Assembly: GCA_902806405.1 (NCBI GenBank)
Contig: CADCWL010000247.1
Span: 71 to 64,070, forward strand
Origin: an uncultured Thermomicrobiales bacterium
Lineage (GTDB): Bacteria; Chloroflexota; Chloroflexia; Thermomicrobiales; UBA6265
Length of the DNA stretch: 64,000 bases
Direction of reading: 5' to 3'
Shown: positions 1 through 64,000 of the stretch, piece after piece
Layout: every line of letters begins with the position of its first letter
Position numbering within the stretch: position 1 is the first letter of the stretch
Notes under the pieces: generated by a model
Told to the model about the DNA's origin: nothing
Databases searched by the model: none
What the model saw: the letters and a program-made list of their open reading frames with translations, nothing else
Program-made: the position numbers and the translations under genes

Positions 1-48
1 GACGCCCGCGCCGAGGAGGAGCCGGCCAAGCCCGGCGAGATCGCTCAC
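1..48 (-). CDS. 5' end of a small membrane protein (DUF2905-like), runs off the window
   Basis: GTG at 48 preceded by AGGGGGG; reads MSDLAGLGRLLLGAGV..., resembling DUF2905 N-termini. Only 16 codons visible. Confidence 0.35.
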   Translation of the reverse strand, partial: MSDLAGLGRLLLGAGV

Positions 49-72
49 CGCGCGCCCCCCCTGCTCATCCGA

Positions 73-207
73 TCACTCCTGGATGTTGTCGTCGATGCCG
101 GTGGCAATCCCGAAAATGATCATGAAGAGGGCTGCCAGGAGGCCAACGATCACCGCCAGGGCGACGATCGTCGCCACCGCCCCGAGCAACCCTTGCAAAA
201 GATCCAC
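73..207 (-). CDS. 44-aa single-pass membrane protein, not in the ORF track
   Basis: Manual translation GTG(207)..TGA(73): MDLLQGLLGAVATIVALAVIVGLLAALFMIIFGIATGIDDNIQE. Long hydrophobic helix and acidic tail; TATACT -10-like box upstream at about 254-259. Confidence 0.6.
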   Translation of the reverse strand: MDLLQGLLGAVATIVALAVIVGLLAALFMIIFGIATGIDDNIQE

Positions 208-270
208 GGCGCACCTGCCCAGCGAGCGGCAACGGAGGCGTATTGAGGAGCCAAGTATAGCCGGAGCCGC

Positions 271-2229
271 CTAGACCGGCCCGCCAAGGTGGTCCCGAAA
301 CCAGGTCAGCGTCCGGGAGAGGAAATCGGCACGGTGCGCGGGCTGGCCGCCTCCGGTGAAGAGGTGCGAGGCGCCGGGGTAGCGGACGAATTCTGTCTCG
401 CAGCCCGCCTTCAGGAGGGCGACGAACATCTGCTCCCCCTGGCCGATCGGGCAGCGTTGGTCCGCCTCGCCGTGGAGGATCAAGGTCGGCGTCCGCACGC
501 GATGGGCGAAGCTCGACGGCGAGCGAGCCGCGTACCACCCCGCCCCCTCACGCGGCCCGGCGCCCCACTGCAGCTCGCCGAAGACGTGGCCGATGTCGCT
601 GGTGCCGTAGAACGACTCGAAGTCGAAGACGGGGGCGCCGCAGACGGCGGCCTTGAACCGCTCCGTCTGGCCGATCGTCCAGGCCGTCATGTAGCCGCCG
701 TAGCTGAAGCCGTAGATCCCGGTCCGCATCGCGTCGGCATACGGCCGCTCCAGGACGGCGTCGACGACCGCCATCAGATCGAGATAATCCTCCCCGCCCC
801 AGTCGCCGGTCACCTGCTGGGTAAAGTCCCGCCCGTACGAGCCGGAGCCGCGCGGGTTGGCGAAGACGACGAGGAAGCCGGCCGTCGCGAGCGTCTGCTG
901 CACGCCCTGCAGGCGGTGGCCGTAGAAGCCGTTCGGACCGCCGTGGACGTCGAGCACGACCGGGTAGCGCTTGGCCGGGTCGAAGCCTGGGGGCAGCAGA
1001 AGCCAGGCCTCGATCGCGTACGGCTCCCGCCGCACCTCGATCCGTTCCCACGCGGCCGGCGGCGCCTCCGCCAGGACGGCCGCGTTGTGCCCGGTGACGA
1101 CCCGGTCCTCGCCCGACCAGACGTCGACGACGGCAATCTCGCCGGTGGCGCCAAGGCTGGCGTGGGCCTGGACGGCGAAGCGGCCCGCCGAGTCGACGCT
1201 GAGACCGGCCCGGAGCGCGTCGGCGGCCTGCACCGTCGCCACCTCCCCGCTCTCGACGTCGAGCGTGAAGAGGCCGCTCCGTCCGGCGCGCACGGCGTGG
1301 AAGAGGACCCGGCGGTCGTCCAGCCAGACCGGGTGCGCCGGGGCGCTGACGGTGGCGTAGCCGACGTCCGGGGCGGAGGGGAGGTCGTCGCTGAGTCGCC
1401 GGATCGCGCCGGCGGTGACGTCGTAGACGAAGAAATCGAGCTGCCACGTCCGGCCCGGCTCGCCGACGAAGACAATCCGGTCCCCCTCCGGCGACCAGGC
1501 CCAGGCGGCGACCACCCCGTCTTCAGGGCCAACGTGCGCCACCACGCCCGTGGCCGCGTCGACGAGACCGAGCTGGGAGTGCATGCCGTTACGATTCGAC
1601 AAGCCGACGGCGATCCGGCGCCCGTCCGGCGACCACCGGGGGAATTGATGGTCCACCGGGTCGCGGGTCACCATCCGCTGCTCGAGGGAGGCGACGTCGA
1701 CGACGAAGAGCTGCGTCCGCACGTCGCCCAGATAGCCGTCAGCCCGGTTGTCCTGCTTGTAGTCGATCCGCCGCGTGGCCCGCACCCGCGGCGCCGCGTC
1801 GGCCGGGGGCGGCGTCCCCGTCGGGTTTTCCGGGTCGAACGGCGCGGTGAAGACGATGCTCCGCCCGTCTGGCGACCAGGCGAGGTCGCCGATCGGCTGC
1901 CAGGAGCGGGTCAACTCCCGCGCCTCTCCGCCATCGGCGGGCATCACGAAGAGGCCGCTCCGCTTGGCGCCGACGCGGTCGGAGACGAAGGCGATCGCGG
2001 CACCGTCCGGCGACCAGCGCGCGCCGCCGTTCTTCCCCCCGCTCCAGGTCAGCTGGCGCGCCCCATCGCCGTCGATGCCGTGCCGCCAGAGCTCGCTCCC
2101 GGCCCTCCCCGTCTCCCGATCAACGCGGCCCAGCGCGGAGAGGATGCTCGTCCCGTCCGGTGATACCGTCGGCTCCGCGGCGGCGATCAGATCGTAGACG
2201 AACGCGTCGGGGGAAAGGGAGCGGGGCAT
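271..2229 (-). CDS. S9 family peptidase (acylaminoacyl/prolyl oligopeptidase) with PD40 beta-propeller
   Basis: WSPDG repeats, HGGP, GFSYGG nucleophile elbow, HGEAD and catalytic His. Start moved to MPRSLSP (ATG 2229, AGAGGA RBS). Confidence 0.93.
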   Translation of the reverse strand: MPRSLSPDAFVYDLIAAAEPTVSPDGTSILSALGRVDRETGRAGSELWRHGIDGDGARQLTWSGGKNGGARWSPDGAAIAFVSDRVGAKRSGLFVMPADGGEARELTRSWQPIGDLAWSPDGRSIVFTAPFDPENPTGTPPPADAAPRVRATRRIDYKQDNRADGYLGDVRTQLFVVDVASLEQRMVTRDPVDHQFPRWSPDGRRIAVGLSNRNGMHSQLGLVDAATGVVAHVGPEDGVVAAWAWSPEGDRIVFVGEPGRTWQLDFFVYDVTAGAIRRLSDDLPSAPDVGYATVSAPAHPVWLDDRRVLFHAVRAGRSGLFTLDVESGEVATVQAADALRAGLSVDSAGRFAVQAHASLGATGEIAVVDVWSGEDRVVTGHNAAVLAEAPPAAWERIEVRREPYAIEAWLLLPPGFDPAKRYPVVLDVHGGPNGFYGHRLQGVQQTLATAGFLVVFANPRGSGSYGRDFTQQVTGDWGGEDYLDLMAVVDAVLERPYADAMRTGIYGFSYGGYMTAWTIGQTERFKAAVCGAPVFDFESFYGTSDIGHVFGELQWGAGPREGAGWYAARSPSSFAHRVRTPTLILHGEADQRCPIGQGEQMFVALLKAGCETEFVRYPGASHLFTGGGQPAHRADFLSRTLTWFRDHLGGPV

Positions 2230-2544
2230 CGCGGTGCTTCCTCTACGGACGGGGCGAATCGCTCGGATCGCCGAGGGTAGCGGCGAGCGCGACGCTTGGC
2301 AACCGTGGTTTTCCCCTCGCCGGACAGCGTCACCTCCCGACGACGCTCCCTGCGGCGAGCCGAGGGCCGCTCCCGCGATACCCGCCCGGGCAGGAGGGAC
2401 CGCCCCGACCGATGCACCTCCACCCTGAAGACCGGGACTGTGCGCGACGGCAGAGAACGCCACAGGGGTGCGGACGCGGAGACGTCCCCCCGTTGCACCT
2501 CTCCAAGGCACAGGGCAGCGGTCGGCGGACGGGGGGGACGGACG

Positions 2545-3327
2545 CTACCCCTCGAATCGGACGCGTGCGCCGTGCGTCGTGCTATCCGAGAGCGACCCCG
2601 TGCCCGCCCCTGCCAGGACGACCACGAACGGCCCTTCGCCGCGCACAGTGAGGTGCCGTTCCAGATTGCTCCCTGCCTCCCCGGGCGGGACCACGTCAAT
2701 CCACTGGGAGCCGACCGTGAAGCGGCGGCCCTCCAGTGCCCCCGCGGGCGTTGCTCGGGAGGCCGGACCGGGCGTGCCGAGAAGCGCGGTGAAGGCGCCG
2801 AGGCCGCGTTCGAGATCGGCGACGACGACCCCCAGACCGGCGACGCCCGTCGCTCCGTTGGCGTGGACGGCGGCCGCGCCGCCGGCGACCCGGTGTGCGC
2901 GTGAGGTCACGTCCTCGATCAGGAACGGCAAGGGGGAGTCAGCGGCGGCCGGCACCAAGTTGCGCCAGGCAATGCGCTCGCCGTCCGGCCGCGTCCGCCC
3001 CCCCTCCTCCGGCCCCGCCATCGCGATCCCCGCGGTGCCGAGTCGTGCGGCCTCCGCCGCCGCGTCGTCGGTCAGGAGCGCGAAATCGACAAGCCCCTCG
3101 CCGGTCGCAAGCTTGGCCCACCAGCGGTGCGGCTGCGGCCGATCCGGCTCCTTGAATGCGATCAGCTCGACGTAGGCGCCGTCCGCGAACGGGATCAGCG
3201 CGTTGTGCGTCGCGCCGCCGACGTGCTCCCCGCCGGGTGTCACCGTGAAGCCCGCCTGCTCGTAGTCGGCGGTCGCCGTGGCGAGATCGCGGACGGCGAT
3301 GACGACGTGGTCGATGCTCCGGATCAC
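2545..3327 (-). CDS. VOC/glyoxalase-like family protein
   Basis: IDHVVIAVRDL, PGGEH, HNALIPF, YVELIA, LPFLIED motifs; GTG start at 3327. Confidence 0.85.
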   Translation of the reverse strand: MIRSIDHVVIAVRDLATATADYEQAGFTVTPGGEHVGGATHNALIPFADGAYVELIAFKEPDRPQPHRWWAKLATGEGLVDFALLTDDAAAEAARLGTAGIAMAGPEEGGRTRPDGERIAWRNLVPAAADSPLPFLIEDVTSRAHRVAGGAAAVHANGATGVAGLGVVVADLERGLGAFTALLGTPGPASRATPAGALEGRRFTVGSQWIDVVPPGEAGSNLERHLTVRGEGPFVVVLAGAGTGSLSDSTTHGARVRFEG

Positions 3328-3515
3328 CCGCCGCTCCGTCCCTGTCCCCGGTCCAGCCCCGGTTGCCCACCTACCGCGGCCCGCGAAGTGTAGCAACGCA
3401 CCCCGTGACGGGATCGATCCGCCCCGCTTGCCGCCGCCGGGACCCCTTGCTAGCCTCCCGCTCCCGGTCGCCGACCGGCACTGCCAACCGAGCAGGAAAT
3501 AGGAGGAGGCAACCG

Positions 3516-4418
3516 GTGACCAGCACGAGCGAAGAGGTGACCACGGCGATCGAGCGTGAATTCGCGGCGTTCCCCGGAACGGCCGGCCTGGCTACCAAGA
3601 ACCTCGGCACCGGGGAGGAGATTCGCGTCAACGCCAATGCCGAGACGCCGACGGCGAGCACGATCAAGGTTCCGATCCTGATCGCCCTCCTCCGCCGCGT
3701 CGAACGGACCGAGCTCTCTCTCGACGACCGCCTTGCCGTTGACGAGGCAACGCGGGCTCCCGGCTCCGGCATCCTCCGCGAGCTCTCCCTCGGCGTCGAA
3801 TTGAGCGTCCGGGACCTCGCCACCTTAATGATCGTTGTCAGCGACAACACGGCGACGAACATGCTGATCGACCTCGTCGGCCTGGAGCGGGTCAACGAGA
3901 CGATGCTTGAGTTCGGCTTCACCCGGACCCGGCTGGTCCAGCGCCTCGACTTCCCAAAGATCGGCAAAGACGCGCGTAACCTCGCGGTCACCACACCGGC
4001 CGAGCTCGCCGGCATCATGGAGGCGCTGGCGACGGGCCAGATACTGAGTGAGGGAAGCCGGGAGACGATCCTGGAGATCATGCATCGGCAGCACCTGCTG
4101 GGCCTCGTGCCCCGCTATCTGCCCCATAACCCCTACGCCGCCGAGATGGACGAGCCGGACAACGGCCTCCGGATCGCCAATAAGACGGGCGGCTGGACCG
4201 GCATGCGCGCCGATATGGCCCTCGTCGAGTGGCCCGGCGTCCGCTACGTGATCGGCGTCGTCACCGAAGGCGACCCCGACACCCGGTTCTGGACCGAGAA
4301 CGCCGGCGACCGTTTGATCGGCCGCGTCTCCCGCCTCGTCTTCGACCACTTCGGTGGCGGCTCCCTTCCTTCGAGCGGGGAGACGCCGAGCGAGGCGCAG
4401 CTCGAAGCGGGCAACTGA
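3516..4418 (+). CDS. Serine hydrolase, class A beta-lactamase-related (no signal peptide)
   Basis: STIK (SxxK), SDN and KTG motifs; strong AGGAGGAGG RBS before GTG 3516. Confidence 0.88.
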   Translation: MTSTSEEVTTAIEREFAAFPGTAGLATKNLGTGEEIRVNANAETPTASTIKVPILIALLRRVERTELSLDDRLAVDEATRAPGSGILRELSLGVELSVRDLATLMIVVSDNTATNMLIDLVGLERVNETMLEFGFTRTRLVQRLDFPKIGKDARNLAVTTPAELAGIMEALATGQILSEGSRETILEIMHRQHLLGLVPRYLPHNPYAAEMDEPDNGLRIANKTGGWTGMRADMALVEWPGVRYVIGVVTEGDPDTRFWTENAGDRLIGRVSRLVFDHFGGGSLPSSGETPSEAQLEAGN

Positions 4419-4787
4419 GGTTGGCCGGTCCGCATCACCACCGAGGGCTACCCGCCCGTCTCCATAGTTGATCCGCTCGCATCGTCGATCGCCGGGGCAA
4501 GGGCGGGGGTCCTCGTCTCCCTCGCCGCGACCCGTCGGTCGAATAGTAAGCACCGGAGGTCAGAGACAGGCGGTCACGCCACCAGACGGGCGAAACCACC
4601 GAACTCGGGAGCATTCGACCGAATGCACGCCTCCCCGACCAACGGAATGCCCGGCGCACTAGGCAGCGAGTCCAGTTGTGATGGGTCGAGTCCAGAGGCT
4701 TCGGTCCCCTGGCGGCGGCGACCCGATGTGCCGGTGCCGAGCGCTCAACGAAAACGGAGCATGGGTCGTCGAGTCGGCCGATCCATG

Positions 4788-4816
4788 TTGACGCCCCTCC
4801 CAAGGGGTGATATACG
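4788..4816 (+). promoter_or_regulatory. Putative sigma-70 promoter of the ABC operon, with an inverted repeat in the spacer
   Basis: TTGACG-17 nt-TATACG; spacer contains CGCCCCT-ccca-AGGGGTG. Confidence 0.5.
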
Positions 4817-5041
4817 GAGCACCACCCCTCGCGCGACGTGCAATCGACGCACGACCGCGATTCCACGTCGAGCCCACCTAACGAGGTTGACGTGACCCCG
4901 GCGGGCACGGGTGTCAGAGACGTTATCCCACTCCCGTCCGCGCCGAGCGTGAATCCGAAAGCGAAGGAGGTTGACCGTCCAGGTGCCGCGATTCCATCGC
5001 CCGACACCCGCGTCCCGGCAGGTACGAAAGGGAGACGACGG

Positions 5042-6655
5042 ATGACCAGTCTTCGACTCTTCCGCAGTTTCGTGCTCATTGTCTCGATCGCGCTCCTCAT
5101 CGGCACGCCGGCCATCCTCGTCTCGGCCGCGCCACATACGGGCCGACTCCAGGAGGCAGGTGAGCCGACCCCCGGCGGCACCCTCCGCATGGCCATCAGC
5201 GAGGAGCCGGACCAGCTCGACCCGGCGCGCACCATCGAACTACTCGCCGGGCAGCTGATGGGCAACGTGCTCGACGCGCTCGTCTACATCGGCGACGACG
5301 GCCTTCCGCACGGCTGGGTGGCCGAGTCGTGGCAAATTGCCCCGGACGGAAAGGTCATCACCTTCAAGATTCGGCCCGGGATCAAGTTCCACGACGGTAC
5401 CCCACTCGACGCCGCGGCGGTCAAGTTCGGGTACGACCGCATCCTCGACCCGGCGATGGCAGCGCCCTACAAGGAATTCCTGGGCACCCTGCAGAAGGTT
5501 GACGCCCCGGATCCGGCGACGGTCGCCTTCACCTTCAGCGAGCCCTACGCCGCCTTCTTCGTCAACGGCGCCACAATCGGCATCGTCTCCCCCGCCGGCG
5601 TCGCCCAGTTCGGCGACGACTTCGGGCACAACCCGATCGGCTCCGGCCCCTTCAAGTTCCGAGAGTGGCAGGCCGGCTCCAAGATCGTCTTCGAGCGCAA
5701 CCCCGATTACGTCAACTTCCGCGAGGACGATACAAACAAGGGCCCGGCCTACGTCGAAGCCCTCGAGTACAACGTGATCCCCGAGGCGGCGACCCAGACC
5801 GCGGCCTTCGAAGCGGGCGAACTCGACCTGCTTGACGTCCCCCGCGAGGACCTCGCCCGCCTCTCGGAGGACCCGGACGTCGAGATCGTCACGCTCGAAA
5901 AGTCGAATAACCTTAACTTCATCGAGTTCGCGAACCGTCCGCCGTTCAACAACCCGAGCTTCCGCAAGGCAGTTTCCTACTCTATCGACCGCCAGGCGAT
6001 CATCGACCTTGCCTACGTCGGTAACGCCACGGTCAACCAGTGCCCGGTGCCGATCAACAACGCCGCCTACGACGAGGCGCTCTGCGCCGAGCACGGCTAC
6101 ACATTCGATCAGGAGAAGGCGAAGCAGATGCTCGCCGAGGCCGGCTGGACCGACGGCGACGGTAACGGCATCGTCGAGATGGAAGGCAAGGACCTCCAGG
6201 TCACCCTCTGGAGTTATGCCCCCTACCCGACCCAGTCAAAGACGATCGAGATCATGCAAGCGGACCTGAACGAGGTCGGGATCGGCACCGATATTCAGGT
6301 AATCGAGTTTGGCGCCATGCAACCGATGCTCGAGAGCGGCGAGATCGGCTTCGACTACATGCGCTGGACCTTCTCCGACCAGTCGATCCTTACCCAGCTG
6401 TTCAAGACCCCCGGCTGGACCAAGCAGACGAGCGACCCCGCGCTGGATGCACTGCTCGTCAAGGCCGACACCACCGTCGACCCCGTTGCCCGGCTCGAGG
6501 CCTCCCGCGCGGCGATGGTCTATGTCCTCGACAACGCGATGATTGCGCCCGTGATCAGCGACTGGATCCAAACGGCCACCGGCCAACAGGTCCACAACTA
6601 CCACTGGGACGCCCTCGTCAACGAGCGCCTGAACGACGTCTGGCTCACCTCCTAG
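5042..6655 (+). CDS. Peptide/nickel ABC transporter substrate-binding protein (SBP family 5)
   Basis: Signal peptide, GGTLRMA, LDP, LAESW-like and FHDGTP motifs, GSGPFK; ATG 5042 with AAAGGGAG RBS. Confidence 0.93.
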   Translation: MTSLRLFRSFVLIVSIALLIGTPAILVSAAPHTGRLQEAGEPTPGGTLRMAISEEPDQLDPARTIELLAGQLMGNVLDALVYIGDDGLPHGWVAESWQIAPDGKVITFKIRPGIKFHDGTPLDAAAVKFGYDRILDPAMAAPYKEFLGTLQKVDAPDPATVAFTFSEPYAAFFVNGATIGIVSPAGVAQFGDDFGHNPIGSGPFKFREWQAGSKIVFERNPDYVNFREDDTNKGPAYVEALEYNVIPEAATQTAAFEAGELDLLDVPREDLARLSEDPDVEIVTLEKSNNLNFIEFANRPPFNNPSFRKAVSYSIDRQAIIDLAYVGNATVNQCPVPINNAAYDEALCAEHGYTFDQEKAKQMLAEAGWTDGDGNGIVEMEGKDLQVTLWSYAPYPTQSKTIEIMQADLNEVGIGTDIQVIEFGAMQPMLESGEIGFDYMRWTFSDQSILTQLFKTPGWTKQTSDPALDALLVKADTTVDPVARLEASRAAMVYVLDNAMIAPVISDWIQTATGQQVHNYHWDALVNERLNDVWLTS

Positions 6656-6745
6656 TCCTCGGGCGGCGGCGGTCGGGTGTCCGGCCGGCGCCGCCCGCCC
6701 CGTCCCCGGTCGCGCTCCGGGTCGCGCTCCAAGAGAGGTGAAGCC

Positions 6746-7669
6746 GTGGCCGGTTACGCGCTCCGCCGCGTCGCGACGACCATCCCGGTCCTGTTCGCGA
6801 TCCTGACGTTGGTCTTCCTGATGCGCCCGCTCGTCCCGGGCGACCCGGTCGCGATCATGTTCTTCGGGCGCTCCTCCAGCCCGGAGGTCGTCGCCAACAT
6901 GCGTCACCAGCTCGGGCTGGACGACCCCTTGCCGATCCAGTACGTCCGGTACCTGGGCGACGTCCTGCGCGGCGACCTGGGCACCAGCATCACCACCCGT
7001 CAGCCGGTCGTCCAGGAGATCGCCGAGCGCTTTCCGGCGACCCTCCAGCTCGCCCTCGGCAGCCTCGCGGTCTCCTGCCTCGTCGGGCTCGTCGCGGGGA
7101 TCCTGGCGGCGGTCTACAAGGACACGGCGATCGATACGGCGGCGATGGTCTTCGCAATGGCAGGGCTCTCGATGCCCGGCTTCTGGTTCGGCCTGGTCAT
7201 GATCTACTTTTTCTCCGTGCGCCTCGGCTGGTTCTCGGTCATCCCGGACGGGTCCCTCAAGTCGCTCGTGCTCCCGGCGCTGACGCTCGGCCTGATCGCC
7301 TCGTCGGTCGTCGCCCGCCTCGTCCGCTCGGCCATGCTGGAGGTGCTCGGCCAGGACTTCATCCGGACGGCCCGCGCCAAGGGCCTGCGGGAACGGCGGG
7401 TCCTGCTGCGGCACGCGCTCGGCAACGCGATGATCCCCGTAGTCACGATCATCGGCCTCCAGTTCGGCGGCCTCCTGAGCGGCGCGTTCATCATCGAAGC
7501 GGTCTTTGCTTGGCACGGCATCGGAGAACTCGCGGTCGATGCCCTCGGCAAGCGGGACTTCCCCCTGATCCAGGGGATCGTCCTGGTGATCGCGACCTCC
7601 TACGTCCTCGTCAATCTGCTGGTCGACCTCCTCTACGCGGTGCTCGACCCGCGGATCACTTACTCGTGA
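6746..7669 (+). CDS. Peptide ABC transporter permease (DppB/OppB-like)
   Basis: PGDP, GDLGTS, TARAKGL (EAA loop) motifs; GTG 6746. Confidence 0.93.
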   Translation: MAGYALRRVATTIPVLFAILTLVFLMRPLVPGDPVAIMFFGRSSSPEVVANMRHQLGLDDPLPIQYVRYLGDVLRGDLGTSITTRQPVVQEIAERFPATLQLALGSLAVSCLVGLVAGILAAVYKDTAIDTAAMVFAMAGLSMPGFWFGLVMIYFFSVRLGWFSVIPDGSLKSLVLPALTLGLIASSVVARLVRSAMLEVLGQDFIRTARAKGLRERRVLLRHALGNAMIPVVTIIGLQFGGLLSGAFIIEAVFAWHGIGELAVDALGKRDFPLIQGIVLVIATSYVLVNLLVDLLYAVLDPRITYS

Positions 7670-8559
7670 GCGCGGCGCTCACCGCCCCGGCCCTCCTGCC
7701 CGCGCGGGCGAAGACCCGAACCGGGTTTCGCCCCTTCCTCGCCGCCCTCTTTTCGCGGCGCCAGGCGCAACTTGGAGGCGCCGTCGTCCTGGTCCTGGTC
7801 CTGGCGGCGATCTTCGCCCCGCTGATCAGCCCCTACGACCCGTTCGAGCTGCGCGTCGGCCCCCTCAAGGAGCCGCCGACCCGTGCCCATCCCTTCGGCA
7901 CCGACGACCTCGGCCGCGACCTCTTCAGCCGGATCGTCTACGGATCGCGGATCACCCTCCAGATTGGGACGATTAGCGTCGCCGTCGCGGTCGGTCTTGG
8001 CGTCCTGGTCGGGATCGTCGCCGGTTTCTACGGCGGCTGGGTTGACGCCCTGCTGATGCGCTTCACCGACGTGATGCTCGCCTTCCCGGGCTTCCTCCTG
8101 GCGCTGGCCATCGTGGCGATCCTGGGGCCGGGCCTGAACAACGTGATGATCGCGGTCGGGCTCGGCTCCTTCCCCGGCTTTGCGCGGGTCGTCCGCGGTT
8201 CGGTACTGACGGTCCGCGAGATGGAATACGTCACGGCCGGGCGCGTCCTCGGCGCCACGCCGCCGCACATCATGCGGCGCGCGATCCTGCCGAACGTTCT
8301 CGCGCCGATCATCGTCCTCGCCTCGCTCGAGTTCCCCGCCGCGGTGCTCACGGCGGCCGCCCTTTCCTTTATTGGTCTCGGCGCCCAGCCGCCCTCTCCT
8401 GAGTGGGGAGCCCTCCTGGTCGACGCCCGAACCTACATCCGCACCGCGCCCCACCTGATCAATGTGCCAGGGGCGGCCATCTTCGTCGTCGTGCTCGCCT
8501 TCAACCTGCTCGGCAATACCCTCCGTGACGTGCTCGATCCCCGACTTCGACATAGGTAA
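7666..8559 (+). CDS. Peptide ABC transporter permease (DppC/OppC-like)
   Basis: HPFGTDDLGRD, LSFIGLG, PEWG, LRDVLDPR; GTGA overlap with the upstream stop. Confidence 0.93.
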   Translation: MSAALTAPALLPARAKTRTGFRPFLAALFSRRQAQLGGAVVLVLVLAAIFAPLISPYDPFELRVGPLKEPPTRAHPFGTDDLGRDLFSRIVYGSRITLQIGTISVAVAVGLGVLVGIVAGFYGGWVDALLMRFTDVMLAFPGFLLALAIVAILGPGLNNVMIAVGLGSFPGFARVVRGSVLTVREMEYVTAGRVLGATPPHIMRRAILPNVLAPIIVLASLEFPAAVLTAAALSFIGLGAQPPSPEWGALLVDARTYIRTAPHLINVPGAAIFVVVLAFNLLGNTLRDVLDPRLRHR

Positions 8560-8600
8560 CGGTCCCGGCGATAGGTGCACCGGCCGGGGCGATCGGGGAA

Positions 8601-8637
8601 GCGAAGCGGCGGCACCTGCGAGGTGCCGCCGCTTCGC
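8601..8637. terminator. Perfect 17-bp hairpin between convergent genes (likely bidirectional terminator)
   Basis: GCGAAGCGGCGGCACCT-gcg-AGGTGCCGCCGCTTCGC; no clear U-tract. Confidence 0.65.
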
Positions 8638-8676
8638 CGCTTCGGACGTTCCCTGAGCCCGGTGGAGCGGCTCCCG

Positions 8677-11286
<2,610 letters not shown>

Positions 11287-11349
11287 CTCGCGTTCCTCCC
11301 CTTCTCCAAAGGGATATGTTGTGGGAAGTCTTGCTTCTGCTGTCGCCGG

Positions 11350-11745
11350 TTAGCGCTCTCGACGCGCCGCGCTACTTGGCTCCTCGATGAAGCCGAGCAT
11401 TGCCAGGACGCCGTCCAGCTCCCGTGCTAGCGCCTGGCCGCTCTCGGCGCCGTTCTGCCCCGCCGTCGCCGGTTCGGCCACCGCCGCCCGCAGTTCGCGC
11501 AGACGCCGCGTGAGCTCCAGGGCGAGTTGGACGCCCGCCAGGTTCAGTCCGCGCTGCTCGACCAGGTACTTCACCTGCCGCAGGCGCTCGATGTCCCGGT
11601 CGGAATAGAGCCGGAGGTTGCCGGACGTCCGCGACGGAGCGATCAGTCCCTCCCGCTCGTACTTCCGCAGCGTCTGCGGGTGCATTTCGAGCAAGCGCGC
11701 CGCGACGCTGATCACGAAGAGCGGCTCGCCGTAGCGTGTAGCCAT
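11350..11745 (-). CDS. hspR: Heat-shock repressor HspR (MerR family)
   Basis: FVISVAARLLEMHPQTLRKYEREGLIAPSRT..RLYS..GLNLAGV signature; directly upstream of clpB. Confidence 0.88.
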   Translation of the reverse strand: MATRYGEPLFVISVAARLLEMHPQTLRKYEREGLIAPSRTSGNLRLYSDRDIERLRQVKYLVEQRGLNLAGVQLALELTRRLRELRAAVAEPATAGQNGAESGQALARELDGVLAMLGFIEEPSSAARRER

Positions 11746-11773
11746 CGTTCGTCTCTCCCTCTTGCGCAGACGG

Positions 11774-11803
11774 AGTATAAACATTGATATGAATCATGTC
11801 AAC
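11774..11803 (-). promoter_or_regulatory. Sigma-70 promoter of hspR-clpB overlapped by a HAIR-like operator
   Basis: Minus strand TTGACA-17-TATACT; overlapping GTTGACA-N7-TATCAAT has the TTGA-N11-TCAA geometry of HAIR (CTTGAGT-N7-ACTCAAG). Confidence 0.8.
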
Positions 11804-12039
11804 TTCGAAGCTCCGATGCCAAGGACGAGGACCGCGATACCGACCGACGTCGACCGCGGTCCGTCTACCATCGATCCGGAAGCCAGGGTGACGGTCTGCG
11901 GTCGGTGAAATCCAACGCCGAAGGTGCCGGGCTGGATATCGTCGCCACGGCCCATGGCGTCCCCGTTCTCCTCCCCGGCCGTGCCCACGCCCCGACAACC
12001 TCCCGCCGGGGCGGCGTCGACGGGACGAGGCCGGTTAAG

Positions 12040-12375
12040 ATGCGGGTGCTGATTGAAGGCAACGACCAACTCCTGCCTACGCGCGACGATGCCTGCGTGC
12101 CAATCTCGGGCCCGCTCCGGCTCGACCGTGAGCAGGTTCGGGCCGCGATCGGCCGTGCTTGCCCCCACCTCGGCCGCGACTGGGTGGCCTCGTCGTTCAA
12201 CCGGGAGGCGCTCAGAGGCTTGTCTCACCGGGACTCGGACGTGCCGCTTCGGACGATGGCGGTCGGCACCGACGGCGCGCTCGTCGCTGCGGCCCGCCAG
12301 CTCGGCGCATCGACAGTCGCCCTCGCCCCGCCACTGCCCGGAAACGTTTCTCTCCCCCAATGGGGCGGATGGTGA
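12040..12375 (+). CDS. Hypothetical protein
   Basis: Open frame MRVLIEGNDQ...QWGGW filling the gap before hsp20; no recognisable motif and no clear RBS. Confidence 0.3.
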   Translation: MRVLIEGNDQLLPTRDDACVPISGPLRLDREQVRAAIGRACPHLGRDWVASSFNREALRGLSHRDSDVPLRTMAVGTDGALVAAARQLGASTVALAPPLPGNVSLPQWGGW

Positions 12376-12489
12376 ACGAGGCAGCGGCGCGGCGGGCTCG
12401 GCCCCGGACGGTGCCGTGCTCGGGACCGACAACCCTGCGGCCGTCCCCACGGCAGTCGATGGCCGACCGTTCCACACGGCGCATCCGGC

Positions 12490-12505
12490 TGGACCGCGAT
12501 TTGCG
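12490..12505 (+). promoter_or_regulatory. Possible sigma-54 promoter for hsp20
   Basis: TGGACCGCGATTTGCG: GG-N10-GC with TTGC, but a degenerate -24 element. Confidence 0.4.
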
Positions 12506-12588
12506 TACCCCGCGGCGTGTCCGTCACTCGGTACCGGCGGCACCGTCCCCGTCGCACCGGATGCCCACGGCAAGAAGGAGTGCCCGCG

Positions 12589-13143
12589 ATGAGCAGCACC
12601 CGATGGGACCCCTTTAGCGACCTAGTCAGCCTGCGGGAGGCGATGAACAACCTGCTCGAAGAGAGTTTCGTGCGTGGCCCCGGCGAAGGCGCAACCCCGG
12701 GTGCTGCCCCCGGCGGCGGAGCCCCTGCCGGACTGGCGATCGACGTCCGGGAGACGCCGGAAGCCTTCACCGTCACCGCCTCGGTGCCCGGCGTCAAGCC
12801 GGGGGACGTCGACATCAGCGTCCTCGGCGACACGCTGCGCATCAGGGGCGAACGCCGGGACGAGCAGGAGAGTCCCCCTCAGGCCGGCGGGACGCGGTGG
12901 ATCGTCCGCGAGCGCCGCCTCGGCGCCTTCGAACGAACCGTCCGTCTCCCGGCAGCCGTCCACTCCGGTGCCGCCGATGCCGAGTTTAAGGACGGTGTCC
13001 TCACCGTCACCCTCCCCAAGGCCGACGAGGCCCGGCCGCGCAGCGTTCCGATCCGCTCCGGCCAGGCCGCGACTTCGCAAGCCCGACCGATCGACGTCGT
13101 CAGCGACGGCGGGAACCGGTCGGGACAGCCCACCACGGGATAA
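12589..13143 (+). CDS. Hsp20/alpha-crystallin small heat-shock protein
   Basis: WDPF N-terminus, DVRET, PGV, ERR.G.FER, A.FKDGVLTVTLPK; AAGGAG RBS. Confidence 0.93.
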   Translation: MSSTRWDPFSDLVSLREAMNNLLEESFVRGPGEGATPGAAPGGGAPAGLAIDVRETPEAFTVTASVPGVKPGDVDISVLGDTLRIRGERRDEQESPPQAGGTRWIVRERRLGAFERTVRLPAAVHSGAADAEFKDGVLTVTLPKADEARPRSVPIRSGQAATSQARPIDVVSDGGNRSGQPTTG

Positions 13144-13177
13144 GAGGTGCCGGTTCCTCGCCAACTCCGACGCGAAC

Positions 13178-13205
13178 AGAGCGGCGGGGATTGCCCCGCC
13201 GCTCT
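13178..13205 (+). terminator. Hairpin after hsp20
   Basis: AGAGCGGCGGGG-attg-CCCCGCCGCTCT, perfect 12-bp stem. Confidence 0.6.
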
Positions 13206-13397
13206 CGCCAGTAGGTCGTCAATTTAGGTGCACGCCGTCCCCAGAAGTCTGTGATCGGGCTCCAAATAGTCTCAGTAAGCGAACCACGAAGAGCCGGTTC
13301 AAGTTCTTCTTACACTGTATGCGCGACCGGCCTTGCGTCCATCGTTCGCGCCACCCGATAACAGTCCGGCGCCGCCCCTGAACCCTCGTTCCGCACC

Positions 13398-14261
13398 CTA
13401 CCCTCGCACCCGCTCCACGGCGCGCTGGATGACCCGCCGTCCGTAGACCGTCAACAGGTGGCTCCGGTACGCCTCGGAGGCGTACAGGTCGCCGTTCAAC
13501 TCCAGCCCCTGGGGCACCGCAGCTGCGGCGCGGCCGATGGTCTCCGCTTCGAGCAACTGGCCGATCAGCGCCTGCTCGGCGGCCGTCGCCCGCGTCGCCT
13601 TCGAGGTTGCGCCGGTGACCGCAATCCGGGCGGATTGGCACGTCCCGTCGGCACCGAGGGTGAGCATCGCGGCAACGCCGACGACGGCGTAGCCCGAGGC
13701 GGGATGGCGGTGCTTCTCGTAGGCCGCACCGATCGTGCCAGACAACGCGGCGATGGAAATCTCAGTGATCACCTCGTCCGGCTGCAGCGACGTGGTCAGG
13801 AGGTCGACGAAGAGGTCGTCCGCGCTGATCGTCCGTTGACCGCCGGTGCCGACCGCGGTCACCTCGCCGCCGAGGGCGAGCATGACGGCCGTAAAGTCGG
13901 AGGCAGGGTCGGCGTGCGCCAGCGAGCCGCCCAGGGTGCCGCGGCTCTGGACCTGCTGGTCGCCGACGTTCTCGGCCGCTTCGCCCACCACCGGCAGCCG
14001 CTGCCGCAGCTCCGCCGAGTCGATCAGCTGGCGGTAGGTTGTCATCGCGCCGATGCGAACGCCGCCGTTGACGCTGACCCCGCGCAGGCCGTCGATCCGG
14101 TTCAGGTCGACGAGTGCCGACGGCGCCGCCAGGCGCAGCTTCATCGCCGGCATCAGGGAATGGCCTCCGGCCAGGATCTTCGCCTCCGGGTCGGCCTGGA
14201 GGAGGCCGACCGCCTCCTCGACGGAGGTCGGGCGGTGGTACGCGAACTGGTTGGGGAACAC
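13398..14261 (-). CDS. Xanthine dehydrogenase/CO dehydrogenase family FAD subunit (CoxM-like)
   Basis: AGGHSLMP, GTLGGSLAHADPASD motifs. Confidence 0.92.
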   Translation of the reverse strand: MFPNQFAYHRPTSVEEAVGLLQADPEAKILAGGHSLMPAMKLRLAAPSALVDLNRIDGLRGVSVNGGVRIGAMTTYRQLIDSAELRQRLPVVGEAAENVGDQQVQSRGTLGGSLAHADPASDFTAVMLALGGEVTAVGTGGQRTISADDLFVDLLTTSLQPDEVITEISIAALSGTIGAAYEKHRHPASGYAVVGVAAMLTLGADGTCQSARIAVTGATSKATRATAAEQALIGQLLEAETIGRAAAAVPQGLELNGDLYASEAYRSHLLTVYGRRVIQRAVERVRG

Positions 14262-14294
14262 CGCGGCTCCTTTCGCTCGGGTGGCGGTCGGCGG

Positions 14295-14837
14295 TTAGGC
14301 GTTCTGGCTGGAGCTGGCGCTCGCAGCCTGAGGGGTGGACCCACCGCCGCCGATCTGGCCAGCGGCGTGCTGGACCGCGCGGACGATGTTCTGGTAACCG
14401 GTGCAGCGGCAGAGATTCCCATCGAGCGCGTGGCGAATCTCCGCCTCGGTCGGGTTCGGGTTCCGCTGCAGCAGAGCGTGGGAGGACATGATCATGCCGG
14501 GGGTGCAGTATCCGCACTGGAGCCCATGTTCCTCCCAGAAGCCCTGCTGGACCGGGTCGTAGGTCCCTTCCTTGGCGAGCCCCTCGATCGTCGTGACCTG
14601 ACCACCATCGGCCTGGACCGCGAGCAGCGTGCAGCTCTTGATCGAGTCCCCGTTCAGGTAGACGACGCAGGAGCCGCACTGACTGGTGTCGCACGCGACG
14701 TGGGTTCCGGTCAACCCGAGGTTGTCCCGCAGGAAATGGACGAGGAGCAACCGCGGCTCGACCTCGGCCGCGTAGACCGTGCCGTTGACCGTCATCCGCA
14801 CGGCCACCTTCGCCGGCGCCGTCAGCGTCTCCGCCAT
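14295..14837 (-). CDS. (2Fe-2S)-binding small subunit (CoxS-like)
   Basis: [26 protein letters not shown]; start at MAETLT (ATG 14837). Confidence 0.93.
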
Positions 14838-15077
14838 TGTTGTCCGTTCTCCTTTGGTGAAGCCGTCGCCGGCACCGCAGCCAGGCGGTTCGGGCCGTCG
14901 CGGCCGTTCGCTCAGCGCCGATCGGCGCGCGCCTGCGCCGGTACGTCGCCGACCGGTCGCCTCCGTCCGGTCTCGAGGTGGCTCGCCACCCAAGCCGCGG
15001 GAGTATACCGTCGAGCCACCGAGGCGTCTGTATCCCCGCAGCCGCTACCTGATTGTACCGGCGACGGCTCCGCATCC

Positions 15078-16118
15078 CTAGCCGGCGGCCGCCGGGAGCG
15101 TCCCGGCGGCCGCCAGGCGCCAACCGTACTGTCGCTCATGGTAGTCGGCGAACGCCTGCCCCTCGCGGATCGCCCTCCACCAACCCGGGTTGGCCACGTA
15201 CCAGTCGACCGTGTCGTTCAAGGTCGACATGAAGTCGCGCCGGGGAGCCCAGCCGAGCTCGCGCCGCAGCTTGCCCGGGTCGAGTGCGTAGCGCCGGTCG
15301 TGGCCGGGGCGGTCCGGCACGTAGGCGATCAGGCTCTCCGGCTTGCCCAGGCGGGCCAGGATGGCCCGCACCACCTCCAGATTAGGCCGCTCGTTGCCGG
15401 CGCCGACGTTGTAGGTCTCGCCGGCGGTCCCTTTGCGTAGGACGAGGTCGATCGCGGCGGCATGGTCCTCCGCGTGGAGCCAGTCGCGGATCTGCTGGCC
15501 GTCGCCGTAGACCGGCAGCGGCTTGTCCTCCAGCGCGTTCGTCACGAAAAGGGGAACGACCTTCTCCGGGTACTGGCGGGGGCCAATCGTGTTGCAGCCA
15601 CGGGTGACGACGGTCTCCGTCCCATAGGAGACGGCGTAGGCGCGGCACATCAACTCTCCGCCCGCCTTCGACGCCGCGTACGGGGAGCGGGGCAGCAGCG
15701 CGTCCCCCTCCACCGAGTGGGTCCCGGGGGGGATGTCGCCGTAGACCTCGTCGGTGCTGACCTGGAGCATCCGCCGGTTGTGGCGGCGCGCCGCGTCGAG
15801 GAGCGTCATCACCCCGACGACGTTGGCGCGGGCGAAGGCCTCCGGGTCGAGCAGCGAGCGGTCGACGTGGGTCTCCGCGGCGAAGTTGACGACCGCGTCA
15901 CACTCCCCGACGAGGCCGTCGACCAGCGCGGCGTCGGCGATGTCGCCATGCACAAAGCGGTGCCGCCGGTCGCTCTCTAGCTCGGCAAGGTTCGCCGGGT
16001 TACCGGCATAGGTCAGCAAATCGAGGGTGACGACCTCATCCCCCGGGTGGGCGGCGAGAACGTGACGGACGTAGGCGGAGCCGATGAATCCAGCACCGCC
16101 GGTGACGAGGACGCGCAC
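15078..16118 (-). CDS. rfbB: dTDP-glucose 4,6-dehydratase
   Basis: GGAGFIG, AAETHVDRS, STDEVYG, YAASK, DRPGHD. Confidence 0.96.
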   Translation of the reverse strand: MRVLVTGGAGFIGSAYVRHVLAAHPGDEVVTLDLLTYAGNPANLAELESDRRHRFVHGDIADAALVDGLVGECDAVVNFAAETHVDRSLLDPEAFARANVVGVMTLLDAARRHNRRMLQVSTDEVYGDIPPGTHSVEGDALLPRSPYAASKAGGELMCRAYAVSYGTETVVTRGCNTIGPRQYPEKVVPLFVTNALEDKPLPVYGDGQQIRDWLHAEDHAAAIDLVLRKGTAGETYNVGAGNERPNLEVVRAILARLGKPESLIAYVPDRPGHDRRYALDPGKLRRELGWAPRRDFMSTLNDTVDWYVANPGWWRAIREGQAFADYHERQYGWRLAAAGTLPAAAG

Positions 16119-16331
16119 GAATCACACCTCCCGGCGCGCTGTGCCGCGCCGCTATGCCGCGCCGGACGGGACGACGGGCACCCCATTCGAACCCGAGACC
16201 GTTCCGCCGAGGTCCCGACGGGGGGCAGCACGCCCAGCTCGACGGGGCTGATCTCGGTGTCGGCCCTCTTCCCCGTCGCCTTCGGGAGCGCGAAACCGCG
16301 TGCGAATGGCTGCAGCAGAAAACCCGGCCCG

Positions 16332-17465
16332 TCAGACGACGTCGACCTGCGAATGATCGCCCAGCATCAGCCGGATCGCCTGCGGCTTCAGCGGCGAGCG
16401 CCCGACGACCACCTCGCGCCCAATCAAGGAATCGGCGATCCGACGTTCGACGTTCCGGATCGTGCTCCCTTCGAGCACGATCGAGTGCTCGATCTCGCAC
16501 CGCACCAAGTCGCAGCCCGGCCCGATCGCGGTAAAGGGGCCGACGTAGGCGTCCTCCAACCGCGTGCCGGCGCCGATGATCGCCGGGCCGCGAACGGTGC
16601 TACCGCGAACATCCGCGCCGGCCTCCACCACCACCGGGCCGACGAGGGTCGACTCGGCGTCGACGGTTCCCTCCACCCGGCCAGCGAGGGTAGCAAGGAC
16701 GAGCCGGTTCGCCTCCAGCATGTCGTCCTTCTTGCCGGTATCGATCCAATCGTCCTCGATGGTCGAGGACCGGACCGCTTTCCCGGCGTCGATCAGTCCC
16801 TGGATCGCGTCGGTGATCTCCAACTCACCGCGGGCGGAAGGGACCAGCAGCGGCGTCACGGCGTGGATCTCCGGACCGAAGAAATAGACCCCAATCACCG
16901 CCAGGTGGGAGATCGGTTCGTTCGGCTTCTCGACCAGGCGCCGGACCTGGCCCTCGTCGTCCAGGACGGCGACGCCGAAGGCGGCGGGATTCGGTACGCG
17001 CTTGAGCAGGATCTGGGCAGCGCAGTCGTCGGCTCGGAAACGGTCGGCGTGCCGCTCGATTCCCTCCTTCAGGAAGTTGTCGCCGAGGTACATGCAGAAC
17101 GGGACGTCGCCGAGGAATTCCTCGGCGGTTACGATCGCGTGGGCGAGCCCGAGCGGTGCCTCTTGCGGGAGAAAGGTGACCCGAGCGCCGAACGCGCTCC
17201 CGTCGCCGACGGCGGCCCGTACCTGGGCGCCGGTGTCCCCCGTGACGATCCCGATCTCGGTGATGCCGGCATCGACGAGCTGGTCGAGCGCGTAGAAGAG
17301 GACCGGCTTGTTGGCGACCGGGACGAGTTGCTTGGCGCCCGTGGCCGTCAACGGTCGCAGCCGAGAGCCCTTCCCCCCGGCCAACACCAGCCCCTTAAGG
17401 GGACGACCCCGAGCTCGCCGCGCGGTCGCTGCCGCGCACGGCGGGTCTACGACCGTTTCGGTCAT
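16332..17465 (-). CDS. rfbA: Glucose-1-phosphate thymidylyltransferase (long form)
   Basis: LAGGKGSRLRPLT..KQL, PSARGELEITD, C-terminal hexapeptide repeats. Confidence 0.94.
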   Translation of the reverse strand: MTETVVDPPCAAATARRARGRPLKGLVLAGGKGSRLRPLTATGAKQLVPVANKPVLFYALDQLVDAGITEIGIVTGDTGAQVRAAVGDGSAFGARVTFLPQEAPLGLAHAIVTAEEFLGDVPFCMYLGDNFLKEGIERHADRFRADDCAAQILLKRVPNPAAFGVAVLDDEGQVRRLVEKPNEPISHLAVIGVYFFGPEIHAVTPLLVPSARGELEITDAIQGLIDAGKAVRSSTIEDDWIDTGKKDDMLEANRLVLATLAGRVEGTVDAESTLVGPVVVEAGADVRGSTVRGPAIIGAGTRLEDAYVGPFTAIGPGCDLVRCEIEHSIVLEGSTIRNVERRIADSLIGREVVVGRSPLKPQAIRLMLGDHSQVDVV

Positions 17466-17717
17466 CGTCGCTCCTTCCGCGTGGCACATGAGCAAGGAGA
17501 ACCGGGGGTGGGGCGGCCATCCCCGCTGGCGATCACGTTTACCCCTCGATCGTCGATGCCCGGCATCGTAGCATCCTAGGGCGCGGCGTCGCGAGGTGGC
17601 GCCGCGTGACCGCCCTCCCGACGGTCGATGCTATAGTCGGGCCGGGTCGGGTCGAGGACGGCGGTAGCGGCCGCGCCGACCGCGCCGCCTCCCGTTTCCT
17701 GATCAGGAGTCCCAATC

Positions 17718-18998
17718 TTGTCGCCTCCGTCCCCGCCTACCGCGCCGGCCGCGGGGGACGCCTCGCCGTCCCCCGCGCGAAGTCGTGAGGCGGGCATCCG
17801 GGCGCGGGACCGCTTCTTCGGCGCCCTCGCCCGCTACCCGACCTTCCGTCGGCTCTGGTTCGGAATGCTCGCCGCCTCGATCGGACAGTGGATGCAGCAG
17901 GTCAGTCTCGGCTGGCTGGCACTGACGTTGACCGACTCGCCCTCCTTCGTCGGTTGGGTCACCTTCGCCGCCGGGCTGCCGTTCCTCGTCGTCGCGCCGA
18001 TCGGCGGCTCGCTGATCGATCGGCTCGACCGCCGTCGGTTGCTGCTCGGCTGCCAGGTCGCCGCCGCTCTGGTCGCCGTCGCCGTCGCCGCCGACGTCGG
18101 CGGCGGCTGGGTCCGTCCGTGGCACCTCCCCGTGATGGCCTTCGCCAACGGCTCGCTCCAGGCGTTACTAACCCCGACGCAGCAGTCGCTTGTGCCCGGC
18201 CTCGTCGCCCGGGCCGATCTGACCAACGCGATCGGCCTGATGAGCGCCGGCCAGAACATGACTCGCATCGTCGGCCCCTCCTTGGCCGGGGTCGTCATCG
18301 GGTGGATAGGGGTCGGCCCGGCGTTCGGGTTGCAGGCGCTGGCACTGGCCGGCGCCTTCGCGCTCGTGGTCGGCATCGCGCTGCCACCCCGAACGGCGCA
18401 GGGCGCCCGGCCCCGCGGCGTCTTCGACGGCATCCGGCTCATCTTCGCCAGTCCCGATCTGCGCGGCCTCTTTCTGGTCGCCTGCATCCCGACCCTTTTC
18501 GCCTTCCCCTACGTCCACTTCCTCTCCGTCTTCGCCCGCGATCTGCTCGGGATCGGCGCCGGCGGCCTCGGCCTTCTGATGGCCGCCTCCGGCACCGGAG
18601 CGGTGATCGGGTCGCTCCTGGTCGCCGGACGGCGGACGGCGGGCAGCGGTCGGTTCCTGCTCGCGAGCACAGTCGCCTACGGCGCCGTGATCGTCGCAAT
18701 CGCCCTCTCCCGCTCCGTCGTGCTCTCGCTGCCGCTCCTCGTCTGCGCCGGACTGCTCGGATCCAGTTTCATGAGCGCCGGCAACGCCCTGCTCCAGCAC
18801 CGGATCGCCGACGAGGTCCGGGGCCGCGTGATGGGCGCCTACCTGCTGACCTTCGGTCTGATGCCGCTCGGCGCCCTGCCAATGGGACTCGTCGCCGACC
18901 GCTTCGGGACGACGACGGCGGTGGTCGCCGGCGCCCTCCTCTCCTCAATCCTGACGGCCTGCCTTGGCTTGACCTTGCGGGAGCTGCGAGAGCTGTAG
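17718..18998 (+). CDS. MFS transporter (MFS_3/DUF894-like)
   Basis: About 12 TM helices, G..DRLDRRR motif A, RGRVMG. Confidence 0.9.
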   Translation: MSPPSPPTAPAAGDASPSPARSREAGIRARDRFFGALARYPTFRRLWFGMLAASIGQWMQQVSLGWLALTLTDSPSFVGWVTFAAGLPFLVVAPIGGSLIDRLDRRRLLLGCQVAAALVAVAVAADVGGGWVRPWHLPVMAFANGSLQALLTPTQQSLVPGLVARADLTNAIGLMSAGQNMTRIVGPSLAGVVIGWIGVGPAFGLQALALAGAFALVVGIALPPRTAQGARPRGVFDGIRLIFASPDLRGLFLVACIPTLFAFPYVHFLSVFARDLLGIGAGGLGLLMAASGTGAVIGSLLVAGRRTAGSGRFLLASTVAYGAVIVAIALSRSVVLSLPLLVCAGLLGSSFMSAGNALLQHRIADEVRGRVMGAYLLTFGLMPLGALPMGLVADRFGTTTAVVAGALLSSILTACLGLTLRELREL

Positions 18999-19251
18999 GG
19001 CGGAAAGTCCCGCCGTGACATGGCGCGACCGCCTCGCGGCCGGTCCCCGACGCATCCTCGCCATCCCCGGCCGACACCGAGCAACGTCCACGTTGCGACG
19101 ACAGATGAATCCCTCCACCGCAGCTTCCGTCAGGGCAAGATCCCTAACTCCTTGGGACATCAGAAAGGAAGGCCGGGTGAAGCGGACGCGACCCGGGCAG
19201 AGCGCCCCTAATGCGCGCGACCGAAGCCGAGCACGACGGTGAAGTTGCTAG

Positions 19252-20517
19252 CTACGCGTCGTCCCCCGCGGTCGCAGGCACCGGCCCCGTCGTCCGCCGC
19301 GCCGTTCCCGTCATAAGGTCCCGCGTGACGCGCGCAGCCTCCGTCTCGACCAGCGGCGCGATCTCGGCCCCGATCCGCGCCAGCTCGCGGAGCGTCGCCG
19401 GCAGGTCGGCGACGGGCGGCAGGAGGGGGCCGACCCGTTCGCGCAGGCGCCGGCGGTACCAGGCGCCGACCCGGCGCCGGACCTGATTGATCGACGGCGG
19501 GTCGCCACCCGATTCCTCCGCCAGCCGCTGGACCAGCGCCCGCAGATCCCGTCCCAGGAGCGGCAGCGCCGTGACTTGGTCGACGGCAGCGCGGGCGGCG
19601 CGGACCATCTGGACGTCGGCGTGCCACCCGCGTACGAGAGCGATCGCGGAGGTCGCCACCGCAGCTCGCTCCTTGGCCTCCGTGCGCACCGCCGCCTCGT
19701 CGACGACCGGCCGGTCGTCGACGAGGAGGAGCGGCTTGGTCGCGTCCAGCCAGCAGCCGACCGCGGCGCGGGCCAGCCGAAAGTAGTAGAGCGACGCGAG
19801 GAGGCTCTCGTCGAGCCGCATCGGCAGGTCGTCGATCGCCGCCAGCGGTGGCATCACCGAGGCGCCTTCGACCGGCGCGAAGAAGCGGTCTGCCGGTGCC
19901 GGCAGCAGCACCACCTCCTCGGGACGGACCGTCGTCCGCAGTATGCCGTGGCGGCGCCTCAGCATCAGGTGGGTCAGGGGATAGTCCGGGCAGAGAAAAA
20001 CGCCCGGCACGACCGCCGGTGCCTGACCGTCCCTGCCCAGGTCGCCGAACAACGCCGGCAGGATGTCCCGTAATCCCAGCAGATCCGCGACGACCGCTGG
20101 GCTGACCTGCTTGGCGCGCGCGGTTTCGACCGAAAACTTGGCGTCGACGGCTTGGAGGGTTGGCGCGCCGCCGCGGGTCCCGACCAGGAGCAGGTCCGGG
20201 TTCTGGAGACCCCGCTTCGAGGCGGCGGCAGCGACGGCCGGCGTGGCATCCAGACGGAGGACCCGCTCGACGCGCAGCCCCTCGTCACCGCCGTCCGGGA
20301 CCGGTCGCTCGCAATTCGGCCAGGCGAGGGCATGGTCGGCGCAGAGGTCCGCCCAGCGGTCGCCGACGAGGTTGCTTGCCCCGCCGCGGTCCGCGAGACC
20401 CATCACCTCGCGGTCAAGCACGGCCGCGACAAGATCCCCGCCCGGAAGCCGTGGGGAGCGGATCACCCGGTCGTCCATGCCGCCCCGCGTCGCCCCATCC
20501 GTCCCTGCCTCCACCAT
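19252..20517 (-). CDS. Hypothetical protein with a PD-(D/E)xK-like motif
   Basis: Protein-like ORF from MVEAG; contains NPDLLLVG...QAVDAKFS. Start uncertain. Confidence 0.75.
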   Translation of the reverse strand: MVEAGTDGATRGGMDDRVIRSPRLPGGDLVAAVLDREVMGLADRGGASNLVGDRWADLCADHALAWPNCERPVPDGGDEGLRVERVLRLDATPAVAAAASKRGLQNPDLLLVGTRGGAPTLQAVDAKFSVETARAKQVSPAVVADLLGLRDILPALFGDLGRDGQAPAVVPGVFLCPDYPLTHLMLRRRHGILRTTVRPEEVVLLPAPADRFFAPVEGASVMPPLAAIDDLPMRLDESLLASLYYFRLARAAVGCWLDATKPLLLVDDRPVVDEAAVRTEAKERAAVATSAIALVRGWHADVQMVRAARAAVDQVTALPLLGRDLRALVQRLAEESGGDPPSINQVRRRVGAWYRRRLRERVGPLLPPVADLPATLRELARIGAEIAPLVETEAARVTRDLMTGTARRTTGPVPATAGDDA

Positions 20518-20673
20518 CACCTCTCGCCGGATCGGCCGGCCACCCCCGAGCAGAGGATACCAGTCCGCCCTCGTCGGCCGGCGCTCCCCGCGCGCGATGC
20601 TAGAATCGCGATGCTGCTCCCTTCCCCAACCGAGCGTTCGCTGACGCCACGTGGACGCCGACCGGAGTGCGCC

Positions 20674-21030
20674 GTGACCGAGCAAACGACCCGCCCGACT
20701 CCTCCCTCGCCGCTCGATCCCTTCCTCGAGCCGTTCCTCCAGGCGCTGGCCGATCGGGCAGGCGGGTACGCCCCGACGGCGCACGGTGCCGCCCTTGCCC
20801 ACTCCCTCGGGTGGCCGCCCGCCTTTGCCGAAGCGGTGTTCGTCAGTGCCCGCTCCCGCGGTTTTCTGGAGCCATGCCGGGACCGCGCCGCCCGCGGCCG
20901 TGCCCGATGGGCGCTCTCCGAGCGCGGCCGGGCGTGGCTGTCCCGATCGGCGCCGGGCCCGGACCCCATGCCGCGCGACGATGCCACGCCGGCCGGGGCC
21001 GAGGCCTCGCTCGTCCCGCGCGACGGATAG
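20674..21030 (+). CDS. Small hypothetical protein, winged-helix-like
   Basis: GTG with GGAG RBS and extended -10 TGCTAGAAT upstream; LAHSLGW...RGFLE...RWALSERGRAWL resembles a wHTH wing. Confidence 0.6.
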   Translation: MTEQTTRPTPPSPLDPFLEPFLQALADRAGGYAPTAHGAALAHSLGWPPAFAEAVFVSARSRGFLEPCRDRAARGRARWALSERGRAWLSRSAPGPDPMPRDDATPAGAEASLVPRDG

Positions 21031-21276
21031 GCCGCCGCGTCACGAGCCGTGCGGAAGCAGGCACCACGAGCGGTTGTCCGTCCCCCTCTGTGCAAAGCAT
21101 CTCCAAGCGGGAGGGCCGTGCGTCGACGCTCCGATCGCCTTGCATCCGTGCACCGGGAAGCGTCGAGACCGCGCCCCGCGCCGCTCGCTGGGCTGGTCCA
21201 TCCGGTCGACCCGATATTGGCCCCCCAATCTCGCCGACGGCGCCGAGGCCCGGGCCACCGCCCTTGAAGCGATCCG

Positions 21277-23397
21277 TTAGAGCCGATCACCCGCCGCCGC
21301 GGCTCGCGGTCCGCCCCCGCGCCACCGTCGCCGGCCGTCCGCCACGAGGAGGACCGCGACCGCCGACGCGCCGAGCACGCTACCCGCCCTGGCGAGCCAG
21401 TCGACGCCATCGACCGCGTAACGGAGCTCGATCCGCACCGCCCCGTCCGGGACCGGCACGCTCATGTAACCGTCCCGCGTCCGGGTCACCGGCACCCCCT
21501 CGCCGTCGACCGTCGCTCGCCAACGCGGATACCAGTTGCGCCGGATCAGCGCCTCTCCCCCGTCGCCGCCGCCGTTCGCCGTGATCCGGTGGCCGCCCGA
21601 CTCGATCGACACGGCGTTCACACCACCGAAGGTGACGATCGAGGTCGGCTCCCGCACGGCATACACGTCGTAGACCCCGGAGCGGACCGGGCGTAGCGCC
21701 GGCGCCGCCCCGGCCGCCGCCTGCGCGTCCCCCGTCACCGCGACGGCACCGATGCCATGACTGGCGAGATAGGTTGGCTGCAGCGCCCGGGCTTCGTCGG
21801 GGTAGCTGTGACCGTTCGCGAAGTCGTATCCGGGAGTTCCGGCGTGGAGCGGCTGCCAGTACCAGAGCCAGTCGTCGTAGAAGAGGGGCCGCTCCGTCCA
21901 GAGCGGCGCCCACAGCTGCTGGTGCCAGGAGAGGCCGGTGCCAAGGACGAGCAGGGCCGTGCCCGGCGCAGCCGCCGCGTCCGCCGCCTCCACCGCGGCC
22001 CGAAGATCGGCATGGGCCGGCGCTACCGTGTCGACCACCGGGTAGAGTCCGCGCGCCGGGGTCGGCGGCCGCGCCGGCTCCGGCGCGGCGCCCCCGGCCG
22101 GGGCGACGAAGCCGACCAGCAACAAGGCAACCGCGAGCACCTGGGCAACGTCCGCCAACGGTGTGCCACCCTTCCCGATCCTGGCGGCGGCCCAGGCGAG
22201 GCCACGCCGTAACGCGGTCGCCGCCAAAAAGATCGTCAACAGCCGCTGGAACGGCATCAAGCGCGTCGCCTCCAGCTGCGGCACGAGGTTCGCAGCCTCG
22301 GGCTGGGTGGCGAACAGGAGCGTCGTTGCCGCGTACAGCGGCAGGCACATGGCGGCAGCGCGGGTGACCGGTCGGTCCGGTGCCGTCCAGCAGGCGGCTG
22401 CGCCGCCCACCGCGAGCGCGAAGACGGGCCACGAGACCGCCTGCACGGCGCTTCGGAGGTAGTCCCCCGCACCGCCGTACGCCTCGTACCGGACGAAATC
22501 GTAGAGACCGGAAAAGCGCATCAACGAGACGATCTGCGGCGCCGCCAGGAGGACCGTCAACGCGCCCACCGCCGCCAGACGCCGGACCGGCACGGCGCGG
22601 GCGTCCGTCCCGCCGCCACGCCGGGTGACGTCCGCGAGCCAGACGCCGACCCCGACCACCCCGAGCGCCACCACCGACCGCGGGTTGGTCATCATCGCGA
22701 CGCTCGCCGCCAGGGTCGCGCCCGCGGCGTAGAGGCTGCGCCCCTGCTCCAAGTACGCGGTGAGCCAGAAGAGGACGAAGAGGAGGGCAACGGAGGCAGC
22801 GACGTTGGTCACCAGGCCCCACTGGACCAACTCCGTGTACCCACCGTGCTCCCACCCGCCGGCAACCACGACGTGGGCCGTAGTCGCCGTCAGGGCGACG
22901 CCGAGCGGCCAGCCGTCCCGGCGTGCCATGAGAACGAACGCGAGGCCGGGCAGGAGGAAGATCAGGCCGACCGCCAGCTTGTGGACGACGACGAGCGGTA
23001 ACGCGCCAAGCAGCAGCGCCCAGAGTCCGACCTCGAGCCAGGCGACGCCAAGGGGGTAAAACTCGACCGGGTATCCCCCCTGGTGGTGATCGACCCAGCG
23101 AAGGAGGTGCCCGTCGGCGAGTGCGCGCCGCAGCGTCTCCGCGCGCGCCGCGTGGAACGGGTGGTCTACCCCCGCGAAGGTATCCGGCAACCGGACCAGA
23201 GCGCCCGCGAGCGGCACCTCGCCCCAGACGCGGAACACGCCGAGCCGTGCGGCGACCCATAGCGCCAGCGCGAACAGCGCAGCCACCCAGACGCCGGCTG
23301 GCAAACCCCGTGTTCCCGAACCGAGCGAAGGCGACGGACGGGTGGTCGGTGAAGGCGTCGCTGGTGCGTCGGTCATCGAAGGTGCCGGGGCCGTCAC
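21277..23397 (-). CDS. Large membrane protein, GT-C-like (PTPS-related/YfhO-like)
   Basis: DHPFH, GYPVEFYP, many TM helices, C-terminal NWYPRWRATVDG as in YfhO-type proteins. Confidence 0.8.
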   Translation of the reverse strand: MTAPAPSMTDAPATPSPTTRPSPSLGSGTRGLPAGVWVAALFALALWVAARLGVFRVWGEVPLAGALVRLPDTFAGVDHPFHAARAETLRRALADGHLLRWVDHHQGGYPVEFYPLGVAWLEVGLWALLLGALPLVVVHKLAVGLIFLLPGLAFVLMARRDGWPLGVALTATTAHVVVAGGWEHGGYTELVQWGLVTNVAASVALLFVLFWLTAYLEQGRSLYAAGATLAASVAMMTNPRSVVALGVVGVGVWLADVTRRGGGTDARAVPVRRLAAVGALTVLLAAPQIVSLMRFSGLYDFVRYEAYGGAGDYLRSAVQAVSWPVFALAVGGAAACWTAPDRPVTRAAAMCLPLYAATTLLFATQPEAANLVPQLEATRLMPFQRLLTIFLAATALRRGLAWAAARIGKGGTPLADVAQVLAVALLLVGFVAPAGGAAPEPARPPTPARGLYPVVDTVAPAHADLRAAVEAADAAAAPGTALLVLGTGLSWHQQLWAPLWTERPLFYDDWLWYWQPLHAGTPGYDFANGHSYPDEARALQPTYLASHGIGAVAVTGDAQAAAGAAPALRPVRSGVYDVYAVREPTSIVTFGGVNAVSIESGGHRITANGGGDGGEALIRRNWYPRWRATVDGEGVPVTRTRDGYMSVPVPDGAVRIELRYAVDGVDWLARAGSVLGASAVAVLLVADGRRRWRGGGPRAAAAGDRL

Positions 23398-23813
23398 GCC
23401 CGGCCGGGCTCACTTGGACCCTCTTTCCCCGCGTCGGCCGTCATCGCCAGCCACAGGCCGAGTGCCGATCCTGCCAGCAGCACGGCCGCGGCGCCGAAGA
23501 GGCCGACCCGCACCAGGGTGGCCGACCCGCCGTCCGCCAGCTCCTCGACGAAGCGCGGCCAGATGCTCGACAGCGGCACCGAGCGCCGGAAGCGAACGAA
23601 GGAGCCGGCTCGAATCGACGCCGTGCCGAGGGCCAGAAAAAGCGCCAACCCCGCCACCGCCGCGATCCACACCGCGGTCACGACGCCGCGATGAGGCCGG
23701 ATGGCCTTCCCCGAGGGCGCATCGGTGACGCCTGCCGTACCGGTCGCTCCGGCCTCGACCGCCATCTCGGAAGCTTCCGTCTCCAACGCGACGGGTCGCT
23801 CCTCGGCCTCCAT
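23394..23813 (-). CDS. Hypothetical membrane protein (2 TM)
   Basis: ATG right after the upstream stop, overlaps the downstream start (GTGA); two hydrophobic segments. Confidence 0.65.
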   Translation of the reverse strand: MEAEERPVALETEASEMAVEAGATGTAGVTDAPSGKAIRPHRGVVTAVWIAAVAGLALFLALGTASIRAGSFVRFRRSVPLSSIWPRFVEELADGGSATLVRVGLFGAAAVLLAGSALGLWLAMTADAGKEGPSEPGRA

Positions 23814-23815
23814 GC

Positions 23816-25348
23816 TTAGGCGCTCAGGTAGTGCGGGATGACGTAGCGGGTGAAGACCATGACGTTCAGCAGCACCAGAGAGGCGAAGATCGCTCCCTGC
23901 GCGTAGGCATGGTAGGCCCGCGGCACCAGGGTCCGCAGTCCGAGTAGCAACAGCAGCGACGCGGCGTTGACGACCGGGAAGTAGTAGCGCGCTTGGGTCA
24001 GAGCGAAGCGCGTCCCGAATTGGATCACCGCCAGGTACACGGTCGCGCAGGAGGCCCCGAGCACGAGCAACGCGTACCACTGCCACCGCTCCGGCTGGGT
24101 GACGGAGTCGCCCGGCTCCCCAGCCTGGAGGGCGGCCTTCAGAACGTAGACGAGAAGCCCACCAACCGCGACAAGCAGCGGGATTGCGATGGCCCAGAGG
24201 AGGGTGGTGCCGAGGGGGATTTGGCGCCAGCCGAACTCGCCCCACGTCTCCCTAAACCGCATCACGACGAAGTCCGGGTCGGAGAGCATCCCGAAGAACG
24301 TTCCCGCCGGACGGTTCCAATACGACTGCAACGCCTCGATCTGATCCAGCCCGTCAAAGTTCCCGTAGGTACGATAGAGAAAGACGTACCACGGCGCTGC
24401 GAGGAGCGCGGCCGGCGCGACCACCAGTGCTCCGCGGCGAACCCAACCGCGCACGTCCCGCCAGCCCACCGACAGCATCACGGCCATCGCGATCAAGGGA
24501 ACCGCCGCCAGACCATTCGCCTTAGTTAAGAGCGCGAGGCCGAGCACGAAGCCGAGCAAGACGCTCGTGCGCGTCGGGAATCGGTCCCGGATGCCAATGA
24601 CCAGGAGGTACAAGATCCAGGAAAAGAGCGCGATGGCGACGATGTCGTTGTTGACCATTGCCGATTCGTAGGCGATCTGTGGCTGGAAGGCGACGAACGT
24701 CGGCACCGTCACCGCCAGGAAGGCGTCCCCCGGGAACAGCGCGCGCACCAGGCGGTAGGCCAGGAAGACGGTGGCCAAACCGAACGGTATGGCCGCCAGC
24801 CGGAGAAGGTAGTGCTGCTGGACCGCCGAGAGCGAGGCGCTCGCCCAATAGATCGGCGTCATCAACACGTAGTAGAGAGGCGGATGGTTCGCCGCGTACT
24901 GATACCCGGTGGCAAACGCAACCCCCGCCACGGTAACCGCCCGCGGAGGATCGTTCGCCCAACGCGGCTCGTCTGGCTCGCAATGCCAGTAGAGCGCGTA
25001 GGCACAGTACGGGTACAACTCGTCGGGGAGCCCGTCGACCCGCGGGTTAAGGCCGGACTGGAAGGCGCGGCGCCACTCCTCCAACTCCGGCAGGACCGGC
25101 ACCCGCCCGTCCGTCGCCACGGTCCGCAGGTAGCTGTAGTGCGCTACCTCGTCGTGACCACTGAAAGGGCGGAAAGCGACGACGAACACCACCTGCTTGA
25201 CCAGGTAGAGCGCGAAGAGCACCAGCAGGAACCGCCGAACGCCCGACCAGGCGCGGAAGCCGCTCCTACCCCTGTCGACCGTTGACACCCGTGCCCGCAC
25301 TGCGACCGATGGCATCGGGATCTGTTCGGCCAGGTCTGCCATCGACAT
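23816..25348 (-). CDS. GT-C fold glycosyltransferase (GT39/PMT_2/DUF2142-like)
   Basis: GHDEVAH, HPPLYY, VNND, QARYYFP, multiple TM helices. Confidence 0.85.
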   Translation of the reverse strand: MSMADLAEQIPMPSVAVRARVSTVDRGRSGFRAWSGVRRFLLVLFALYLVKQVVFVVAFRPFSGHDEVAHYSYLRTVATDGRVPVLPELEEWRRAFQSGLNPRVDGLPDELYPYCAYALYWHCEPDEPRWANDPPRAVTVAGVAFATGYQYAANHPPLYYVLMTPIYWASASLSAVQQHYLLRLAAIPFGLATVFLAYRLVRALFPGDAFLAVTVPTFVAFQPQIAYESAMVNNDIVAIALFSWILYLLVIGIRDRFPTRTSVLLGFVLGLALLTKANGLAAVPLIAMAVMLSVGWRDVRGWVRRGALVVAPAALLAAPWYVFLYRTYGNFDGLDQIEALQSYWNRPAGTFFGMLSDPDFVVMRFRETWGEFGWRQIPLGTTLLWAIAIPLLVAVGGLLVYVLKAALQAGEPGDSVTQPERWQWYALLVLGASCATVYLAVIQFGTRFALTQARYYFPVVNAASLLLLLGLRTLVPRAYHAYAQGAIFASLVLLNVMVFTRYVIPHYLSA

Positions 25349-25386
25349 CCTCGGGCGTAGCGGGCGGGCGGCGGAGAGGACAGCCC

Positions 25387-26973
25387 CTACGGCGAGGTCG
25401 CGACGCCGGACGGCTCCGCGACCCGCTTGATCTCGTGATACTCCTCGTCGGCGTTGACCCGCTCCAGGTCGTGCCGCTCGCCGAGCAGGTTCTTCGCGGC
25501 CAGCAGGCCCGTCTCGATCGAGTGATCCGTATTGTTGTAACGGAACGAGCCGCCCCGCCCGATGTACTGCAGGTTTTCGAACGTCGCGATGTAGTCCTTC
25601 ACCGTGTTCAGCGGTTTCTCGTAGCCCACGAGATAGGTCGGGTATGCCCTCGGCGCACGGATCGCGAACCCTCCGATCACCTCGTCCCGCGCGATGAAGT
25701 GCATGTCGTCGACCAGATGCTTGACCGTCTGCTCAACGAGCGCCTCGTCGGTCATACCCCAAATGTGGTCGCCGCGCGAGCAGAAGTACTCCACCACCAG
25801 CGAGGTAAAGCCGTCGCCGGGCACCATCGCCGGGCTCCAATTCTTCGGCTCGTGAAATCGCCCAAAGAGAATGTTCTTGTCATGGACGTAGAGCCAGGTG
25901 TCGTTCGTCACCTGCGGCCGCTTGATCATCAGGTTGACCGTGATGATGTCGCGGAAGGTCAACGATTTGGCGGCCGCGATCACCTCGGGCGGGGCGGCCG
26001 GCTCCATCATCTGGGCGAGCAAGGTCAACGGCACCGAGGAGATAAAGTTCTCCCCCTCGATCCGCTCCTTTGCCCCGTTCTCGACGACGGTGACGGCGGT
26101 CACCCGGCGGCCGTCGTGGTGAACGCTCTCGATCCCGGCGCCGAGCCGGATCCGGTTCCCCTTAGCGGTGATCGTGTCCGCCATTCGCTCCGAGAAGCGG
26201 CCGAAGCCGTCGCGCGGGTACATGAACTTGTCGATCAGGCTGACAACTTTCCCCTTGGAGGGGACGATGGCGTCCTTGACCACCGTCAGCAGCGACATCC
26301 CCTTCGCCCGCTGCCCGACCCAGTCACCGCTCATCTCGTTGCAGGGCCGGCCCCAGACCTTCTCCGAGTAGCGCTGGAAGAAGAGCTTGTAGAGGGTAGG
26401 ACCATAGAGGTCGATGAAGCCGTCCTCCATTGTCACGATCGGCTTCGGCTGGAGCCGGCGCTGCGCCCGCGAGCGCACGTAGTCGGCCATCGCCAGCGCC
26501 GCCGTCGCCGGGCCGATCGTCTTCAGCGCCCTTTGCAGCTTCAGCGGGTAGTCAAAGAACTTACCGTCGAAATAGATCCGACTGATCCGGTCGACCCAGA
26601 GCAACTCATCGGCGACCACCTCGCGGAACAGCTCGTTCAGCTCGTCGTTTTTCGTGAACCAGCGGTGGCCGCCGATGTCAAACTTGAACCGGCCGTACTC
26701 CGTGTCGCGCGTGATGGTCCGCGCCAGACCGCCGACGAAGGGAGCCTTCTCCAGGACCAAGGTCGGCTGTCCGGCCTTGCTCAGGACGTAGGCGGAGCAG
26801 AGTCCCGCCGGGCCAGCGCCCATCACCACCGTCCGTCCCGGCCCCGAACGCTCCCCAGACCCGGCGCCGTCCCCGTTCCCGGTGCCGTTCCCGCCGGTGG
26901 GCCAGTAGATCGTGGTCGGAGCCGCAGCGTGACCGTTGGAGGCGGCGGGCTGGCCGTCGCGGGGGGCATGCAT
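25387..26973 (-). CDS. FAD-dependent oxidoreductase, UDP-galactopyranose mutase-like
   Basis: GAGPAGL Rossmann motif, DIGGHRWF, KVWG, YPRDGFG, RAYP, GRGGSFRYNNTDHS. Confidence 0.85.
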   Translation of the reverse strand: MHAPRDGQPAASNGHAAAPTTIYWPTGGNGTGNGDGAGSGERSGPGRTVVMGAGPAGLCSAYVLSKAGQPTLVLEKAPFVGGLARTITRDTEYGRFKFDIGGHRWFTKNDELNELFREVVADELLWVDRISRIYFDGKFFDYPLKLQRALKTIGPATAALAMADYVRSRAQRRLQPKPIVTMEDGFIDLYGPTLYKLFFQRYSEKVWGRPCNEMSGDWVGQRAKGMSLLTVVKDAIVPSKGKVVSLIDKFMYPRDGFGRFSERMADTITAKGNRIRLGAGIESVHHDGRRVTAVTVVENGAKERIEGENFISSVPLTLLAQMMEPAAPPEVIAAAKSLTFRDIITVNLMIKRPQVTNDTWLYVHDKNILFGRFHEPKNWSPAMVPGDGFTSLVVEYFCSRGDHIWGMTDEALVEQTVKHLVDDMHFIARDEVIGGFAIRAPRAYPTYLVGYEKPLNTVKDYIATFENLQYIGRGGSFRYNNTDHSIETGLLAAKNLLGERHDLERVNADEEYHEIKRVAEPSGVATSP

Positions 26974-27098
26974 CGTGATCAGTCCCTTTCGTGGCCGGTT
27001 AATGGTCCAGATGCAGGAGAGGCGCGACCGCGCTGACGGCCGGCGGCGGGCACAAACGGCGCTACTGTATACCACCGGTTTGCCTCGACCGCCACCGC

Positions 27099-27758
27099 TC
27101 ACCGAGGCGGGTCGAACCGCCTTCCGCTCGCGCGGAGTGCGAAGCCGGTCACCGCGGCGACGAGCCAACCGAAAGCAGCAGCGAACAGCACAAACAGGCC
27201 GAGCAGCACCGCCCTTGCAGGAGGTGTCGCACGCTCGCCCGACCGTGTTTGCAAGAACGCGGCCAAAACGTCGACGCCGCGAGCGCCCGAATAGCTCTTG
27301 ATGCTCCAGAGCGAGACCACATCGTCCCGATTGCGCGGTCCCACCTCGACCCGAACGTAATACCGGCTGCCTGCCGACTCCGCAATCGGTGGAAACCGGA
27401 CCGTGACGAACGGGTCGGCGAAGACGGCCTTGTCGTGCCTGATCCGCTCCCCGTGGAGGGAGAGCGGGACCGCCCGCAGGTCCGACGCGCCTGGGCGGTC
27501 GGGCCGGACGAAGACCGCCAGGTCGTAGTCGGCCTCGGGGTGGTAGGCGCGGAGGTCGAGGTCGACGCGGTTGAAGCCCGGGTAGTTCGGGGTGACGAAG
27601 CCGCCGCGGACGGCGATCCCGCGCTCCCGGTCGAGCGTGAGGGCAAAGCCGAACGGCGCGCTGTGCCGCACCTCCATCGGCGCCAGCAGCGCGAGTCCGA
27701 CGAGAATCAGCGCCGCGACCGAGCCGACGGCGACAGCGATCGTGCCGCGGGTCCTCAC
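27099..27758 (-). CDS. Hypothetical protein, N- and C-terminal TM anchors around an extracytoplasmic beta domain
   Basis: GTG overlapping the upstream TGA; hydrophobic ends; FPPIAESAGSRYYVRV motif. Confidence 0.7.
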   Translation of the reverse strand: MRTRGTIAVAVGSVAALILVGLALLAPMEVRHSAPFGFALTLDRERGIAVRGGFVTPNYPGFNRVDLDLRAYHPEADYDLAVFVRPDRPGASDLRAVPLSLHGERIRHDKAVFADPFVTVRFPPIAESAGSRYYVRVEVGPRNRDDVVSLWSIKSYSGARGVDVLAAFLQTRSGERATPPARAVLLGLFVLFAAAFGWLVAAVTGFALRASGRRFDPPR

Positions 27759-29170
27759 GGCAGGATCGCCGCGCCGCCCCCCGGCCCGTAGTAGAAGGGG
27801 AGCAGATACCGTAGGGCGACAACGACGTTCAACCCCGTCAGCAGCACAACCAGGAGCGGCAGCGCCGCCGGCCGAGCCCGCACCGGCAACCAGCCGGCGA
27901 CACCGAGCAGGGTGAGCGTCGCGAAGCCGATCATCGCCGGGAAGGCGAACCGGGCCTGGGTGAACTGGATCGTCCCGACGTAGAGCACGCCAAAGCAGAG
28001 GAGCGCAACCGAGAGCGCGAGCAACCCGACCCCTCGCCGCTGGAAGACCGTCCATTGCGGTGGCCGCCGCGCGCCACGGTTCGACGGCAGTCCGCGCCGG
28101 GCCGCGCCGACGAGGATCCCGGCCAGGGCGACAAGCCAGACAACCCAGACGGCGCGAAAGCCGTCCGGATCGAACGGCACCTGCCGCCATCCGAAGTTGC
28201 CCCAGAAGTCCTCCAGCAACTGCCGCCAGAAAGACGCGGAGCTCACCATCTCCCCGTACGACCGGGCCTGATCCCCGTACTCAGGGATCAAGCGCAGCCG
28301 CGCGGCCCCCGTCGGGTCGCCGTACAGCAACCAGGAGCGGAGGAACCAGGGCGCTACGAGCAGCAGCGGCAGACCGAGTGCTCGGCCGATCGGTCGGATC
28401 AACTCCCGCCACGTCCCTCCGCCGTCCCACCAGACAAGCAACAACCCGAGACCGACCACCGGCAGCACCAGCCCGAAGCTCGCCTTGGTCCAGAGGCCGG
28501 CGGCGCCGACCAGGCCGATTGCCCACTGCCTCCGCGCTGGGAAGCCGTCCCGGAGGCCGCCCAGGGTGAGATGAAGAACGAGCGAGACGAGGAGGATAAG
28601 GAGCACGTCGTGGTTGACGATGGCCGCCTCGAACGAGAGCTGCGGCTGGAAGGCGACGAAGAGCGGCACCCCGACCCGAAACAGCACGTCGCCGGGAAAG
28701 AGCAGCCGCGCCGTCGACGCCGCTAGCCAGACAACGCCGACGCCGGCGGCAACAGAGAAGAGGCGGAGAAGGAGGAGACGATCCTCGATCCCGGCCGGCG
28801 AACCGATCGCGTAGAGCGGCACGAGCAGCGCGTGGTAGAGGGGGGGGTGGATCACCTCGGCGTTGGTCGGGTAATCGGCCACGTAGGCCGCGAACGGCTC
28901 CGCCTCGGGCGGCAAATCGACCTCACCGACGACGCCGAGGCCGTTCCCCTCCGCCAGCCGCGCGACGTAGAAGAAATGGTCGACCTCGTCGTGCCCGGTG
29001 AACGGTCCGACCATCGCCGCGAGGAGGACCCCCTTGACGGCAAAAAGGAAAAGAAGCGGTCCCAGCCATGCTCTATCTCCCCGCCCGGATTCCTCCCTCG
29101 TCCCCTCCCTGCGTGAATGGGGTCGACGGATCGCTGAGACGGCGACGGGCCTGGGAGCGATGCGCGGCAT
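27755..29170 (-). CDS. GT-C fold glycosyltransferase (GT39/PMT_2/DUF2142-like), paralog of 23816..25348
   Basis: GHDEVDH, HPPLYH, FVAFQPQ, VNHD, FWGNFGWRQ, QARFAFP. Confidence 0.85.
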   Translation of the reverse strand: MPRIAPRPVAVSAIRRPHSRREGTREESGRGDRAWLGPLLFLFAVKGVLLAAMVGPFTGHDEVDHFFYVARLAEGNGLGVVGEVDLPPEAEPFAAYVADYPTNAEVIHPPLYHALLVPLYAIGSPAGIEDRLLLLRLFSVAAGVGVVWLAASTARLLFPGDVLFRVGVPLFVAFQPQLSFEAAIVNHDVLLILLVSLVLHLTLGGLRDGFPARRQWAIGLVGAAGLWTKASFGLVLPVVGLGLLLVWWDGGGTWRELIRPIGRALGLPLLLVAPWFLRSWLLYGDPTGAARLRLIPEYGDQARSYGEMVSSASFWRQLLEDFWGNFGWRQVPFDPDGFRAVWVVWLVALAGILVGAARRGLPSNRGARRPPQWTVFQRRGVGLLALSVALLCFGVLYVGTIQFTQARFAFPAMIGFATLTLLGVAGWLPVRARPAALPLLVVLLTGLNVVVALRYLLPFYYGPGGGAAILP

Positions 29171-29188
29171 AGACCCGATCCTGCGTCC

Positions 29189-29614
29189 TTAGGCGCGCCA
29201 GGTGATGAAGTGGTTGAGGACGAAGTTCCAGACCGCGGCAACGCCGGCACCGACCAGGTTCGCCAGCAGGTAGTGCATTCCCGCTTCCTCGTGCAGGTAG
29301 AGCAGGATCCCCCAGTTGATCATCAGGCCGCCGGAATTGATCGCCCCGTAGAAGAGTGCGCGGTGCAGGATGCGGCCGCTGCCGCGGTCGTGCCAGGTCC
29401 AGACCTCGTTCAAGCCGAAGGTGACGACCATCGAGACCGTGATCGCGATCGGGGAAGCGACGTTGACCGAGAGGGTGCCAAGCCCCGCGAGGAGGAAGAG
29501 CAGCGCCTGGTTCACCGCAAGGCCGATCCCGCCAACGACCAGGAACTTCTGAAAGCGCAGCGCAAGCGTTCGCGCTCGGACCGCGGGTCGCGGCCACGTT
29601 TCCGTCGTAACCAT
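29189..29614 (-). CDS. GtrA family protein (lipid-linked sugar flippase-like)
   Basis: KFLVVG, NEVWTW, WNFVLNHFITW; 4 TM helices. Confidence 0.92.
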   Translation of the reverse strand: MVTTETWPRPAVRARTLALRFQKFLVVGGIGLAVNQALLFLLAGLGTLSVNVASPIAITVSMVVTFGLNEVWTWHDRGSGRILHRALFYGAINSGGLMINWGILLYLHEEAGMHYLLANLVGAGVAAVWNFVLNHFITWRA

Positions 29615-29755
29615 GCGGGTCCAATCCTCCGTCGCGCAGAAGGGGAGCGGGCACCGGCGCCCACCATCGCGCGGCGGGGCGCGAGAGGCCTCACGATACC
29701 ACGGCCGGGTGATGCCCAGAATCTACGCTGGATTCCGCCCCGCCGCCTGTCGACT

Positions 29756-29771
29756 AGGCACCGTTCTTGCA
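29756..29771 (+). promoter_or_regulatory. Sigma-54 -24/-12 promoter
   Basis: AGGCACCGTTCTTGCA vs consensus TGGCAC-N5-TTGCW; 72 nt before ATG 29843. Confidence 0.7.
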
Positions 29772-29842
29772 TCCCTCGAGATCGTTGTCAACGCAAGGGC
29801 GAGGCCGCCGGACGGGGGCTTCCGAGGGAGGAGATCGACGAG

Positions 29843-30088
29843 ATGGACGACCGACGCCAGCGCGGTTTCGAGCCGGTCCCGGAGGCGGGCGATGGGATCC
29901 CGGACGTCGTGGAGGCGGTCGAGCAGGGGGAGTTGACCGGCGAACAAGCCGCCGACCAGCTTCAGCAGGCAGCGCGCCGCCGCGTCGCCGAGGAGGGTCC
30001 GGCCCTGGACACCGATTCGGACGGCACCATCACCACCGGCGGCGCCGGTTCTGGCCAGGGCATGTCTCAGGCGCGAACGGGAAGCTAA
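29843..30088 (+). CDS. 81-aa acidic, hydrophilic small protein
   Basis: GAGGGAGGAG RBS; MDDRRQRGFEPVPEAGDGIPDVVEAVEQGEL...GGAGSGQGMSQARTGS. Confidence 0.75.
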   Translation: MDDRRQRGFEPVPEAGDGIPDVVEAVEQGELTGEQAADQLQQAARRRVAEEGPALDTDSDGTITTGGAGSGQGMSQARTGS

Positions 30089-30270
30089 CGCGACGGACCT
30101 TGGCTAGGCGCCGTACACGGTGTCGCCGCCCACCACGTCTCGGCCACCCCTCGAGACCCCCATCCCGTTGCGCGGGGGAGGTTCCCCATACCGCATGACG
30201 GTGGAGGTCTGAGCCGGTGCGGCGGAGGCGTTCGTTCCGTCGCCGCCCACCTTGGACGGTCGATTTCCCG

Positions 30271-30450
30271 CTAGTGCTGCTCCTCCTCAGCCGCCGCTTC
30301 GTCTTCAGCCTCATCGTAGCCACGCCGGCCGACGACCTCCCGCACCCGGGCCGACTCGGACGATTCTGACGTGTCGATCACCGCGTCGCGGCCGCGTGTT
30401 GACGCGGTCCCTCCCGAACCTTCGTTTTGCTCGTCGCTTCGCTCGCTCAT
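30271..30450 (-). CDS. 59-aa acidic, hydrophilic small protein (below the ORF-track cut-off)
   Basis: GAGGAGGAACA-ATG; MSERSDEQNEGSGGTASTRGRDAVIDTSESSESARVREVVGRRGYDEAEDEAAAEEEQH-TAG. Confidence 0.72.
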   Translation of the reverse strand: MSERSDEQNEGSGGTASTRGRDAVIDTSESSESARVREVVGRRGYDEAEDEAAAEEEQH

Positions 30451-30504
30451 TGTTCCTCCTCAATCGCCTTACCGAGCCTCGGTCCGGGTTCGGGCTGCTG
30501 GCGA

Positions 30505-30520
30505 TGCACGGGGTGTGCCA
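30505..30520 (-). promoter_or_regulatory. Sigma-54 -24/-12 promoter
   Basis: Minus strand TGGCACACCCCGTGCA; 55 nt before ATG 30450. Confidence 0.7.
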
Positions 30521-30692
30521 GGCGGGGGCGCGGCAGCCTTGCCCATTCCGCCGCGACGCCTTCCCGGAGCGCGAGATCCCTTCCGCCTGCGACCAGCGGT
30601 TCTTGCTCGGGATATCGTCCTTACGCTCGATCGCGGTGCCTCCGGCTCCATCGCACCAGCGGTCACACGTCGCCTTGCCGTCCGGCGCGCTC

Positions 30693-32033
30693 CTACCGCA
30701 GCGCCGGCGGTGCCGGCAATCGGCCGGGAAGGGCGACCCCTGTGAGCTCGACGACCGCTTCCCGCAGTTGAGCGTCTTCCGAAGCCGCGAACTCGTCCGC
30801 CGTCACTTCACCATCGGAGCTCGGTCGGCTTGCCGTCGCCGAAGCAGGGAGGCGCACCGATCGGTCGGGGACTACCCCTTTCCGCCAGATCTGATCGCCG
30901 TCGGCGGTCAGCCAGAGCGCGGTTCCAAGCAGGACGACCGACCCGTCCGGCTGTTCAAACGGGATCAGCACCGTCCCAGTGCCGTAGGTCGTCTCCCCGA
31001 GGAGGGTGGCGCGGCCGTTGTCGCGCAGCGCCGCGCCCACGATCTCGGCGGCCGAAGCGGAGCCGTTGTTCACGAGGACGACCAGCGGTCGGTCCACCCA
31101 CTGCCCGTCCGTGCCGACCGTTGCCAGCGGCTTCGCCTCGCCCTCCCGCTCCTGCTGCCGGAAGATCGTCCTCCCCTCCGGCATGAACTGGCTGGCGACC
31201 CCGACCGCCTCAGCTACGAGGCCGCCCGGATTGTCACGCAGGTCGAGCACAACCCCCGTCGCCCCGTGTGCCCGCGCCGCGACCAGCGCCTCCTCCAGTT
31301 CCTTGGTGGCGCCAACCGAGAACTCGGCAAGCCGGACTTGGGCGACCCCACCTGGCAGCATCCGCCAGGTCACCGGCCGCAGCGTGATCGTCCGCCGGAC
31401 CATGGTCACCTCGTACGGCGTCAACTCGCCCCGGTGGAGCAGGGTCAGGGTGACCGGCGTCCCAGCGTCGCCCCGGATCAGGTCGCCGATCTCCTCCTGC
31501 TCCAACCGCTCCGTCGTCTGGCCGTCGATCGCCAGGATCGTGTCGCCGGAGCGAACGCCGGCCTCCGCCGCGGGCGAGCCGTCGATCGGAACGACTACGA
31601 TCGGGCGATCGCCGGGGATGTCGATCTCGACCCCGATCCCGGTGAACTCGCCGCGCGTCGCCGCCTCGAAGTCGGTGGCGGCCTCCGGGTCCAGGAAGCG
31701 GCTGTGGCCGTCGTCACCGAGGGCGTCGACCATCCCCTCCGCCGCGCCGTAGACCAGCGCCCCGTCGTCGACCGCCGCCGGGTCGGCGTACTCGTTGTGG
31801 ATCAGGTCCCAGGTCTGCTCGAGGACCGCGAACTCCTCGCTCTCCGTGAACGAGGAGGCCGCGCCAACGATCTCGCCGCCCTGCCAGAGCACGCGGTCGG
31901 CGCCCACCCCCGCACCGAAGATGGCAACCGCCGCGGCGGCGGTGAGCGCGGGCCGGAGGCGGCGGACGGTGAACGGACGGCGATGGGCGGCGAGGTCACC
32001 GCGCATCGGCGGGGACGAAGGGGAGAGGGTCAC
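30693..32033 (-). CDS. S41 family C-terminal processing peptidase (CtpA-like)
   Basis: GIG PDZ motif, DLRDNPGG, SASAAE, GETTYGTG, GVVPD. Start uncertain. Confidence 0.9.
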   Translation of the reverse strand: MTLSPSSPPMRGDLAAHRRPFTVRRLRPALTAAAAVAIFGAGVGADRVLWQGGEIVGAASSFTESEEFAVLEQTWDLIHNEYADPAAVDDGALVYGAAEGMVDALGDDGHSRFLDPEAATDFEAATRGEFTGIGVEIDIPGDRPIVVVPIDGSPAAEAGVRSGDTILAIDGQTTERLEQEEIGDLIRGDAGTPVTLTLLHRGELTPYEVTMVRRTITLRPVTWRMLPGGVAQVRLAEFSVGATKELEEALVAARAHGATGVVLDLRDNPGGLVAEAVGVASQFMPEGRTIFRQQEREGEAKPLATVGTDGQWVDRPLVVLVNNGSASAAEIVGAALRDNGRATLLGETTYGTGTVLIPFEQPDGSVVLLGTALWLTADGDQIWRKGVVPDRSVRLPASATASRPSSDGEVTADEFAASEDAQLREAVVELTGVALPGRLPAPPALR

Positions 32034-32388
32034 GGCGATGGCTCCTGCACGCGGGGTCGCGCCGCGATGCCGGACATCGTCGCGCACGACGGACGGGAAA
32101 GGCTCGCCCGCCGGCCGGCGGGTGTCTGTCCAGTCTACGCGCCAGCGCCCGCGCCGGACGTGCGCCGCGCACAGACAGGGCAATGCCCTCCGGTCTCGGT
32201 CAGACCGTTGTCGCCGCCGACCGAACGCTTGGTCGTCGTCGGGGAGGGCCCCCGGCCCTCCCACGGCCCGAAGGTCCGCAGCCTGGCGAACCGCAACCTG
32301 CGGGGCTCCAACCGGCCGATGGCCAAGCAATCCGCGGACCGTTACAGCCCCCCACAACGACGAGGGCGGGGGGCGCCGCTCCCCACCC

Positions 32389-33345
32389 TCAGACCGCGGC
32401 CGCCGCCGTCACGCCGACCGGCGTTCGCCAACCCGCGTACCGCTCCTCCCGCCCACGGAGGACGTCGTGAAACACCTGCTCAAGCTCCCGCGTCACCGGG
32501 CCGATCTCGCCGCTCCCGACGTCGTACTTGTCGACGCCGACGATCGGCGTGATCTCGGCCGCCGTGCCGCAGGTGAAGACCTCGTCCGCGAGATACAGCT
32601 CCGTCCGGTCGACCTGCCGCTCGACAACCTCCAGCCCCAGCACCTCCCGGGCCAGAACCATCAGGGCGTCTCGGGTGATGCTCTCCAGGATGCTGCTCGT
32701 TACGTCGGGCGTGATCAGCCGGCCGTCGCGGACGAGCATCACGCACGCGCCCGGCGCTTCGGCGACCGTCCCACCCGCGTTGATCAGGAAGGCAGTGTCG
32801 TAGCCGTCGAGCCGCGCCTCCATCCCCGCCAGCTGACCGTTCCGGTAGTTGGAAAGGTTCTTGATGCGGGGCGGCATCGTTTCGTCGGAGACGCGGCGCC
32901 AGGAGCTGACCTTAGCCGTCTGGGTAGTCCCGGAGAGGAGATGGGAGGGCATCGGGCTGGTGTTGATCAGCAGCGCCGCCTGGTGGCCGAGCTGGGCGAA
33001 GCGCTTGCCGGAGGTGTCGGCCGAGTAGGCGAGCGGCCGGATGTAGGTGTCCTCACGCACCTCGTTCGCGCGCAGCAGATCAAGGATCGTCTCGGAGAGC
33101 TCGTCCACCGGGTAGTGAAGATCCAATCGGACCATCTTCATCGACCGCGCCAACCGCTCCAGGTGCTCCCGCAGCCGGAAGACGTGCAACTCCTCCGTCC
33201 GGTCGTCCCAGTAGGCGCGGATTCCCTCAAAAACCGCCCCGACCGTCGACCAGCCGAGCTCGGTGACGTGGACCGTCGCGTCCTCCCATCGCCGCCGCTC
33301 CCCGTTCCACCAAAGATACGTCGGGTGCCCGCCCTGCTCTGCCAC
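32389..33345 (-). CDS. ilvE: Branched-chain amino acid aminotransferase (class IV)
   Basis: VFEGIRAY, FRLREHLERL, YIRP, K..NY, ILESITR, DEVFTCGTAAEITP. Confidence 0.92.
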   Translation of the reverse strand: MAEQGGHPTYLWWNGERRRWEDATVHVTELGWSTVGAVFEGIRAYWDDRTEELHVFRLREHLERLARSMKMVRLDLHYPVDELSETILDLLRANEVREDTYIRPLAYSADTSGKRFAQLGHQAALLINTSPMPSHLLSGTTQTAKVSSWRRVSDETMPPRIKNLSNYRNGQLAGMEARLDGYDTAFLINAGGTVAEAPGACVMLVRDGRLITPDVTSSILESITRDALMVLAREVLGLEVVERQVDRTELYLADEVFTCGTAAEITPIVGVDKYDVGSGEIGPVTRELEQVFHDVLRGREERYAGWRTPVGVTAAAAV

Positions 33346-33523
33346 GGTGCCCTCCCAGGGGTATTTCGTCGTCCATGCTGGCACCGGCATGATAGCCGCC
33401 CCCGGTCGAAGGCGGGAAGGGCATAGCCGCGGCCGGTCCCGCGTCCGGGCAGAACGAGGCCGGAGCACCCTTGCGGGCGCCCCGGCCTCGGTCGGACGAT
33501 CGCGGCGGTCGGAGGACCCGTCT

Positions 33524-35404
33524 CTACTCCGCCGGCCGTCCCGAGATCCCGACCTCCGTGAACATCCGCAGGTAGATGTTGCCGTCTGGAACGGTGAAGC
33601 CCTGGCGGTTCGTCGGCACCCCCTGCACCCATGGCTTGAAGGCGTACTGGTCGACGCGGAAGCCGACCGGAATATAGCCGACGTCCTCCTGGATGATCCG
33701 CTCGGCCTGCTTGTAGAGCTCCAGCCGGGCCTCCGGGTCGAGCTCCCCCTTCGCTTGAATGCAGAGCCGGTCGAACTCCGCGTTCGACCACGCTTGGCGC
33801 TTCGAGCCGGCCGGCTTGCCGCCGTAGAACATGTCGTAGTACCCGTTGTCCGGGTCGGGGTAGTCGTACCACCACCGGATCCAGACGAGCTGGTCGCGGT
33901 TCTCGAGCAGGCGAGGCCGGAAGTTCGTCTCGCCGGTCTGCTTCTCGATTTGAATCGCCATGCCTAAGTTCTCTTGGAGCTGGGCGATGATGTCGTTGAG
34001 CATCAAGTCGGAGTTGTAGATCTCCTCGGAGCCCCGGATCAGGACCGTGATCGGCGGCCAGTTCTGGCCGCCAGCGAATTCGGTCCCCTCCAGCAGCGAC
34101 ATCGCCAGCTCGGGGTCGAAGTTCTGGATGCCGGTGATCTCCGGGTCGTCGATGTAGCCGTAGACCCCGATCGGCACCATGCAATTCGCCGGCAGGATCA
34201 GGTTGTTCGTTACCGTCGTCAGCCGCTCGCGGTCGATCGCATGGCTGAGGGCCTGACGCACCGGGAGCTGGTCGAAGGGCGGCACGCCGTTGGAGGGGAG
34301 GAGCATCCAGATGCCCGGGTAGACGTACTGCTTAAGCAACGGCGCCAGCGCCGGGTCCTCCTGGAAGCGGGGGAGATTGTCGGCGGCGACCGGGGTCCAG
34401 TCGAGCCGCTGGTCGCCGCTCCCCTGCTCGAAGGCGAGCACGCTATTGCTCGACGGCGTGATCGGATCGACGACGCGCTGGAGGACGATCTCCTCGGCCT
34501 GCCAGTAGTTCTCGTTCTTGGAGAACTCGCACTTGACCCCCTTCTCCCAGCGGTCGAGCTTGAAGGGTCCGTTGGAGACGAGGGGGACGTTCCCGAGCGC
34601 CCATTCCGCGCCGTGCTGCTCGACGGAAGGCCGGTGGGCCGGGACGCAGGCGAGGTAAGCCACCTTCTGCGCGAAGTTGGCGCGACCGCCTTCCAGCGTC
34701 ACCTCCAGCGTCCAGTCGTCGATGGCCCGGAGCCCGAGATCCTCCCGGGTCGCGACCTGGCCGTTCAGGGGGTCCCCCTCGCGGGCGACTGGCGTCGCGT
34801 TGCTGAACGACTCGGCGTTCTTGACGTCGTAGAGGATGAAGGAGTAGGAGTTCGGGCCGGCCGCGCCGACCGGCGCCGGGTCGAGGATGCGGGAGAAGGA
34901 CCAGACAAAGTCGTGGGCCGTCACCGGGTCGCCGTTGGTCCAGCCGGTGTTCCCCTGGCGGAGGTGGAAGGTCCAGACCGAGCCCTCGGCGTTCGACTCG
35001 AAGCGCTCGGCCCAATCGGGGACCGGCGTGCCGTTCGGGTCGAAGGTCAGCAACCCGGCCCAGCACTCCGGCTCGGCGTTGGCGTAGAGGTTGGAGTTGA
35101 AGTCGAAGGTCGCCGGCTCGTCCTGAAGCACGAAGTGGTAGAGGACCTGCTCCGCGTCGAGCGCACCCCCCGTCGGCGCCGCTCCGGCCGCAGGCGAGGC
35201 CGCCGGCGACGCCATGGGCGAAGCATCGGGAGAGGCGGCCGGCGTCGTGTCCTGGGCGGCGGCACGGAACGTCCGCAGCCCCCCGAGACCGACGGTGGCG
35301 GCCCCGGCCGCGCCCCCCTGGACCACCTTTCGGCGGTTAATGCTCCGCTCCCGGAGCTTCGCCTCCAGACGCCGCCGGGTCTCGTCGTCGTAGCGCTCGG
35401 TCAT
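33524..35404 (-). CDS. Peptide ABC transporter substrate-binding protein (OppA-like), Tat signal
   Basis: INRRKVVQGG twin-arginine motif, ASPAASP linker, WTNGDPVTAHDF, SNGPFKL; ATG 35404 with AGGAGGAG RBS. Confidence 0.92.
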   Translation of the reverse strand: MTERYDDETRRRLEAKLRERSINRRKVVQGGAAGAATVGLGGLRTFRAAAQDTTPAASPDASPMASPAASPAAGAAPTGGALDAEQVLYHFVLQDEPATFDFNSNLYANAEPECWAGLLTFDPNGTPVPDWAERFESNAEGSVWTFHLRQGNTGWTNGDPVTAHDFVWSFSRILDPAPVGAAGPNSYSFILYDVKNAESFSNATPVAREGDPLNGQVATREDLGLRAIDDWTLEVTLEGGRANFAQKVAYLACVPAHRPSVEQHGAEWALGNVPLVSNGPFKLDRWEKGVKCEFSKNENYWQAEEIVLQRVVDPITPSSNSVLAFEQGSGDQRLDWTPVAADNLPRFQEDPALAPLLKQYVYPGIWMLLPSNGVPPFDQLPVRQALSHAIDRERLTTVTNNLILPANCMVPIGVYGYIDDPEITGIQNFDPELAMSLLEGTEFAGGQNWPPITVLIRGSEEIYNSDLMLNDIIAQLQENLGMAIQIEKQTGETNFRPRLLENRDQLVWIRWWYDYPDPDNGYYDMFYGGKPAGSKRQAWSNAEFDRLCIQAKGELDPEARLELYKQAERIIQEDVGYIPVGFRVDQYAFKPWVQGVPTNRQGFTVPDGNIYLRMFTEVGISGRPAE

Positions 35405-35583
35405 TCGCTGCTCCTCCTGGTCCTGCGCTCCGTCGGCCCCCGCGCCGGGGACCTTCGCCGCCATCGGTTCGTGCCACCGATCCCCCGCGCGCGGAGGGAG
35501 GTCACTCGGGGTCCGCCGTCGTGCCAGTCGTCCTCCTTTCGTCCCACCGGCGGCGCGTCGCCCCCGGCCGAGGTTCCGGTGCC

Positions 35584-36588
35584 TCAATCGTTCCCCCGGA
35601 CGTCGAGCGCGTCGCGCAGCCCATCGCCGAGGAAGGTGAAGCCAAGCATGGTCAGGCCGATCGCCGCCACCGGCGCGGCCAGCATGTAGGGATCGGTCTG
35701 GATGTAGCCTGGCTGGCTGGCGTCGCCGACCATCTGCCCCCAGCTCGCTTGCGGCGGCAGGATGCCGACCCCGACGAAGGAGAGCGCCGCCTCGGTGAAG
35801 ATCGCAGTCGGGATGCCGAAGGTGAGCGCCACGATGATCGGTGTCAGGCTGTTGGGCAGCAGGTGGCGGAGCATGATCTGCCACCCCGTCGAGCCGGAGA
35901 CGCGCGCCGCGTTGACGTACTCCTGCTCCCGCAGGGCCAGGAACTGGCCGCGCACCAGCCTCGCCTCCGTCACCCAGCCGACGAGTCCGATCGCGATGAA
36001 GATGTTGACCAGCCCCGGCCCGAAGAGATTGACGAAGATCAGCACCAACAGCAGCTGGGGGATGGCGTAGACGACGTCGACCGAGCGCATCAGGATGTTG
36101 TCGACCCGGCCGCCGTAGTAGCCGGCGAGGGCGCCGACCGGGATCCCGATCAGCAGCACCAGCCCCTGGGAGAGGACGCCGACGACGAGGGAGACGCGCG
36201 CTCCGTAGAGGAGGCGGCTGAAGATGTCCCGCCCGTTCTGGTCGAGCCCGAGCGGCCAGGTCCAACTCGGCTCGGTGCGGGTCAACCGGAAGTCGACGAC
36301 CTCCGACTGCCCGTACGGCGCCAGCACCGGCGCGAGCACCGCGATCGCGATGAACGAGACGACGACCACGAGGCCGATCACCGCCAGCTTGTTCCGGGTC
36401 AGCCGCCGCCAGGCGTCCCCCCACAGGCTGCGCTGCCGCGGCGCGACCAGGTCGGCGGCGCTCCCGAGCGTGGGCGGTGCGGCGACCGCCGGGGGCACCG
36501 CCTCCCGCGCGGTCGCCCCGTCGAGACGGTCCGCAAGGGGCTGTGGCTGCGGCTGCCCCACCCGCGTCCGTGGCTGCGACTGCGCCAT
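35584..36588 (-). CDS. Peptide ABC permease (OppC-like)
   Basis: SLWGDAWRRL, LGLDQNGRD, EAALSFVG, GDGLRDALD. Confidence 0.93.
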   Translation of the reverse strand: MAQSQPRTRVGQPQPQPLADRLDGATAREAVPPAVAAPPTLGSAADLVAPRQRSLWGDAWRRLTRNKLAVIGLVVVVSFIAIAVLAPVLAPYGQSEVVDFRLTRTEPSWTWPLGLDQNGRDIFSRLLYGARVSLVVGVLSQGLVLLIGIPVGALAGYYGGRVDNILMRSVDVVYAIPQLLLVLIFVNLFGPGLVNIFIAIGLVGWVTEARLVRGQFLALREQEYVNAARVSGSTGWQIMLRHLLPNSLTPIIVALTFGIPTAIFTEAALSFVGVGILPPQASWGQMVGDASQPGYIQTDPYMLAAPVAAIGLTMLGFTFLGDGLRDALDVRGND

Positions 36589-36626
36589 ACCCCCCCCTAC
36601 CGAGACGGCTTCCCAGCCCCCGACCC

Positions 36627-37565
36627 CTAGTAGCGGATCCGCGGATCGATCAGGCCGTAGAGCACGTCCACCAGCAGGTTCATCACGGCCAGGAAGATCC
36701 CGTAGATAAGGACCACCGCTAGGATCATCGGCTGGTCCTTCGCCGTCATGCTGTCGACGAAGAAGGGACCCATGCCGGGGATGTTGAAGACCTTCTCAAC
36801 GAAGAACGAGCCGGTGCCGACTGCGGCGAAGATCGGCCCGACCAGGGTGATCACCGGGATCAGGGCGTTCTTGAGGACGTGGCGGACGATCACCCGGCGC
36901 TCCATCAGCCCCTTCGCCCGCGCCGTCCGCACGTAGTCGGAGCGGATCGCCTCGACGACGCTGGAGCGGGTGTAGCGGGCGATGGTGGCCAGGGGAGCCG
37001 CGCCGAGGGCGACCGTCGGCAGGACCCAGTCCTGCCACGACTCGAGGCCGCCGATATTGAAGCCGAGGTCGACGCCGCGACCGGGCAGGAGCACGACGAA
37101 GAGGAGGATCAGGAGGAAGCCCATCACGAAGTTCGGCAGGCTGTAGAAGAGGATCGCGGCCGTCACCGAGACGTAGTCGAGCGGGCCGTTCTGGTTCACC
37201 GCCGCCAGGACGCCGAGCGTCACCCCGACGACGACCGCGAAGACCGTCGCATAGGCGCCGAGCCGGAGCGAGATCGGGAAGGTCCGGGCGATGATCGAGC
37301 TGACCGTCTGCGGGCGGAAGGCGAACGACTCCCCGAAATCGCCGCGCACGGCGTTCGCGACGTAGATGCCGAACTGCTCGGGCAGGGGCTTGTCGAGCCC
37401 GTACTGGGCCTCCAGGCGGCGGATCATGTCCGGGCTGATCTGCTGCGCGCCGGCGGGGATGATGCCCGTGCCCGGTGTCAGCTTCAGGAGGATAAAAGTC
37501 AGGGCCACGATCGCCAGGATCGTCGGCACGAACCAGGCGACCCGGTTGGCGATGTAGCGCAGCAT
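36627..37565 (-). CDS. Peptide ABC permease (OppB-like)
   Basis: YGLDKPL, GDFGES, TARAKGL, DPRIRY; ATG 37565. Confidence 0.93.
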   Translation of the reverse strand: MLRYIANRVAWFVPTILAIVALTFILLKLTPGTGIIPAGAQQISPDMIRRLEAQYGLDKPLPEQFGIYVANAVRGDFGESFAFRPQTVSSIIARTFPISLRLGAYATVFAVVVGVTLGVLAAVNQNGPLDYVSVTAAILFYSLPNFVMGFLLILLFVVLLPGRGVDLGFNIGGLESWQDWVLPTVALGAAPLATIARYTRSSVVEAIRSDYVRTARAKGLMERRVIVRHVLKNALIPVITLVGPIFAAVGTGSFFVEKVFNIPGMGPFFVDSMTAKDQPMILAVVLIYGIFLAVMNLLVDVLYGLIDPRIRY

Positions 37566-37762
37566 CGTCGCTCCGTCCCGGTACGGGGTAGGACCCGTGC
37601 CGCCGGCGGCGGACGGGACGCGGTCGCGTCGCCCTGGTGGCCAGGAGAGGCGTGAACGACGGGACGAATTGCCGCCTTGTCGGCGCTCGCCCGCGCTGCG
37701 CTGGCCCTCGGGTCGGTGAACGACAGGAGTCGGGTCCGCGCGGATGTGAAGAGAACGGCCGG

Positions 37763-37791
37763 ACTCTAGCACCGGCTGCCTACCCTGTCAA
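37763..37791 (-). promoter_or_regulatory. Sigma-70 promoter of the oppBCA-like operon
   Basis: Minus strand TTGACA-17-TAGAGT with extended TG. Confidence 0.7.
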
Positions 37792-37866
37792 CAGCCGTCA
37801 ACCCGTGGGACGAGCGGCCTTTGGGCTCGCTGCACAGAAGGGGGTCCGCCGGCGGCGTCCCGCCAT

Positions 37867-38820
37867 TCAGCGGACCTCGGCCAGCGCCAGCGCCGCCGCA
37901 CCATAGAGAGCCGTGTCGTCACCCAGCGCCGATCGCTCCAGCCGGGTCGCCGCCCGCTGGACCGGGAAGGCATGGCTGGGCAGTGCCCGCCGGGCCGGGC
38001 CGAGCAGCGCGTCCCCGAGCGTAGCGACCCCGCCGCCGACGACGACCAGTTCCGGGTTGAAGATGTTGACGAAGGCGCCGATCGCGGCCCCCAGCGCGCG
38101 CCCTGCCCGCTCCAGGATCGCCAACGCGGCCGGATCGCCCTCCGCCGCCGCGGCGGCCACGATGGTGGCCGTGATCGCGCCGTCGGCGGCGTGACGCCGG
38201 AGAGCGGCGCCATCGGCCGTGGCGGCGACGGTCGTCGCATCGCGCGCAATCGCCCAGCCAGCGGCGAAGGTCTCCAGGCAGCCGACGCTGCCGCACGTGC
38301 AGCGCGGCCCGTCGAGGGCGACGACGACGTGGCCGAGCTCCCCAGCTAGGCCGCCGACCCCCTCGACCAACCGCCCGCCGCTGATGACCCCGCCGCCGAC
38401 CCCGGTCCCCAGCGCCAGGTAGACCAGATCCCGCGCGCCGGCGCCGACCCCGAAGCGCGCCTCGCCGAGGGCAGCGCAGTTGCCGTCGTTGCCGAAGCGG
38501 ACCGCGCGTGCCGTGCCCGCTCGCAGGGCCTCCCCGAGTTGAAAGTCCCGCCACCCCGGCAGATTCGGCGTGAAGGCGACCTCCCCGCTCCGCGGATCGA
38601 CCGGCCCCGGCACCGCCACCCCGGCCGCGGCCGCCGCGTCGAGCCCCGCCGCCGCCGCGACCTCCTCCAGCAGGCCCGCGATCCGCCCGGCGACCGCCTC
38701 CGGCCCGTCACCGGCGCCGGTCGGAACACCCTTCCGGTGCGTCAGCTTCCCGTCCTCGGAGACGGCGGCCGCTCGCAGATTTGTGCCACCCAGGTCGACG
38801 GCCAGCACGCGGCGGCTCAC
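37867..38820 (-). CDS. ROK family sugar kinase (glucokinase-like)
   Basis: DLGGT, NDGNCAALGE, GTGVGGG, GELGH, CTCGSVGCLE. Confidence 0.93.
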   Translation of the reverse strand: MSRRVLAVDLGGTNLRAAAVSEDGKLTHRKGVPTGAGDGPEAVAGRIAGLLEEVAAAAGLDAAAAAGVAVPGPVDPRSGEVAFTPNLPGWRDFQLGEALRAGTARAVRFGNDGNCAALGEARFGVGAGARDLVYLALGTGVGGGVISGGRLVEGVGGLAGELGHVVVALDGPRCTCGSVGCLETFAAGWAIARDATTVAATADGAALRRHAADGAITATIVAAAAAEGDPAALAILERAGRALGAAIGAFVNIFNPELVVVGGGVATLGDALLGPARRALPSHAFPVQRAATRLERSALGDDTALYGAAALALAEVR

Positions 38821-39062
38821 GCGCAGGAGTCGCGAAAGTTCATCGACACCGATCCGTCCCGATCTCGACCTGGGCGGCGCCCCACTCGGCTGTCTCTCGG
38901 AGCATGAGGGGTCTCCCCGCCGTGTCACTAGCGTCCGCGAAAATCCCTCGTGCCCCGGGAAGACAGCCGAGCAGGGACTCCCGAGTCAGCCTCGCGGTAG
39001 ACGGGCCCACCAGGTCGGACCCCAGTCCCGCGATCCCGCAACTCACGGCCATCATCTCTGAG

Positions 39063-40550
39063 CTACAGGATAAAGTTGCTCAGGTCGTCGTCTTCGGCGA
39101 TCTCGCCGACCCGCTCGGCGACAAGGGCGGCATCGATCGTCAGCGACTCCCCTTTCCGGGCCGGGGCGTCGAACGAGATCTCCTCGAGCACCCGCTCGAT
39201 GATCGTGTGCAGGCGGCGGGCGCCGATGTCCTCGGTCCGGGCGTTGACCAGGGTGGCGAGGCGGGCCATCTCCCGCAGGGCCGCCTCGTCGAAGCTCAGG
39301 CCGAGCCCCTCGGTCCCGAGCAGCGCCACGTACTGCTTGGTCAGCGCGTTCTGCGGCTCCGTCAGGATCGCGTAGAGGTCCTCCTCCGAGAGGCTGCTCA
39401 GCTCGACCCGGATCGGGAAGCGCCCCTGCAACTCGGGAATCAGGTCTGACGGCCGCGTGTCGTGGAAGGCGCCGGCGGCGATGAAGAGGACGTGGTCGGT
39501 CTTGACCGGCCCGTAGCGGGTCATCACCACCGAGCCCTCGACGATCGGAAGCAGGTCCCGTTGGACGCCGGCACCGGAGACATCGTTGCCGTACTCGCCG
39601 GTAGCGCTGATCGTCTTGTCGATCTCGTCGAGAAAGACGACCGCCGACTCCTCGACCCGCTTCATCGCGGCCTCGACCACCGCGTCGAAGTCGACCAACC
39701 GGTGGGCCTCCTGCTGCTGCAGGATGCGCCGCGCCTCCCGCACCGAGACGCGCCGGCGGCTACGGCGGGGGGGAGGCGCGTAGCCGTCGAGGAAGTCCTG
39801 GAACGTCTCGTAGAGATCCTCCGGGCTCATCCCGCCGAACTCGTCGTAAGCCCCCTCGTCGTACTCCGACTCCATCTCGATCTCGACCGTCTCCTCCTCC
39901 AGCGCCTGCTCATCGAGGAGCTGCAAGAGGCGCTTGCGCTCGCGCTGCTTGCGGCGCTCAGCGGCGGCGTCCGGCCGCGGAGGGGTTTCGGGCGCCGCGC
40001 CGTTGGTCGGCTTGCGGCCATTGCGGCTGGGCGGTCCCGGCTTGCGCTCGATCAGCTGCTCGGTCAGGAGGTCGACCAGGCGCTGGGCGGCGGCGCGGGC
40101 CGCCTCGTCCTTGACCAGCTCCAGGCGCTGGCCGTGGAGCATGTCGATCGCAACCTCAACCAGGTCGCGCACGATCGCCTCGACGTCGCGGCCGACGTAG
40201 CCAACCTCGGTGAACTTGGTCGCCTCGACCTTGATGAACGGGGCATCGACGATCTTCGCGACGCGTCGGGCGATCTCCGTCTTGCCGACCCCGGTTGGTC
40301 CCATCATCAAGATGTTCTTCGGCATCACCTCCTGCCGCATCTCGTCCGGCAGGCGCTGCCGCCGGTAGCGGTTGCGGAGGGCGACGGCAACGGCGCGCTT
40401 GGCGTCCGGCTGGCCGACGATGTACTTGTCGAGCTCGGCCACGATCTGGGTCGGGGTCAGGTCCTCGAGCATGGGCCGATCGTCCGCCCCATCGAGTCCG
40501 GAACGTGTCGTGGCCGGGGCGGTGCTGGTTCGGCGTGCGGCTTCGACCAT
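39063..40550 (-). CDS. hslU: ATP-dependent protease ATPase subunit HslU
   Basis: [29 protein letters not shown]-terminal LSNFIL. Alternative start at 40472. Confidence 0.96.
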   Translation of the reverse strand: MVEAARRTSTAPATTRSGLDGADDRPMLEDLTPTQIVAELDKYIVGQPDAKRAVAVALRNRYRRQRLPDEMRQEVMPKNILMMGPTGVGKTEIARRVAKIVDAPFIKVEATKFTEVGYVGRDVEAIVRDLVEVAIDMLHGQRLELVKDEAARAAAQRLVDLLTEQLIERKPGPPSRNGRKPTNGAAPETPPRPDAAAERRKQRERKRLLQLLDEQALEEETVEIEMESEYDEGAYDEFGGMSPEDLYETFQDFLDGYAPPPRRSRRRVSVREARRILQQQEAHRLVDFDAVVEAAMKRVEESAVVFLDEIDKTISATGEYGNDVSGAGVQRDLLPIVEGSVVMTRYGPVKTDHVLFIAAGAFHDTRPSDLIPELQGRFPIRVELSSLSEEDLYAILTEPQNALTKQYVALLGTEGLGLSFDEAALREMARLATLVNARTEDIGARRLHTIIERVLEEISFDAPARKGESLTIDAALVAERVGEIAEDDDLSNFIL

Positions 40551-40552
40551 CG

Positions 40553-41308
40553 CTACTCGCCGTCCTCCCGATCGTCGTCGTCGTCGTCCCCGGGCTCACG
40601 CTCACCAGCGGCGGCTCGCCCGTCGTCGTCGTCCTCGTCCTCCTCGGCCCCGCCCCGGTCGGTCGGGGGTACGAAGCCGCCGATGGGCAACTCCCGCTCG
40701 TCCGCCTCGCGGTCGCCCTCGACCGCGACCCCGTCCCCTGCCACGCGGCCGACCGACTCGACGCTGATCCGGTGGTTGGTGAAGATGCAGATGTCGGCCG
40801 CGATCGTCATCGCCGCCTCAACCGTCGCGCGGGCGTCGAGCGGCGTGTGGGCAAGCAGCGCCTTCGCGGCGGCGATCGCGTACGGGGAGCCGGAGCCGAT
40901 CGCAGCGACCCCGTCGTCCGGCTCGATCACGTCCCCCTCGCCCGAAAGGACGAGCAGCGAATCGGGATCGCCAACGATCAGCTGCGCTTCCAGACGACGC
41001 AGGTAACGGTCGGTCCGCCACTCCTTGGCAAGCTCGACGGAGGCGCGGCGGAGGTTGCCGTCCCAGGCCTTCAACTCGGCCTCGAACTTGGTGAAGAGCG
41101 TCAGGGCATCGGCGACGGCGCCGGCGAAGCCGGCCAGTACCTGCCCGTCGTAGAGCGTGCGGATCTTACGGGCGCCGTGCTTGACGACAACGTCGCCCTG
41201 AGTCACCTGGCCGTCACCGGCGAGGGCGACCGCACCGTCGCGCCGGACGCCGAGGATCGTCGTCGCCCGCAGGCGGCGCCCGGACTCCGGGTATAGAGGG
41301 AAGGCCAC
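40553..41308 (-). CDS. hslV: ATP-dependent protease subunit HslV with propeptide and acidic tail
   Basis: TTILGV, GDGQVT, GFAG, GSGS, ICIFTN. Confidence 0.95.
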
Positions 41309-41493
41309 GGGGGGTGGGGGTCCGATTCACGAGGGCCGACCGGCGGCAGATAGCCGGGGCACGCGGGCTGGACGCACAGGCTGCGTCGGCCAAGAGTGTA
41401 CCGCAGGGACGAGGACCGAGAGGCCACGAAGAGCCCTGCGGCACTCGGTCGGATATCCGGTCAGGAACGGGATACCCGACGTCGAAGGCGATC

Positions 41494-41621
41494 GTGCGGA
41501 ACGACGGCTTGGACGTCAACAGCGCCCGCGAACGCATCGGCGATATCGCCGAACGGGTTCGCCGCGACGGAGAGCGCGTCAAAGCGTCGAGGATGGCGAG
41601 ACGACCTCGGCAAGCGTCTAG
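41494..41621 (+). pseudogene. Degenerate Phd/YefM-type antitoxin
   Basis: MRNDGLDVNSARERIGDIAERVRRDGERV, then in a shifted frame VEDGETTSASV-stop; matches the Phd pattern 'ARxxLxxLxxRVxxGExVxIxxxGxP'. Confidence 0.5.
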
Positions 41622-41811
41622 GCGGACGACTCATACCGCCTCCTCATGTTGAAACCACGTCGGCGACAGCAGTTTTTGGTGATCGAAGCATCGACCGCTG
41701 CATCGGCCGATGTTTCCCTGGGGAGCGTAAGAGGAAAATCGAGATGGCCCTCACGAAAGTCCGACGTCGTACGGGCGACGGGTGAGCGCCGCGGGGTTGG
41801 CGGCGCCAGGG

Positions 41812-41844
41812 GCTGAACCCCCGGAGCCACTCCGGGGGTTCAGC
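41812..41844. repeat. Perfect 15-bp inverted repeat, REP/IS200-IS605-end-like
   Basis: GCTGAACCCCCGGAG-cca-CTCCGGGGGTTCAGC, overlapping CCAGGGGCTGAACCCCCGG. Confidence 0.7.
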
Positions 41845-42319
41845 TCGGTTGACAACCACCTGCGATTATCGGGATTTCGGATGAAGCTCCGAAGCGGAAC
41901 GAGGAGTCGCCCGTCTAAAGAGAGTGGTGACCACCGACGCAAACGACGTTGCCTTGGATCTCCTTGGTCTTCGGCGCGAGACGAGCATTGCCGGCATCAC
42001 CCTTCGCCCGCGGCTTGCCGGTTCCTTCGCTCTTGCGACATTGGTCCACCACGACGGTGGAACCGAACCATGGTTGCACGAGCCCTATCTCGTGGAACGG
42101 GTCGATCTATCCGTCCAGAACATGGCACCTACGGCACTCCAGCAAGAGGCGATGTGGACGTCCCTCCCTGATTCGCCCGTCGGCGCCGCCGTCGACGACC
42201 TCGTCACCGGTAACGACCCCCTCAAGCATGGCGCCAACGATGGCGTCGCGCTCACGCGGCCTCGTCCCTTACTCGACCCGTTGACCGATAACGAGGCCTA
42301 TTGTCTTCCCACTCGTCGG

Positions 42320-42538
42320 TTATCCGGATCGGTAGATCGCCGGTCGGTAGATTCCTTCGGGGATAGGCTCCCCGACTTTTTTGGCCACCTCGAGCCAACC
42401 GGTTATCGCTATTTAGATCTCTCGAGTCCCCTCCTCCGGGGTCTCGCCGCGCGCCCACCGACCAGGAAGGTCCGGGATCTCGGCGACGCAGCGCCCATCG
42501 GCTTCGGCAAGAAGCGAGCTGATGTAGAAGTCCCGCAT
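42320..42538 (-). pseudogene. HicB-family antitoxin pseudogene with an internal stop
   Basis: MRDFYISSLLAEADGRCVAEIPDLPGRWARGETPEEGTREI*IAITGWLEVAKKVGEPIPEGIYRPAIYRSG; in-frame TAA at 42413-42415; PDLPG, GETPEE and GEPIP are HicB hallmarks. Confidence 0.8.
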
Positions 42539-42802
42539 CGCTCGACCCTCTTTACGAAGCCCGTATCGCTCGCCAGGACAAATAAACAACCGAACCTAGC
42601 CATCGTCAGCACTCCCGTCCCTGGTCGGGTGCGCCTTGACCATTTTTGATTTCCGCTCCGCGAGAATACCCCGTGACTGCCGATGACGCGGAGGAGTCGC
42701 AAGCCGAACGCTTCCACCAGCAGCAGAGCGAAGCCCGACCAGATTGGCCAGCGCCTTTCAGGAGAAGCCCCCGCTGCTCCGCCATCTCCCGCACCCGACC
42801 TT

Positions 42803-45088
<2,286 letters not shown>

Positions 45089-45184
45089 GGAGATCCTGTC
45101 TGCGACGGAGACCGCCGCGGCTGGGGAGTCGCTCGTGGCTCGGATGCGGGGATGGAGGTGCGGGGGTGACCTTCCTTAAGAGCA

Positions 45185-45213
45185 ACCATAACGACGGCTC
45201 CGACGGGTGTCAA
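45185..45213 (-). promoter_or_regulatory. Sigma-70 promoter of topA
   Basis: Minus strand TTGACA-17-TATGGT. Confidence 0.65.
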
Positions 45214-45572
45214 GCAGTGGCAGGCGTCGAAGGCACCTAGCCCCCCGGCCCGTCCCTATCACCAGGAAGGGGCAGTCACAGGGTGGACGGTGTCGGGTGG
45301 ACTTCTCCACCCCGGCAGGACGACCGTCGTCGCTCCTGGTCGTGGATCCGGAAAGGGTAGCGTTACCCTACGTCCCGCATCCGGAACGGGGCTGTTTAGA
45401 CCGCCCTCAATGTGAAGCTCCCGGCCCCTGGACCAAGACCCGCGAGGGGGGCCGCATACGGTCGGCCCCGAGACTAGGAAGGAATTTGCCCGGCTTGCGG
45501 TGGGGCATGGACGGGCTGGTGGCACGGAGCGGTGCTCGAGGGGGAACGATCCGGACCACCACGCGTCCCCGA

Positions 45573-45604
45573 CGATCGACGTTTCAACCGATCGACGTTT
45601 CAAC
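45573..45604. repeat. Exact 16-bp tandem duplication spanning the dprA stop codon
   Basis: CGATCGACGTTTCAAC twice (45573-45588, 45589-45604). Confidence 0.85.
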
Positions 45605-46691
45605 TTCGCGTGTAGTGCTGGGCCCCTGCATCCCGCACCAGGCCCTTCAGCTCCATCGTCAGTAGCAAACCCCCGATCTCGTGGATCGGCCGGTCCGCCG
45701 CCGCCGCCAACTCGTCGATGTGCTGCGGTTCGGCGCCGAGCAGCGCCATCAAGCGCCGTTCGTCCTCGTCCAACGGCAGCGCCTGCTGGACGGCGGCCGG
45801 CTCCTTGCCGCCGAGCAGGGCGAGCTCCTGCAGCACGTCGTCGGCCCCGGTGACGACGCGGGCGCCCTCTCGCAGCAACTTGTGGCAGCCGGCGCTAGCC
45901 GGGGAGAGAACTGAGCCGGGGACGGCGAAGACATCCCGCCCCTGGTCGGCGGCGAAATCGACCGTTATCAAGGCGCCGGAGCGGAGGGGCGCCTCGACGA
46001 CAACGACCCCGCGGGAGAGGCCGGAGATAAGCCGGTTCCGAGCCGGGAAGTTCGGCGCGTCCGGCTTGCGCCCCGGTGGGTAGTCGGCGAGGACGGCGCC
46101 TTGCCCGGCGACGCGGCCGGCGAGGTCGGCGTGCTCCGGCGGGTAGACCACGTCCGGCCCCGAGCCGAGGACCGCGATCGTGCGTCCGCCCGCGGCCAAC
46201 GCCGCGCGGTGGGCGACGGCGTCGATGCCGCGCGCCAGGCCGGAGACGATCGTGACACCGGCCGCCGCCAGGTCACCGGCCAGCCGTTGCGTAACATCCC
46301 GCCCGTAAGGGGTGAGGCTTCGCGTGCCGACGATGGCGACGGCGACGTCGTCCTGCGGCAGCAGCCCTCCCCGCAGATAGAGGACGGGCGGCGGCACCGG
46401 GATCTCGGCCAGGCGCCAGGGGTAGGTTGGGTCGGCGAGGGTGAGGACCGAGATGCCGGCTCGTGCGATCCGCGCCATCTCGGCGTCGAGCGAGAGTTCG
46501 CTGCGGGTCCTGACGAGGCTGGCGACGGCGCGCTCGTCGAGCACCCGCCGCAGCTCGTGGGGCGGGGCAGTCCACGCCTGGTCGAGGCCGCCGAAGTGGC
46601 GCATCAGCCGGTCGATCCGGGCGGGGCCGACGAAGGGGACGCGGCCGAACCCGACCCAGTACTTGGCGCTCTCCTGAACGGCACCGGGCAC
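45600..46691 (-). CDS. dprA: DNA-processing protein DprA
   Basis: AIVGTR, SGLARGID, FPARNRLISGLS, SGALIT, C-terminal wHTH; start approximate (GTG 46691). Confidence 0.95.
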   Translation of the reverse strand: MPGAVQESAKYWVGFGRVPFVGPARIDRLMRHFGGLDQAWTAPPHELRRVLDERAVASLVRTRSELSLDAEMARIARAGISVLTLADPTYPWRLAEIPVPPPVLYLRGGLLPQDDVAVAIVGTRSLTPYGRDVTQRLAGDLAAAGVTIVSGLARGIDAVAHRAALAAGGRTIAVLGSGPDVVYPPEHADLAGRVAGQGAVLADYPPGRKPDAPNFPARNRLISGLSRGVVVVEAPLRSGALITVDFAADQGRDVFAVPGSVLSPASAGCHKLLREGARVVTGADDVLQELALLGGKEPAAVQQALPLDEDERRLMALLGAEPQHIDELAAAADRPIHEIGGLLLTMELKGLVRDAGAQHYTRS

Positions 46692-47047
46692 GCGGCGTTC
46701 CTCGTCGTTGTCGTCCACAGCCGGGGCGGAAGGCGTCGGGGAAGGAGAGCAGGGTGCGCTGGTGGCGACGGCCTCGATCGTTCCGGGGAATCGGTCGAGC
46801 GGCGATCGGTGGCGACGCAGCCGCTCAGCAAGAAACGGTCTTGGTGATCCCGTACCCTGCACCAATCGAGGTTGGCCCGGCCGCATCATAGCAGCAGGCC
46901 GCGCCGACCCCGGCCCGGCGGATCGATTAACTGCCTCCGGGACGACGATACGCACCACGTCCGGGCCGTGCCTGGGGGCGACTGGCGTCGGGTCGTCGTA
47001 GACTTTCACCTTCGGCCGAGCAGCACGCCCCGAGAGAGAGCCAGGCG

Positions 47048-47608
47048 ATGACGACAGCAGCGCCGGTGCCGGATTTGGTGACGACGACGTACCTGCACAT
47101 CGTGGGACGGCAGGGTTTTCGGCCCGCGTTCGTTGCCGATCCCGACCTTGCGGTGCTGCACTCCCGGTTGCCCTCCGTCCCCTTCTATCGCTTCCTGTAT
47201 GCCGCCGTCGGCGGCGGATACCGGTGGGTCGACCGGCTCGCCTGGTCGGACGCGGATCTGGAGGCGTACCTGGCGCGGCCCGCGGTGACGCTGCTCGTGC
47301 TCTACCTGGAGGGAACTCCGGTTGGATACGTCGAGCTTGATCGGGGACCGCACGAAGCCGAAGCGGGAACCCAAATCGCCTACTTCGGTCTCGTCCCGGC
47401 CGTACATGGACGCGGTCTCGGCAAGCACCTCCTCTCGGTCGGGGTGAACAGGGCGTTCGGCGAGGGGGCCGAGCGGGTCTGGGTCCACACCTGTACGGAG
47501 GACGGACCCTACGCGCTGGCGAACTATCGGGGGCGTGGATTTGTGCCGTACAGGACGGTGGTCGACGAGGGACCGCCCACCGGCGACTCCAACCCATACC
47601 GGGCGTGA
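47048..47608 (+). CDS. GNAT family N-acetyltransferase
   Basis: YFGLVPAVHGRGLGKHLL acetyl-CoA motif, WVHTCTED, ANYRGRGF. Confidence 0.92.
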   Translation: MTTAAPVPDLVTTTYLHIVGRQGFRPAFVADPDLAVLHSRLPSVPFYRFLYAAVGGGYRWVDRLAWSDADLEAYLARPAVTLLVLYLEGTPVGYVELDRGPHEAEAGTQIAYFGLVPAVHGRGLGKHLLSVGVNRAFGEGAERVWVHTCTEDGPYALANYRGRGFVPYRTVVDEGPPTGDSNPYRA

Positions 47609-48652
47609 CGGCGGGCGCTGGCGTCCGGGCGAAGCCGCCGGGACGTCAACCCCAGCCAGGACCGGCCCGGGCCTAAACGGGCATCCTCGCCATCCATCCG
47701 CGCGTCGGCCACCCGCAGTTCTCGCCCGCGAAGGCGAGGATTGCATGCGGGGAGCACGTCGGCCGCACGGCCGAGGGCCTTCCCGCTCCCACCAACCCCG
47801 GCGAATGTCGCCGGCCTCTCAAAGATCAGCCAGCTGATCGTCGGCGCATTCGCGAAGCAAGGCCCCTTCGCCACCACCGAAAGAGCCTCGGAGGTGGTAA
47901 TCGACCTCGCACCGCGGCAGCGGCTTCCCATTGTCCATCGCTTCTCCGTCTAACCCGGCGCCAAAGCGAGCGGGAGAGCACCTCACACGGCACTCCGCCC
48001 GGCTGGCGCCATCCGGTCCGCCCGAACGACTCCCACCCACACAGAGTTATGCCAGGTGGATCAACCGGCGGGGCGCGAGACGGCGGACGAACCGCGACAC
48101 CTCGCCCCATCGTACAAAGGGGGTGGGAGCCGGACGGTCTGCTGCCGCACCGCAACCGGTCCCGCGCCGGAGGCGCCGGCGGCGGCTTGGCCCCGGTCGT
48201 CATCGTTGTCCAACGCCGATGCAGCAGAGCTAGCGGCCTACCTGCCGAAGCGGGCGACGAGGCATGCTCCCGACATCCCCTCGTCAGCGAGCGGCGGGCG
48301 ATAGACCGGGTCGGTGGTGTCCACTCGAGGACGTCGCGGCGCTAACGTTCGACATCCGGCCTCTACCCACTGCTGCCTACTGAGCGACCTCGGCACCGCT
48401 CGTCGGTTCGATGCGGCCGATCAAACGGGCTTCGACCAGGAGGTCGATCGGGAAGTCGGTCATCGGTCAGAAACTCGCCGCGGGCACCACGGATTCCGGA
48501 TCGCTGCAGGTCGTAACCGGCGGCGCCCGTGGATCAGTCACACCAGCGGAATGGGAGGGCCGGAGACCGCCGACGCGGCATCCCGCGGTCCTGCAGCGAC
48601 GTACCTCCGCGCGACCGGGCCTCAACGCCGCTCAAGAACCGGGATGGTGTGC

Positions 48653-48692
48653 AAAAAGCGGCGGCAGACGGGCCTACCCGTCCGCCGCCGCT
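48653..48692 (-). terminator. Rho-independent terminator of the GlsB/YeaQ gene
   Basis: Minus strand AGCGGCGGCGGACGGG-tagg-CCCGTCTGCCGCCGC followed by TTTTT. Confidence 0.8.
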
Positions 48693-48722
48693 ATTCCGAT
48701 TCGATTGGCACGCAGCCGGTTG

Positions 48723-48983
48723 CTAGATGCGGGAGCCGGTTCCCGTCTTCCGCAGCGCAAAGAGAACGCCTACCGAGCCGATGATGGCGACGATCAGCGA
48801 ACCAATGAAGTTGTTCGCGCCGGATCCGAAGATGACCCGCATCAGAAAACCGCCCAAGATGCCGCCGAGGATGCCGACGATGACGGCGCCGACGGCGCCG
48901 CCCGGCGTCCGACCCGGCACGATCAGGCTGGCCACGCCACCGGCGATGGCACCGACGATCAGCCAACCGATAATGGTGCCCAT
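48723..48983 (-). CDS. GlsB/YeaQ/YmgE family stress-response membrane protein
   Basis: MGTIIGWLIVGAIAGGVASLIVPG...IVGILGGILGG...AIIGSVGVL; GGGAGA RBS. Confidence 0.92.
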   Translation of the reverse strand: MGTIIGWLIVGAIAGGVASLIVPGRTPGGAVGAVIVGILGGILGGFLMRVIFGSGANNFIGSLIVAIIGSVGVLFALRKTGTGSRI

Positions 48984-49082
48984 GCTGTTCTCCCGGCGCG
49001 TCTCGCGCCCGTCTCGTCGCGTCTCGCCCCCGAGACACCGTCGGCGCGCGAGGACGTCGCGTAGCGCCGGCTGCACCGCAGA

Positions 49083-49098
49083 AGCAACCGCCGTGCCA
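49083..49098 (-). promoter_or_regulatory. Sigma-54 -24/-12 promoter (perfect consensus)
   Basis: Minus strand TGGCACGGCGGTTGCT; 100 nt before ATG 48983. Confidence 0.8.
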
Positions 49099-49215
49099 CG
49101 CGCTGTGCCGCCCGCCACTCGATCTCCTCGGCCCGCCGAACCCAGACCGAAACAACGATCGCGCCGATTTGGGCACCACGCCCAAGGTATCCCCGTTGCG
49201 TGCCCAGCGAACCTG

Positions 49216-49244
49216 TTGAGGCATAGTAGTCGTTGTGGTATGCT
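49216..49244 (+). promoter_or_regulatory. Sigma-70 promoter for oppDF-like genes
   Basis: TTGAGG-17-TATGCT with extended TG. Confidence 0.6.
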
Positions 49245-49499
49245 CCGCGAACAGCGGACAGACAAAAGCGATATCGGTACGGAAACGAGGCGTTGGAAGG
49301 GTCGGCCATACCGGTCACCGTTCCGCCGGTTTTCCGGTTACGATGCGAGTGATGCGCTCACCATTCGCACCGTCGATGCGGGTGTACCGGTTGGCACATC
49401 GCGCTACCGCGGTTCGGTGTCGAGCCGCCGCCGGAGACCGAGGCGCCAGCGTAGCCAAGCGCAGCCGGTCGAAGCCACGCGAAGCCAAGAGGAGCGAGG

Positions 49500-50708
49500 A
49501 TGGCCGTTCAGCCTCGGGAGCAGCTTCGGGAGCGGCAGGCGAGCCGCGCCGACCACGTCGCCGGTGACGGCAGCGCCTTGCTTGAGGTGAAGGGGCTCAA
49601 GACCCAGTTCTTCACCCAGGACGGCGTGGTTAAGGCGGTCGACGATGTCTCCTTCTACGTGATGCCGGGCGAGACCCTCGGGGTCGTCGGCGAGTCCGGC
49701 TCTGGCAAGAGCATGACCGGGCTCTCGATCATGCGTCTGATCCCGAACCCGCCGGGCAAGATCGTTGCCGGCGAGGTCATGTTCAACGGCAAAGACGTCC
49801 TGCTGATGTCGGACGATCAGGTCCGCTCGATCCGCGGCAACGACATCGCGATGATCTTCCAGGACCCGATGACCTCGCTCAACCCGGTCCTGACGATCAA
49901 CCGCCAGATCGGCGAAGCGCTCGAACTCCATATGGGGATGAACAGGAAGCAGGCGCGCGCCCGGACCATCGAGCTGCTTCAGATGGTCGGCATCCCCAAT
50001 GCCGACGAGCGGGTCGACCAGTACCCGCACCAGTTCTCCGGCGGCATGCGTCAGCGCGTGATGATCGCGATGGCCCTCTCCTGCAACCCGAAGCTGCTCA
50101 TCGCGGACGAGCCGACGACGGCGCTCGACGTCACAATCCAGGCCCAGATCCTGGACCTCATGCGGGTTCTTCAGGTGGAGCGGGACACCGGCGTGATCCT
50201 CGTCACCCACTCGATGGGTGTCGTCGCCGGGATGGCCGACCGGATCCAGGTCATGTATGCCGGGCACATCGTGGAGACCGCCTCGACGGAGGAGATCTTC
50301 GCCAACCCCCGGCACCCCTACACGGTCGGCCTGATGAAATCGATCCCGCGGCTCGACGCGGCCCGTAAGGAAAAGCTCGAGCCGATCCGAGGCCTCCCGC
50401 CCGATCTCATCGACCTGCCGGACATGTGCCCGTTCGTGCCCCGCTGCAACTATGCGCGGGAGAAGTGCGAGCAGAAGCTCCCGCCGCTGCTCAAAGTCGC
50501 CGAGGGGCACTATTCGGCCTGCTGGTTCTGGGAAGAGGTCAACATCAACGACGATCGAGACGCCGTCGCCGCCGCGCTCGGCAACCCGCTGGCGTCCGGC
50601 ACCCAGGACCTCGACTCGGCGGCCGTCCTCCCCGGCGCGGGCGTCGCCGACCCCGGCGCGCCCGGCAGCCCGAGCGCCGCGCCCGACCCGAGCACGAGAA
50701 CGATCTAG
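49500..50708 (+). CDS. Peptide ABC transporter ATP-binding protein (OppD/DppD-like)
   Basis: [36 protein letters not shown]-terminal Cys domain. Confidence 0.95.
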
Positions 50709-50768
50709 AGAGACGCACGCCAGCCGCAAGCGGTGAACGGCGGCCCGGAAAACCAGGAGACAGGTGCG

Positions 50769-51902
50769 ATGCAGCAGTCCCCCGCTTCGGCGCCGAGCGC
50801 GCCGACCACCGCCAGCACCGTGACCGACCGCCGGGTCCAGCCGATGCCGGCGCCCAACGGGTCGGGCAACGGCCATGCCGAGTCGCTCCTCTCCGTCAAC
50901 AACCTGGTGATGCACTTCCCGCTGACGCGGGGGATCATCTTCCAGCGCAAGGTCGGCGCGGTCCAGGCGGTCGACGGCGTCTCCTTCAACGTGAAGCGGG
51001 GCGAGACGCTCGGCCTCGTCGGCGAGTCGGGCTGCGGCAAGTCGACGACCGGCCGCGCGATCCTCCAGCTCTATAAGCCGACCGGAGGTGAGGTTGTCTT
51101 TCAAGGGAAGGACCTGACCAAGCTCGACGGCGGCAGCATGCGCCGAATGCGGCGCCACCTCCAGATGATCTTCCAGGACCCCTACGCCTCGCTCAACCCG
51201 CGGATGACGGTCGGCAACATCGTCTCGGAGCCGATGCAGATCCACAAGCTCGTGCCGAAGGGGGAGCGGACGCGGCGGGTCCAGGAGCTGTTGGAGACGG
51301 TCGGGCTCAACCCCTACTTCGCCAACCGGTATCCCCACGAGTTCTCGGGTGGCCAGCGGCAGCGGATCGGGATCGCCCGCGCCCTGGCGGCCAACCCCGA
51401 TTTCATCGTGGCCGACGAGCCGGTCTCCGCGCTCGACGTCTCGATCCAGGCCCAGATCGTCAACCTGCTGGAGGACCTTCAGGAGAAGTTCGGACTCACC
51501 TACCTCTTCATCGCCCACGACCTCTCGGTCGTCAAGCACATCTCCGACCGGGTCGCCGTGATGTACCTCGGCAAGATCGTCGAGATGGCGGACCGCAACG
51601 AGCTCTACGCCGACCCGCTCCACCCCTACACGAAGGCGCTCCTCTCAGCGGTGCCGATCCCCGACCCCGTCATCGAGAAGCGACGAGAGCGGATCATCCT
51701 CTCCGGCGACGTGCCGAGCCCGATCAACCCGCCCTCCGGCTGCCACTTCCATACCCGTTGTCCCTACGCGATGGAGGTCTGCCGCCAGGTCGACCCAATT
51801 TTTGCCGACCAGGGCAACGGCCACCACGTCGCCTGCCACCTCTACCCTGGCTCCGGCGCGGAGCAGGCGACCGGCGGCGCGGCAGCGTTCCGGGCGATCT
51901 AG
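50769..51902 (+). CDS. Peptide ABC transporter ATP-binding protein (OppF/DppF-like)
   Basis: [44 protein letters not shown]. Confidence 0.95.
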
Positions 51903-51944
51903 GGAGACGGAGAGACAGCGCGAGAGAGCGGGTCATTCAGCGCC

Positions 51945-52616
51945 ATGTTCGGTTTTGGTCTCCGAGAGCCGGAGCAAATCCTCTACATCCTCGTCTCATT
52001 TGTCGTGGCGACCACGATCCACGAGTTCATGCACGCCTGGTCCGCCTGGTATCTGGGCGACGACACGGCACAGCGCCTCGGTCGCATCACGCTCAACCCG
52101 GCGATGCACTTCGACCCGTTCGGCTTCTTCGGCATGGTCTTGATCGCGATGGGGATCCCGGCGATCGGCTGGGGCAAGCCGGTTCCGGTCAACCCGAACC
52201 GCCTGCGTGGCCAGCTCCGCGGACGGCGACTGGGGATGGCAATGGTCGCCTTCGCCGGGCCGCTCTCGAACGTAGTTCAAGCCGCGGCCGTCGCGCTCCC
52301 GTTTTGGCTTGCCGGCGGCTCGCTCGCTAACCCACAGCTCCAGGAGTTCCTCGGAACATTCATTTACGTCAATCTGCTCCTTGCCGCGTTCAACATGATC
52401 CCGGTACCGCCGCTCGACGGCAGCCGCATCCTCTTCGGCTTCCTCCCCAACTTCTGGCAGCCGTTCCTCCTGCCGCTGGAGCGGTACGGGATCGGCGTCC
52501 TCTTCGTGCTCGCGATTTTCGGCCGCCAGTTCGGCGGCGGATCGATCCTCTCCGCCATGTATGCGCCGGTCTTCGACCTGCTCGCGCGGGTGCTGACGAA
52601 CAACTTCGCGTTCTGA
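51945..52616 (+). CDS. Site-2 protease family (M50) metalloprotease
   Basis: HEFMH, AGPLSN, FNMIPVPPLDG. Confidence 0.93.
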   Translation: MFGFGLREPEQILYILVSFVVATTIHEFMHAWSAWYLGDDTAQRLGRITLNPAMHFDPFGFFGMVLIAMGIPAIGWGKPVPVNPNRLRGQLRGRRLGMAMVAFAGPLSNVVQAAAVALPFWLAGGSLANPQLQEFLGTFIYVNLLLAAFNMIPVPPLDGSRILFGFLPNFWQPFLLPLERYGIGVLFVLAIFGRQFGGGSILSAMYAPVFDLLARVLTNNFAF

Positions 52617-52621
52617 TTTGC

Positions 52622-53152
52622 GTGCCTGAGTTCGCCACGGGAGCCGTCGGGACCCGTATTCGCCAGGGCCTCGGCGCGCTTCGCCCCCGGTTGCCCGAGG
52701 ATCGGCAAGCGATCCTCGCCAAGTTCCTGTCGCCCGCCCAAGCGGCGGCGTTCAGGGCCCTCCCCGTCCACGATCAGGCCCACCTGTGCCGAGTGCACCG
52801 CTCCCTCCTTAGCGGCGGGGTAGTCGACCGTGACCTGCTGACGGCGGCGCTCCTCCACGATCTCGGCAAAGCGACCGCATCCGGCCGCGTCCGGCTCCCG
52901 GATCGGGTCGTCCGCGTCCTCCTCGCACGCCTGACCCCCGGCGTCCTGCGCCGACTCGCCCGCCTCCCCGCGCCTCCCTGGCGGCGCGGCATCGCCCTCG
53001 CAGTCCACCACCCCGCGGTCGGGGCTGCACGTGCCGCGGCGCTCGGCTGCTCCCCCCGCGCCTGTTGGCTGATCGCCCACCATGAGGACCCGTCGGCAAT
53101 GGACGATCCGGATCTGGCGCGCCTCGCCGCCGCCGACGCGGCTTGCCCGTAA
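52622..53152 (+). CDS. HD domain protein
   Basis: DQAH, AALLHDLGK, HPAVGA, IAHHE. Confidence 0.85.
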   Translation: MPEFATGAVGTRIRQGLGALRPRLPEDRQAILAKFLSPAQAAAFRALPVHDQAHLCRVHRSLLSGGVVDRDLLTAALLHDLGKATASGRVRLPDRVVRVLLARLTPGVLRRLARLPAPPWRRGIALAVHHPAVGAARAAALGCSPRACWLIAHHEDPSAMDDPDLARLAAADAACP

Positions 53153-53395
53153 CGACGCCGGCTCCGTCCTCGCGGTCGCCGCCTCCATTCTCGGCGTGGT
53201 CGCCTTCTTGGTCGCCGTCGAAGAGAAGACCGCTATGCCATGCCGGGGCCTTGCAGGGCCACGAGGTGCGGCGCACGGCCACGGATGGCCCTGCGATAGG
53301 CGTCTCGTTGCGCTCGCCGCGGGGTGGCACCGCACCCTCCGCCACGGCGGCGCCCACCTGCCCGTACCTCCCCGATGCCGTAGACTGTACGGACT

Positions 53396-54202
53396 GTGAG
53401 CGTGACCACGATCTCGGATCGAACCGCCCTCGGCGGCTACCAACTGCGCCTGCCTACCTTCGAGGGGCCGCTCGACGTGCTCATCCGGCTCATCGAGCGC
53501 GACCAACTCGCGGTCACCGACGTCTCGCTCGTCGCCGTCACCGACCAGTTCCTGGCGTACCTGGCGGGGATGGACAAGGCCGCCGGGGCAGGCGGGGCGG
53601 CGGCGGCCACAGTCGCCGAATTTGCGGCGGTCGGCAGCCGATTGGTCCTCCTCAAATCGCGCTCAATCCTACCGAGGCCGCCGCGCCCGGAGCCGGATGA
53701 GGAGCCGGAGGATTTGGTCCGTCAGCTCGTCGCCTACCGCACCATGCGGGAGGCGGCGAAACTCCTGGGGGAGCGGGACCGAATGTCGGTCGGAGCCTTC
53801 GCCCGCGGCAATAGCGTAGCCCTGCCGGATGCCCCGCCACTCCGCCTCGCGCCGGGTCGCCCGGTCGCGCTGGCGCGGGCCGTCCGCCGTCGGCTGACCG
53901 TCGTGCCGTCCCCCCGCTCGGTCGTCGCCGTGCGGCCCACCGTGACGCTGCGCGAGATGACCGAGCGCCTCCTCGTCGCCCTCAGCGGGCAGCGGGAGCT
54001 ACCCTTCGGACGCCTCCGGGCGGAATGCGACGATCGGCGGGAGGTGCTCGTCGCCTTCCTCGCCGTGCTCGTCCTGGTTCGCCGCCGGGTGGTGACGGCC
54101 GAACAGGCGGAGCTGTTCGGGGAGATCACGCTCCGCCGCGCGGCCCCCCCGGTCAGCCAGGCACCGGTCCCAACCCTCACACCGGATGGGATCGACGGAT
54201 GA
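53396..54202 (+). CDS. scpA: Segregation and condensation protein A
   Basis: FEGPLDVLIRLI, ITDQ-like VTDQF, KSRSILP, FLAVLVL, QAELFGEI. Confidence 0.92.
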   Translation: MSVTTISDRTALGGYQLRLPTFEGPLDVLIRLIERDQLAVTDVSLVAVTDQFLAYLAGMDKAAGAGGAAAATVAEFAAVGSRLVLLKSRSILPRPPRPEPDEEPEDLVRQLVAYRTMREAAKLLGERDRMSVGAFARGNSVALPDAPPLRLAPGRPVALARAVRRRLTVVPSPRSVVAVRPTVTLREMTERLLVALSGQRELPFGRLRAECDDRREVLVAFLAVLVLVRRRVVTAEQAELFGEITLRRAAPPVSQAPVPTLTPDGIDG

Positions 54203-54244
54203 CCACTCCGCGCGTCCTCGCGAACTGTGGGGAGCGGCGCCGCC

Positions 54245-54916
54245 GTGTCTGACCCTCTCACCGATCCCGACGGTCGATCGGAGGACGAACCACCGGCGAC
54301 GACCCCGCAGCACGTCCTGCCGCTGGAATTGCGCGATGGCCTGCCGCCCGGTCCCGAGCTGGAGGCCCTGATCGAGGCACTCCTGCTGGCGGCGCCGACG
54401 CCGACGACCCCGGGCGAGTTGGCGCGCGGTGCCGGAGTCGCGGTCGCGGACGTCGAGGCCGCGCTCACGGCCCTGGAGACCGCCGACGGTCGCGGCTGGC
54501 TCCTCCAACGGCACCGGGGGACGGTCCAGCTGGCAACGGCACCCCGCTTCGCCCGTCAGGTGATGCGCTTCCTCGGATTGGAGCGGGAAACCCGCCTCTC
54601 CGGGCCGGCGCTGGAAGCGCTGGCGATCGTTGCCTACCGGCAGCCGGTCACCCGCGCGGAACTGGAGGCGGTCCGCGGCGTCGACTGCGCCGGTGTCCTC
54701 GCGACGCTGCATGGCCGCGGCCTGATCGAACCGGTGGGCCGCTTGGAAACGGTCGGCCACCCAATCGAGTACGGCACCACCCCGGAATTCCTGCGTCACT
54801 TCGGGCTGCGCTCGCTCGACGATCTGCCACCCTTGGGCGATGTCGAAGGGCGCGACGCGTCCGTCCTGCTGGAAGCGGCGGTGGCGACGGCGGGGGAGAC
54901 CGGCGGGGAAGCTTGA
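54245..54916 (+). CDS. scpB: SMC-Scp complex subunit ScpB
   Basis: IEALL, LSGPALEALAIVAYRQPVTR, RGVD, YGTTPEFLRHFGL..L.DLP. Confidence 0.94.
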   Translation: MSDPLTDPDGRSEDEPPATTPQHVLPLELRDGLPPGPELEALIEALLLAAPTPTTPGELARGAGVAVADVEAALTALETADGRGWLLQRHRGTVQLATAPRFARQVMRFLGLERETRLSGPALEALAIVAYRQPVTRAELEAVRGVDCAGVLATLHGRGLIEPVGRLETVGHPIEYGTTPEFLRHFGLRSLDDLPPLGDVEGRDASVLLEAAVATAGETGGEA

Positions 54917-55203
54917 CGTTGCGATCAACCGCAGTCGATAGCGATCCCTCCCCCATGCCCGGACTGGAGAACCACCTCCAGATGGTACGGGAGGCAAGGC
55001 CGATCGCCCCGATCGTTGTCTGTTCCCCGCCGCAATATCGTCACGGCCCGGCCGGAGGGGCGGGCCCGCGTCTCCGCCCTCGATCCCAGCCGCGTCTCGC
55101 TTGGAGCGTCACCGGGGAGGCAATCTGCTGTACGATCCGTTCGTTCGAGAGCTCCGCCCACTCCCTCACCGGAGAGCGGGGCTGGACAGGAGGGCGAGCA
55201 GCC

Positions 55204-56403
55204 CTAGGCGGACCCGGCCAGCTCCCGCACCCGCCCGACCGTCTCCACCAGTACTTCGACCGCCTCGTCGATCTCCTCAGCCGTGTTGTCGCGGCCCACG
55301 CTAAAGCGAAGGCTGGCACGGCAGCGCTCCTCCGGCAGACCCATCGCTCGCAGGACGTGGCTCGGCTCGGAGCTGCCGGTGGTGCAGGCCGAGCCGGCGG
55401 AGGCGGCGACGCCTTCCATGTCGAGGCTGAGCAGGACCGTCTCCCCTTGGACGCCGGGGATCGCGACGTTCAGGTTGTTCGGTAGGCGTTGCGCCGGGTG
55501 GAACGGACCGTTCAAGTCCGCCTCGGGGATCGCCTCCCGGATGCCGTGGAGGAGCCGATCGCGGAGTCCGGCGCAGTGGGTGGCATACGCGTCGCGCAGC
55601 CAGTCGGCCTTCTCCAGGGCGGCGGCGAGGCCAACGATCAGGGGCACGTTCTCGGTGCCGCCGCGGCGGCCCCCTTCCTGGCCCCCGCCCGCCTGCTGGT
55701 AGGCGATCGGCGTCCCCTGCCGGACGTACAGGAGGCCAACCCCCTTCGGGCCGTAGAACTTGTGGCCGGAGAGGGCCAGGAGGTCGACGCCGAGATCGTC
55801 AACCCGCAGCGGCAGCATGCCGGCGGCCTGGACCGCGTCGGTGTGGAGCGGAATGCCCCGCTCCAGCGCCAGCGCCCCGATATCCGCGATCGGCTGGATC
55901 GACCCCACCTCGTTGTTGGCGTACATCACCGAGATCAGGCACGTCTCGGGCCTGATCTCGGCGGCGACCGCGTCGACGGCGACGACGCCCTGCCCGTCGC
56001 AGGGGACATAGCTGACGGCGAATCCTTGCTCCTCCAGCGCCTCGGCGGCGTGAAGGACGGCGTGGTGCTCGATCCGGGTCGTCACGACGTGCGGCGGCGG
56101 GTCGCCGACCGCGCCGTCCAACCGACGTCGCCACGCCACGCCCCGGAGGGCGAGGTTGTCGGCCTCCGTTGCGCCGCTCGTGAACAGGATCTCGCCCGGC
56201 CGGCAGCCGAGGACGCGGGCAGCGGAGGCGCGGGCGCGGTCGAGTGCCGCTCGGGCCTCCTGGCCGTGCCGGTAGACGCTGGACGGGTTGCCGTACCGCT
56301 CGGAAAAGTAAGGGAGCATCACGGCGAGGACCTCGGCGTCGACCGGGGTCGTCGCCGCATGGTCCAGGTAGATAGTCTCGTCGCCGGAACCGGGGAAGGT
56401 CAT
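55204..56403 (-). CDS. iscS: Cysteine desulfurase (IscS/NifS family)
   Basis: YLDHAATTP, GNPSS, HTDAVQ, SGHKFYGPKG, SAGSACT. Confidence 0.94.
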   Translation of the reverse strand: MTFPGSGDETIYLDHAATTPVDAEVLAVMLPYFSERYGNPSSVYRHGQEARAALDRARASAARVLGCRPGEILFTSGATEADNLALRGVAWRRRLDGAVGDPPPHVVTTRIEHHAVLHAAEALEEQGFAVSYVPCDGQGVVAVDAVAAEIRPETCLISVMYANNEVGSIQPIADIGALALERGIPLHTDAVQAAGMLPLRVDDLGVDLLALSGHKFYGPKGVGLLYVRQGTPIAYQQAGGGQEGGRRGGTENVPLIVGLAAALEKADWLRDAYATHCAGLRDRLLHGIREAIPEADLNGPFHPAQRLPNNLNVAIPGVQGETVLLSLDMEGVAASAGSACTTGSSEPSHVLRAMGLPEERCRASLRFSVGRDNTAEEIDEAVEVLVETVGRVRELAGSA

Positions 56404-56503
56404 CTAGAGACTCCGGGGCCGCGCCGTGCGCCGTTGCACGGCGCGGCGGTGTGCGGGCGTGGCGACGGGCGGCGCCCACGGAAGGGGAAGCGCGGGGAGG
56501 AAC

Positions 56504-56965
56504 TCAGGAGGCGCGCGGCACCGCCGCTACGGCGGGCACGGCGCGCGGGCGGGGACTCTGGTCGAGGAGATCAGCGAGGGTCATCGAGTCGAGGGAATCA
56601 ACGATCGCGTCCCGCATCTTGAGCCAGACCGGCCGCGTCTCGCAGCCGTCGATCAGCGGGCAGGTCTGGTCCGCCGGGTCCTCGGAGACGCAGTCCATCG
56701 GGGCCACCGGCCCCTCCATCACCCGGTAGACCTCACCAACCCTGACCAATTCCGGCGAGCGCGTCAGGCGGTAGCCGCCCTGGGCGCCCCGCTTGCTCTC
56801 CACCAGGCCGGCCCGTCGTAGGGGACCGATCAACTGCTCAAGATAGGCCGACGGGACGGACGACGCCTTGGCAACCGCCGCGATCGACATCGGACCGTCG
56901 CCGTAGTGGCGCGCCAGCGCCACCATCGCCCGGACCCCGTACTCCCCGCGGGACGACACCTTCAC
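56504..56965 (-). CDS. Rrf2 family regulator (IscR/CymR-like)
   Basis: YLEQLI, SKRGAQGGY, three C-terminal Cys (DC...TC.....C); upstream of iscS. Confidence 0.92.
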   Translation of the reverse strand: MKVSSRGEYGVRAMVALARHYGDGPMSIAAVAKASSVPSAYLEQLIGPLRRAGLVESKRGAQGGYRLTRSPELVRVGEVYRVMEGPVAPMDCVSEDPADQTCPLIDGCETRPVWLKMRDAIVDSLDSMTLADLLDQSPRPRAVPAVAAVPRAS

Positions 56966-57004
56966 GGAACACCGCCTTCATCCGGGGAGACGCTCCCCGA
57001 TGAG

Positions 57005-57033
57005 ACTGTACCCGCGGCGGCGAGAGGGGTCAA
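57005..57033 (-). promoter_or_regulatory. Sigma-70 promoter of Rrf2-iscS
   Basis: Minus strand TTGACC-17-TACAGT. Confidence 0.6.
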
Positions 57034-57226
57034 GGCAGCGAGCGGTGGGCGAAGCGCACCGGCGTACCTACCGTTGTCGTCGGCGTGCCGCGCGAGTGGT
57101 AAGCGCCGGCTCACGCGCAGGTCCGTTGAAGATCGCCGCCGCGCTCGGGACGACGGCCGGAACGGACGAGGTTCGAGTTGGGCGGTGCGTCGGAGAAGCG
57201 CCCGGACTCGGCACCCAACTCGCGGC

Positions 57227-58390
57227 TCACCGGGTCCAGGCGCGCACCCCCTGGCGAAAGGACGCGGCGAGGTCGGTCATCCGGCGGGCGGCGAGGGGGA
57301 ACGGGGCGAGATGGTGGTAAACGTGGACGAAGCGGTCGGCGGTGAAGATGCCACGGTATTGACCGTCCTCGGTCACCGGAATAGCCCACCGGTTGAGCCG
57401 ATTCATCCGGTGCTGGACGTCATAGACCGACTCATCGACGGTGGCCGTCACCACGTCCGGGTCCATCACGTCCGCCACCGTCAGGCGGGAACCGCCGTGC
57501 AGTTCGTGCAGCACATCGTGGCGCCAGAGCATCCCGACCACTCGGCCGCGGTCCGTCACCGCCAGATCGCGCGGCCCGCCGCGGAGCGCGTAAGCGAGGG
57601 GCTGGTGCGGCGCGATGCCGCCCATGTCCCACAGCGCGAACTGCCCGACCCGGAGGCGGCGCATCGCGCCTTCCAACCGCACCGCCCGCCCCTCCGCCTG
57701 GGCCATCACGACGATGAAGACGGCGATCAGGACCGCCGCCGGGTTCTGGAGCCAGACCAGGGAGACGATCGCCAGCGCGACCGCCAGCGCCTGCCCGACC
57801 AGGACCGCGGTCCGGGTCCCCGTTTCGCGGCCGACCACGAGTGTCAGCACCGCCCGCAACACCCGTCCGCCATCGAGTGGGAAGGCCGGCAACATGTTGA
57901 AAAGGACCATCAGGGCATTAGCGTAGAACAGCCAGACCAGGAGACTGCCGACCGACACGCCGAGCGCGAGATCGACGTACTCCCCGCCAGAGGCGAGGCC
58001 GTGCGTCACCCCGTAGAGGAGGATGACCGGCGCCAGCGCCACCATCACCGCCACGTTCATCGCCGGCCCGGCGAGCGCGATCAGGACCTCGGTCGACGGG
58101 CGCGAAGGAACATGCTCGGTGCGGGCGACGCCGCCGATCACGGAGAGGGTCACGTCGTGCACCCGGACGCCAAAATGCATCGCCATGAAACTGTGCCCGA
58201 GCTCGTGGAGGAGCACGCAGGCGAAGACGAGCCCAACGAGGAGCAGTCCGAACAGGACCGCGACAATCCCGGCGAGGCCGGAGGCATCGGTCCCCCACTG
58301 GAAGAAGACATAGAGGAAAACCAGCCCGAAGCTGGGGTGAAGCTTGACCTCGACGTCCCGCACGCGGCCAAGCGTGAACGTACCCACCAT
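57227..58390 (-). CDS. Site-2 protease (M50) with C-terminal CBS domains
   Basis: HELGH, AGPAMN, FNMLPAFPLDGGR, CBS pair (TVADVM, IPVTEDG). Confidence 0.93.
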   Translation of the reverse strand: MVGTFTLGRVRDVEVKLHPSFGLVFLYVFFQWGTDASGLAGIVAVLFGLLLVGLVFACVLLHELGHSFMAMHFGVRVHDVTLSVIGGVARTEHVPSRPSTEVLIALAGPAMNVAVMVALAPVILLYGVTHGLASGGEYVDLALGVSVGSLLVWLFYANALMVLFNMLPAFPLDGGRVLRAVLTLVVGRETGTRTAVLVGQALAVALAIVSLVWLQNPAAVLIAVFIVVMAQAEGRAVRLEGAMRRLRVGQFALWDMGGIAPHQPLAYALRGGPRDLAVTDRGRVVGMLWRHDVLHELHGGSRLTVADVMDPDVVTATVDESVYDVQHRMNRLNRWAIPVTEDGQYRGIFTADRFVHVYHHLAPFPLAARRMTDLAASFRQGVRAWTR

Positions 58391-58618
58391 GCCGCCCCGC
58401 GCTTCGCGCTACGCCCCTGCGTCGCCGGTCCGTCAAACATTAAGTCGCGCCACCTGACGATCACAATTATACAGTCAACGTGCGACGCCGCATAACGCCG
58501 CGCACCCGAACGTCGACTGCACCGCCCCGTCGAAAGGAGCGAACGGGGACGACCGCCGATTGCGTCAAAGGAGTAGAGGAACACAACCTCCTGCTCGCTT
58601 GGGGAAGGAAGAGAATTC

Positions 58619-58634
58619 TGCAAGATTGTTGCCA
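58619..58634 (-). promoter_or_regulatory. Sigma-54 -24/-12 site antisense to and overlapping the rpoN promoter
   Basis: Minus strand TGGCAACAATCTTGCA. Confidence 0.7.
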
Positions 58635-58657
58635 CCGTTCCAGGGCGTGCCTATACT
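58629..58657 (+). promoter_or_regulatory. Sigma-70 promoter of rpoN
   Basis: TTGCCA-17-TATACT. Confidence 0.7.
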
Positions 58658-58774
58658 GGCGAGGCGGTCGTGTGCCAGTTAGGCAGCACGGCCGCGATCG
58701 CCGGGAGCGCGCAGCCCCCCGCGACGCTGCAGGCCTTGGCGCTGCGGACCGATTGGGATGAGAGGACAACGGGG

Positions 58775-60322
58775 ATGGAAAGCGGGTTCGAACTCTCGCA
58801 CGAGATGCGAACCTGGGTGTCGCCCAGTCTGATCGAGGCGAACCACATCCTCAGCCTCTCGCGGCAGGAGCTCCAGGCCGCCGTCGCCGCCGAGATGGAG
58901 GCGAACCCGGCGCTGGAGATGGACGAGCGCCAGACCTGCCCGCTCTGCGGCAACGTCCTCGACGGCACCTTCTGCACCGTCTGTCTCGTCAGTCAGCGCA
59001 CCGACGCCAACCCCGAGAGCTACGAGGACTTCCCCGAGACCGCCGCCACCGGCAACCAGACCTCCGACGACAGCGACGACTTCGACCCGATGACACTTAT
59101 CGCCGAGGACTTCGGCCTCCGCGAGCAGATTCTGGCCGACGCCCGCACGATCCTCGAGCCGGAGGAGTACCCGATCGCCGAGTACCTCGTCGACTCGATC
59201 GACGACCGCGGCTTCCTTGCCGCCGACACCGCCGAGCTTGCCACCCTCCTCGACCGCCCGATCGAGGAGATCGAGGGGATTGTCGAGGTGATCCAGGACG
59301 TCGCCCCGGTCGGCGTCGGTGCCCGCAACCTCCGCGAGTGTCTCCTCCTCCAGCTCCGCTTCCTACTGGAGAGCGGACACCCGGCGCCGCCCCACGTTGG
59401 GCGGATCATCGCCACGCACCTCCCCGAGTTCGGTGCCCACAAGTACGGCCAGATCGCCAAGGATCTGGGCCTTACCGCCGAGGACGTGGAGGCCGCGCGC
59501 GATTTCATCCGTACCCACCTCAACCCGTTTCCGCTCCAGACCCAGCAGGCCCGCTCCTGGCGGACACCGACCCGATCCCCCTTCGTCGCCCCGGACGTGA
59601 TCATCTCGATCAAGGACGGCGCCCTCCACGTCGAGGTGGTCGAGACCAAGCACTTTCACCTTCGCCTGAGCCCCATCTACGACCGCCTCGGTGAGGCGAC
59701 CGGCCGCCGCAGGTCCGCCGCGAAGGCGAACGGCGCAACCACCACCGGCAGCGCCACCTCCGCCAACGGCACCGTCGCCCTCGTCACCGGCAACGGAGCC
59801 TCTAATGGGCACGCCGTCGCTCCCATCGCCACCACCCGGCCGCTCGCCTCCCTCCTCACCTCGGACGAGGACCGCGCCCACGTCCGCCAGTACTCCTCGC
59901 GCGCCAAAGTCTTCATCTCCAACATCCAGCAGCGGCGCGAAACGCTGCTCAAGATCAGCCGCTGCATCTGCGGGCTGCAGGAGAGCTTCCTGCGGGGCGG
60001 CGTGAGGGAACTTGTCCCGTTGACGCGAGCGGTCGTCGCCCAGCAGGTCGGCGTCCACGAGTCGACGGTGAGCCGTGCGACGGCGAACAAGTACGTGATG
60101 CTGCCGACCCGCAAGGTGATCCCTTTCAGCGACTTCTTCACCCCCTCCCTCAGCACCAAGGATGTGATCAAGGAACTGATCGAGCGGGAGGCAAAGAAGG
60201 GCGAGCCGCTGACCGACCGCCGCATCTGCGACCTCCTCCTCAAGCAGGGTATCCGGATCGCCCGCCGGACCGTCGCCAAATACCGCGCCGAGCTCGGCAT
60301 CCTCCCTTCGACAATGCGGTAG
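58775..60322 (+). CDS. rpoN: RNA polymerase sigma-54 factor, atypical (Zn-ribbon insertion)
   Basis: NPALE, IDDRGFL, PVGVGARNLRECLLLQL, HTH VGVHESTVSRA, RpoN box ARRTVAKYR; ATG 58775. Confidence 0.93.
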   Translation: MESGFELSHEMRTWVSPSLIEANHILSLSRQELQAAVAAEMEANPALEMDERQTCPLCGNVLDGTFCTVCLVSQRTDANPESYEDFPETAATGNQTSDDSDDFDPMTLIAEDFGLREQILADARTILEPEEYPIAEYLVDSIDDRGFLAADTAELATLLDRPIEEIEGIVEVIQDVAPVGVGARNLRECLLLQLRFLLESGHPAPPHVGRIIATHLPEFGAHKYGQIAKDLGLTAEDVEAARDFIRTHLNPFPLQTQQARSWRTPTRSPFVAPDVIISIKDGALHVEVVETKHFHLRLSPIYDRLGEATGRRRSAAKANGATTTGSATSANGTVALVTGNGASNGHAVAPIATTRPLASLLTSDEDRAHVRQYSSRAKVFISNIQQRRETLLKISRCICGLQESFLRGGVRELVPLTRAVVAQQVGVHESTVSRATANKYVMLPTRKVIPFSDFFTPSLSTKDVIKELIEREAKKGEPLTDRRICDLLLKQGIRIARRTVAKYRAELGILPSTMR

Positions 60323-60950
60323 TACCGGCTTTGCGACCGAATCTGGTCGGACTAGAAATTTCTCGAAGCGTCGTCACCGACCTCCCCGTTCCCTGTCGCT
60401 CGGAAGCACCGGGCCCTCCTCCGCCGCGAAAGCGGCTCGGGAGTCTCCCTTGGCGCTGCCGCCCGCGACACCCCACGGGCTTCCCTTCCACGCCTTGTCC
60501 CGAGAGACGAGGCTCCCTCCCCGGCTCGGGCCGAGAGGCGTCCTACCACAGCCCCAACCACGCCGCCTCGACCGCCATCCCTCTCGCCGCTTGGTCGTGC
60601 CCACGAACCGAGGATCCTCGCCCACGCCCACCTCAGGGCGAAAATTCTTCCTGCCCCGGAAGGGCAAGCACCTCATGGTGGAAGGCGAGCGGCGGGACAG
60701 CGGCCGCCGGGATGGGGGAGCGGGGCCACAGGCGAGAGCCCGGACGGTAGGACTATTGGCAAGGAAAACGACGCAACGTGGACATGAGACGGTGCCGCGA
60801 GCCGCCGTCGCCATCTCCTCGTGCGCTGAAGGTATACCGAGGAGTCCGCGCAGGGATGTTGCACCCCCGCGCCACACTCAGCGGTATTGGAACGCCGCCG
60901 TAGCCCCGAAGCTCCCCAACCGACGGGACACCGAGGACGGCCCGCTCGCC

Positions 60951-62243
60951 TTACATCTCCGCCGTCGACTGATCCGTGTCGAGGACGAAGCGGAGCAGCG
61001 CCCCGACGCCGCCGAGGGCGTCGAGCCGGCGCCCAGCCTCGCTGCGGGGCACCGCGGCGTCGGCGTCGGGGATATGGGCCTGCTCCTCGGCGCCGACCGG
61101 GACGGCGGTGCGGACGATCTCGATCGCGGCGTCGCTGAGGATCGCCAGCCGGACCAGCTCCTCCTCCAAGCCGACGGGGACGATGACCCCCGGGTCGCCG
61201 GCGGCCGGGTGCTCCGCCGGCGCGTCACCGGCGCCGTAGAGGGGAAGCGCAAAATCGGCCCAGCCTTTGGCGGCGAAATCGTCGTTCATGATCAGGGTCA
61301 GGACCTGGCCCGCCTGGAGCGCCGTCAGCGTCTCCTCGATCCCCACGACGGCGCCCCCGCCGGGACCGGCGCCGTTCTCCAGCGAGCCGACCGCGGCCGC
61401 TTCCCGCTCCCGCTCCGCCTGCTCGACCAGCGGCAGGGTCGCCTCGACGATATCCCGCTCGCTGGCGCGAATATCAAGCCGGACCGAGCCGACAATCCGG
61501 TCACGAACGCTCTGGTGGAGTGTGTCGGTGAGCAGGGTAGTCGCCCGCTCATCGCCGGCGAGGACGAGCACGCCGATGCGCTCCCGGTCCATCAACAGCC
61601 GAACCTCTTCGACGACCGTGCGGGCGAAGGCGTCAGCGTGCTCCTGCGAGCGGCCGTCGTTCCGGCTCCGGGTCCCCGAGCCGTCGCGCGAGCGTCCGCC
61701 GGCGCCCCCCTCGACGTCGACGTGCCGTTCCCGCCGGGCCTGGTCGACCACCGTCAGCGACGCCTCCCGGCCGTCGGCGAGAAGCACGACATAGGGTGGC
61801 GCGTCCTCGGCGACGTGGGCGAGCGCGTGCAAGGCGGGGGTCGGACCGGCAACCATCCGGCTCGGCACCGGCACGCCGAGCGGCAGCGGTTCGAAGACCC
61901 CGGCCACCGAACAGGCAACGACGACCAAACCCTGGACGGCCGGGTCGACCTCGCCATCGAGGTACTCCCGGACCCGTGCCAGATCGTCGCTGAGGCTGTC
62001 GTGGGCGGGGGTGTGCGGCTTGTAGTCGGCGAGGAATTCGGCGCCGTTCTGGTCGAACCACTCCCGGCCGGCGCGGCGGTTCGGGCGGAACCCGTCCGGC
62101 TGCCAGTCGAGGCTCAGCGTCAGGTAGGGCGCCTCGGTCGAGGCCGGCAGGGCCGCCAGCCGCCGCAGAGCGCCGGCTAGGTCGGCGACGAACGGCGTGT
62201 CGTCGTGGTGCTGCTCCACCTGCTGAACGGGATCGGTTGCCAC
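60951..62243 (-). CDS. Bacterial archaeo-eukaryotic release factor family protein (baeRF/aeRF1-like)
   Basis: YLTLSLDW N-domain, YVVLLADGREA RNase H-like middle domain, LVLAGD, GIEETLTALQAGQVLTL and C-terminal GGVGALLRF (eRF1 domain 3); no GGQ. Confidence 0.88.
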   Translation of the reverse strand: MATDPVQQVEQHHDDTPFVADLAGALRRLAALPASTEAPYLTLSLDWQPDGFRPNRRAGREWFDQNGAEFLADYKPHTPAHDSLSDDLARVREYLDGEVDPAVQGLVVVACSVAGVFEPLPLGVPVPSRMVAGPTPALHALAHVAEDAPPYVVLLADGREASLTVVDQARRERHVDVEGGAGGRSRDGSGTRSRNDGRSQEHADAFARTVVEEVRLLMDRERIGVLVLAGDERATTLLTDTLHQSVRDRIVGSVRLDIRASERDIVEATLPLVEQAEREREAAAVGSLENGAGPGGGAVVGIEETLTALQAGQVLTLIMNDDFAAKGWADFALPLYGAGDAPAEHPAAGDPGVIVPVGLEEELVRLAILSDAAIEIVRTAVPVGAEEQAHIPDADAAVPRSEAGRRLDALGGVGALLRFVLDTDQSTAEM

Positions 62244-62311
62244 GCTGGTGTGCTCCTCTCGCTATCGCCCCTGCCCACCGGGCAAGAAAGCCGTCGTTAG
62301 CAGCGATGGCG

Positions 62312-62327
62312 CGCACACCCCGTGCCA
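62312..62327 (-). promoter_or_regulatory. Sigma-54 -24/-12 promoter
   Basis: Minus strand TGGCACGGGGTGTGCG; 69 nt before the baeRF start. Confidence 0.68.
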
Positions 62328-62574
62328 GCCAGCGTCCACCATCGGATAGGGGTCGAGACGGACAGCACCGGGGCGCCGCCGGCCGGGTTGTGAGCACCGT
62401 GCAAGTCCATCGCCTCCCGTCGACGTTTCGGGTCTCGAGTCCGTACGTCACGCCGCTGCCCGCCATCGGAAGGGGCTTCAGCCCCGTGCTATACTCCCGT
62501 CCCGCGGACAGCGAAGCAATTTTCCGTTCATCCGCGTCACCCGCTGCCCTCTCGTGGGCGAAACGATTGGGCCG

Positions 62575-63153
62575 ATGACCGATCCCGGACTGAGCAACCG
62601 GCTCCGTCAGCACTCCCGCCGCTCCGGGCTCATGGTCGGCCTCTCGATGGCCGCCGCCATCGCGATCCTCGTCGGCGTCTTTGTTGGCATCTACGCCGCC
62701 CTCGTCCCCTGGCTCTCCGACATCGTCCCTCCTCAGATTCAGGCTCAGGAACAGACGCCGACCGCGGCGCCGGCCGTGGCTCAGAGTCGGGCCCCGGAGA
62801 ATCCAGTCGCACCCACCCCGAACGCGATCGTCGCAGCGATTCGGGCGCAGCAGTCGCCTACGGCGGTGCCCGTGCCGGCGGAGACGGTGGCACCGGAGCC
62901 GACGGAAACACCGGAGGCGTTCGAGCCGGACTTTCAGATTCGCGGCGGGCAAAGCATCAACTTCCGATCGGGACCATCGACGAACGATCCGGTGATCGAA
63001 GCCCTGCCACCGCTTACGCCACTGCAGTACCTGAACGAAGAGGAGCCGACGCAAAATCCTGCTCAAGATGGTGATACCTGGAGAAGGTATCGCACCGAGG
63101 ACAACCAAGAGGGCTGGGTGCGAGAGATCGACACCGAGCCTTATCGTGAGTAA
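62575..63153 (+). CDS. Membrane-anchored SH3b domain protein
   Basis: N-terminal TM helix, Pro/Thr/Ala linker, INFRSGPST...W...GWV SH3b pattern; extended -10 TGCTATACT at about 62487. Confidence 0.82.
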   Translation: MTDPGLSNRLRQHSRRSGLMVGLSMAAAIAILVGVFVGIYAALVPWLSDIVPPQIQAQEQTPTAAPAVAQSRAPENPVAPTPNAIVAAIRAQQSPTAVPVPAETVAPEPTETPEAFEPDFQIRGGQSINFRSGPSTNDPVIEALPPLTPLQYLNEEEPTQNPAQDGDTWRRYRTEDNQEGWVREIDTEPYRE

Positions 63154-63212
63154 AGGGAAGACGACGCCATGACCCTGGCTTCGGATCTTAAAGTTTAGGC
63201 AAGCGACCGCAG

Positions 63213-64000
63213 ATGCAACGCGTCACCATCATCGGCCTCGGCCTCATCGGCGGCTCCGTCGGCCTCGGGCTGCGGCGCTGGTCGGCAGCGAACGCCAGCG
63301 GCGGCCAGGCCGCCCTCGAAGTCACCGGTTTCGACACCGACCTGGAGCAGCAGGGCTACGCCCAGAAGATCAAGGCGGTCGACCGCACCGCCTGGGACCT
63401 CGCCCGTGCCGTCCAGAACGCCGACATCGTCCTCCTCGCGACGCCCGTCGCCGCCATGCGCGACACCTTCGAGGCGATCGCCCCCCACCTCCGACCCGGC
63501 ACGACCGTCACAGACACCGGCTCGACCAAGGCCGACGTCCTGGCCTGGGCCGACGCGCTGCTGCCGCGCACGGTCGCCTTCGTCGGCGGTCACCCGATGG
63601 CCGGCAAGGCCCAGAGCATCGAGGGCGCCGAGGCGGATCTCTTCAAGGGCGCGACCTGGGTCGTTACCCCGTCGGTCCGGGCGGGGGAGGAGGCGGTCCG
63701 AAACGTCCTCGGCCTCGTCGCCGCCCTGGAGGCGGAGCCGTTCTTCGTCGATCCGGGCGAACACGACGCCTTCGTCGCCGGTATCAGCCATCTCCCCTTC
63801 GTCGTCTCCGCGGCGCTGATGCGAACCGTCAGCCAGGACGCGTCGTGGCGCGACATGAAGGGCCTGACGGCCGGCGGCTTCCGCGACGTCAGCCGCCTCG
63901 CCGCCGGCAGCCCGGCCATGCACCGCGATATCCTCCTCACCAACCGCGCCGCCGTCACCCGCTGGCTCGACGCCTACCTCGCCACCCTCAACGAGCTCCG
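63213..64000 (+). CDS. tyrA: Prephenate/arogenate dehydrogenase (partial, runs off the window)
   Basis: Manual translation MQRVTIIGLGLIGGS, TDTGSTK, FVGGHPMAG, EHD..VAGISHLP, GFRDVSRLA. Confidence 0.93.
   Translation, partial: MQRVTIIGLGLIGGSVGLGLRRWSAANASGGQAALEVTGFDTDLEQQGYAQKIKAVDRTAWDLARAVQNADIVLLATPVAAMRDTFEAIAPHLRPGTTVTDTGSTKADVLAWADALLPRTVAFVGGHPMAGKAQSIEGAEADLFKGATWVVTPSVRAGEEAVRNVLGLVAALEAEPFFVDPGEHDAFVAGISHLPFVVSAALMRTVSQDASWRDMKGLTAGGFRDVSRLAAGSPAMHRDILLTNRAAVTRWLDAYLATLNEL

Follow-up and report, generated by a model that had tools for sequence, protein, structure and literature searches.

A candidate sigma-54 general-stress regulon under a single NtrC-type activator in a Thermomicrobiales genome

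Sigma-54 promoters form a statistically and phylogenetically supported class, linked to the presence of rpoN and of its activator (EBP) gene, in a 4.6-Mb metagenome-assembled genome of Thermomicrobiales (Chloroflexota; 91% complete). To judge from sequence, one sigma-54 and one EBP probably run about 60 to 90 promoters as a general-stress or desiccation/starvation regulon, and a sigma-54 stress regulon of Thermomicrobiales appears to be undescribed. The window referred to below is the whole 64-kb stretch of this genome that was analyzed.

The window alone is not above chance: 19 matches to TGGCAC-N5-TTGCW (two mismatches at most) were found versus 14.06 ± 3.71 in shuffled sequences, and 10 of 100 shuffles reached 19. 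The significance of the motifs comes from whole-genome counts, with further support from conservation in relatives. All six perfect matches in the genome (GG and GC fixed) are noncoding and lie 55 to 170 nt upstream of an ORF, as delineated by a crude caller of our own (79% coding; approximate start positions). One-mismatch sites numbered 40 in noncoding DNA, which makes up only 21% of the genome, versus 22 in coding DNA. Sites were also scored in bits using an 18-nt position weight matrix (PWM) built from the genome's own sites, with 30 dinucleotide shuffles of intergenic DNA as the background. At ≥14 bits, the whole genome contains 66 noncoding and 14 coding sites; in intergenic DNA, 65 were observed versus 5.6 ± 2.1 in the shuffles (largest value, 12), and 93 versus 16.2 were found at ≥12 bits. 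The estimated false fraction is ~9% at ≥14 bits and ~38% at 12 to 14 bits. Most sites (57/66) face a start within 300 nt, while a start lies behind the site in only 20/66, and the spacing from promoter to start codon is 45 to 130 nt across the set. Cross-validation, with the matrix trained on half of the contigs and tested on the other half, yielded 26 versus 2.5 and 28 versus 3.2 sites. The flanks of the sites are unrelated, which indicates that they are not a repeat element.

Within the window, the preliminary description had placed -24/-12 motifs at 29756+, 30505-, 49083-, and 62312-, 55 to 100 nt from start codons; all four are present, at measured distances of 53 to 98 nt. The first promoter candidate (TAGGCACCGTTCTTGCAT; 29755..29772, + strand; 18.8 bits) lies 70 nt upstream of the gene for an 81-aa acidic, hydrophilic protein (29843..30088, +; pI 4.2; GRAVY, -0.85) with no Pfam family. 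Homologs of this protein occur in 6 of 40 relatives, every one within the same family, and a protein atlas search returned no usable match; upstream of the orthologous genes, GGCACC-N-TTGC is the best match in all six (10.8 to 14.4 bits; ≥12 bits in four). Convergent with this candidate is a second one (CTGGCACACCCCGTGCAT; 30504..30521, -; 21.4 bits), 53 nt upstream of a gene for a 59-aa acidic protein (30271..30450, -) with no Pfam family and a weak codon signal. The same convergent sites flank the orthologous gene pair in two relatives, L215 and L216. In L216, a homolog of the 59-aa protein that shares its C-terminal motif is encoded after a small hydrophilin gene, downstream of a sigma-54 site. 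The third site (GTGGCACGGCGGTTGCTT; 49082..49099, -; 20.0 bits) is a promoter of perfect consensus, 98 nt upstream of the gene for an 86-aa GlsB/YeaQ/YmgE-like membrane protein (48723..48983, -); a terminator-like hairpin lies at 48678-48663. The fourth, again a candidate (CTGGCACGGGGTGTGCGC; 62311..62328, -; 13.4 bits), lies 67 nt upstream of the gene for a 430-aa baeRF-family (bacterial archaeo-eukaryotic release-factor-like) protein (60951..62243, -). This gene is retained at 3 of 66 rpoN loci, with a site of 16.0, 15.9, or 21.1 bits located 340 to 400 nt upstream and a small hydrophilin gene between the site and baeRF. Among the families named previously, HSP20 and baeRF (baeRF_family10, 59.2 bits) are clear in Pfam; the GlsB assignment is only a weak match (Transgly_assoc, 20.2 bits, below the 25.3 cutoff). 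The motif at 12490+, earlier proposed as a weaker hsp20 site, is likewise present at its stated position but was rejected as a sigma-54 promoter (3.0 bits; three consensus mismatches); at the four HSP20 genes of the genome, no site exceeds 8.5 bits.

The presence of rpoN and EBP was compared across 40 related genomes: 24 carry both and 12 neither. The remaining four have at most a weak match to one or the other; three of these are 65 to 86% complete and the fourth (G009) is 91% complete. At a threshold of ≥12 bits, sites are kept upstream of target orthologs at 31/45 loci in genomes with rpoN or EBP versus 0/21 in genomes with neither. By family, the corresponding counts are 14/16 versus 0/4 for DUF892, 6/12 versus 0/7 for Mn catalase, and 11/17 versus 0/10 for GlsB. 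Across the 27 genomes whose rpoN match is strong (26 relatives plus G000), the perfect consensus occurs 207 times versus 127 for a control pattern; the 12 relatives without rpoN and EBP are at the control level (56 versus 53).

The single rpoN copy (58775..60322, +; 515 aa) encodes a protein with the Pfam AID, CBD, and DBD domains, regions I and III, and an RpoN box (60260-60286), and the product aligns to solved sigma-54 structures (E value, 2e-40). Its description as an atypical sigma-54 applies to region II, where a Cys-x2-Cys-x8-Cys-x2-Cys motif (58937..58984, +) stands in the place of the enterobacterial acidic region and is conserved at 58 of 62 relatives' rpoN loci; the RpoN box and each of the three domains that define sigma-54 are present. 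A sigma-70-type promoter, TTGCCA-17-TATACT (58629..58657, +), was found upstream of rpoN by motif scan; it is conserved at most of 52 relatives' loci, and a motif-anchored alignment of 53 sequences shows conservation of both hexamers. Scans also identified promoters of this type upstream of hspR (TTGACA-17-TATACT), a 761-aa gene at 42803-45088 (TTGACA-17-TATGGT), and Rrf2 (TTGACC-17-TACAGT), with 4 matches in one stretch where 0.9 were expected, and 2 against 0.6 in the other. The genes tested thus bear out the earlier view that housekeeping genes use sigma-70-type promoters. Just upstream of rpoN is a sixth site of the window (58619-), overlooked in the preliminary description. This sigma-54-like element with a palindromic core (58618..58635, -; 16.5 bits) overlaps the -35 hexamer of the rpoN promoter and faces, 230 nt away, a gene divergent from rpoN whose product is an M50 site-2-protease-like peptidase that carries a CBS domain (57227..58387, -; Pfam). 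A counterpart of ≥11 bits is present at 52 of 63 relatives' loci, and an M50-CBS homolog is divergent from rpoN at 43 of 63; no conserved sequence was found on the minus strand downstream of the element at the relatives' loci.

As an orphan response regulator of the NtrC type, the EBP combines a receiver domain (REC), an AAA+ domain with a GAFTGA loop, and a Fis-type HTH_8 domain. It is the only strong match in the genome to the Sigma54_activat profile (244 bits); four weak matches (21.9 to 35.7 bits; cutoff, 20.2) fall in other AAA+ frames. One of these weak matches is the 869-aa gene after hspR that had been called clpB. At 91% completeness, the assembly could lack a second EBP; EBP-bearing relatives have exactly one copy, save one genome with two. 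No histidine kinase gene adjoins the EBP gene, and a search for a shared upstream activator site found none.

Target classification was based on the first ORF downstream of each site, and 80 such genes were put through Pfam. The targets appear rich in general-stress proteins of the SigB/RpoS/EcfG type, a label that draws partly on the known content of the SigB and RpoS regulons. They include Mn catalase, two superoxide dismutases (SOD), BrxC, DUF892, three DUF2382 (YsnF-like), four or five PRC, DUF2171, two KaiC, two SDR, BrkB, SnoaL, DoxX, Bax1-I, DUF2795, HhH-GPD, and a luciferase-like oxidoreductase. Catalase, PRC-barrel proteins, YsnF-type DUF2382, the YdaD-type SDR, DUF892 (YciE/F), GlsB (YeaQ/YmgE), and many proteins without assigned function are common to the SigB, RpoS, or EcfG regulons and the set described here. 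In Sphingomonas melonis, catalases and a PRC-barrel protein belong to the general-stress regulon of EcfG, in which ~40% of genes are without an assigned function (PMC6599016). In our set, 33 of the 80 first genes lack a Pfam family, and many of these encode small acidic or membrane proteins. Sites precede 3/4 DUF2382, 5/9 PRC, 2/3 SOD, 3/4 KaiC-like, and 1/1 Mn catalase copies, and only 2 or 3 of ~45 SDR paralogs. The preliminary proposal of a general-stress sigma-54 thus holds as regards a large regulon with such content that is conserved in the order, but HSP20 and Usp (0/4 loci with a site) fall outside it. Dormancy is only partly borne out; HPF, the sole hibernation-factor gene, has no site (5.8 bits). 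The characterization as small proteins is likewise borne out only in part, by a modest length trend (median, 197 versus 261 aa genome-wide; <200 aa, 54% versus 38%; Fisher P = 0.018). At least 9 of 80 targets are transporters or solute-binding proteins.

These transport targets (among them three SBP_bac_1 proteins, a Peripla_BP_6 protein of the type that binds branched-chain amino acids, an ABC exporter, a formate/nitrite transporter, and a cNMP-gated symporter), together with a cyanophycinase-like S51 peptidase, are compatible with nutrient scavenging as well as with stress. A real regulon that belongs to the classical NtrC type, as the REC-AAA+-HTH_8 architecture would suggest, and responds mainly to limiting nitrogen or carbon, with the stress genes as a side branch, is a less probable reading that still deserves some weight. 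However, none of the four glnA genes (best, -1.4 bits) nor amtB (7.3 bits) has a site, and neither P-II nor flagellin genes were found in the 91%-complete genome, which indicates, as first proposed, a regulon of neither nitrogen nor motility. The lack of a kinase gene beside the EBP gene also argues against nutrient limitation, as do the greater number of stress-type than transport families among the 47 Pfam-assigned targets and the position of the tested conserved sites before DUF892, Mn catalase, and GlsB. A narrower oxidative or redox-stress response, without a general stress or dormancy program and with the sigma-54 Cys4 motif or the EBP as a candidate oxidant sensor, is unlikely: it would suit the SOD, Mn catalase, monothiol bacilliredoxin (BrxC), DoxX, ferritin-like DUF892, luciferase-like, and SDR targets and the conservation of the Cys4 motif, but no redox role is evident for GlsB, PRC/DUF2382, KaiC-like ATPases, hydrophilic acidic proteins, baeRF, or solute-binding proteins. 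Chance matches in GC-rich DNA, or binding by another factor, would accord with the loose matches in the window, with the perfect-consensus excess of only 207 over 127, and with a palindromic 58619- element that could be an operator, but are very improbable in view of the cross-validated intergenic excess, the facing of starts, the unrelated flanks, the restriction of ortholog sites to rpoN- or EBP-bearing genomes, and the control-level counts in relatives with neither gene.

The general-stress regulon favored here resembles several known systems in part. With the enteric NtrB-NtrC/sigma-54 nitrogen regulon, it shares the promoter class (-24 GG/-12 GC) and the activator architecture, but here no kinase is adjacent, glnA and amtB are not targets, P-II was not found, the target set is of the stress type, and a single EBP would serve the whole regulon. 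The Rrp2-RpoN-RpoS pathway of Borrelia burgdorferi likewise sets one NtrC-type EBP and sigma-54 atop an adaptive, stress-like program; there, sigma-54 drives essentially one promoter, that of rpoS, and RpoS does the rest, whereas here the sites lie directly before effector genes and 0/21 sigma-70-family genes have a site of ≥12 bits. In Escherichia coli, sigma-54 serves stress responses, as here, through dedicated modules including RtcR and ZraR, but each stress EBP governs one or a few operons and not the ~60 to 90 promoters suggested here. The CtcC activator of Chlamydia is not known to have a DNA-binding domain, unlike the EBP with its HTH_8. PspF and NorR are further E. coli sigma-54 stress modules (PMC3162934). 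The CtcB-CtcC/sigma-54 regulon of Chlamydia trachomatis comprises 64 genes (28 with promoters; 64% hypothetical), has been associated with the switch to a resistant, nongrowing form, and, as here, places a global gene set under sigma-54 and an NtrC-type activator; Chlamydia differs in being an obligate intracellular parasite with envelope and type III secretion proteins as targets (PMC7482065).

DNA nearly identical to that of this organism is present in biocrust and soil sequencing runs from four studies, and this occurrence in biocrust and dry soil fits a general stress or desiccation/starvation role; contigs from RNA libraries span the promoters themselves and so cannot locate transcript starts. 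We propose that a kinase would phosphorylate the EBP, which may then open all sigma-54 promoters of the set simultaneously. SigB, RpoS, and EcfG belong to the sigma-70 family and are regulated through partner switching or proteolysis, whereas the regulon here would run on enhancer-dependent sigma-54, whose promoter opening requires ATP hydrolysis by the EBP. The result would be a general stress or desiccation/starvation program such as SigB, RpoS, or EcfG gives elsewhere, and, if this is true, sigma-54 does work in this lineage that other bacteria assign to other sigma factors.

The data show that the -24/-12 sites of the Thermomicrobiales genome under study (G000) form a conserved sigma-54 regulon with one activator. 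The preliminary description had proposed a sigma-54 stress/dormancy regulon of small proteins from five motifs, all of which were found at their positions when the sequence was checked (29756+, 30505-, 49083-, 62312-, and 12490+). Its premise that such motifs exceed background did not hold within the window, where matches to TGGCAC-N5-TTGCW with at most two mismatches numbered 19 vs 14.06 ± 3.71 in shuffled sequences (10 of 100 shuffles reached 19), so the claim cannot rest on the window alone. The premise did hold genome-wide. All six perfect consensus sites (GG and GC fixed) were non-coding, correctly oriented, and 55 to 170 nt before an open reading frame (ORF). Sites with one mismatch were divided into 40 non-coding and 22 coding, in a genome of which 21% is non-coding (4,188 genes, 79% coding, from our own codon-usage caller, with approximate starts); at two mismatches the excess faded (151 non-coding vs 365 coding). 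An 18-nt position weight matrix (PWM) was then made from 35 seed sites, whose flanks were unrelated and which therefore do not represent a repeat element. At ≥14 bits it recovered 66 non-coding vs 14 coding sites. Intergenic sites numbered 65 vs 5.6 ± 2.1 in 30 dinucleotide shuffles at ≥14 bits and 93 vs 16.2 ± 4.5 at ≥12 bits, with an expected false share of about 9% at ≥14 bits, rising to about 38% for sites of 12 to 14 bits. Because the PWM was trained on the same genome, the contigs were also halved, with training on one half and counting in the other (26 vs 2.5 and 28 vs 3.2). A reversed PWM gave more coding matches than the true PWM and is thus a poor null; shuffles and cross-validation were used in its place. 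In the candidates, the spacing between GG and GC is exactly 10 nt and the site points toward a gene, as in sigma-54 promoters: 57 of 66 sites face a start within 300 nt, and 20 of 66 have a start behind them. The median distance from site to start is 73 nt (10th to 90th percentiles, 48 to 130 nt).

Within the window, the sites at 29756+ (81-aa gene), 30505- (59-aa gene), 49083- (GlsB-like gene), and 62312- (baeRF gene) scored 18.8, 21.4, 20.0, and 13.4 bits, respectively, and a sixth site, beyond the five proposed, was found at 58619- (16.5 bits). The hsp20 gene, listed earlier as a weaker member, was removed from the regulon: its motif at 12490+ scored only 3.0 bits, and all four HSP20 genes of the genome are without a site. 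A 12.9-bit match at 13724-13741 (minus strand) lies inside a called gene and was taken as chance.

In relatives, GGCACC-N-TTGC precedes six of six orthologues of the 81-aa gene (10.8 to 14.4 bits). The convergent pair 29756+/30505- was seen again in two relatives, where the second promoter drives a "SYPYPQDR" hydrophilin; in one of the two, a homologue of the 59-aa protein follows the hydrophilin, so the 59-aa ORF looks real despite its weak codon signal. The baeRF gene adjoins rpoN in 3 of 66 loci, each with a site 340 to 400 nt upstream (16.0, 15.9, and 21.1 bits) and a small SYPYPQDR hydrophilin gene in between. These SYPYP proteins of relatives are about 80 to 90 aa long and highly charged, with the N terminus M-S-(S)-Y-P-Y-P-Q/E-D-R, and each gene (L067:6157-6587, L074:5999-6429, L078:5852-6225, L215:1788-2130, and L216:1077-1400) immediately follows a sigma-54 site and precedes baeRF or the 59-aa-protein homologue. 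No SYPYP hydrophilin was found in G000 by tblastn. The protein atlas returned no usable match for the 81-aa protein and only unnamed clusters for a 76-aa protein behind the best promoter of the genome. Past the window end on the same contig (C247:118878-124908), four sites within 6 kb precede a 47-aa ORF, a 120-aa membrane protein, a KaiC-like ATPase, and a superoxide dismutase (SOD), a small island of regulon members.

The rpoN gene (58775-60322) encodes regions I and III and an RpoN box (ARRTVAKYR at aa 496). All defining sigma-54 Pfam domains were matched (AID, CBD, and DBD at 31.2, 130, and 125.3 bits, respectively), and phmmer against solved sigma-54 chains gave an E value of 2.4e-40. Directly after region I, at aa 55 to 70 (58937-58984), the protein carries a Cys-x2-Cys-x8-Cys-x2-Cys motif that appears zinc-ribbon-like and occurs in 58 of 62 rpoN loci of relatives. 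At the aligned position, solved enterobacterial sigma-54 has the acidic region II without cysteines. Region II is described as acidic and largely non-essential in the portion of a published account available to us (PMC5095919). A literature search on sigma-54 region II and zinc ribbons found no description of the four-cysteine (Cys4) motif; the ribbon mentioned there was that of TFIIB.

Profile searches of the genome identified one true enhancer-binding protein (EBP; i.e., sigma-54 activator), on contig C35. It has the NtrC-class architecture: an N-terminal receiver (Response_reg, 100 bits), an AAA+ domain with a GAFTGA loop (Sigma54_activat, 240 bits), and a C-terminal helix-turn-helix (HTH_8, 24.1 bits; cutoff, 22). 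It is flanked by an FGGY kinase gene and by a gene judged aroK-like from its sequence, and no histidine kinase partner lies beside it. Among 150 sampled Chloroflexota, 62 had an EBP and 47 of these had exactly one, so the one-activator layout is a trait of the phylum. Searches for a shared activator site, covering 220 nt of upstream sequence at each of 58 promoters, yielded no 6- to 8-mer that survived multiple testing (best P value, 2e-5) and no significant 4-N(0-14)-4 dyad (best P value, 1.5e-6 among about 200,000 patterns), and nothing shared was seen by eye among 15 DUF892 promoters. The single EBP gene lies within 1 to 3 kb of rpoN in several relatives and in more distant Chloroflexota (G011, G012, G013, G028, G032, and G036; loci L111, L120, L124, L125, and L128); G000 has the two genes on different contigs. 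Outside the window (C207:12701-13057), a HisKA-containing ORF starts 211 nt after a 12.7-bit site and hints, with low confidence, at a kinase controlled by sigma-54.

The presence of sites in relatives followed that of the sigma factor and its activator. Of 40 relatives from the same family and order, 27 have rpoN, a further one has a weak fragment of it, and 26 have a strong Sigma54_activat match. Exactly one EBP, the number that G000 has alongside rpoN and that marks the single-EBP sigma-54 systems of the Chlamydia/Borrelia type, was present in 25 of these 26, and two copies in the other. Both genes were present in 24 relatives and both were missing in 12, including all four members of one family with genomes of about 3 Mb that are 99% complete. 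The remaining four had at most a weak match for one gene; three of them are 65 to 86% complete, and the fourth (G009) is 91% complete. Orthologues of three targets were scored for a site of ≥12 bits within 350 nt upstream. In genomes with rpoN or the EBP, sites preceded 14 of 16 DUF892, 6 of 12 Mn catalase, and 11 of 17 GlsB loci, vs 0 of 4, 0 of 7, and 0 of 10 loci, respectively, in genomes with neither. Conservation upstream of orthologues, on which the preliminary description had made its regulon depend, was thus borne out (31 of 45 vs 0 of 21 loci; 29 of 42 vs 0 of 21 without the three unpublished genomes G006, G010, and G036). Left out of these counts were rows from G000 itself, two duplicate rows, one locus that lacked upstream DNA, and two loci for which tblastn gave no match. 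In the DUF892 control, the opposite strand of the same segments reached 12 bits in 1 of 20 cases. As a weak test, whole-genome counts of the perfect consensus agree with the orthologue result: against a reversed control, they were 207 vs 127 over the 27 genomes in which rpoN was strongly matched (G000 and 26 relatives) and 56 vs 53 over the 12 relatives lacking both genes. One relative scored as having neither (G040) contained 12 vs 6 perfect sites, and each of its two GlsB copies has such a site upstream; its assembly may have lost a contig carrying rpoN and the EBP gene, which are adjacent in its genus.

Targets were classified by Pfam searches of the first ORF (and first ORFs only) behind 80 sites. 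Protective or stress-type products included an Mn catalase, two Fe/Mn SODs, BrxC, DUF892, three DUF2382 (YsnF-type) proteins, four to five PRC-barrel proteins, DUF2171, the GlsB-like protein, two KaiC-like ATPases, two SDRs, BrkB/YihY, SnoaL-like, DoxX, Bax1-I, DUF2795, an HhH-GPD glycosylase, SRPBCC, and baeRF. Transport and scavenging were represented by three SBP_bac_1 proteins, Peripla_BP_6, an ABC exporter, a formate/nitrite transporter, a cNMP-binding symporter, and an S51 cyanophycinase-like peptidase. Other targets were erythromycin-esterase-like, luciferase-like, M50-CBS, transketolase, MarR, metallo-beta-lactamase fold, and Mo-oxidoreductase proteins. For 33 of the 80, no Pfam family was matched at an E value of 0.001; among them are many acidic, hydrophilic proteins or small membrane proteins. 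Targets are somewhat shorter than the genome average (median, 197 vs 261 aa) and more acidic (pI of <5 in 45% vs 24%). Sites were selective within families, preceding three of four DUF2382, five of nine PRC-barrel, two of three SOD, three of four KaiC-like, and one of one Mn catalase genes, and just two to three of about 45 SDR paralogues.

No site was found before the four glnA genes or amtB, for HPF, for four Usp loci, or for 21 sigma-70-family genes, and no flagellin was found in the 91%-complete genome. P-II (GlnB/GlnK, PF00543) was likewise not found in this 91%-complete genome, which does have amtB and four glutamine-synthetase-family genes. In the glnA, amtB, and P-II results, and in having no kinase beside the EBP gene, G000 differs from NtrBC nitrogen control. 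Set beside a general stress regulon of the SigB/RpoS/EcfG type, in which one dedicated regulator controls many protective genes, the set is broad and has one EBP, but HSP20, Usp, and HPF genes lie outside it and transport genes inside it. The "dormancy" and "hibernation factor" elements of the earlier proposal were not borne out.

The sixth site of the window belongs to an element at 58618-58635 (minus strand) that is kept in 52 of 63 loci of relatives. On the minus strand, it matches a sigma-54 site at the invariant TGGCA and TTGC and faces an M50-CBS peptidase gene, for which it may serve as a sigma-54 promoter; 43 of 63 loci have this gene divergent from rpoN. The plus strand reads as a palindrome (GCAAGA-W-TCTTGC), and the right arm doubles as the -35 box in a conserved sigma-70-type promoter for rpoN, TTGCCA-17-TATACT (palindrome and promoter both within 58618-58657); the element may be a site where sigma-54 holoenzyme blocks the promoter of its own gene (i.e., autoregulation). 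It may also be the operator of another protein. A plus-strand site before rpoN itself occurs in many relatives and is absent in G000. By reading, an extended -10-like sequence, TGTATAAT, was noted at 58466-58473 (minus strand), about 80 nt before the M50-CBS start, so that gene may own a sigma-70-type promoter nearer than the sigma-54-like element. A sigma-54-dependent small RNA after 58619- was considered and dropped: nothing downstream is conserved in 52 relatives, and no Rfam family was found in the window.

The assembly comprises 4.62 Mb in 266 contigs (71.8% G+C, 91% completeness, 2% contamination), and the window covers C247:71-64070. The closest public rpoN loci come from metagenome-assembled genomes labelled Thermomicrobiales, Sphaerobacteraceae, or Chloroflexia (53 to 76% protein identity); genomes labelled Sphaerobacter and Nitrolancea also have rpoN. 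Near-identical DNA, at ≥25% of sampled words, occurs in biocrust and soil metagenomes and in biocrust RNA libraries from four studies, and the DNA sample that matches best may be the one from which the genome came. Contigs from four biocrust RNA libraries cover 29.5 to 49.4 kb of the window unevenly; being assembled contigs, they are unable to show transcript starts. A 745-nt contig (29807-30551) and a 982-nt contig (48125-49101) both cross promoter motifs and are hence uninformative on starts.

The content of the regulon resembles that of general stress regulons far more than that of nitrogen or motility regulons. From this content and the habitat, we infer induction by drying, starvation, or oxidants; the solute-binding proteins among the targets make a starvation or nutrient component possible. 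YsnF, YdaD, YdbD, YciE/F, and YeaQ/YmgE are members of the SigB and RpoS regulons. In the portion of a study of the EcfG regulon available to us, the members include catalases and a PRC-barrel gene that has an EcfG motif, and some 40% of the genes are without known function (PMC6599016). In layout, the closest described system is CtcBC/sigma-54 of Chlamydia, with a regulon given, in the accessible part of the report, as 64 genes of which 64% are hypothetical; that system has been reconstituted in E. coli (PMC7482065). The part of a survey at hand places sigma-54 and EBPs in "some Chloroflexi" and has nothing further on them (PMC3162934). Our searches of article texts found no sigma-54 regulon described for Thermomicrobiales/Thermomicrobia or Chloroflexota and no paper in which sigma 54, general stress, DUF892, and Mn catalase occur together.

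We tentatively propose, at somewhat less than even chances, that in Thermomicrobiales, and perhaps widely in Chloroflexota, the Cys4 sigma-54 and one orphan NtrC-type regulator act as a master switch of anhydrobiosis or general stress. A single phosphorylation signal on the regulator would turn on about 60 to 90 protective genes, and the module would take the role that SigB, RpoS, or EcfG plays elsewhere. Sigma-54 promoters are silent without ATP hydrolysis by an activator, so these genes would switch all-or-none. The module would have been lost as a unit in some lineages, and the sigma-54-like element across the rpoN -35 box would add autoregulation.

Sigma-54 is usually associated with nitrogen assimilation, with motility, or with stress modules that each serve a single purpose, under many specialized activators. 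Were one activator to govern protective genes across the genome, the enhancer-dependent mechanism would be put to a different use. The analysis also singles out about 30 small or unannotated proteins, including the 81-aa and 59-aa acidic proteins, the 76-aa protein, and the SYPYPQDR hydrophilins of relatives, as candidate desiccation or stress protectants. Chloroflexota, a phylum prominent in drylands and biocrusts, have been little studied, and the regulon would provide a first regulatory handle on how these bacteria survive drying.
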